Shown here one piece after another: positions 1-49,126 of a stretch of 49,126 nucleotides of DNA; position 1 is the first letter of the stretch, and every line of letters begins with the position of its first letter. A program made the position numbers and the translations under genes. Where the stretch lies: the NCBI GenBank assembly GCA_001643675.2, contig LSRY02000081.1:1-49126 (forward strand), given 5' to 3'. Below the pieces are notes generated by a model. The model did no database searches. It was not told the origin of the DNA and saw nothing but the letters and a program-made list of their open reading frames with translations. The stretch comes from Monocercomonoides exilis PA203 (taxonomy: Eukaryota; Protista; Preaxostyla).

Positions 1-949
1 TGTTTTCTGTTTGAAAAGTTTATGAATTGAATTGGATGGAAACGAATGACGTTTATGATGTAATTTCTTTGTTTTTCTTTTTGTTGAACTCCTTTCTCTT
101 CTTGTTGGAGTACTGATTGGAGCATCAACAGCTTGAGAAGAGGAGGAATTTGAAGATGGAGAATTTTTTTCTGAAATGGGATTAGATTTTTTATTTTGTT
201 GGGACGATGTTGAAGAGGAAGAAGATTGTTTTTTATTTGAAGAAGAATTTTCTGTAATAATTTCTTCATCCCACGCTGCTTCGTCTATAAATCTTGTGTA
301 ATCTGGCTCAGCTCGCTGCTTTTCTTTGCTGACTGAAGCGAAGTTGAGGCTTCAGTCGAATGGGCTAACATCCAGTTATTGCCCTTTTCCCAGTCCTGTT
401 CATTTAAGCCTAAAATAAACACAGAAAATAATTATAAAAAATATTAATAAATTCAAACCACTTTTGCAAGAAGGAAGATGAGGTCTTTGAGGCTGGATAA
501 TGAAGCCTTGGTTTTCTTCAGCGTTTGCTTCGCGTAAGTGAATTTTCCTCTGTGACATCATATCCATAGTCCTGTAAATCGGATAATGATGTGTTGCATG
601 ACAGTGCTTGTAGCATTGTTGTCTGAGTGTTCAATGGAGCGTTGTTGCACACCACAGACAGGTCTTCCAGCAGCTTAATGTGATATTCTATTTCAAAAAA
701 ATAAATAATAAACAAAAATAAGAAAATGACAAGGATGACAGTTCATAAATTTTTCAATATAAAACTTGAAAAATAAAAATCAAACCGTTCAAAGACTTCA
801 GTAAATCGTTAATAACAGAAGATGATTGTCTATAGTTGTAAAAAGATAGATGAGCAATGAATCAACGTCATCTCCACCCATTCGTTTTATTTCGTTCCAA
901 AGAGTTTTGGATCTTGAATTAAGAGTTGATTGAGGTTTTGAAAAGACAT
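1..949 (-). pseudogene. 5' part of a paralog of the USP-transposase fusion gene (N-terminal domain plus start of Ser-rich linker); runs off the left edge
   Basis: The minus strand from ATG 949 reads MSFSKPQSTLNSRSKTLWNEIKRMGGDDVDSLLIYLFYNY, then LLEDLSVVCNNAPLNTQTTMLQALSCN, then LNEQDWEKGNNWMLAHSTEASTSLQS and PDYTRFIDEAAWD. These match the exons of the gene starting at 27872, with introns at the same positions. At least one frameshift is present. Confidence 0.85.
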
Positions 950-1554
950 TTTTATTTTGAATGTAATTTAATTATGGTTTGATGATATTGGAAATTGATA
1001 TGCTGTTGTTTTAATAAATAATACTTTTTATAATTTTTTTTTGGTTTTGTATTTATTTATAGAAAAATTGACAAATAAAATATTCAAAGAGCTTCCAAAA
1101 TGAATTATTATTATTCAAAATTATCCTTCTAAAATTTGCTTACAAGTCAAAACTGACATGAATCTTATTTCGTTTTCCACATCATTTGAGAATGAAAATA
1201 TCAAACAATGAAAATAAATATAAATTTTTTAAAATTGTTAAAAATATCATTTATAAAACAAAAAACAGCATTTCTGTCTCAATCAAAATTTAATGAACAT
1301 AATTGTTATTTTTGTGTTTATATTAAAAATGACTTAAATCAAAATAGGATTTTTTTATAATTATTGTTTTTGGTAAATGATAAGTTTTTGCAAAAAAATT
1401 TTATTTCAATAGTGACAAATAATAAACAATGAAAATTTATTGCATCGATTGAAATTTATAAAATAAGATTGTTTTTAAAAAAATGTTTCTGATAATATTC
1501 ATTCTGAAAATTGTTCGATTTGATCTTATTGATCAATGAAAGATTTTAATTACA

Positions 1555-1650
1555 CGGGAATTTGCAGAAATCGTTTTGCGTATATTTATCTCTTCTTTAT
1601 ATCATTTATTCCATTTAAAACTAAAAATTAATCAATTCTGCAAATTCCCG
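1555..1650. repeat. 15-bp perfect inverted repeat with 66-bp AT-rich spacer (MITE-like or hairpin)
   Basis: CGGGAATTTGCAGAA at 1555-1569 and TTCTGCAAATTCCCG at 1636-1650. Confidence 0.8.
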
Positions 1651-2805
1651 ATCAACGAAAAATTAAAATTCGAAATGGGTTTATGGAAAAATTTAAAAAT
1701 TTGATTTTTCTGAAAAGGAACTTTGTTTTTTGAAAGCAAAATTCAAATGTGATTCATGTCTTCTTTTATGCTTCTTCTTCCTCGTTGTTTTCAAGTATAC
1801 TGTTCTTCATTTCCACCACAAAATTGGAATAAAAGCATTCATCATTTTAAACCTCTTAATTATCATAATTGTTATTACACCTACAATTATGACATCCTTC
1901 GTTTCCTTATCTTTCTTTCTTCTTCGCAAATTCCTTCTGCTCCGCAACACTCATCTCTTTCGACAAGCAAACACAAATTATCTTCTTTTCCATCATCTTC
2001 GCCTGCGCTATTATCTTCCCCGAATCCACTCATTCGTTGAATGATCGAGACGATGCTGCTTTCTCCTTCCTCTTCCTTCTCCTTCCCCTTCTCCACCACC
2101 TATCTTTCAACCAATCCCTTCTCCTCGTCATTCCCATCCATTACCACCACCTCTCATCTCCTTCAGCTTCTGGCAGATCTGATGCTTTCTTCTCAATCTG
2201 GCCAGCTCTTCTTCAGCATAGCCATGTTTGTGAAAGAAGTGTTGAGGGAAATGTGGATGAGAAGAGTGGTGAAGAGGATATTAAGGAGAAGATGGAAAGA
2301 GGGAGAAGGGAGGGAAGAGAGAGGAAGAGGAAGTTGGATGAAGAAAGAAGAGGAAATAATATGGAAGGAGGGCTGTATGGTGTTTGAATAGAAGAAGAAA
2401 ATGAAGCTGAAGAGGATAATATGAGATTGGATGAAGGAAAAAGAGAAGAAGAATAAAAAGAATGAAAGATGAGAAGAGAAGAGAAAATCAAGGAAGAAGA
2501 AAAAGAAGAATCCAAAAGAAGTGAAGAAGAAAGGATTTGAAAAAGAGAGCAGTAGATAGAGAATGAAGGAACGAAGAGCGATGAGATGCCCACAGAAAAG
2601 GCAGTCATCGAGTATTGTATGCAAGTACTCACCAACATCGCGAGAATTCGAATAATAACAAATTCTACATTGATCCTGTGCTCCTTGGGCTGGTTGTGGA
2701 ATTGATGAGGTTTGCCTCATCTATTTTTCTTTCTATTTATTTGATCAATTTAATTATATTCTTTTTGAACTTTCATTTACATATTCTTCAAATATTAATT
2801 ATAAT

Positions 2806-3300
2806 ATGAATGACATTTCAAATGAAATGATCATCCCCTTCATTCAAAGTGATTCTGTGTCTGTTCTGCGAGTGATGGCGTTCCGCTTCTTTGTGAACTT
2901 CTCGTGCGGCAGCGAAGAAGACATCCAGGGTCTTCTGCTGCAGCCCTCTTTCTTCGACGTCTTCGCCTCCTACCTGTCCTCCTCCTCGTCCTGTCTGCGC
3001 CACGAGGCAGCGCTCGCCTGCAACATCAGCGCCGGCACCTCCTCCCAGGCATGCACCCTCCTCCGGCCGAGGTGTCTTCGCCCTCTGCCACATCGCCCAG
3101 GCAGACACACACAGCGCCCAGTGCCACGCGCTGAGGGCACTGAGGAACGTGGGGCTGCTGGGGAAGGAGGCTGCGGGGGTGATTGTGGAGGCAGGATGTA
3201 TCGAGTGACGCAGATTTTGAAGAGAGGGAGGCATCGGAGTGTGGTGTGCGAGGCGATGGATCTGCTGTGGGTGCTGCTGGGGCAGTGTGAAAAGAAGGAT
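2806..3300 (+). pseudogene. Armadillo-repeat (importin-alpha-like) gene fragment
   Basis: AFRFFVNFSCGSEEDIQGLL...FASYLSSSSSCLRHEAALACNISAGTSSQ resembles importin-alpha ARM repeats (N-x-x-x-G motifs). The frame decays after about 3070. Confidence 0.5.
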
Positions 3301-3739
3301 AATGAAGAAGAGGAAGAAAAAGGAAAAGAAGAAGAAGGACGAGAAGAAGAAGAAGTCAGAGGAAGAGAAGGAAGAGGGATTGCTGATCGGGGAGAGTATG
3401 TGAAGAAAAGAGGAAGAGGAGGAGGAGGAGGAAGAAGAAGAAGAAGAAGCATAAGAAGATAATGTTAATGAAGAAGGATCCACAATATTTGTCTTTGGAG
3501 GGCATAAAGGTGATAAAAATTGGCTTCGCTACTGTTTGAGAGAAAGTAATAGAATGTTGGGTATTTCTTTTTCATTTTGTTTGCTTGTTGGTTTGTTGAG
3601 AGAAAAAAAGAAAGAAAAAGAAATGAAAGAGAAAGAGGAAGAGCTGGACGAGTTGAAAGAAGCGATGGATGATGAAAGAGACAGGAAAAACGGTTTGCAT
3701 TTCTTTTGATGAACACGTAGATTGCAATGAGAAGCTACA

Positions 3740-5370
3740 AAGCTAAAGCGATGGTAATGAGGAGTGGAAGCGGTATCACAGAGAATTCAATGAGAAGGAG
3801 AAATTGCTGAGCAAAGCAAAAGAACTGATCTGGAGGCGCCGAATGTCCAGCAGCTGGAGTGTTATGCGGGGCGCGTTTCTCGAACAGCAGCAGCAGGAGA
3901 ACAGGGCAGCCGAGATGTGGAAGTTGAAAAGAGTTAAGTCTCTGTTCTGCCAGTGGAGGAGGAGCATTCAGGAGCGAAAGGATAGAAAAACGCACAACAT
4001 GCAAATTGTGGCGCTTTAGCAGCGGCTGGCGGACATCCGGCTGGTGCGTTGGGTGTTCTTTGCGTGGCATTCCGCACACAAAGAGGAGCGAGGTGTGCTT
4101 GCGGTGGAAGGCAGCAGAGCAGAAGAAAGAGAGGCTGGCACCACGCAACTTCTTTTTCCGGTCGCGTGTTTCGTATCTGGAGAAAGAAAAGACTCGCGCT
4201 GAAGGGATCAAAGAAGAGCTGTCGCGGCTGACGTCGGCGATGGCGGAGGTGAACATTGCAGCGTCACCCAGAAGCCAAAGCACGAATGCCCAGGAGCCTT
4301 TCGCTGGGGTACCATTTGCAGAGGAGAAGGGAAGCAGCTGGATGCTGAGCCACTTGCGGAGGAGGATACGATTCACTCCGGACATTCACTGCGAATAACA
4401 CAGTGAGAACGAACATGCCTCAGAGCGCTTCTCACCCCACAACACTGCAAACTCCCTCCGCTTCGCCCAGTTTTGCTGCAGCTCAGACGCTGTCGCTGTT
4501 CCAGCAGCAGAGCTGCAACAGCGCTCTTGTCGACCAGATACGCAGCCTGGCCGCAGAAAATGCGTCTCTTATTCTGTTGCTGAAGGAATGCGATGAGCAC
4601 ATAGCAGATCTTGATAGGGCGCTGGCAGAGGTGCTGGTGAAGCAGGAGTCGCTGCAGGCACAGGCTGCTGAAGCGAAGGCAGATATCAAGCGCTTCGAGC
4701 AGATCAAAACAGAACTGGAAGAGCAAGCGGCGTCGCTTATGTCGAGCCAGTCGGAGGAGCAAGTGGAATGGCTGATGGCGAAGCAGAAGGTGGAGAAAGA
4801 AGTGGAGGAGCTTAGAGAAAAAGCAGAGCAGGCAGAAGAATTGAAGCTGAAAGCGTAAGAAAGAGAGGCGCAGTTGAGTGAAGCGAGAGACAAAGATGCC
4901 GTTGAGACAGCACAGCGGATGAAGGAGACGACAGAACTGGCAGCGCAGCAGAGGGTGATGTTGCAGGAGAAAGAGGCGCAGGATGCTGAGCTGAAAAGGG
5001 AGAAAGAAGAGCTGGAAAAATTGCTGGAAGACAAAGACACGACAGTGCGTGCGACGATCGAAGGGACGAAGGAGCATGAAGAGCAGATGCCTGCATTCCG
5101 AAGCAAGATTGAGAAGCTGAACGAGGCGAATGCGGAGCTGAAGCGCCGGATTTCGGATGCAGTAGATCTGAATGCGGAGAAGGAGCGATGCTGCTGCAGC
5201 TGAACTACGAAGTAGAGCTGCTGCGGAAAAAGAGAGTCTGAAAGTGGAGAAGTTCATTTCTTCTGTTGCCTCGCATGCGCGTGTGGCGTCGGTGAAGCAG
5301 GACAGAAAGATGGAAGAACAAGAAAACAGAGAGGAAGAGAACAAGACAGAAGAAGTTGAGGGAGCAAACA
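3740..5370 (+). pseudogene. Long coiled-coil protein remnant with N-terminal Trp-containing (Sfi1/POC5-like) repeats
   Basis: GC-rich, coding-like block with ORFs 3804-4019, 4403-4858 and 4874-5203; the last two are in one frame separated by a single TAA. It has E/K/Q/A-rich heptads and the motifs KSLFCQWRR and RWVFFAWH. Confidence 0.45.
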
Positions 5371-5842
5371 TGAAAACGAATGATCAGAACATCAGTGGAG
5401 ACGAAATGGAAGCAGAAGCAATCAACCCACAGCAGCAGTCGTCATCAACCAATTTGGCATCTTCTCTGCTTAATCCACTTTCAACTGTTAATTTAGCAAC
5501 AACTTCTTCCTCATCAACACTGTCATCTTCATTATCATCTTCATCATTGTCATCATCATCTTCTTTTTCTTCTGACTTTGAGGAATCCTCTTCATACGCA
5601 GCCTCTGTATCCAGCGATAATCTGTCAAAAAGCGCAGCCGGTAGTCCAGAGACCGAACAGAGCTCGTCTTCGAGTGTACTGACGTCAGAGCCAGACTCCA
5701 TCAACATGTTCCGCTTTGCGATCGGAGGTTCTCTCTTCTGTGCAGCTGCGGGCGGATCAGCGAGACGGAGGCAGTGCTGCGTTCAGTGGTGTTCCCTACG
5801 GCTGTGGTTGAGGCGGAGTAGGAAGCGGGGTAAGCGCAGAGT

Positions 5843-6009
5843 ATGTTGTGGATCCGCAACTTCCCGCTGGCACAGGAGAGCGGGATGTGCGGCAGCTGTT
5901 TGGGGAGCTTGGGCAGCCGGATTATGTGGCAGTGAACCAGAAGAAGTGATATGCGTTTGTGGCGTTCTTCACGACAGAGGAGGCAGTCTGTGCAAAGCTG
6001 ACAGTGGAG
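5843..6009 (+). pseudogene. Degenerate RRM domain
   Basis: RNP2-like MLWIRNFP, then after a frameshift DYVAVNQKK*YAFVAFFTTEEAVCAK, an RNP1 motif (KGYAFVxF) with GGA changed to TGA. Confidence 0.6.
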
Positions 6010-6208
6010 GCAGCACTGAAGGAGATGAAGGAGATAAAAGGATATAAGGAAAAGGAAAAGGAAGAGATAGGGAAGGTGAAGAGAAGGAAAAGGTGATTGA
6101 AAAAGGCAAACAAGAAATAGAAAAACAGTGCTGTATGCATATTGGATATGCGAAAAAGACTATTCCATTGTATCACCATAGTAACAACTCAGCAAGAAAA
6201 AGAAGAAA

Positions 6209-7033
6209 ATGAACAAAGTCAAAAATGAGGAAAAGGATGAAAAGGAAGACAACCATAATCACACAATGAAAGAAGGGATCTTTTCATTGAATCAGAACAA
6301 GAACGCTATTTTTCCTACAGCTCCTCTTGAAAATGTTGATTTGGAACATGTGATTGAAAAGATGGCGATGTATGTTGTGGTGAAAGGAAAAGGATTTGAA
6401 ACAAAGATGCGGGAAGAGAAGAAGCAGTTCCCGTTGTTCAGTTTCCTGCGTGAAGGTGGAGAAGGGAACGAGTACTACAAATGGCGTGTTTTCTGTGCAC
6501 TGAACGGGATTTCGGAGGAAGAAAGCGACAAAAGAGTGATCCGATATGCACAGGGGAAGAGATGGGATGTTCCTGAGTGCTTCCTCGGAGCCAGACACCC
6601 AATAATAAGCAAAATTGTTCGTCCAGATGAAGAGGAAGAAAAATGTGCTGATGGAAAGGAAGAGGCAGAAAAGGGAATAAGAACACAAAATGATGGTGAT
6701 TGCAATCGAAAACAGTCGAATTTGAAGATTGGTGATTCATCATCTTTATCAAAGTCTTCTTCTTCTTCTTCTCTTTCTTCTTCTCTTTCTTCTTCTTCTG
6801 CTGCTACTCCTTCTGCGCATTCATCACATCTAACCACATTTTCACCTCTTTCTCAGTCTCAGTCATCTCACACATCACAATTACTTCAATCTCCTTCCAA
6901 TTCAACCCCAACTGCACCAAACATTTCTTCCTCTTCCTCTTCTTCTTCCACAGCACCCCTTCCTCCATCTCCACTTCAAACTCCTCTTCTTCACCTTCAT
7001 CTCGTCCCCGTGTCCCTCCTCGTGTTTCCATGA
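6209..7033 (+). CDS. SURP/SWAP-domain protein with Ser-rich tail (probably same gene as the upstream RRM remnant)
   Basis: LEHVIEKMAMYVVVKGKGFETKMREEKKQFPLFSFLREGGEGNEYYKWRV matches the SURP consensus (I..MA.yV...G..FE...........F.FL.......YY.W). Confidence 0.7.
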   Translation: MNKVKNEEKDEKEDNHNHTMKEGIFSLNQNKNAIFPTAPLENVDLEHVIEKMAMYVVVKGKGFETKMREEKKQFPLFSFLREGGEGNEYYKWRVFCALNGISEEESDKRVIRYAQGKRWDVPECFLGARHPIISKIVRPDEEEEKCADGKEEAEKGIRTQNDGDCNRKQSNLKIGDSSSLSKSSSSSSLSSSLSSSSAATPSAHSSHLTTFSPLSQSQSSHTSQLLQSPSNSTPTAPNISSSSSSSSTAPLPPSPLQTPLLHLHLVPVSLLVFP

Positions 7034-7721
7034 AGTCTCAATCATCGTCTGCCATCACTCACTCTGCTGCTTCTTCTGCTTCTTCTTCTCAAATTGCCAA
7101 GGAGGCAGCAGCTGCTAAGCATCCCTTGCAGACAAGCCAGAGCTTCTCATACATCTCTTCATCTCAACTGAGCAGAGGAAACAATTCCACTCAAGCACAA
7201 TCACCACTTCATGAAACTGTCAAACAACCTTCTCCTTCTGTATCTCCTTCACCTTCGCATTCACCCTCTCCTTCATCCTCTCCTTCTTCTTCTCCTTCTC
7301 AGTCATCGCCATCTCCATCACCCTTGTTGCAGTCTGCCCAACCTCAACTTCAACCATCTTCTTCTTATTCCTCCTCATCTTCCCCTCTTCCCTCTTCTTC
7401 TTTTTTCTCTTCATAGATAAACAACAAAAAATTGCCATTTTTATTTCATTCAACTTTCGTCAAATTCAGTTCCAATCTTCTTCTTTTATTTTCTTTTCGG
7501 AAGCACAAAACGTATGTTTATTTTATCACAGAATATTAGCAGAAATTATATAGCATAGCAAGCGATGTTATTTGTCATTTTGTTAAAAATTTAATTTTAT
7601 GAAGAAATGTGATATTTATTAAATTACTATTGTTTTAATTTATTTCAGGTGTTTTTTTTTCTGAAAAGAATGAATTTACCATTATAATTGTTCTTACAAA
7701 TATTTTTTAATATAATTTTTC

Positions 7722-9189
7722 ATGTTTAGCACTTCCAAAGTGCATTATAGTTTCGACAGAAAAGTAATTAAACGTGAAGTCGCTCATATTTCAGGCATAT
7801 TTAAAATGCCATATGAAAGAGCTTTGTACATTCTTCGAGCTTTTATGCTTGAAGACTCTTTCGGATCGCAGCCAACGATTTTATCAAATCGTGTTTACGT
7901 TTGTATATTTTTAATTTGCTTTTTTATGTTTATTTTAATTATTAATTTTTGTTTTTTAATTTTTAAAACAACAATTTATATTTTCACATAAAAATAATAA
8001 CAACATGTTTATCAACAAGCGACTGTTATTCAAAAGTCAGTGATGTGCAACATTTAGCAAATTCTGCTCTTTTTTACCTCTCGTTAACTCCTCACAACAA
8101 GCACAGACACAATCTTCTCTTCAGCAGTTACAGCAACAACAGCAGCAGCAGCCACAACAACAACAGCAGCAGCAGCAGCCACAACAACAACAGCAGCAGC
8201 AGCCACAACAACAACAGACTATTCCAATGTCTTCTGCGCAGTCACCTTTTCAGACTCAACCTCAATATAAACCTCAACCTCAAAATCAAAATCAACCTCA
8301 ATCTCTTCTTCATCCGCAGCAACAGCAACAAACTTCTATTTATGACTTCACAAAAATCAATACAGAAAAGGACGAAAAAGTTCATCCACAAATTCACATC
8401 ATTTCGATAAATTTTGTATTTATTTTAAAGCTAATTCTTCATTTCAAATAAATACAAAAGAAGCAAAGAAAAACACAAAACATTCGACTTTTTCTTCAGT
8501 AATTACAAAACAAACAAAACAACAATATGCTTTATCATCATCTTTTTCTTCATTATCTGCAAAAGAAAATTCAAGATCCTGCGTTGTGATGCTTCTTTCT
8601 TCACAAAGAGGCTTGAAAAATAATGGCAGCGTGTGCTCTTTTCTGCCATTTGTCAATGCATGGCTTCTCTTGATGTTAAATTTATAGACATTTCGAAAAT
8701 GAACAGTGTGCAAAAACATTCATGCAGCTGTTTCATCTTCTTCGAATCTCTTCGTTAAATTTTAATGTGTGGGATGGAGGTCAGATTAATAAATTTTACG
8801 ACATTTATCTTGGAGGAAAGAATCAGCCAAAAGAACTGTCTGCTGTTTTTAAAATAAAGTTCTTTCCAAAAATTGTAATGAAATAAATGATATGTTTGCC
8901 ATCATTTCACCAAATGTTGAAATGTGTGTTCATTGTCATGATCGCTCCATTTCAAGAATGAGCCATAAGTTTTTTGTTACAATTAGAGGATCAGATGTTG
9001 TTTCTGGTCTTCAAGATTTAATAACTTGTAATTTTTTTAGTTGAGAAGAGAGAAGGAGAGTGTGTATCATGTCACAAAGATAGACAATTTTTGAAATATG
9101 TTCGTTTTTGTATTTTCCTAAAGTGTTTAGTGTTTTATTCAACGTTGGTGATTTTTTTCTGTAATTGCTCCTCCTCTTTCTATTCATTT
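7722..9189 (+). pseudogene. USP (peptidase C19) paralog, 5' portion, interrupted by the giant transposon
   Basis: The N-terminus MFSTSKVHYSFDRKVIKREVAHI..KMPYERAL matches MFNIGRKHHGMSRKSIKADVDSI..NMPYDRAL of the gene at 20837. It continues with Cys box RGLKNNGSVCS..ICQC (about 8608), VWDGGQINKFY, CVHC..FFVTIRGSDVVSGLQ, CVSC and VIAPPLSIH, all colinear with the 17280-20837 gene. Multiple frameshifts. Confidence 0.85.
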
Positions 9190-9270
9190 GGGTGATTTTT
9201 TTGATATCATAAAAAAGATCAAAAATCGAAAAAATAAAATTTATAGAGGTATTTATTGATCAATAAATTA
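9190..9270 (+). repeat. Left (type A) terminus: TIR plus subterminal sequence
   Basis: GGGTGATTTTTTTGATATCATAAAAAAGATCAAAAATCGAAAAA. A near-identical inverted copy ends at 40962. Confidence 0.85.
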
Positions 9271-9644
9271 AATTGATTTATTTCAAGTATTAAGCTTTTA
9301 TTTCTGTAATATGTATTTGTTTTATTATTATATGCAAAAAACATACCTTTTTAATGTTTTTGGTGAAAAAGAATTTTTGATCAAGTTTTATAAAAAATTG
9401 AAAAATCAATCTTTAAAAGGAAAATAGATATTTCATAATTGGCAAAACAAAATATTGCAAAGAAAAAGTTTACAAAGAAGAATTTTAAAGAAAAAAAGAA
9501 ACAAAATTGTTAATTTTTATTGATCAAAAATGTTAATTTTTCTTTTTTTTCCCCTACCTTTGTATAGCCAACAAATCTCCATTCCTTTTATTCGATTCAT
9601 CGGATTCATCAAACGTTAAACGAAATCGTGGAAAATTAGAAAAG

Positions 9645-9890
9645 CTGAGTTCAATGGATGGATCCCCCTCATTGCCCAGAACAAAATCGTTGCAAATGGT
9701 GGAACTGATGCTGATGCCTGTGGCAGACCCCAACAGACCCCATGTGCCACCATCGAGTATGCCCTCAACTGCTTCATTTCCCTCCTCCAAGATGCCTCTC
9801 TCACACTCCTCAGCTCAATATTTGTTCCTCTTCAAACACTCACTTTCAGCGCGGTTGACACCACAATCACAGGCGATGATGAAATTTATC
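9645..9890 (+). pseudogene. Fragment of a beta-helix (pectin-lyase-like) surface-protein family gene, paralogous to 26505-26740
   Basis: NGWIPLIAQNKIVANGGTDADACGRPQQTPCATIEYALNCFISLLQDA versus NGWLPLIAQNKIVSNGGSDVDACGRPQQTPCATIEHALTSFISLLHDA. Confidence 0.75.
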
Positions 9891-10399
9891 TGATTTCTAA
9901 TAATTTCCTTCCATTTATTTTGTATATATTCCATGTAATATCAATATTCATGAACTTTCATCGCATTTTCATTTGAGGAATATATCTTTGCTTTTCTTTC
10001 ATAGATCCGAAAATCAGCTCACATAGAAATATTTCTTTTCCGCTTTCTTATCTAATTTCGCTTCTTCATCAAATGCAAATTTCGCTTGTTGCTAAATGGA
10101 ATCATCCGTTTTCCTTTCTTCAATCATATTTGGTAATTTTCTTCAAAAACATTTATTTCCTCAACATTCCGATTTCAACATGCTTGTATCCGATTCACTT
10201 AACTGCCTTTTCCAAATTCTCTTTAAATAAGCCTTTTCCTCTGAATCAATTTCCCTCATCCTTTCATTTCCTGCAATTCACGTGGTTTTGATGTTGTGAA
10301 ATCAATTGAAGGTTATTTTTGGAACTCGTTCATACCAAATATCATTTTTGCCCTGCTCCTTCTGTTTTCTGTGAATTCTTTCAATCTTAAAACGAAATG

Positions 10400-13300
10400 G
10401 CCAAAATAGAATTTCTTGTAGATTGCATGCCTTTTGATCAGCTTTTCTCGATAGGATTTAGAATCATTTCCGTTGCTGTGTTAGGTTGGTTGAAATTCTA
10501 TGTCTGAATAAATATTTCTTTCGTCTTTCTGAGTAGGAATGAAAGACGAGGCCTGATGATGAATTTGACGGGAGCTGAATGAAAGAGAAGGAGCAGAAGA
10601 TAACGATGGTGAAAGAGAAGACGAAGAAGTTACGGAAGGCAGGGATAGCGGAGAAAGAGAACCAGGATCAGCAAGACTAGCAGAAGATAGAAGTTTAGCT
10701 TGGGACTGCAGTGAAGGAGATAAAGATGTTCTGAGAGAAAAAGAAGATTGCTGTTGGATGTTCATAAACAAGGAAGAATTGACAAGTGATGAAGTTCAGT
10801 GAGAAAGAGGATGAAGAGCAATGTTTGAATTTGCGTCAAATTCTGCAGTTGAATCAAAAGGCGCAACCAAATTGAGGGCAGGGTATTTCTGCATCAGATT
10901 CATCACCATTGAATTCTGCGATGTGAAGAAAGATTCCAACTTTGAGAAACACAACGTATCTCTTTTCCCAGGCACACTGCTCAGACTGAATGTTCTTGTC
11001 CCTTTCTCCTTCTGAAACAGCAGAGGTGATCCTTTCCCTGCTCCTTTCCTTCCCTTTCTGTGTGTCACCTCTGCTTCCTCTTTGTGTGTCCACCAGCCCC
11101 TCCACTTCATCCTCCTTCCTCTTCTCAGCTCCGCCCGGCTTTGCCACAGCCCACTCTTCAGCGCACTCATCAGATCCAACCGCGTTCTTGTCTGCCTCGC
11201 GTCGACTGCTGCATACACAGGCTCTTTTCGCATCTTCCACACAAATTGCCCATTTTCCTCGCTTTTGATACGCACATAACGGTAGGGCACATCCAGTTCA
11301 TCGCTCAAATCTTCCAGGTCAGAATTTGCGAGGTCATTCAGCATGCAGTCCAATTTCCGCTCTCTTGTCAAAATTGGCGTTTGACTTTCTTTCGCCTCTT
11401 GCTGCACATCGCTTGTCATTTTGCTCTCTTTCTGGTTGGTTGGCGTGCCTGTCTCAAGGTGTGGTTGTAGTATTCCTTGGATGCTGCTAAACAGATTCTT
11501 CTCTTTTACTTCTTTCTCCATTTTCCTGCGCTCCCGCTCTTCTTTCTTCTTTTGTATTTCCTTCAGTTTCATCAGTCGAAGCAGTTTTTCTCTGATCATC
11601 AGATTCCAATGAACAAAATATGATCTTCGCTTCTTCATCGTCTTCCTTCCCTTTCTCATTCTGAAATTCATCTTGCATCACCCTTGTCACTTCTTTGTTC
11701 AAATCCTTCATTCCTCATCACAGCCAACGTCACCCCTTCTCCTCCACCGCCAACAACTGTTGATGGAAGCGTTATTGGTGCACCAACAGCTCCTCTCCCC
11801 ATCTCCATCTCTTGGCTGTACACAATCAACGCTCTCCTCCAACTCCTCTTCATCCACCGTCCATTCGCTTCCCTCGTGTAAAGTGAATCGTTCCAAAGTC
11901 ACCTCCTCCGGAAGAATATTGTTTAGGCTGTGGAGAATGTGATAGCGTTGGAGACGGAATTGTTGTTCTGTTACTGCTGCTGCTTCTGTTTTTGCTTGGA
12001 TTGTTATGAAAAAGGCTCTGGTTTTGGCTCATCTGAATGCGTTTCGTCTTTTTGCCGTTTCTTATTGATTCTTTTGCGTTTGTATTCTTTTCTGCTTCTT
12101 TTTATTGTCTTTGCTTTTGAAGCAGCTTCTTTGGGGATGTTCATTGAATCCTCCAAAATTGCTTTTTGATTTTCTTCTTTTCCTTCATCTGTATTGCCTT
12201 CAACTTCTTCCCTGTTTCCATTTCCATTTCCAGAATTTGTTGCTTCTTTCTCTTCTTTCTCACATTCTTTATCATCTCCTTCATTTTTTGCAGCATTCCC
12301 ACTCATTCCTGATCTTTTTATAGATTCATCAATCGGCGTCGGAGAAAGCAGCAAGTTTGGTCTGACCATCAAAAGCACTTCGTTCACAACAGAATCACGT
12401 TGATGCTCAAGCGCCTGATAATACCTTCGCATCAACCTCTGTTTCTCTCTCCGTTTGTACCTCTTCTCTCTTCTCTCTTCTTCATCACTGATGATGGAGC
12501 TGTCGTAAAGGCATTCGCTTTCTTCATTTTACTTCGGTTCCTTTAAAGAATTTCTTCTGATCAGTGAATAATTCTCGTTTTCTTTTGCTTTCACTTTATT
12601 TTCTTTTTCATCATCATTGTTATCTCCTTCATTAGCAGGCTTCAATACCTTCCTCAACTTAATTTGTCCTCTTATCCTTCGCTCTCTCTCTTCTCTCTCT
12701 TCCTCTTCTCCAGATTCTCCGCATATCGCTCCACCATCCGAAACTCTGCAAACAGCGGCAGCGCCTCAAACACATCTGGTGGGAAAACAAAATATTGCAT
12801 TTTCCTTCTTCTTCCGAACTGCTGCCTCATCCTCCTTATCTGCTCTTCGCTTGTCAGAAATCTGTTTCTAGAAGAGCGAAGCAACGAGGAAGAAGAAGAG
12901 GAGGAGGAGAAAGAAGAGGAAGAAGAACAACGTGAAGCACCAGCAGCAGCAGCCACTTGTGCACAGCGGTTGAGATAGCGTCGGCGGAGGAGTGGATGCA
13001 TTGCTCTTATGCGGCGAGCCATAGCAATTTCAGAACGATGAGGTGGTTTTGGATGGAGAGAGAGGTCAGTTACTGCTGGAGAAGATGAGGAAGATGAAGA
13101 GGAGGAAGAAGAAGTTGAATGAGATGATTGAGGAAGAGAAAGAAAAGATTCATTGGACAATGAAGAAGGAGATGTGCCTGTTCCTGTGCCAACACCAGCA
13201 ATTGAATGTGTCAAAAAGGTTTGTGTTGAATTTTGATTGCTTTTTCTCTGTCTTTGTCTTCGAGGCACATAAGATGGATTCTGCAGAGTTGCTTCTTGTG

Positions 13301-14750
13301 GCGGAAGGTTCACAGGAAGATGCAGACGCGGCGCATGTATTCTTTTGAATTCTTCGATGATTTCATCAATTTCTGCTTTTTCTGCTATTTCTTGTGATGA
13401 ATTCACTTCTGACTGTACGGATGAAGAGGAAGATGAAGAAAAATATGATGATGATGATGATTTCCGTATTGATGTCAATGATAACGCTTATTTCTATGAC
13501 TATGCCTGTTCTACTTCATTTGTCTGTTTCTATCTCATAAACATTCGCACACCGGAAACACACATTCTTCTGTCAAATCGTCTGTCATTGGAATAATCTG
13601 AAACCAAATGCCGAAGGCTCTCGTTTTCGCTGATTGGAGCTAAGGAGTGGCAGAAGCGATGATTTGATGCAAGAACAGCTTCAGAACAGAATTTGGCGTA
13701 GAAGAAGAGGCTGAAGAAGAAAGTGTTGATATTTCATCTGCATTGCTCCACATCTCTTTGTCTTCATCTTCAGTCTTTTCAATTTCTCTTCCTTCTTTTT
13801 CACTTTTTCTCTCTCCTTCTCTCTTCCTCCTTCTTTCTCTAAATAACCTCCATTTCATTAATGAATATCTTATATGGGAACAATAATTTCTTCAACTCAT
13901 CATCCGACGCTGCTGTTAGCTATATAAAATAAATGATACAAAAGACTCCATTTTTCTGTCTATTGTCTTTTTGTTAATAAATACCTGTGCTTGAAACGCC
14001 CAGCAGCGGTGGTGCAAAGTTTGGAGAGAGGAAGGAAGAGACGACGTTATTGATTAAGGAATGCGCTTCAGGCGTGAAAACATATGAATACGATGGGAAG
14101 AATTGAGCGATCAGTTCATTGATGTTCTTTTGGTGGAAGGAGGTTCTTGTAAAAAAGAAGAACGTTGGGATGAGTTGGAAGATGTTGAAGATCTGCAAAA
14201 ATCCACATATTGATGGCTCGTGGTAGCTCTGTTTGTGCTTGTGATGTTTCACAAAAAAGATGTTCTATCTATTGGAGGATATTTGAGGAAAGGGAGCTTT
14301 TGGTGGAAGCTGAAATCATTTTTGAGGCAAAGTGAGAAAGAAGAGAGGAGGAGAAGGAGATCTGTGGTGTTTGAATGAAGTGTCATTCACAGAAGATAAG
14401 GAGTGACATTGAAAGAGGAGAACTTTTATTGGAAAGAGGAGATAATTCCTGCTTTTGAGAAGCGCACATGACTTACTCGATCATGGAAACAACAAAGCTG
14501 CTTGTGTATGACTGATTTGAGAAGGAAGAAGAAGAAGAAGGCATTGATGACGAAGAGAAGAAATGTTTAGTGGTCTGTGAGAAGAGGAAGTCTGGTTTCA
14601 TGTGGAATGAACAGTCAGCTGCAACACAATGACAATAGTAGAAGCCAAATGCGCAGAAGAGGGTTCCCGGTTCAGTCTTTTTCATCAGCTCTGACTCCAA
14701 TGATGATAGAAATGATGTGAAGCGGTTGTGGTTTAGACACAGTGCTCAAA
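10400..14750 (-). pseudogene. Large degenerate Ser/Glu/Arg-rich hypothetical gene (cargo); family not recognised
   Basis: A chain of minus-strand ORFs (13974-14252, 12672-13478, 12004-12435, 10796-11671, 10481-10771) with coding-like composition, broken by frameshifts. Confidence 0.4.
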
Positions 14751-15419
14751 CTTAGAAAAAAGAAGCTGTATAAAAAAACATGAAAAGGGATAGTTCATCG
14801 TTTACGTATCAATTAATAGAAAAAAATTAAAATAAGAGTTTGAAAAAACTAAAAATAGAAAAACAAGAAATATGATAAAAACAATAATAACAATAAGATA
14901 AAAAATTTCAAACCTTATTAAATGATGAATTGCTCTTTCATCGTATCTTGTACAGAGCTTATTAGCAATTGTTTGAATGAGTCCAATCTGACTGGAAAGA
15001 TTGAATGAATCGGTGATTTTCATGCAGAGGTGACACAAACAAAAAAATCGATGAAGATTGAAAATAAGCACATTCACAAAATGGACGTTGCTGTCAACAC
15101 ACATAAAAAAAGATGAAGTTCATAATGAATGATGGAAAAAAGTTCTGAAAATTTCAAAAATTGAAAAAAATATATTTAAAAATAAATACATAATAATTCT
15201 TTGTTATAATAAAAGGAAAATTTCAACTCACACCTCATCGCTTCATATCTTCTCCATTGCAAAAGCAGATCCGTCTGGAACTCTTTTCTTTTCTCTCGCT
15301 GAGTTAAGAATCTCCTCAACCTCCTTCACCATCTCCGCTTTCCTGACTTATCTCTTCTTCGAGAAATCTGGCAACATTGAATGGAAAAACTCAATTTCCG
15401 CGATTATTGCTGTATTCAC

Positions 15420-15940
15420 TTGCTGTTCTTGCAAAGCTTGCTGCTCTGCGCTCGCTCAACTTCGACTCTTCTCCAAACTCCTCCAATGATATAAATTATG
15501 TCTTTTTTCGATCGCAATCTTCTTTGGCCGTATGACATTCTTTTTTTGTCAGCGTTTCTGCCCCATTTGACACAAACAGCGAAGAATCCAACGCAGACAA
15601 ATTGATCCCACTGATGTTTCCATTTCCCCCTCTTCCTTTGCTGCTTCTTCCACATTCATCAGTAACTGGTCTGCGTGTTGTGACTCAAATATAACCTCAC
15701 GAAGCTTACACATTCTCTTCTGTTGTATCCTCCCAGGCTGCGCGGATAACAGTGCAGGTTTAAGAACTTTGCAAGGTGGTCCGCACCTAAAATGAGCAGG
15801 TCGTTCGTCGCCCACTTCTCATCGACAGAGAGTCTGCCGTCATAAACAATCCAGTTCTCGTTTAGCACATAGAAGAGGTTCGTGTCCACGTACCGCACCG
15901 CACACAAAATATACAGCGCGCAATCGCTGTTCACCTGAAG
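15420..15940 (-). pseudogene. CFAP61-like (flagellar protein, FAD/NAD-binding-like region) gene fragment (cargo)
   Basis: CALYILCAVRYVDTNLFYVLNENWIVYDGRLSVDEKWATND resembles the CFAP61 motif VD...F..LN...LVYD.RL.ID..F.TND as I recall it. Frameshifted downstream. Confidence 0.55.
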
Positions 15941-16936
15941 TATCCTCGTCGGCTTCTCCTGTCACAGCCCTGGAACAAATTCATAGCGTGCTGTGGATCG
16001 GACGAAGGCTGTGGGGCAAGCACAAGAGAAGAGAAATCGCAGTTAACATGCTGAGTATTCTTCGCATAAAGTGCATATGGAAGATGTTGACCTTCTCCTC
16101 TTTGTCATCTGCCTCGTCCCGCTTGTCAAACATCCTTTAAACCACAGACACTCTTGACGCCATTCCTCTCCTCCTTTCCTCAGGACTCTTATTCCTTGTT
16201 CCTCATTCTTCTTCTCCTTCAGGAGCGATTGCAGATGGCAGATCTTGTCCAAGTTTTTGTTCTTTGTTTCCTCAAATCGCATCTACTTCAGCTGAATAAG
16301 ATTTGTGACTGGAATTAATGATAAATCCTTTTGCTTCATCCTTCCATTTAGACTCCTCAACCATCTGTGCCTTTGTGAAATTTTTTCTGTTTCTTTTTCT
16401 TTTTCTTTTCTTTTTCTTTTTTTCTGCCCCTCTTTTTCGTTCTCAATCTCTTTTTCTGTTGCTCCTTCCACTTCCTCGTTTTCCCAAACCTGTTCCATTG
16501 CCTTCCTCTTGCCCCTCTTCTTTCCTTTCTTCAGGACCCTCAGAGCATGAATCTCTGGAAGAACCTGTTTCAAACATAATATCAAATTCACGAGTTCCGA
16601 TGAACTGCTGTTCGATTAGCTCGTGTCTTTGGTTTTGATCTATTCAAGCAGCTCCATCTTCCGCTCATCTCCTGTTGAGAAGATGATAACACTATTATGC
16701 AACAAATGAAACTTATACAAAAAAGACATTATTACAACCATGACGAAAATTGCGGGAAAAATTAAAAATAATAAATCGAAAGGAAAAAGAAGAATACGAA
16801 GATGACGCTTGCGAAGATTATTGGCAATTCAATTGTAATACCTAAATATTAAATTACAAAGGCAATTATCATCAACTGAACGAAATATTTGAAAATTGAT
16901 TTATCTTATATTTTTTCAAAAAAATTTATTAATTGA

Positions 16937-17080
16937 AAAGATCATGGCGTTTTTGGCATTTCAAATTTTTGCTCAAAACATCATTATATTAAACTATCAG
17001 CTCATTAAGCATAGAATATGCGACTTTCAATGTTGACCAAAATGCACAAATAATTTGGTTTTTTAAGATCATTAATTTTG
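16937..17080 (+). repeat. AAAGATCATGGC repeat unit, left arm of USP cassette 1
   Basis: AAAGATCATGGCGTTTTTGGCATTTC...GACTTTCAATGTTGACCAAAATGCACAAATAATTTGGTTTT matches the units at 27279-27600. Confidence 0.85.
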
Positions 17081-17279
17081 AATATTCTATTTAATTTTAT
17101 TTTTTTTTGTTTTTTTTATTTATTTTTAATTATTTAATAATTAACTTTTTGTTATTTTTATCGAATGATTCAAATGAATTTCTTTTTTCTATTTCTTTTT
17201 TTTTTTTTATTAATTTTTGTTACAAAAACTGAAGTGAGAAAAAACAAGCATTAGCAAAAAATTTGAAGTGTGAAATATG

Positions 17280-20200
17280 TCACATGACTTTATTATAAAA
17301 AAGAAAGTTAAGGTTTCCAATTTTCTTGTGACATTAAAATCCAGTATTCCTCCCATTTGTCTGGAATTATTTCTGACACGCTATTATCATTGCACTCCAA
17401 AAAATTGAAGAATATGACGGTCTATTCACATCCTTTTTGACAATCGCAATAAAATGACCTTGCTCGTATATTGCTGTTGAGTGAATTATGCAACCAACCA
17501 AATCATAAACGATAGATCGCTCAATATCCTTCAAAATCAGATCCCTTTCTTCCTTGAACTTAAATGGGTTTTTTATTTCCATGTCATTCGGTCCCGGTCC
17601 CTTTTCAACAAACACAATCGATTTTGGAGGTGCGACAACCCTGAAAGATTCATTGACATTATGATTAATTGTAAGAATATCTGGAAATGATACAAAACGC
17701 ACGAAAGGAATACAGGGTTTGTCCGTTTCACACCTATTACACCTTCGATTTCGTTGTTCTGTGATAAGATTAATGTTTTTTAGTAATTTTTACAGGCCTC
17801 CGATAATGTCAGATCCATTTATTGTGAAATAATACCTCGTTTCACGATTCGAGACTAAGAAATTTTCACAATGAATGCATTTACGAACGTTTTGGCTGAA
17901 GATTGAAAACATATGATAGATTTTATTCTTTTTTTCAGACAACATATCCAACATTTGATCAAAAACATCAGTCAGTTTTTGTGCCACATTTCTTGGTCCT
18001 ATTTTCAATTCGTAAAAGTTCCATATAGCTGTTCCATTCCAAACTTTGCTGTTCTTTTTTGACTTCCGGAGCATTTCGAATAATTGAATGAACTCTGCTT
18101 GTTCATCGTTCATCATTGCAACTTGATTGCTGTTAATGTCAAGTGCAGCGAAACATTGACAAACAGAAGATAATGAACAGACACTTCCTGTGTTCACAAG
18201 CCCTCTTTTCGACTCCAATTGTTGCAACACACATGAACGTGATTTCTCTTCGATTTCATCATCCAGTTTGAGTGTATATGAAAAAGGTTTTAATAGTTCG
18301 TTTGAATCTTTCTTTCTTTTTTCAATATTTTCTTCAGCTTCAAAATGAAAATTATTAAGATAATCAACTATTCTATCAATTGAAGAAGATGGAGAAATTG
18401 TCTTTTCTATTGGGACAGTTGGTGGTTGTGAGAAAGATGATTGTTCTGGAGCAAATGATGGAGAATTCTGCAGAGAGGACAAAGAAAAATTATGATATGC
18501 GTAAGATGTTGAATTTTTCGCGTTTAAAAACAGTAGTGATGATTGTGGTGAGTTTCCTGAAGGTGATGAAGAATTTGAATCAAAAGGAGAAGATGCTGTG
18601 AATGCTACTGAAGTTGGGGAAGAAGAGAACGCAAAAAGTGATTCTTGAATTACTGTTTGAGAGGTTCTTGTGGATTTTTCATTTTGGAATGGAGTCTTCA
18701 TAGAACATTCTGATAAATGAAATGAACCGTCTTCAGTTGCTGAAAAGGGAGAGGAGGGAGGGAGGGAGATGAGGGAGATGAGGGAGATGAGGGAGGAAGA
18801 GGAAGAGGAAGAGGAAGAGGGAGAGGGAGAGGGAGAGGAAGAGGAAGAGGAAGAGGAAGAGGAAGAGGAAGAGGAAGAGGAAGAGGAAGAGGAAGAGGAA
18901 GAGGAAGAGGAAGAGGAAGAGGAAGAGGAAGAGGAAGAGGAGGGAGAGGAAGAGGAAGAAAAAGAGGAAGATGAAGAAGTGTGAGGCGGTTCAGAAGAAG
19001 AAGAGAAAAAAGATGAAGAAATAAGATCTTTTTGTGTGGATGGTAAAGTTTAGTGAAGTTACAATGAAGAAGAGGAAGGTGAAGGGGAACAAGAAGAGGA
19101 GGAGGAGGATACAGAAGAAGATGATGAAGTGATAAATGAATAATTAGTAATAGAATTAAAAGAAGGAGGAGGAGAAGAAGAAGAAGAGGAAGAAAAGGAT
19201 AATGAGGAAGAGGAAGAGGAAGATGATGATAACAGAGGCAAAGGAGGAAGTGCAGAAGTTGATAATGCTTGGATAGAAGTTGAAGTTGAAACATCTTCTG
19301 CAGCCGGTGATGAGGAAGGAGACAGAGAAGAAGGCTGAGCTGAAGTTGTTGTTGCTGAGGAAGCTGATGCAAAAGGAGAGGATGAGGAGCAAGTAGAATT
19401 GATCTCATTTTTCAATGAAGAAGTGTTCGCATGAGAATGATATGATACATTGGAAAGATCATCTTTCAGAGTTAATATTGCTCACGTTAGGCGGAGGAAA
19501 TGAGCGATCAACTGAAGCAGATAATGATGAGGAGAAGATAAGTGGTGTTCCAAGTGAAGAAGAAGAAGAGGAAGAAGATGAATTGCGTTCAAGGGATGCG
19601 GGGAAAGGGGATGAAGATGGTGGAGAAGAGACATCGGGTACGGAAATGATGGGGAAAGAGGAGATGTTGGTGAAGGAGTTGGGTGAGGAAGAAGAAGAGG
19701 AGCAATGCAATGAAGAAGATAACAATGGCTGAGAAGGATTTGAAGCCGAAGAGTTATTATCATTTGATGATGACGGAAACTTTGACATCATTGATTGATC
19801 AGTATTATTCTTCAATTGTGGCAATGTTGAATGAATGAATGAAGAACTCGAAGTGATTGAAGAAAATGAGATTGTTGATGTATTTCCCAGTGGAGATGCA
19901 ACTGATGAGACTGGAACAGAAAAAGAAGGAATCGAAATATTTTTGAAGTAATATTTTCAGGCAATTTGTTGCGTTTTTTTCTCTGTTAGAGAAGGCTCAT
20001 GAAAAAGTGTTGAAGTGGATGGTAAAGGAAGAGAAGCACTTGATGAAGAATGAGCTAAAGATGAAGAAATTTTTTCTGAAGAAAAAGGAACGAATGAGGA
20101 TAAAGGAAATGTGTTGAAAGGAGAGTCAGGTGAGATGGAAGGCGGAGATGAGAAAGGAGAAGGAAATGAAGTCAACGATGAAGAAGAAGACTGAACATGA

Positions 20201-20837
20201 AGAGGGTAAAATGAAAATGTTTCTTTTCTTTTATCTTCTTCGTCATATCTCCTGCTCGATGATGTGTCGCTTTCTTCATCAAAACTGAGCAAGAATTCCT
20301 TACTGAAATCTTCATTTATTTCACTTCTTCAAAATGTATTTTCTTTCGGAAGCAGTTTCCTTTTTCTTTGTTGAATCCAATTAGCATCATCATATAAGGA
20401 TATTTCTATATTGTATCCGTGTTCATTTCGTAATTCCTTTTGTGTATAATTTTCTGTTAATGCAATAATCATCTTATTCTTGATGGGAGCAGAAGCATCA
20501 TTGAACGCAAACTTCAATTCTTTCACAAGACACGTGAGAGGTGCTTCAAAGAAGTTTTCGAAAGAAAGATAAATTTATAAATAAGGAAAAAAATGTTCTC
20601 GCAAAGGAAAATGATGAAAAAAAATTTAGAATCATTACAATAAAAAAACAAACAAAGAGGTGATTTCATGCAATCAAAACAAAGCAATTTGCCTAAATCG
20701 TTTTCATTCACGAACTTCGTAAACACAAGCAAGGCTCTATCATATGGCATATTACGAAGCAATTCTTCGATGCTGTCAACGTCTGCTTTAATTGACTTCC
20801 TACTCATTCCATGATGTTTTCTTCCAATATTGAACAT
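17280..20837 (-). pseudogene. Ubiquitin-specific protease (C19) gene: N-terminal domain, long Ser-rich linker, USP catalytic domain; no transposase core
   Basis: Cys box KRGLVNTGSVCSLSSVCQC, Zn-ribbon motifs CIHC and CNRC, His box YDLVGCIIHSTAIYEQGHFIAIV, then NDNS. There is an in-frame TAA at 17790-17792 and several frameshifts. Confidence 0.8.
18790..18962. repeat. (GAGGAA)n microsatellite encoding poly-Ser in the USP linker
   Basis: Near-perfect GAGGAA hexamer run. Confidence 0.9.
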
Positions 20838-21016
20838 AGAAAAATATCTTTTCTTCAATTTTATCAGCAAGAAATAAATATTGATTGAAGATAGTTAAAA
20901 ATAATGAAAATACAAAATTATGAAATTTCAAATAATGAATTCAGAGCTGTTCTTAACCTCTTTCACTAAGATGAATAGAAAATGAAAATAGGAAAAAATA
21001 TTTTTAAGTGATTTTT

Positions 21017-21150
21017 GATCAGAAATATACAAATAACTTGTGCATTTTGCGCGATCCAAAAAACTTTATTTTCCTATTCTAATTTGTATTTTTGATCAAG
21101 TTGTGCTGAACAAAACAAAAACAATTCATGCCCAAATTGCCATGATCTTT
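21017..21150 (-). repeat. Diverged inverted AAAGATCATGGC unit, right arm of USP cassette 1
   Basis: GATCAGAAATATACAAATAACTTGTGCATTTTG...ATGCCCAAATTGCCATGATCTTT is the reverse complement of the unit at 16937. Confidence 0.7.
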
Positions 21151-21374
21151 GATAATAACACAATTTTCTTGACATGTTATTTTGTCGTTCATTCTATTAT
21201 ATTCATAAAGATAAAAATAAAATTTCTTCACTCAGACAGAAATTTGAAGTTCAATCATATTCATGCATTCATATTCAAAGAAACTGTGCCATTAGGGAAA
21301 CTGACATTTCGGAAATGTTCTTGAAGAAGTTTGTTAAGAATTGACTGATAGGATCGTAAACATTTGTACAAGAA

Positions 21375-24324
21375 TTGGGGCTTGAAACTGCTGAACATAT
21401 CAATGCAAAATTTGAAGACGATATTGTGAATATTTTTTTGTCAGAACTGATAAACAAGAAATGTCATTATTCAAGGAAAAAATACAGGAAAACAGAAGAA
21501 GTTCAAATCAGAATAAACGATACAAATATTTCTCTCATCAGTGATCCTCATTCGGATGCGTTGAACAGAATATTTTCAATGATATCTGGAGAAACTACAC
21601 TTGAGACATTGGAAATGGAAGGATTCCGCCTTGCAGAAAAGGAAAATGCATCATCAGCCACAACACTTCCTGGAAAGACTAACCTGTTTGCTCCGCTGTA
21701 GTATTCAACCAACAACATACTGCAAAACGACAAGATGGGGGCTGATGCAGACAACTCTGAACATTCCGAGCAAATTGGCAATGCCGAACATGAAAAAATG
21801 CCTCCACATATCTGGAATTAGTTATCAAGAAGCCGTGCTTTTCTAAAGAAAACGATATAAGTTGTGGATTCCTTGCGGAGCGTCACATAATTTGTGGAAG
21901 AGCTTAACCAGCCTTATTATTTTTTCGAGTATCTGTCTAAGTTCAATCCTGTTAAAGTGTGTGACGAGCAGAGTTGGCGGTGCATTCATACATTCATCAT
22001 TGCAACCTGTCTAATTTACACATTTAACAGCTGAACGAGCTGCAGGTTATGATGTCAAGAGAAGGATGCGATTACGCTGTTCATTCACACCATTTATCTG
22101 GATTCAATGGGAGTGCAGGATGGAATGATACAACAGGAGCAATGTCTGCACTTTACAGACAACCAAGTCGAATATTTTCAATTCAGCTGGAAGGCTCAAA
22201 ACTCCTGCAATACTTTTCTTTAAAAAATCATTTTATATTCAGTGGATGAGACATGCCTCATCAACGCAAACAACAGAAAAGCTTTCTTTGATTGGCTATC
22301 CTCCGAACAGCACATCTCTGTCGCTGAGTACACCACCAAATCCATTGGAGCATATTTCCCATCATCAGATTTCGCACAAGAACCAGTTTTCCTTCTCTCA
22401 AAACAGACAATCAACGTTTGCCTCGCTCTTTTCTGACCAATACGTCATCGAAACAGGCTATGCACCATCAACTTGAGCATTTTCGTTTACGACTTTTGCT
22501 TTTTACACTCTCATTCAGTCTGCAGCTCCAATGTTTTTTCAGTCGACTGGACAGCAGATACCATTTCACCGATCGGCTTCTCTTTCTGTGTTTTTTTCAT
22601 TAACAACATCACGAAGCACAACAGCCTCGTTTTTTCGCCAGTCCTTTGGGCATTCTCGAAACGGCTCCTTCTCTTTCCGTGCATGTGGCAGGTTCAACCA
22701 CAGATCGTTTTCATCTGTCAGCTCGCATCAGCCTGTTCGTGCATTGACACACGAGCAGAATACTATTTTCTTTTTAAAGAACAAGCAGCTCAAGTTTGAC
22801 GTGGTGGAGTTACGAGTAACTCCCGATCCAACATCTCCTCTTCAGTCCGTTCCAGATGACCAGCCATATGTGTGCAGCTTTTGCGAAATGCGGTTTGTGT
22901 TAGTTGTGTCGCTTCCAACACACATCCACCAGGCATACTCGAAGATGGACATGACGGAGCTGATAAAGCAGCTTTTCGAAGCGGAGAGAGAGTATCTGCT
23001 CAGAGGAATGAAGAAGATAACAATGTTGGAGAAGTTGCTGCACATTGTTTTGCACATCTTCAGTTCGTATGAACTGTCTACGCTGAAGTCAACAGAAAAT
23101 ATCCATTCTCAACAAGTGATCTAACAACAGCAAAGACAACAACAACAATTCAGTTCATTTGGAGCAAGCGCATCTGTGTCACAGCCTTATTCCCTCGATT
23201 TGCTGTCTGAGAAGAAGATTCCATTTAGTTTCAGAGGAGATGCGAAGAAGCGTTAAGGAGATGAAATTAGCCTAATCGAATTCAACAGAATGGGCGGTGG
23301 TCTTTCACATTCTGGTGGCTCAACGTCTTCAATTGCAACAGTCTCATCAGAGTCAATAACAGTTTCGTCAACCAACACGTACACCTCTGCCTTTGTTGAC
23401 TCTGTTTCCTCATCTTCAACTTCTGAGCTCTAAAACTATAGATATTCTCCATTATCTACTGAATCTTCTCTGCCTTCCTCAATTATGACATTCATGCAAC
23501 CTTCTTCTTTATCATATTCAACTTCTTCTATGAGTGAATATGGACCAGTGTCACACAACAGCATTTTCCGCTCAATCGGAGCAATTTCGCGGAATGTGCT
23601 TTCACTCGACAAGATTTCAATGGGAATTGCGCGATCAGGTTCTGTTCTGATCCAACCGCCACCCGAGCCGCTGATTGCAAACCTTGTCACTTTATTTTAT
23701 ACATCGTTAGTCAGCTCGTCAGTTGTGCTTTCGTTCACCTCTGTCATTCTTGAGTTCTTTGTTCAGCTGTTGTAGTGGCGGACTGCCTTTGCGAATCGAC
23801 TTGATGCTGAACTTTGTTATCTGATAATAATAATTGTTGAATCGCTGACTTAGACGACTCAAAGCGTGGATGTTTCAGCGGAAAAAATCGATAAAATGCG
23901 TAGACTTTCATCTGAGTTTTCAGACTTTCTCGGCAGAAGAATCGATTTTCAGATAAAGTTTAATGATGTGAACGAAGAGATCACTCAGCTTGTGAAATAT
24001 CGACCAGAAGGCAACGAGAAGATTTTGTCACTTCTGAATGAGTCGACGGAATCGTACAGCGCTTTGGAGAAGACTCATGCAGAATTTTTGGTAGAGCTGG
24101 AAACGAAGAAGAGTCAGCTTGTGGAATATCTCTTGCACAACCAAGAGGACTTTGTGTCCGGTCTATCAGTTTTGGTGGAAGGTGCGTCTTCGGCTCTTGC
24201 TCTGCTGAATGATCCAGAGAGAGACACAGATATGCAGACAGAGACTGCCCAGCGTTATTTTGACCATGTGAAGGAGAAGAAAGCAAAGCAGCGGGAGCTC
24301 AACAGGGATGAGGTGCTTTTGTGA
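21375..24324 (+). pseudogene. Degenerate large helical hypothetical gene (cargo) with C-terminal coiled coil
   Basis: Consecutive plus-strand ORFs (21375-21701, 22242-22436, 22531-23124, 23485-23775, 23866-24324) separated by single in-frame stops or frameshifts. Confidence 0.45.
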
Positions 24325-25599
24325 TGAAATTGAAAACTTTTCGACAATTGAACGATTTGGATGGGGAATCACATTATGAACGAAACCTGTTTGTTCTCAT
24401 TGATGATAAATGAAGGTTTGTAACGAAAAAATGAGATGATCCTGTTGTGAAAAAAAAACTTGTCAGAGGAGAAAGAGCCGAAAAACAATCTCCTCATCAT
24501 CAAGCAATAATTAAATGCAAACTATTAATGTCCATCACAGTGTGCTCTTTTTGAAAAGTTATTTATTCTCGATGAGCCTGAATTATCAAATTGATTCTCA
24601 AGACTCTTTTGTCGTAAATATTTCTCTCTCCACCCCTCCTTCCTATTTTAAAAAAAAATTTTTAAAACAAAAAAAATTTTTGAGTGATATTAAAATATCT
24701 GTTTTTAATAATATAATTGAACTTTTTGAAAGAAAATTTCAATACCATCATCATTTTACCAAATCTTTCTTCAGAGATTAAGATATTGGAAATTATTTTT
24801 TTAAATTATTTGTTTTATTTTGTCATAAAGTTTTCAATAAGAATAGCTAGCTTTCATTTTTTTAAGATGCAATGGTAAATACCACATTAATCAAGAAATT
24901 TCATTTCATTTCCAATAAAAATGCAAGAGGAATCTATTTCAAAATAGGAGTGAAGTGAAGAAAATGTGAACAAAAAATTGTCATATAAAAATATCGTTTT
25001 TAATCGAAAAATATTTTTTGCACGATATTATGCCAAATAAGAGACCAATATCAATAAACTGAATATATTTTCATAATTGTTCTTGTTAAAGAAACGATTG
25101 TCACAATATGTTTTTGAATTATTCTCAAAAACAAAAACACATCATTTAACATTTTCTAACAAATAACATTTTAATGAATATTATCATTAAAAATCTCTAT
25201 TAACAAAATCAAAATTTGAAGACATGAAAACAAAGTTTTTTTTTAGAAATTCTTCAACAACCCATTTTTGATTATTCTCAATGTGAGTTGTTCATTAGTT
25301 TAAGATTTTGGAATGAAGTTCACAACTGAAGAGTTATTTTGATATTTCGTTTACACAATTATAAAAGTTTTCAAATGCTAATGCGAAAAAATGCTATCCG
25401 GATTTTTATTAACAACCTTTTTAAATTTCATTGTTTAACAAAATTTTCTGCAAGATTTTTCGAAAGAACAATTTTGAAAACGTGTGGATTGATTTTTTTA
25501 TTGTCATGATTAACATTGATTTTTTGTGAATAAAGAAAGATTATCCAAAAGTTTTCATTATTTACTTCATCTTTTTCAAATTTGTTTCAATATTTCATA

Positions 25600-26826
25600 G
25601 TGAACAAACTGTCATTTGTTGTGCTATCCTACACAACTTCAACAGTCCTGACACTTCTCTTTATGCCTTCAACGCTTCTTTTAACTATCAAACACGATTT
25701 TTATCAAATTGTCTTGTAAAATATAGTGGATCTGAATTTCACAGAGAGAAATTAAGTAGATTATCCTTTACTGATTTGAATAGAAATCTCTTCGAATGGT
25801 GCGAATGGAACGATTCAACGGTTGTAGTGATCATAGTGGTGCACTTTATGTTTCTTGTTCAAATGCCAATCTCACAATCATTTCTTTTTAATTCAATAAT
25901 TGGTTAACCGAAGATCATGGAGGAGCGTTGTGCTGAAATTGTTTGTTGAATATTGATATGATAAAATCCAATATTTCAAATTATTTGCTGCTCATGGAGG
26001 AGCAGTCCATACTACAAATCCATAGCAAAATTCTGCTTATTACCATTCAGAAAACAAAGTCGAAAATTGTTCTATCACAAATTGGTGTGGAACTGGTTTG
26101 TATTATTATATTGGTGCTTTTCCATCAAACAGTCAATTTCTGTTAACAAAATGCAAGTGCATTTCAAATTCTGGTGGTAATTCTGCTGGTTCTCTCACAT
26201 TTCCAAGTCCACAAGGAAACGATCCAAATCAATTTTTTGTTAATGAGTACCAATTCATAAACAACAAATTGACAAGTTCAACATCAACTCTTGGTGGGGC
26301 AGGTATTTATTTGTACGTCACTTATTCCTGGATGAGCGGAAATAAATTCATCACATTCTGTTTCTTTGATGGCAACGCTGCAGCCAATGGCAGAGGGAAT
26401 GATGTGTTCTTCAGTGGCAGCAGCATTACTCAATCTCCATTCGAGAATTGTGGTTCAACAACCCCAACAAAAAGAGTGTGGAATGCAGGAACTGCAGATA
26501 GCGATGTGTACAATGGCTGGCTCCCCCTCATCGCCCAGAACAAAATAGTCTCAAATGGTGGAAGTGATGTCGATGCCTGTGGCAGACCCCAACAGACCCC
26601 ATGTGCCACCATCGAGCATGCCCTCACCAGCTTCATTTCCCTCCTGCATGACGCCTTCCTCACATTTCTCACCTCAACGTTTGTTCCTCTTCAAACACCA
26701 ACCTTCCGTTCCACAAATGCGAAAATCACAGTAAACGGAAAAATTACTCAATTGCAACCAGTGCAACAAAATGACAACATTTTCAATCATCATGTTAATT
26801 TATTTCTTTTCCATCATCGCACATAA
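25600..26826 (+). pseudogene. Right-handed beta-helix (pectin-lyase-like) surface-protein family gene (cargo)
   Basis: Repeated GGA/GAL and FxxN motifs (LGGAGIYL, CFFDGNAAANGRGNDVFF) and G.D...CG....PCATI. The upstream part is broken by stops. Confidence 0.6.
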
Positions 26827-27278
26827 CCTCTTCACTCAAACGAAAAAAATGTATTATATGTTCAGTATTTAATTATTAAAGATATTTTCATAAATATTTT
26901 ATGTTATATTTAAATGATTGAACAATTTTACACATGAAATACAACAGACATTTTTTTCATAACTTTAAAAACCAAATTCAATGCATTTGTTATTCATAAA
27001 TAAAACGACAACCTGCAGACGCTAGCATTTTTATGTTGTTTTGGTTTTTTATCAATTCGTTTCCAGCTGTTATATTAATTCGTTTGATAAAGATAAAAAA
27101 ACCTTTTTCTCAAATAAATTTTCTCTCAAATAATTAATTTATTACCAAACAGAATTTTTGAGAATAAAATTAACATCAACATATGCTAATAATATTTTCC
27201 ATGAGCAATTAATTAACATTATAAATTGAATATTAATATAGAATAAAATTTAATATTTTCTTAATTTCAAATATGTCG

Positions 27279-27675
27279 AAAGATCATGGCGTTGTGGGCA
27301 TTTCATTTTTTTGCTCGAAACAACATAAAATGATATTTAACAACTATCTGGTGTTGAAAAGTCCTCCTCCACTTTTGCCCAAAACGCACAAATAATTTGG
27401 TTAACTTATGATCAAGAATTTAGAATGTTTATAAATATATTAATAAGATCATGGGCGTTTTGGACATTTCATTTTTTTGCTTAAAACAGCATAAAATGAT
27501 ATTTTCAGCTTGTTAAGTACAGAAAAAGTGACTTTCAATGTTGACCAAAATGCACAAATAATTTGGTTTTATTATGATCATTAATTTTGGGAATGTGATA
27601 TTTGTTTGAATATTATTCATTTAATTTGTGAATATTATTGCTTTAATAATGCTTACAAGTCATCAGAAAATAGTT
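27279..27675 (+). repeat. 397-bp inverted repeat, left arm of cassette 2 (tandem dimer of about 165-bp AAGATCATGG units)
   Basis: Near-identical reverse complement of 32827-33221. Units start at about 27280 and 27445. Confidence 0.92.
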
Positions 27676-27871
27676 TTGTAATTTTTATCGTTCAATATGA
27701 GGTTAAAAAAAATTCTGAAACATATATTTCTTATTTGAGCAAAAATATTGATATTTGGTTTTGTTTATCGAAATTTTTATATTGAAAGTACAATTAAAAC
27801 AATAATTGTTGAGCTGTTAAACTTTTATTAATTGATAATAATTCCATAATAAATTGCAAAAAATCACAAAT

Positions 27872-30800
27872 ATGTCCTTTTCTAAACAAGAGTCAACTCT
27901 AAATTCACGATGCAACGTTCTGTGGAAAGAAATACAACGCATCGGTGGAAATGACGTTGATTCATTGCTCGTCTATTTGTTTTACAACTACAGAAAATCA
28001 TCTGCAGTTATAAATGATTTACTGAAATCCTTGAATGGTTTCAACTTCAAAATTTTTTGATTGATAATAACTTATATTTTTCTCTTGAAATATTAATTTT
28101 TAATTAATATTTGTTATTTTGTTATTAAAAAAACTCAGAATACTACGAAATACTTCTTAAAGATCTCTCAGTTGTGTACAAGCACGCACAGTTGCACACG
28201 CAAACGATGATCCTTCAAGCACTTACGCGCAACGCATCATTATCTGAACTTCTGGACTATGGATTTGACATCACTGAAGGAAAGTTTAATTATGCAAAAC
28301 AAACTCTCACAAAAAACCAAGGATTTTTAATACCGGCACAATTGCCTCACACACCATCGTGTAAAAGTGGTTTGTATTGTATTTTTCTATAATTTCATTT
28401 TTTACTGTCTTTTTGTTTATTCATTTATTTAACTTTTTTGAGGTCTTAATGAACAAGATTGGGAAAAGGGCAACAATTGGATGTTGGCCCATTCCACAGA
28501 GGCATCAACTTCACTGCAATCAGCCAAGAAAAAACCAAAAAAAAGTTCCTGATTACGCACAGTTCATTGAGGAATCTGCATGGGATAATATTATCATTAC
28601 AGAAAAAATAATTCTCACAATATACAATCTTTTCCATCAGAAAAATTATGCCAACAAAATAAAAAATCAAATATTATATCAGAAAAAAAATCTTCTCCAT
28701 CTCATGCAGTTAACGATCCTATTAACACTCCACTTCGAGCTGAAAGATGGACTACAAAAATCAAACAAAATAATACACTTCATTACCATCGAACTTCTTC
28801 ATCACCAATACAATTTCATAAACTAGTTAAACAAAAATCTCCCATTTCATCATCATCTTCTTCCTCTCCTTCTTCTTCTTCTTCTTCTTCTTCCTCCTCC
28901 TCCTCCTCTTCATTTTCATCATCATCCTCATCATCATCTCTTCTTTCTCTCTCTCTCTCTCTCTTCTCCTTCTCCTCTCCCTCTCCCTCTCTCTCTTCTC
29001 TCTCTCTCTCCCTCTTCTTTTCCTTCTCCTTCTCCTTCTTCCTCTTCTTCTCTCTTCTCTCTTCTTCTCCTCTCTCTCTCTTCATCTTCATCTCATCATT
29101 ATCATTCATCTTCATCTTCTTCTTCTTCCTCATCCTCTTCTTCCTTTTCGATCAAAGTGAAAAGAAAAGATACAATCAATACTTCTCCAGTTGACAAAGC
29201 AGCTTCATCTTTTTGCAACGAAAATATGTGGGTTAGCGGCCAACTTATGGGGTATGTCACCTCACCCACTCTTATTCCTCCTCATGCGTTCCAAAATCTA
29301 GTCTCATCTTTCACAAAAGAGAGCAACATTTCAACACAACAACAAAAGTCACAGTTTATTACAAGAGATAATTCAACAAATTTTGATCCGTTTATTTCTT
29401 CTTCATCCAAATCAACGGCTAATGTTTTAAAATTCACACCAAATACTCCATTAAAAACAGTAAAAGGGTTGGCAAATCTTGGAAACACATGTTACTTGGC
29501 ATCTCTTCTTCAATGCTGGTCCTCGATCTGCAGTTCAAAACCAACGATCTTCACAAAAACGCATTCAAATAAGACATTATCTTCTCGAATGATGAGTATT
29601 TGCAATCAAATCCTCAAAGATGGAACAAAAGTGCATTCATGGATCCCATCAGTTGTTAGCAAATGGGAAGACTTTTGCGGATATGGAAGCAAACAGCAGC
29701 AGAATGTTTCAGAAGCTTTCGAAAATCTTCATAAATTGTTTGAAAAAGACGGATTATTAAAACAAGATAGTTTCAATCCAGTTATAATTTCACATATGAA
29801 ATGCGTGAAATGTCAAAAACTCACATCACATATCGACAACATCAACAATAGCATAATCATCAATTCTTCATCTACTCACAATGGTTTATCTTCTTTGTTT
29901 TCAACTGAAATACTGGATGGAAAAAATAGTGTATATTGTTAAGAGTGCAAAGAAAAATGCTGTACTGCTTGTTGGGAGGAAATGATTTCATTTCCAGAAG
30001 TACTAGCCCTCTCCCATGAATGTGCTGATTCTGCTAGTTCTCCACCTTCTCGAACACTTCTTATCGAGACTGATATGTCGAATAAACGTTCATTTTGCAA
30101 AGGATTTGCAAATGAAAATAAAACTTCATTTCACAACAAAAATAAAGAAACAACATTCTATCACTTAATTGGACAAATCCTTCATAAACAGTTTGATAAT
30201 AGCAACGGTCATTACATAGCCGTTGTGGAAAGAAATAAAGGAATGAAAAAGATGTGGATCACCTGCAACGATGATGATATTGAGGCATTTGACAGTGATA
30301 AATGGTCAAATTCATGGAAAGATCTCTTTTCTCAGGGCTATATTCCTTCTTTATCATTCTACGTGAAAGAGAAATCACAATCAACTCAACCAAGTGTCCA
30401 ATTTTGTGGTTCCTCTTCTTCATCTTCCTTTCACAATCCAAAAATATCAACAATTCGTCCACAGAAACAACTCCCCCGTCATCGTTCATCACACCACCGC
30501 ATCGTTCAACTTCCATTCCTCAATTAACTTCATCAATCAGAACTGGTTATGGATTAGAAGCACTTAAAGAAAAAAGAAAGAAAACGGGCATCTTTTCTCC
30601 CAATGAAAAGAGATTAATCTTCAAGCCAAAGACGAAATTATGGAAAGAGTTTTCAGAAGAAACAAACATCAAAGTTTCTCTGTCACATTTCTTCAAACTC
30701 ACCACCAATTTCTCCAAAGCGAAAAGACGAACGGATCTCTGCGGCATGTGTGAGAAGTTGAACTATCTGGAAAACAAATTGAAGTCATCGCAAAACAAAA

Positions 30801-31854
30801 ATGGACTTTCTAAGCTGAGTTTCATACACTTAAACTACTTCGACAACATCGTCTTGTTGCTGAAATGCAACGAAAACATTATCAATCAACTGTTGATAAT
30901 CTGAAAGAGGGAGAAACAGTCTTCGTCTTTGACTTCAAAGAAAAATGGAAACTCCCCTATCAGAAAAAATCAACTTCAACAAGAATTCTTTAATTACCAA
31001 CAAGTATCTCAATTCACAATCATCTCTCTTCAAAAATTAATAATCAACAAATAAAAAGAACTTTCAACTTCTTCTCCGACTGCCTCTCAAATGATCACAG
31101 ATTTGTTATTGAGTGTCTGGAATCTGTGATCAAAAGACACTTCTTCTCAGACACTCACACTTTTAAGTTCTTCTGCGATTCGGGTCCACACAACCGAAAT
31201 CGCTTCCTCCTTCACTTCATTCTCTCCAAACAATCCAAACTTCTCAAAAAGAAAAATACACAACTCAACTTCTTCGCTGAGCACCACGGAAAGAATATTT
31301 GTGATAGTGAATTTGGTGCATTAGTTAATTCTATCGACAACAATCTTTCGACAGAACACATCACCACACTTCATGACTTGATCGACTTCTTCGAAAACAA
31401 TATGAACACTTCGACATCTGTTTCATCATCATCACAATTTAATGTTTTTGAATCATCCTCATCAAGCAACTCCCCATCGTCATCATCTATCAAGGAGTGT
31501 GTGCATGAGAGGTACTTTGAAGAGTATGTACCATCTCAGCAAATTTCATGGCCTTCACTGTCAGTCCCTCACATGAAGGACTACTTATTCTTTGAGCGCA
31601 AGGGCTCATTTGTCTGCGCATCTGCTGTTGGATATCTTCTTCAACGCTCTCTTGTTGCAATCGAATCTTCAACAATGAAAGAAAAAGTTCAACGTTCAAG
31701 AAAGTCATTTCACTCTGATATCACATCATCTAACTCTTCTCTTCTTTCTCAATCTTCTCAAGATCTTCTTTCAAGGAGATTTGATCTTCTTCTTGACTCT
31801 TCATCTTTGATGAATCTCAAAATTGTATTAATGGAGGTCCTATTAAGAAACTAG
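27872..31854 (+). CDS. USP (C19 deubiquitinase) - Sola-like DDD transposase fusion gene (frameshifted in this assembly)
   Basis: ATG at 27872 and phase-1 introns at 28038-28138 and 28370-28442. USP part: Cys box KGLANLGNTCYLASLLQC (Cys codon 29490), His box ILHKQFDNSNGHYIAVV (His 30210) and WITCND. Transposase part: RRTDLCGMCE, VFVFDFKEKWKLP (D 30931), FFCDSGPHNRN (D 31177) and FFAEHHGKNICDSEFG (D 31303). Confidence 0.8.
29466..30370 (+). other. USP/UCH catalytic domain within the fusion gene
   Basis: Canonical GLxNLGNTCY, QQNVSEAF (QQDxxEF box), CVKC and C*EC zinc ribbon, FPEVL, GHY and ND. One in-frame TAA at 29940-29942. Confidence 0.9.
30600..31700 (+). mobile_element. Sola-like DDD transposase domain
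   Basis: The order DxCxxC, FD, CD..P..N, HGK..CD.EFG fits the Sola-type RNase H-fold DDD arrangement. Frameshifts near 30812, 30965 and 31033. Confidence 0.75.
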
Positions 31855-32826
31855 TTGTTGTGCATGCTTAGCTGGCACTCTATCGGAAGGGTGCTGGACA
31901 TGACTGTTCGTATTAGATATTGCAGCCTTCGGGCTGCTTTATCCGGACCTGGATACGACGAACAGCCTCCCAGGTGCACAATAGTTAGAATCCGATTGTT
32001 TTCTTGTGCTTTTTGTTCCGATGATGTCCCTATTTTCACTTTATTGTAGTCCCGAATGCAATTTATAAATGAATAAATAGAGATTCATTTTTTGATGGGT
32101 GTTGTGAAGAGTTTCAATGATTTTTGGATTGGATTTTAGGAAAGGAGAATAGCTGAGAGTGTGAAGTGATGTTTAATTACTGTGTCTGCCTTTTTTCTCT
32201 GTTGAATTTGATCTTTTGAGTTTGGACAAGAGAAATATCAGAAAGTGTAGAGTGAGAAAAAACAAAAGATAAACATTCAAGTTTGTTTTTGGACTTAAAG
32301 TATTTGTAATCTTTTTCGTTTGGAATTGACTATGACACCATGTATTTGTTGTAATAGTTATGCTTTTTATTGAATCTTTTATTGTTCATGCAAATTGGTA
32401 TGGAATTGACAATTGGGGAATGTTTTAATGATGATGTGGGAAAAATAATTTTTTTTAGAAAGTGATGCAACAAGAAAAGAAACTTATTTGTTGTTTTCTA
32501 TTTTCAAGATGATTAATACAATGAAGTGTTAATGTTATTTATGTGTTATTTTGTTTTATGATTGTTATCAAATTAGCAATGTATTTATTTTTCTGTTTTT
32601 CTCATCACTGAATATTCATCAACCTTTTGCTGAAACTCAACAATGAAGATATTGATATCAAAACAGTTATATATTGAATAAAAGAATAATAATAAGCATT
32701 TTCATTCCAAAAACAAAACATTTTTTGAGAGACAAAAATTCAATGATATTTTTCTGATATGAAGTGTTTATTCAATGAAATATGAAAAAATTAATTTTCA
32801 CCTCATTTGAACTAACAAAATTTAAT

Positions 32827-33221
32827 AACTATTTTCTGATGACTTGTAAGCATTATTAAAGCAATAATATTCACAAATTAAATGAATAATATTCAAACAA
32901 ATATCACATTCCCAAAATTAATGATCATAATAAAACCAAATTATTTGTGCATTTTGGTCAACATTGAAAGTCACTTTTTCTGTACTTAACAAGCTGAAAA
33001 TATCATTTTATGTTGTTTTAAGCAAAAATAAAATGTCCAAAACGCCCATGATCTTATTAATATATTTATAAACATTCTAAATTCTTGATCATAAGTTAAC
33101 CAAATTATTTGTGCGTTTTGGGCAAAAGTGGAGGAGGACTTTTCAACACCAGATAGTTGTTAAATATCATTTTATGTTGTTTCGAGCAAAAAAATGAAAT
33201 GCCCACAACGCCATGATCTTT
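32827..33221 (-). repeat. 395-bp inverted repeat, right arm of cassette 2
   Basis: Ends ...GCCCACAACGCCATGATCTTT. It differs from the left arm only by a few substitutions and a 2-nt homopolymer difference. Confidence 0.92.
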
Positions 33222-36200
33222 TCAATTTATAAAATATTTTTAAGTGAAATGAAGAAAAATATCAATTTGAAGATATTGCATGCAATTGATGAATATTTGA
33301 TTTGACCGTTTAAAAATATATTGTTAGCTTGCAAAATATATAAGACGTGTGCTTTTTTTCGTGTGTTCACTCCAATTATTTCTTCATTTGAACAATTCAT
33401 TTTCTGATTATCTCAATTTCTTATTTTATTTGTTTTTTATGAAAACAGTTCATCATTTATCTTTTTTTTTTTTTGAAAAAAGGTGCGCATTATTTCAATG
33501 AGTTTAATGGAACACCTTTCTGAAAAAACTGCTTTTTCTTTTTGTGTTGTTTGTTGTTCAAAGGGCTTTTCACTCTCTTTGATTATCATCATCAACAACA
33601 ACAACCAACCCCAAATTATCAACAAGGGAATCGCTTCAAAAACTTCTGTAAATGCTTCTCCATCCAATCATCATTCATCAGGCTCGAAGGAGTTGGCTGA
33701 TTCAAAAATTCACTGAACCGAAAACAATGCTAAGTTTCACGGTTTATGTGAAACACAAAGACATCCACAAGATCATAAAGAAGTTTCTCGAGATCACATA
33801 CGAAAATGAGAAGATCAAACAAGCGTGATCATGCAAATTCAAGTGAAGATCGCCAGAACACCAAAATCTACTGGATCTGATAGAATTCAAAGAGCAGTGA
33901 AATAATATTGTTCTTCATCTGTTTCATTGTCTTTTTCCTCCACCTCCTCTTATTCTTTTTCGTTATCGTTTTTGTCATCTTTGATATTTTTCTCTTCATC
34001 AAAGTGGGATTAGATGTGAAAGCCGCCTCCACTGTTGGAAAAAGACATGTATTACAAGCACAACTCCATCGCAACTTTCTTTTTCAATTTTTTTTCCAAC
34101 ATTTTTAAGGGAGCATACTCAAAAACCGCAGAGGCTATAGGCATATCTGCGTACGACAGGAGGCTCAATCCAAAGAGAAAAGCGTCAAAGGAATTTTACT
34201 GGAAGGGCAGCTGCTGGAGACTGTGTGCTTCTTGCAGAGCGAAATAAAGCGCGTTGATTTTTCTCAGTTGGTAAAGGGAAAGCAGAATTCGAAAGACAAA
34301 CTTCATATTTTGCACTCAAATCAAGTTTGTGTTCATACGCGATTTCTGATCGGGTCTACAATTTCTACGATCACGAAAGAGTGTTTATGAGCCCATATGA
34401 CGAAATGACTGCGATACAACGTTCTGTTTCAAATGAGCCTTGCCTGACTGACACGGAACCCTCTGTCATTTCTTCAGAGCCCCAAAAAGAATTAGTATAA
34501 GTTGTAGATTCGAAAAGAGAAGCGTTGAGACAACAATCCACAAGCTCATTGCAGAATCTTCCAATCTGCAAGACGTTGAGTTGACTGTGCCGTTTGCATG
34601 GCATGAAAGCCCTGAGCCGCTCGATGAGTTACTCGCTCAAACATCGAAAGAGAATGCAACAGCATAAAATGCGTTGCCTTTTGCATCATTATTATCAACA
34701 GCATCTACTGTTTCCTTGGAGACCGGTTCTGCATCCTCCTCCTGCCTCTATTCCTCCTCACTGTAGCAGCAGCTTGTCTCCTCTCTCTGTCTTCTTTATG
34801 ATGATGATCACGCTTCTCAACTTCTCTTCAAAGCAACACTAGCTGGAAGCCTGGGGTGCACTCAAAAATTGTCTGCTACACGCGCTGAAAAAACGAGCAA
34901 TGTTCGACTGCTTTTGTCTTAAGCGAATATCCTTTATCTTCTTTTTGTTCATTCGTCTGGGCAGTTTTCAAAAGGAAAAGATATGGCCGGACCTTCTGAG
35001 ATATGCGTGAAGCTCTGAGTTCTCACTGAGATGTGCGGTAACAGCTTGAGCACCTCCAGTTCCTTAACAAAGTTCACGAATTTGAAGGCTGGCTGAACGT
35101 TGTGACTGTTTGGTGAAATTCGTCATCTTCTTCTTCTCTCTTCTGCATCTTTCCTGAAACATCTTGCAGAATCAACGGCGGTTGTGTGAGGATCGTTCAT
35201 TTCCCTTGAGTAATCTTCTGCGTTTCTTTTCTCATGCTGTTCAAGTTATTCTGACTACTGCTGCTGGATCTTATTTAAATAGGCGAAATGAGAATAATTC
35301 GGTTAACGACAGCTGCTGTGGTTCTGTGCGAAACGGCAATGTGAGAGATATCACAAACGTGTGAAATGATTTGGTCGTTGTAAGGCGATTCAGAAGGACG
35401 GAAAAGAGTGGAAGAAAACAATCTGTTAATCACAAAGGATTCACAATTGGAGATGGAGTACGATTGTTGATGTGGGTTGGAGGTTAAGGAGAAGAATGAA
35501 ATGGAAAAAGATGCGGAAAATGTGAAGAGTGAGAAAGAGACTTTTGAAGGAGGAATGGATGAAGTCAATAGCAGAATGAATACAGAAAAAGAGGAGGCTG
35601 AAGTTAACGTTGTTGATGGTTTTGATTTTGACATAGGAATGGAGAATAACGAGCTTGAGAATGAGAGAGAAGGAGAGATGAATGTTGAAAGCGGAAAAGT
35701 TGAAAAGAAAGGAAAAGAAGTGAAAGAAAGATACAAAAATTTTTTTCGTCAAAAGGATAGATGAAATGAATAAAAGAAGAAGAGAAAGAAGAAGAAGAAG
35801 AAAGCACAAACCCACTGTAATAAGCCACAAAGATCTGATGCAGATTCTCAGTGCGTTGATTAAAAATCACCTGGATGTGACAACTCAGTCGCTGAACAAT
35901 AAGAAAAAGCCATATTTTTCAGCTTTTTGTGCAATTTCAGCAAGAATTAATAAACCAAGCACATCTCAAGTGAAAGAAGGTTGTTTTTATGGTTTGGTGA
36001 AGCTGTTGGATGAAAATTTATCCAAAATTGTGAACGCAGTCACGGAAGAAAAGAAAGAGCAGGAAGAGGAAGTTGGAAATGGTAATAAAAATTAGATGAA
36101 AGACGTCAAAGGTGTGGAAGAGAATGGAAGTTGTCTGATGTGCAGCGCAAGAATCGCTGGTTTTATAATTGTTTATGTTTTAGATGGGAAAGAATTTGGT

Positions 36201-37379
36201 TCGACCTTCTCTTTTCTTTGCGACAATATTAGAGTTCCTCATCATAATCTTCTTCTTCTTCTTCCTCTTCTTCTTCTCTTCCTCCTTTTTCTTCCTCCTC
36301 TTCCTCTTCCTCTTCCTCTTCCTCTTCCTCTTCCTCTTCCTCTTCCTCTTCCTCTTCCTCCTTTCCTCTTCCTCTTCCTCTTCCTCTTCTCTTTCATCTT
36401 CTCTCCTCTTCCTCTTCCTCTTCTCTTCTTCTCCTTCTTTTTCTTCTCATCTTCATTCTTCGTCCCTTCTTCTTATTTTCCCCCAACCCCACTGACAATA
36501 CACCATCAACTCCACCTCCCAGTGTCTGGCGCTCTTTGAACATTTCAACGGTTGCCACTTCTTTTCTGGACACGCACCATCGCACAGCGTTGGCTGAATT
36601 GTGTTATCACTTTGGCTTCTGCTGCTCTGCTCCGTAGGATGCAGACGATGCAAAGGATACGTTAAGAGTGATGAAGATCTCATCTAAACATCTGCCACCT
36701 GAGAAGAAATTGTAAACTTCTTCTGATTCTGCGTCTTCTTTGGAATTTGCTCCAAGGATTTCGGCAACCCTCGGTTCCTTCTTTCTCTCATTCCTCGTCC
36801 TCTTCCCGCTTTGAAATCGTTGTTTTCTGCTTTATTGTGTTCCATTCATCATCAGCTTCTTCTCCACCATCGCCTCCTCCTTTTTCTTTATTCTTATCAT
36901 CATCATCACCACCATCAATGCATTCTGTGGCTTTGCTGAATGTGCATTTGAACTGTTTTCCTCTTCCACAGAAGCGCATTCCGCTCTGTTTCAGCACTTC
37001 GTACGGCTTCCGCGCTCCGGCTGTGCTGAACAGGGTGAATGAGGCGAATGGGCATCGAATGAGAAATGGCGGTGGAAGAGGGAAGGAGACTTCAAGGCAC
37101 ATTGCGTTCATCTAGCTCGCTTTATGATACCGCCAAGAAGCGAAGAGAGAGAAGTTCAAGTTCAAATGGAAGAGGCAAAGAAAGCTGAATTCATAAGAAA
37201 AATGAGCGCAGAGCAGAGGAAAGGGAGACAGCAGGAAGAGCCAAAGACGAAGATGAAGACAAAGAGAAAGACGAGTTTCACTCGCCACAAATTGGCACTT
37301 TCGACACAAGACTTACACAGACATCAACAGGAAAGGAGGAGGGACATGGGAATGAGAAGAAGGAGGTGATATTGAAAAT

Positions 37380-39280
37380 GAACAGCAGCAAACATTTTAT
37401 TCGTTCGACAATACACTGTCGTCTGCTAAGTTGCACATTGAAAACATCACAGCTTCATCGACATTAGCTACTCCTTCTTTAATTGTTCCCACACACACAA
37501 TTGTCTGCCACTTCTGTTCTTGTTGGAACTCCGGCGAAGCCACAAACTCTTCATTTTCTGCAACAGACTCTTATTAGCTCTTGCTGAAGTCGCTCTAAGC
37601 ACAGAACATTTCTTAAACTTCTTTTTCTCTTTTTGCTCAAATATTTACATTCTTGCGGCTTTTTTAAGTGCTGTTCTTGGGAAGAAGATATTTTTGCAAT
37701 CTGAAAATGCTTTGGAAGCAGGAACATCCGGACCATAGGCGATGTATTTGAGTGACAGTGAATTGTGCTGAACAACTGTGCATATGTTACAAGCGGATTC
37801 ATGAAAGCGATGTTGAGTCCACCGGCATCGGAGCAGACGAAGTTGCTGTGGGAGAAGTGGTAATTCCAAACGGCAAGGCTGTTGTTTGTTAACTCACAGT
37901 TGTCGGCATGCGCGCAACTGCTGATCTTGGAGAGCAAGATGTTAATGAAGAAGGAATTCATCATTCTAAGGGAGCTTCATGACAAATTTGACGTTGAATA
38001 AGAAGAATAGCGCTGTCTGCTTTAATGGAGAGATCTGTTGCGAGAGATTTTCAACGAAGTTGCCAAATCCAATGTCAAGCACGTGCAAGGCTGTGAAGTG
38101 CCGAAGAAGATATTGAAGCTAAGAGAGAAAAGATCGTGCTAGAAAGAAGTGGATGTGCTATTCTGAGAGAGAAAAGATACAGGAAGATGTCTGGAGGAAT
38201 CCGTCGAAAATGTGAAAGACTCAGAAGTTGATTGAAGCAAAGGAGGAGTGGAAAGAGGAGTGGAATGAGATGAGGATGCAGTTGTTGTTTAATGCAATAT
38301 CAGCGAGCGGGAAAATACAAAGTGAACAAAAACACGATTGTTCGAGTTAGACCAAATTCGAATATTGGATAGGCAATTTTGGAGGAAGATATGGATAAAA
38401 ATTGCGGAGAAGGAGAAATAGAGGCCTAGCTGTGAGTAGCATTGCTTGGTGGAGGAGTCTGTGTCTTTGCAGAGGAATATCCTGTGGGTGCGGAAGAAAA
38501 GAAATGAAGGGCAAAATGTTAAAGTCGTGATCGGGATCGGTGTGAGAGGAATCAGAGCTTCAATTGGATGTGCTCGCAGCAAGAGAAGGTTGGGTGAACT
38601 CGATGGAAAAGAGGGACTCATCGATTTTGGCTGGGATATAGGAGCTCCGGAGAAAGAGTTCCATTTCCTCGGAAGGCGTCGCTCAGATGAAGCGGATGTT
38701 GAGAACGGAGACAGGGATTGGAGGAGCTTTAGCGGAGACGATGCAGTCTTTAAAGAGGTCGTCTCCTTCGGTCGACATATCGCTCACATAGATGGTGAAC
38801 ACACACGTCTCAACAGCACATTCCATTGCACATTCGCTCTCAGCATTTCACATAAGAGCTGGCCCCTTGCATAAGAGCGTAATGTGGCCTTGTTTGCACA
38901 TTCTCGTCTTAATACTGTTCTTGAGATTCAGATTCATGTTGCCTCAAGCAGTTGAGTCGGTCAGAGCAGACGGGAAAACTGCCATGAGTGAAGAATCAAT
39001 GGACAAAGTGAAAATGAATTGAAAGGATACAAGTACTGCAAAAGTGGATATAGAAGAGATGTGGAGAAATAGTCCAGGCAAGGAGACAGCGAAGATGGAG
39101 TTGTTTAAATGAGTATACACCCTGCTTCTTCTTCAATCATCGCAAACGAAAGGAGTGTTTGCAGAGTCTGTATGGAAAATGAACAGCCAGATAAAAGATA
39201 AACTCAGCTTTCAAGCAAGTCTATGCGTAAGATGTGGATGATGGAGAATAAAAGAGAATTGCTGTTAAGCAAAACATTTT
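37380..39280 (-). pseudogene. Degenerate gene, possibly of the beta-helix surface-protein type (cargo); duplicated at about 45660-47550
   Basis: Coding-like minus-strand fragments, such as NSFFINILLSKISSCAHADNCELTNNSLAVWNYHFSHSNFVCSDAGGLNI, with many stops. Confidence 0.3.
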
Positions 39281-39599
39281 TAAGTGAAAAAAACAGAAAT
39301 TTTCGTATTTCTTCTCATTTTCTTAATTTTTCTTAGTTATTTTTTTATCTTTGATCAATTTATTTAGAAAACTTCTCCAAAGAATTAATTGTTTTTTAAT
39401 AATAATTCATTATAAATTGTTGTTTATCCAATAAATGTCTTGTATAACTATCATATTTTTCTATGTGTAATTTTGAAAATTGTTCAGTTTTCAACAAAAG
39501 TTTTATGATCTTCAGAATTAATTTCTAATAATTTCTTTTCATAACTTATAAAACTAATTTATATTAAAAATATTATTGACTTTATATAGTTATCATTGT

Positions 39600-39957
39600 T
39601 AAATCAATTGGAAACAAATTGAAATCAACAAATAAATAAAAACAATAATAATTTGAGCAAAATATTTGTGAGATCATCACTTTCTTCTTCTTATCAACAC
39701 CACCCTTAATGAAAAATTTTTTGATCAAACGTCTGAATTTTTTATGATATCAAAAAAATCACCCATATCTTTAAAGATATAAAATATGGAAAAACAATTG
39801 GAAATAAATAATCAACAAATAAATTGAAAAACATTTGTAATAATTTGACAAAATATTTGTGATCATCACTTTCTTTTTTCTTATCAATTTTCACCAAAAA
39901 TATTTTTTGATCAAAATTTTTTGATCGGAATTTTTAATGATATCAAAAAAATCACCC
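39600..39957 (-). repeat. Two tandem right (type B) termini, ending at 39764 and 39957
   Basis: Two related units about 190 bp apart, each ending TGATATCAAAAAAATCACCC and followed by ATAT and ATTT respectively. Confidence 0.85.
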
Positions 39958-40210
39958 ATTTTGTTAATTCAGGGTTAGGGCCTGAGGATTTAAGAATATT
40001 TGATCCAACGGTTTCCTCTGAAGATTCATTCTTATCTTCTAGTTGATGATTGTTGATGTTGTTTGGATGTGTTATTCATTCATGTGTTATTCATTCAAGT
40101 TTTTGGCCAGCAAGTGGCAAATTTTTGAATGATGTTTCCATAAACCTGTTTTAACCATTTCAAAGTTTCAGTCTTTCATGTTGTTTGAAGTCATTTATGA
40201 AAAATGAAAA
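39958..40210 (+). pseudogene. USP paralog, 3' portion (continuation of 7722-9189)
   Basis: FVNSGLGPEDLRIFDP...GCVIHS...ND aligns with FVEKGPGPNDMEIKNP...GCIIHS...ND of the 17.3-kb paralog. Confidence 0.8.
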
Positions 40211-40889
40211 ATTAAAAATGAAAAATGGATTCAGAATCATTCGCTTTTTTAGCAAAATTTTCATTTCTTTTTTTTTCAAAAAAAAATTCTGTTTCTCTTT
40301 TTTTTTTTTTTTTTTGATTTTTAATTTTTGAGTATTTTCTCAATTAAAAAAATTCTGTCTTTTCGATTTATTATTTTTCTTTTTGTTTTTTTTTTTTTCA
40401 TAATAATAAATCATTGTTTGAATATTTATTCAATGACTCTTGTTTTGAAAAATGATAATTCACAATCGAAAATTAATTCAACTCTGTGAATAATTGTTCA
40501 TTATTTATTTTTACTTTATTATCAACAATATAAGGTCATTTGTTGTTTTCAAAAAAATATTTCATTCATCGAGAACTAATATGAAAGAAAAATAGATTAT
40601 TAATGAATAAACTTTTTAACAAAAATATATATATCCACAAAGAAGAAAGAATAAATAAATAATGTCATGTTTTTCATTAATAAACATAGTTCAAAAACAT
40701 TTAGTGATGAAAGAATTTGAAGACAAATTTTTTGGAAAATACAATATTTTTTTGTAATATTTATGTTGGGTGGAAATGAATTTTTCATAAATGTTCAGGA
40801 AAATATATTTAACTTAAAAATAATGCAAAAAGGATATTTTGTTGATATTTTTGTATATTTTCGAAAAATAATTAATCCTTTCCAAAAAA

Positions 40890-40962
40890 ATTGATTGATC
40901 ACAACTGCCCATAATTATATTTTTCGATTTTTGATCTTTTTTATGATATCAAAAAAACACCC
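40890..40962 (-). mobile_element. Type A terminus of a middle, oppositely oriented element
   Basis: TTTTCGATTTTTGATCTTTTTTATGATATCAAAAAAACACCC|ATTT is the reverse complement of the 9190 end. Confidence 0.8.
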
Positions 40963-43900
40963 ATTTATTTTTCTGTTTTTCTTATCACTGAATATTCATC
41001 AACTGTTGTTGAAACTCAACAATGAAGATATTGATATCAAAACAGTTATATATTGAATAGAAGAATAATAATAAGCATTTTCATTCAAAAATAAAACATT
41101 TTTAAGAGACAAAAATTTCAATGATATTTTTCTGATATGAGGTGTTAATTCAATGAAATATGAAAAAATTAATTTTCACCTTATTTGAAACAAACAAAAT
41201 TTAATCACGATTTTCTGATGACTTGAAAGCATTATTAAAGCAATAATATTCACAAATTAAATGAATAATATTCAAACAAATATCACATTCCCAAAATTAA
41301 TGATCATAATAAAACCAAATTATTTGTGCATTTTGGTCAACATTGAAAGTCACTTTTTCTGTACTTTACAAGCTGAAAATATCATTTTATGCTGTTTTAA
41401 GCAAAAAAATAAAATGACCAAAACGCCCATGATCTTATTAATAAATTTTAAAACATTCAAAATTCTTGATCATAAGTTAACCAAATTATTTGTGCGTTTT
41501 GGGCAAAAGTGGAGGAGGACTTTTCAACACCAGATAGTTGTTAAATATCATTTTATGTTGTTTCGAGCAAAAAAAATGAAATGCCCACAACGCCATGATC
41601 TTTTCAATTTATAAAATATTTTTAAGTGAAATGAAGAAAGACTATCAACTTGAAGATATTGCATGCAATTGATGAATATTTGATTTGACCGTTTAAAAAA
41701 TATAATGTTAGCTTGCAAAATATATAAGAAGTGTGCTTTTTTCGTGTGTTCACTCCTATTATTTCTTCATTTGAACAATTCATTTTCTGATTATCTCAAT
41801 TTCTTATTTTATTTGTTTTTTATGAAAACAGTTCATCATTTATCTTTTTTTGAAAAAGGTGCGCATTATTTCAATGAGTTTAATGGAACACCTTTCTGAA
41901 AAAACTGCTTTTTCTTTTTGTGTTGTTTGTTGTTCAAAGGGCTTTTCACTCTCTTTGATTATCATCATCAACAACAACAACCAACCCCAAATTATCAACA
42001 AGGGAATCGCTTTAAAAACTTCTGTAAATGCTTCTCCATCCAATCATCATTCATCAGGCTCGAAGGAGTTGGCTGATTCAAAAATTCACTGAACCGAAAA
42101 CAATGCTAAGTTTCACGGTTTATGTGAAACACAAAACATCCACAAGATCATAAAGAAGTTTCTCGAGATCACATATGAAAATGAGAAGATCATACAAGCG
42201 TGATCATGCAAATTCAAGTGAAGATCGCCAGAACACCAAAATCTACTGGATCTGATAGAATTCAAAGAGCAGTGAAATAATATTGTTCTTCATCTGTTTC
42301 ATTGTCTTTTTCCTCCACCTCCTCTTATTCTTTTTCGTTATCGTTTTTGTCATCTTTGGTATTTTTCTCTTCATCAAAGTGGGATTAGATGTGAAAGCCG
42401 CCTCCACTGTTGGAAAAAGACATGTATTACAAGCACAACTCCATCGCAACTTTCTTTTTCAATTTTTTTATTCCAACATTTTTAAGGGAGCATACTCAAA
42501 AACCGCAGAGGCTATAGGCATATCTGTGTACGACAGGAGGCTCAATCCAAAGAAAAGCGTCAAAGGAATTTTACTGGAAGGGCAGCTGCTGGAGACTGTG
42601 TGCTTCTTGCAGAGCGAAATAAAGCGCGTTGATTTTTCTCAGTTGGTAAAGGGGAAAGCAGAATTCGAAAGACAAACTTCAAATTTTGCACTCAAATCAA
42701 GTTTGTGTTCATACGCGATTTCTGATCGGGTCTACAATTTCTACGATCACGAAAGAGTGTTCATGAGCCCATATGACGAAATGACTGCGATACAACGTTC
42801 TGTTTCAAATGAGCCTTGCCTGACTGACATGGAACCCTCTGTCATTTCTTCAGAGCCCCAAAAAGGATTAGAATAAGTTGTAGATTCGAAAAGAGAAGCG
42901 TTGAGACAACTGTACGCAAGCTCATTGCAGAATCTTCCAATCTGCAAGACGTTGAGTTGACTATGCCGTTTGCATGGCATGAAAGCCCTGAGCCGCTCGA
43001 TGAGTTACTCGCTCAAACATCGAAAGAGAATGCAACAGCATAAAATGCGTTGCCTTTTGCATCATTATTATCAACAGCATCTACTGTTTCCTCGGAGCCC
43101 GGTTCTGCATCCTCCTCCTGCCTCTATTCCTCCTCACTGTAGCAGCAGCTTGTCTCCTCTCTCTGTCTTCTTTATGATGTTGATCACGCTTATCTTCAGC
43201 TCTTTAAAGCAACACCTGCTGGAAGCCTAGGGGGCACTGAAAAAGTGTCTGCCACACGCTCTGAAAAACGAGCAATGTTCGACTGCTTTTGTCTTAAGCG
43301 AATATCCTTTATCCACTTTTTGTTCATTCGTCTAGGAAGTTTTTGAAGAAGAAGAAGATATGGCCGGACCTTCTGAGATATTGGTGAAGCTATGTGTACT
43401 CACAGCGATGTGTGTTTAACAACATTGAGCGCATCCAGTTCCCCAACAACGAGCACGAATTTGAAGGCTGGCTGAACGTTGTGACTGTTCGGTGTTATTC
43501 GTCATCTTCTTCTTCATCTTCTTCTTCATCTTTTTCCTGAAGCACCTTGAAGAATCAACGGTGGTTGTGCAAGGATCGTACATTTCCCTTGAGAAATCTT
43601 CTGCGTTTCTTCCTCATGCTGTTCAAGTTATTCTGACTACTTCTGCTGGTTCTTACTTTTAAATAGGCGAAATGAGAATAATTCGGTTAACGACAGCTGC
43701 TGTGGTTCTGTGCGAAACGGCAATGTGAGAGATATCACAAACGTGTGAAATGATCTGGTCGTTGTAAGGCGATTCAGAAGGACGGAAAAGAGTGGAAGAA
43801 AACAATCTGTTAATCACAAAGGATTCACAATTGGAGATGGAGTACGATTGTTGATGTGGGTTGGAGGTTAAGGAGAAGAATGAAATGGAAAAAGATGCGG

Positions 43901-46900
43901 AAAATGTGAAGAGTGAGAAAGAGACTTTTGAAGGAGGAATGGATGAAGTCAATAGCAGAATGAATACAGAAAAAGAGGAGGCTGAAGTTAACGTTGTTGA
44001 TGGATTTGATTTTGACATAGGAATGGAGAATAACGAGATTGAGAATGAGATAGAAGGAGAGATGAATGTTGAAAGCGGAAAAGTTGAAAAGAAAGGAAAA
44101 GAAGTGAAAGAAAGATACGAAAATTTTTTCGTCAAAAGGATAGATGAAATGAATAAAAGAAGAAGAGAAAGAAGAAGAAGAAGAAAGCACAAACCCACTG
44201 TAATAAGCCACAAAGATCTGATGCAGATTCTCAGTGCGTTGAGTAAAAATCACCTGGATGTGACAACTCAGTCGCTGAACAATAAGAAAAAGCCATATTT
44301 TTCAGCTTTTTGTGCAATTTCAGCAAGAATTAATAAACCAAGCACATCTCAAGTGAAAGAAGGTTGTTCTTCTGGTTTGGTGAAGCTGTTGGATGAAAAT
44401 TTATCCAAAATTGTGAACGCAGTCACGGAAGAAAAAGAAGAGGAGGAAGAGGAAGTTGGAAATGGTAATAAAAATTAGATGAAAGACTTCAAAGGTGTGG
44501 AAGAGAATGGAAGTTGTCTGATGTGCAGCGCAAGAATCGCTGGTTTCATAATTGTTTATGTTTAAGATGGGAAAGAATTTGGTTCGACCTTCTCTTTTTC
44601 TTTGCTACAATATTAGAGTTCATCATCATCATCTTCTACTACTTCTTCCTCTTCTTGCTCTTCACAATCTTTCTCTTCTTCTCCTTCTTTTTCCCTTCTC
44701 ATCTTCATTCTTCGTCCCTCCTCTTCTTTTTTTTTCTTCTCCCCCAACCCCACTGACAATGCACCATCAACTCCACCTCCCTGTGTCTTGCGCTCTTTGA
44801 ACATTTCAACAGTTGCCACTTCTCCTCTGGACACGCACCATCGCACAACGCTGGCTGAATTGTGTTATAACTTTAGCATCTGCTGCTCTGCTCCGTAGGA
44901 TGCAGACGATGCAAAGGATACGTTAAGAGAGATGAAGATCTCATCTAAACCTCTGCCACCTGAGAAGAAATTGTAAACTTCTTCTGATTCTGCGTCTTCT
45001 TTGGAATTTGCTCCAGGATTTCGGCAACCCTCGGTTTCTTCTTTCTCTCATTCCTCGTCCTCTTCCCGCTTTGAAATCGTTGTTTTCTGCTTTATTGTGT
45101 TCCATTCATCATCAGCTTCTTCTCCACCATCGCCTCCTCCTTTTTCTTTATTCTTATTATCATCATCACCACCATCAATGCATTCTGTGGCTTCGCTGAA
45201 TGTGCATTTGAACTGTTTTCTTATTCCCCAGAGGCGTATTCCGCTCTTCTTCAGCACTTCGTTCAAGTTCCTTGCTCTGTCTGAGCTGAATGGGCTGAGT
45301 GAGAAGAATGGACATCGAATGAGAAATGGCAGAGGAAGAGGGAAGGAGCTTCAAGGCACATTGCGTTCATCCACTCGCTTTATCACACCGCTTAGAAGCG
45401 AAGAGAGAGGAGTTCAAGTTCAAATGGAAGAGGCAAAGAACGCGGAGCGCAAAAGCAAGTTGAGCGCAGAGCAGAAGAAAGGAAGGCAGAAGGAAGAGCC
45501 AAAGGCAAAGGCGAAGACGAAGGAGAAAGACGAGTTTTGCACATCACAAATTGATGCATTCGATACAAGGCTTCCACAGGCAGTAATAGAAAGGAGGAGG
45601 AGGGACAGGTGAAGAGAAGAAGGAGGTTATGATGAAGATGAATAGCAGCAGACATTTAACTCGTTTGACAGCGCACTCTCATCTGCCCAGCTGCACACTC
45701 AAAACATCACAGCCTCCTCAACATTAGCTACTCCTTCTTTAATTGTTCCCACACACACAATTGTCAGCCACTTCTGTTCTTGTTGGAACTCTGGCGAAGC
45801 CACAAACTCCTTCATTTTCTGCAACAGACTCTTATTAGCTCTTACTGAAGTCGCTATAAGCACAGAACATTTCTTAAACTTCTTTTTCTCTTTTTGCTCT
45901 AATATTTACATTCTTGCGGCTTTTTTTAAGTGCTGTTCTTGGGAAGAAGATATTTTTACAATCTGAAAATGCTTTGAAGCAAGAACATTCGAATCAGGGG
46001 CAATGTATTTGAGTGACAGTGAATTGTGCTGAACAATTGTGCATATGTTACAAGCGGATTCATGAAAGCGATGTTGAGTCCACCGGCATCGGAGCAGACG
46101 AAGTTGCTGTGGGAGAAGTGGTAATTCCAAACGGCAAGGCTGTTGTTTGTTAACTCACAGTTGTCGGCATGCGCGCAACTGCTGATCTTGGAGAGCAAGA
46201 TGTTAATGAAGAAGAAATTCATCATTCTAAAGGAGCTTCATGACAAATTTGACGTTGAATAAGAAGAATAGCGCTGTCTGTTTCAATGGAAAGATTAATA
46301 GCGTGAGATTTTAAACGGAGTTGCCAAATCCAACGTCAAGAATATGCAAGGCTGTGAAGTGCTGAAGAAGAAATTGAAGCGAGAGAGAAAAGATTCTGAA
46401 AGATGTCTGGAGGAATCCGTCGAAAAAGCAAAAGATTTAGAAGTTGATTGAAGCGAAGGAGGAGTGGAAGGAGAAGTGGAAAGAGGAGTGGAAGAGGAGT
46501 GGAAAGAGGAGTGGAAAGAGGAGTGAAATGAGGAGTGGAATGAGATGCGGATGCAGTTGTTGTTTAATGCAATATCAGCGAGCGGGAAAATACAAAGTGA
46601 ACAAAAACACGATTGTATAAGTTAGACCAAATTCGAATATTGGAAAGGGAATTTTGGAGGAAGATATGGATAAAAATTGCGGAGAAGGAGAAATAGAGGC
46701 CAAGCGGGGAGTAGCATAGCTTTACAGAGGAGCCTGTGTCTTTGAAGAGGAATATCCGGTGGGTGCGGAAGAAAAGTGATGAAAGGCAGGATGTTTAAGT
46801 CGAGGTATGGATCGGTGTGAGAGGAGTCAGAGCTTCAGATGGATGTTCTCACAGCAAGAGAAGGTTGGGTGAACTCAATGGAAAAGAGGGACTCACTCGT

Positions 46901-48142
46901 TTAGGCTGGGATATAGGAGCTCCGGAGAAAGAGGTACTTTCCTCGGAAGGCGTCGTTCAAGGCTATGAGGATGTTGAGAACGGAGACAAGGATTGGAGGA
47001 GCTTTAGCGGAGTGGATGCAGTCTATAAAGAGGTCGTCTCCTTCGGTCGACTTATCGCTCACATAGATGGTGAAAGGTCATGTTTTGGTAGCACAATCCA
47101 TTGCTCATTCGCTCTCAGCATTTCACATAAGAGCTGGCCCCTTGCATAAGAGCGTAATGTGGCCTTGTTTGCACATTCTCGTCTAAATACTGTTCTTGAT
47201 TCTGATTCAGGTTGCCTCAAAGCAGTTGAGTCGGTCAGAGCAGACGGGAAAACTGCCATGAGTGAAGAATCAATGGACTAAGTGAAAATGAATTGAAAGG
47301 ATACAAGTACTGTAAAAGTGGATATAGAAGAGATGTGGAGAAATAGTCCAGGCAAGGAGACAGCGAAGATGGAGTTGTTTAAATGAGTATACACCCTGCT
47401 TCTTCTTCAATCATCGCAAACGAAAGGAGTGTTTGCAGAGTCTGCATGGAAAATGAACAGCCAGATAAAAGATAAACTCAGCTTTCAAGGAAGGCTATGA
47501 CTAAGAGGTGGATGATGGAGGATAAAAGAGAATTGCTGAAAAGAAAAACATTTTAAAGGATTTGAGGACAAAATTCTCCAATTTCTTTTTATTCATTCGC
47601 ATTATTTCTTAGCAATTCTTTTTAACTTTGTTTGATCAATCCATTTAATAACTTCTTTCAAGTATTATTTGCTTTTGTGCAAAAACAAAAAGCAAACCGT
47701 TGTTTATTTGAATAATGTCATGGGTTTCTATTATATTTTTCATCTGTGATTAGAAAATTGTTCATTTTCAACAATTGTTTTAAGATCTTCAATATTAATA
47801 AATAAATTTCTTTTCAGTAACATCATAAATCAAATTTTTATATTAAAAAATTGATTATTTATGTATTGTTATAATAATTATCATGTTTTATTGACGTTTG
47901 AACGAGTATTTCGTTCTGTTTGCTTCAGTTTTGATATTTTTTGATTTAGAATAAAATGTTTTTCAAAATTTGTTTCAAAAATAATGAGAAACAAATTTTC
48001 ATCAACAAACAAATAAAAAATATTATTTTTAAGCAATCAATTATCAGGATCATCATTTTTATTTTTCTTTTCAACCAGATTCATAATGAAAATAATTTCT
48101 GATCAAACTTCGAAGTTTTTTATTATATCAAAAAAATCACCC
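40963..48142 (+). mobile_element. Right arm of an outer family member (7.2-kb copy 2), ending in a type B terminus
   Basis: Homologous to 32583-39764. It ends TATCAAAAAAATCACCC|AAAT, with a different flank from copy 1. Confidence 0.8.
41206..41603 (-). repeat. Third copy of the about 400-bp AAAGATCATGGC dimer arm
   Basis: Homologous to 32827-33221, with several substitutions. Confidence 0.9.
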
Positions 48143-48175
48143 AAATACAATTCTTTTTTCTCTTCCAATGCAAAT

Positions 48176-48211
<36 letters not shown>

Positions 48212-48299
48212 TAAAATGCATTAATGAATTTATAAATATATTAACACACCTCACATTGTTTAATGTTGCTCAAAGTTAGTATAGTTATTTCTCCTTCCT

Positions 48300-48750
48300 T
48301 CCGAACTTTTTACTTTCCTCTTTGTTCAATGCGACTTTCACAAGGTATGGCACGCACATCTGATATGGATCCAAAGAACGCAAGCCGTTAAGTGAAAATA
48401 AGCACTCGTCAAGATCAGTTTGAAGCTTTTCATTCTTTTCTTCTTTTTCATTTCTTCATAATCAATCATCTTCTCAAATCTTTCGTTCATCGAATATTTG
48501 TCAAAGCTTTCATTCCACTGGTTCAACTGCACATTTAAATATCCAATGCACTTCAGTGACAAAACTGCATTTCCAATTGATATTTTCTTTTCTTCAATCA
48601 TTTTGAATATTTAGTCAAAAAAATCTTTTTGAAAACAGATTTGAATTCTTCTTTATTCATTTCATCAATCACTCCATTCTCTTCAAGGATTATTTGCTTT
48701 TGAAATCCTCATTTCAATCTTCCAAACCAGAAAACAAATCTGTTCAAAAA
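48300..48750 (-). pseudogene. Degenerate member of an expanded Monocercomonoides-type helical protein family (host flank)
   Basis: IDEMNKEEFKSVF...MIEEKKISIGNAVLSLKCIGY...W...F...SMNERFEKMI is the pattern I recall from this large hypothetical family. Broken by frameshifts. Confidence 0.55.
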
Positions 48751-49126
48751 CAATGAAAAATTCAATCATCATGAATTCACATTCAACAACAATTTCACAC
48801 TTGTGATCTTTGTTGTTCTTTCACTCTGCAGTATTTTCTCAAATTCATTTCAACGAGAAAGTATCTTTAAAATATTTTTCGAACTTCATGCAAGAAAACT
48901 TTTGAAATGAAAATAAAATAACATGAAAACATTTATAACAAACAAAAGTATTTGCTCTCAAACTTGTTTTAACTGTATTTTTGTTTTCAACAAGCAAACG
49001 CTAAGATGTGAAGAAAATGAATTGATCATTTACATAAATGAATATTTGTCAATGCGAAATTTTCAAAAATAGAAAAATGTTTCAATAACATTGTTAAATA
49101 TTGTTTGTTGATAAAGTGTGAACCAA

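Follow-up and report, generated by a model that had tools for sequence, protein, structure and literature searches.

A 30.8-kb stretch within the 49,126-nucleotide contig analysed here (the window; C82, LSRY02000081.1, from Monocercomonoides exilis PA203) is very probably one copy of a Sola2 family of cut-and-paste DNA transposons, whose transposase-carrying members span 19-35 kb and whose small members span 4-9 kb; together with the mechanism set out below, this is the best explanation of the data. That M. exilis holds a giant Sola2 family is seen directly in the element ends, the target-site duplications (TSDs), the empty sites, the spread of the whole unit over many loci, the identity of the transposase and the marks of selection. 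To judge from the copies compared, these giant units show repeated natural movement of 20-30 kb by a non-viral cut-and-paste element. An earlier note on this DNA had called the family undescribed, and no description was found in the literature searched.

At this locus, terminal inverted repeats (TIRs) had been placed at 9190 and 39957 with ATTT on each side, and both are present, in a perfect 21-bp inverted match between 9190-9210 (+) and 39937-39957 (-). The ends are laid out as follows.

9186..9189, + strand: left TSD copy, ATTT (the 4-bp overlap at 18 empty sites)
9190..9420, + strand: type A end, TIR 9190-9210 plus A-specific subterminal region; C68 has the same junction
39601..39764, - strand: inner type B end, TIR 39744-39764, then ATAT
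39791..39957, - strand: outer type B end (TIR 39937-39957); sequence weakly supported
39958..39961, + strand: right TSD copy, ATTT; same junction in C10 at 23254

The TIR match is not due to chance, since its exact 20-mer occurs 19 times genome-wide and a control pattern 0 times; type A ends number 108 in the genome. The 21-bp match is real, but the usual TIR of the family is 22 bp, because most copies have one more T, and short-read contigs supply that base at both right ends of C82. These short repeats start GGG, and Sola2 TIRs follow a 5'-GRG rule. On the right side, the inner B end is 96-98% identical to ends of C51, C10, C24 and C76 (the C76 match extending to 39797), and the outer B end is 79% like the inner. 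Because the outer end is almost without short-read contig depth at 39812-39912 and is absent from C10, where a single B end lies directly on ATTT, the element at this locus probably measures ~30.6 kb in reality, as in C68 and C10 taken together. The extra 193-bp right end is possibly an assembly or polishing duplicate, so that of the proposed 30,768-bp insertion the single insertion between TIRs stands and the additional right end is doubtful.

Joining the flanks in silico yields the peptide given in the earlier note, which aligns to the USP paralog near 17.6 kb at 14/25 positions, as had been claimed. Moreover, at 18 other M. exilis loci the two flanks, each searched alone, meet with an overlap of precisely 4 bp, and contigs C68 and C10 carry the same filled junctions as C82, which bears out the view of the region as a single insertion. 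Short-read contigs show the empty junction (run X4) and a loose end before 39957; among those listed, none spans either C82 junction, alignment having covered the right one. The split gene belongs to the cargo of another family member, in which it is the second USP gene. A host gene as target was rejected, since the empty sites lie ~1 kb from type A ends and an uninterrupted copy of the recipient-type element (C7, 1503585-1527394) has its own TSD. The C68 match to 8558..9189 stops at the insertion, and the empty site is stop-free across in C7, C18 and C43 (C10, C68, C76 and C7 were assessed through search coordinates). Three family copies are nested in the window, the recipient itself having inserted into the third at a position that corresponds to 32583.

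1..9185, strand not assigned: recipient element body, 95% to the C7 element
154-977, - strand: N-terminus of the recipient transposase
6209-7030: recipient cargo, SURP-domain ORF
8558..9189, + strand: 5' portion of the interrupted target gene, USP domain of the related element's second USP gene (coordinates transferred from C68)
39962..40285, + strand: 3' portion of the interrupted USP gene; approximate end coordinate
40943..40962, - strand: type A end of the recipient, then ATTT
40963..48142, + strand: third, outermost family copy, B arm plus type B end (TIR 48122-48142, flank AAAT)

An assembly artefact joining two unrelated ends is exceedingly unlikely. C82 is a small 49-kb contig, its interior is in part 100% identical to C12 and C76, its transposase is frameshifted and its right end has the near-absence of depth described above; however, a misjoin would not rebuild a gene that is intact at 18 loci, both junctions and a length of ~30.6 kb come from C68 and C10 together, and a colinear copy of 28.9 kb, flanked by a TSD of its own, lies in C51. 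Artefact plausibly fits the extra 193 bp and the indels alone.

Pairing of the element ends, as had been suggested, supports the transposon family. Among the ends listed, 41 of 46 hand-paired A/B ends have matching 4-bp TSDs (mismatched in five; shuffled mean 15), as do 23 of the 27 pairs of at least 19 kb, and no shuffle of 100,000 reached 41/46 or 23/27. Type A and B ends do pair at 19-35 kb with matching TSDs, as predicted: TSD-matched pairs among the ends listed number at least 23 of 19-35 kb and at least 18 of 4-9 kb. The TSDs of the 41 matched pairs (ATAT 22, ATTT 10, AAAT 3, ACAT 3, AATT 2, ATCT 1) are of the AT-rich 4-bp (AWWT) type of Sola2. Copies of the ~29-31-kb subfamily, 92-97% identical, occupy separate sites whose flanking sequences differ (C51, C12/C76, C29, C42, C24), and two 21-kb copies (C23 and C50) have different TSDs and are 0.8% apart in substitutions across a compared stretch of 7.7 kb. 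Element DNA amounts to 0.64 Mb in verified pairs and perhaps 2-3 Mb by extrapolation. A point against this reading is that near-identical copies may have been fused into chimeras in small contigs, C93 combining the left flank of C50 with another right flank.

These pairs bear on whether the giant units could be composite transposons or segmental duplications, that is, ordinary DNA between small elements, carried once and then copied by recombination. The mosaic arms common to the 4-9-kb members, the repeated sighting of one junction in C82, C68 and C10, and the additional B end at 39764, which resembles alternative-end use, would all suit such an origin. Against it, C28, C50 and C51 have just one A end and one B end each, with their own TSDs and flanks unlike the element copies compared, and the TSDs that match in the at least 23 giant pairs among the ends listed fall into four kinds. 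This explanation is largely refuted by the combination of distinct flanks and matched TSDs, and we regard it as highly improbable.

By homology, the transposase points to Sola2.

27872..31854, + strand: Sola2 transposase with embedded USP
within it: USP Cys codon 29490 and His codon 30210; a zinc motif of CxxC-H form; catalytic aspartates encoded at 30931, 31177 and 31303
27279..27714, + strand: left arm of an internal 436-bp inverted repeat, with 166-bp subrepeats and no TSD
32789..33221, - strand: right arm of the internal inverted repeat, 96.8% to the left

In the assembly, the gene has several 1-bp indels; it is open in C51 (1105 aa from the first ATG) and, at the same locus, in C10 (a 1128-aa frame). 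The genome holds ~105 transposase copies, 81-99% identical, dozens of them with open frames of more than 1000 aa. The protein aligns with Sola2_PPa-1 at 27% over 257 aa (BLASTP, E 1e-23) with the three aspartates aligned, and the phmmer match (P0124, E 7.9e-15) corresponds to Sola2_PPa-1 in file 3 of PMC3627910. An RNase H-like fold is predicted (pLDDT 86), with DDE transposases as top matches. A giant family driven by a Sola-type DDD transposase, as had been proposed, is in line with these results. The two USP-bearing genes match PF00443 (E 8.5e-14 and 8.8e-13), the USP aligns to the USP34 structure (E 4.7e-8), and the Cys and His boxes of C19 with catalytic Cys, His and Asp/Asn are present and kept in C51, C50, C87 and C28. 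dN/dS is 0.08-0.12 in the transposase core and 0.12-0.30 in the embedded USP; by sequence comparison, the USP domain in the transposase is under purifying selection. The literature searched holds no C19 USP inside a DDD transposase, no UCH domain occurs among 83 aligned core homologues (many of them fragments), and a length-limited search with the full-length protein for the fusion outside M. exilis gave four M. exilis proteins only. In Blattamonas, 48-bp inverted repeats spaced ~9.2 kb apart enclose the homologue, and no clear TSD accompanies them; no element ends were found round the Heterostelium gene.

The internal repeats raise the possibility that the autonomous transposon is an inner 5.9-8.5-kb cassette bounded by 430-530-bp inverted repeats, within a GGGTG-ended shell that would be a non-autonomous carrier mobilised by another transposase. 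The cassette surrounds the transposase in 6/6 full copies examined, in either orientation, with arms 93-98% identical, and synteny between subfamilies breaks at it. Yet the cassette is without TSD and its ends are ragged, three unrelated repeat sequences flank transposase cores that are ~90% identical, the cassette flanks are the same in C82 and C51, and it is the outer ends that show the short TIR and AT-rich 4-bp TSD described in Sola2 elements (PMC3627910). The internal repeats were accordingly rejected as true TIRs, being ragged, without TSD and unrelated between subfamilies, and a cassette transposing on its own is very unlikely. Within a copy, the two arms share diagnostic substitutions, and transposase orientation differs among copies.

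The remainder of the giant Sola2 element consists of a second USP gene and cargo.

9646..9847, + strand: short duplicate (87%) of the beta-helix family fragment at 26505-26706
10799..11677, - strand: cargo ORF with 37 annotated homologues, all uncharacterised M. exilis proteins
12007..16800, strand not assigned: further A-arm cargo, low-complexity ORFs with no Pfam match
17370..20870, - strand: second USP (C19) gene, transposase-like N-terminus without DDD domain; PF00443 E 9e-13
21360..24321, + strand: middle cargo ORFs, subfamily-specific, no family matches
25620..26823, + strand: piece from a large family of beta-helix genes, matching many copies grouped on C25 at 74-79%
33300..39600, strand not assigned: B-arm cargo

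The second USP gene, frameshifted in this assembly and open over 1077 aa in C51, has Cys and His boxes and is present in 6/6 full copies examined; it and the transposase are all that the six have in common. Overall, the cargo comprises ORFs confined to M. exilis and fragments of host families. The ORF at 10799..11677 has a dN/dS of 0.17-0.40 between the C51 and C87 copies, the A-arm cargo of 12007..16800 recurs in many family copies at 76-97%, and a 700-bp module (36897-37597) is found in many large and small members, inverted in the A arm of C28, C50, C93 and C23. An Rfam scan returned nothing.

A Teratorn-like alternative is that the element is a virus integrated in the genome, or a replicating relative of Polintons, with a Sola2 transposase serving as its integrase. 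The size lies within the Polinton range, and the encoded cysteine protease and mostly unannotated cargo could be read in this way. However, Pfam and PHROGs searches of ~30 ORFs found no viral or replication genes, polymerase, capsid and packaging ATPase included, and the core common to six copies is the transposase and second USP alone. Polintons/Mavericks are defined by protein-primed PolB, rve integrase, packaging ATPase and capsid, none of which was seen in the ORFs tested; here the integrase is Sola2. The 4-bp TSD also speaks against this origin, Polinton/Maverick TSDs being 6 bp. We give a viral origin almost no credence.

As a mechanism for the Sola2 family, the element-encoded DDD transposase would bind the 22-bp TIRs with their distinct A and B subterminal regions, and the whole unit would be excised and inserted with a 4-nt staggered cut at AT-rich A-x-x-T sites, mostly ATAT or ATTT. 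Comparison of copies suggests that elements may grow by nested insertion into other copies, capture host-family fragments, exchange arms between subfamilies and invert the transposase cassette between the internal 430-530-bp inverted repeats. A putative role of the transposase USP and the second USP would be to oppose restriction by the host, by stripping ubiquitin either off the transposase or off the chromatin of the donor or target site. A wider proposal, which we hold tentatively and consider rather unlikely as a whole, is that this non-viral giant lineage is still active, that its deubiquitinases serve specifically as a counter-defence making 20-35-kb cut-and-paste efficient, that the internal repeats allow the transposase cassette to be flipped like a switch or exchanged, and that selection retains some of the cargo, making the family a gene-shuffling vehicle behind a sizeable share of annotated M. 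exilis orphan genes.

M. exilis is a mitochondrion-less protist with 35% unclassified repeats (PMC8767320), part of which the giant Sola2 family accounts for, and some annotated orphan gene families of M. exilis are transposon cargo. As a culturable protist, it offers intact-looking transposase genes for tests, and the USP-transposase fusion makes ubiquitin control of transposition testable in one protein. Natural cut-and-paste cargo had seemed limited: Pack-MULEs are non-autonomous and under 7 kb, and the largest En/Spm elements, those of Chondrus crispus, reach 16-20 kb with 4-5 ORFs (PMC6431247). Both resemble the M. exilis elements in being DDE cut-and-paste units with gene fragments or extra ORFs between TIRs, but belong to different superfamilies. 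The at least 23 TSD-verified 19-35-kb copies, some less than 1% apart, point to larger units having moved repeatedly in nature with no more than a plain DDD transposase.

The likeness to Starships and Teratorn drawn in the earlier note overreaches, because the literature already has Sola2 elements of 10-15 kb that carry passenger genes and the cargo here consists of orphan ORFs and fragments, with no viral genes and no shown adaptive whole genes. Teratorn, a herpesvirus fused to piggyBac (41-182 kb; PMC6431247), is likewise very large and cargo-bearing, with a DDE transposase, short TIRs and internal inversions, but it combines a piggyBac transposase with herpesvirus core genes, whereas the M. 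exilis elements have a Sola2 transposase, a two-gene core and no viral matches in the ORFs tested. Starships (PMC12134995) are also very large mobile units with cargo, up to ~700 kb, moved by a tyrosine recombinase captain and carrying whole accessory genes; the enzyme here is an RNase H-fold DDD protein, and Pfam scans gave no recombinase match. Helitrons share a transposon protein with a deubiquitinase domain, their VTD domains (beside OTU) being active and proposed protectors of transposition proteins (PMC9741609), but they are rolling-circle elements with other deubiquitinase classes, whereas M. exilis has a C19 USP in a DDD transposase. The dictyostelid Sola2-Fanzor elements (DFa-1,2,3; PPa-1,4,5) have a homologous DDD transposase, TIRs of 12-22 bp, AT-rich 4-bp TSDs (ATAT, AAAT, ATTT), a second large gene and arms that vary between families; they carry Fanzor and occur in 2-7 copies, and those with tabulated sizes measure 10,254, 13,566, 14,423 and 15,292 bp (PMC3627910). 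The contrast drawn earlier with DDD/E elements of a few kb was therefore too strong, and the M. exilis elements are about twice, not ten times, the known Sola2 size. Unlike Sola2-Fanzor, they reach 19-35 kb, number ~105 transposase copies, combine a transposase-embedded USP with a further USP gene, and contain internal inverted repeats as well as cargo made up of several fragments.

In the giant element at 9190-39957 of contig C82, which makes up the entire window, the 21-bp inverted match at both ends and its ATTT flanks are present as the earlier note claimed, and joining the flanks computationally yields the peptide it predicted. When the left flank (8890-9189) and the right flank (39958-40960) were used as separate queries against the Monocercomonoides exilis genome, the two abutted at 18 loci with an overlap of exactly 4 bp, including the following:

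C7, 1504614-17, empty site (flank searches)
C43, 174577-80, empty site (flank searches)
C21, 1221659-62, empty site (flank searches)

The target, a gene encoding a USP (C19 deubiquitinase) domain, runs across the empty site without stops in contigs C7, C18 and C43 and is split into two halves in C68 and C10; short-read contigs also carry left-flank sequence continuing into 39958. The left junction is present in C68 (flank identity 99%) and the right junction in C10 (99% identity to 40900-49126), and therefore, judging by sequence, C82 probably represents the same locus, there in two pieces. Empty sites and both junctions thus uphold one giant insertion, but not its exact length of 30,768 bp, as the C68 and C10 offsets give about 30.6 kb.

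The two end types, A and B, have a common terminal inverted repeat (TIR) and distinct subterminal regions. The genome (101 contigs, 82,301,135 bases) contains 19 occurrences of an exact TIR 20-mer and none of a control pattern, and a length-tolerant search of the whole genome found 108 type A and 149 type B ends. Because most ends carry one further T, the TIR is 22 bp; short-read contigs supply this extra T at both right ends of the window. Here C82 has two type B ends, at 39764 and 39957, and C10 a single one, immediately on ATTT. The inner end and 33 bp of flank match C76, the outer end is only 79% like the inner, and read-contig depth is near nil across 39812-39912, a gap that is no proof by itself. 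The extra 193 bp are either a polishing chimera or genuine alternative end use. Indels in the C82 transposase are possibly assembly-derived; C10 has a 1128-aa open frame at the same locus.

Matching nearest ends by hand, among the ends listed, gave at least 46 A/B pairs, and in 41 of these 46 the two flanking 4-mers are the same (mean 15 and maximum 27 after shuffling). As the earlier note anticipated, A and B ends also pair at giant distances with matched target site duplications (TSDs): among the ends listed, 4-mers match in 23 of 27 pairs of at least 19 kb (shuffle mean 11.3, maximum 22), these giant copies spanning 19.1 to 35.0 kb, and in all 18 pairs below 10 kb. Three full copies were read end to end; all are bracketed by ATTT and have flanking sequence unlike element DNA:

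C28, 25.9 kb
C50, 21.1 kb
C51, 28.9 kb

The window's subfamily recurs on C51, C12/C76, C29, C42 and C24 (92-97% along cargo), and C23 and C50, at different sites, differ by 0.8% substitutions across 7.7 kb, which argues for recent movement. Verified pairs total at least 0.64 Mb, extrapolating to 2-3 Mb for the family, and the genome holds about 105 transposase copies (81-99% identical), dozens with frames above 1000 aa. C93 shares with C50 its left flank as well as 99% of the element, but on the right it runs into other sequence (ATAT where C50 has ATTT); small contigs in this assembly may be chimeric between copies that are nearly identical. At C68:181432-198863, C30:376907-429234 and C34:927793-958933, family copies lie head-to-head or tail-to-tail with near-equal scores, suggesting inverted duplications. 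A related TIR, GGGTGATTATTTTGAAATCA, with different subterminal sequence (C28:12604-15159, a 2.6-kb pair; C93:27573; C27:1028439; C88:20721) probably marks a sister family, perhaps the owner of the 40-55% identical M. exilis transposases.

A host gene as target was ruled out, since over 1100-8900 the flank shares 95% identity with the interior of another family member:

C7, 1503585-1527394, element with ATAT TSD and a transposase within

The recipient element holding the split gene has a type A end at 40962 and is itself inserted at an ATTT within a third copy, whose B arm extends to 48142. Read from its sequence, the window consists of three family members, one nested inside another. Sequence past the outermost B end (48142-49126) is repeated at several loci (83-89%).

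The C51 transposase (1105 aa) comprises, in order, a Ser-rich region, a USP domain (PF00443 match; match to the USP34 structure, E 4.7e-8), a zinc motif and a DDD core. At E<0.001 the core finds 655 relatives, among which the Asp and HxK motifs are invariant; it is predicted to adopt an RNase H-like topology (pLDDT 86), and the solved structures that it matches best, though weakly, are DDE transposases. Its proposed Sola-type identity is borne out by alignment with Heterostelium PPL_04538, which matches the named Sola2_PPa-1 (PMC3627910). By pairwise counting, in which some pairs are saturated, the core has a dN/dS of 0.08-0.12 and the USP one of 0.12-0.30. Homologue searches found the USP-transposase fusion in M. 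exilis only. In P0011, a metagenomic Sola2 homologue, an OTU-like motif (VPADGECG) is seen by eye upstream of the core, without a Pfam match, suggesting that a protease may have been captured separately in that Sola2 clade. In Blattamonas nauphoetae, 48-bp inverted repeats at a distance of 9.2 kb enclose a Sola2 homologue (L041:9749-18925), the right repeat having the first 7 bases of the M. exilis TIR; a TSD sought for this unit was not clear. An element at L041:4727-7877 has a 45-bp TIR and an 8-bp TSD.

All six full copies share just two genes, the transposase and a second USP gene, which has a weakly transposase-like N-terminus and retains its catalytic motifs. In C87 the open frame of this second gene contains about 20 near-perfect tandem repeats of a 60-bp unit (~21514-22700, counted from the A end), and at C80:1108783 its USP domain forms the C-terminal part of a 5878-aa open frame. 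Other content is mosaic: C87 combines an A arm as in the window's element with a B arm as in C28, and a 700-bp module changes arm and orientation between copies. Cargo includes a beta-helix fragment (74-79% to many copies on C25), a SURP ORF in the recipient element and an ORF whose 37 homologues are all uncharacterised M. exilis proteins; no viral genes were found among unspliced cargo ORFs. Cargo dN/dS, 0.15-0.45 for some and 0.6-0.7 for others, may reflect selection within the element or separate capture from differing host paralogs.

In every full copy the transposase is flanked by 430-530-bp inverted repeats (arms 93-98% identical) that lack a TSD and fall into three unrelated sequences in three subfamilies. 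Both arms of one copy carry the same diagnostic substitutions in the arm core (6 sites for C82 vs C51, 5 for C28 vs C50 or C93), position-specific differences are confined to near the edges, and transposase orientation varies among copies, towards either the A end or the B end. The pattern is consistent with arms that have repeatedly inverted or undergone conversion, and polishing could produce a similar one. At 16869-17101, downstream of the second USP gene, there is a diverged segment of the repeat.

Given family membership and the TSDs, the Sola2 enzyme would cut and paste the whole A-to-B unit with a 4-nt stagger, and copy comparison suggests that elements grow as they nest in one another, capture sequence and exchange arms. 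The USPs may be protective, as the analogy of the active deubiquitinases of Helitrons suggests (PMC9741609).

The M. exilis genome paper lists 35% unclassified repeats and, in the passages located, describes no transposon family (PMC8767320); nor, Repbase aside, did the literature searched yield a description of this giant family. New here are the defined ends, TSD statistics, empty sites, nesting and the tie to a named Sola2. A new transposon class was rejected, the elements being Sola2. Dictyostelid Sola2 elements are 10-15 kb long, have TIRs of 12-22 bp and ATAT, AAAT or ATTT as TSD, and carry Fanzor as a passenger (PMC3627910); compared with these, the M. exilis elements are larger and USP-bearing, and their standing as a new Sola2 variant is well supported.
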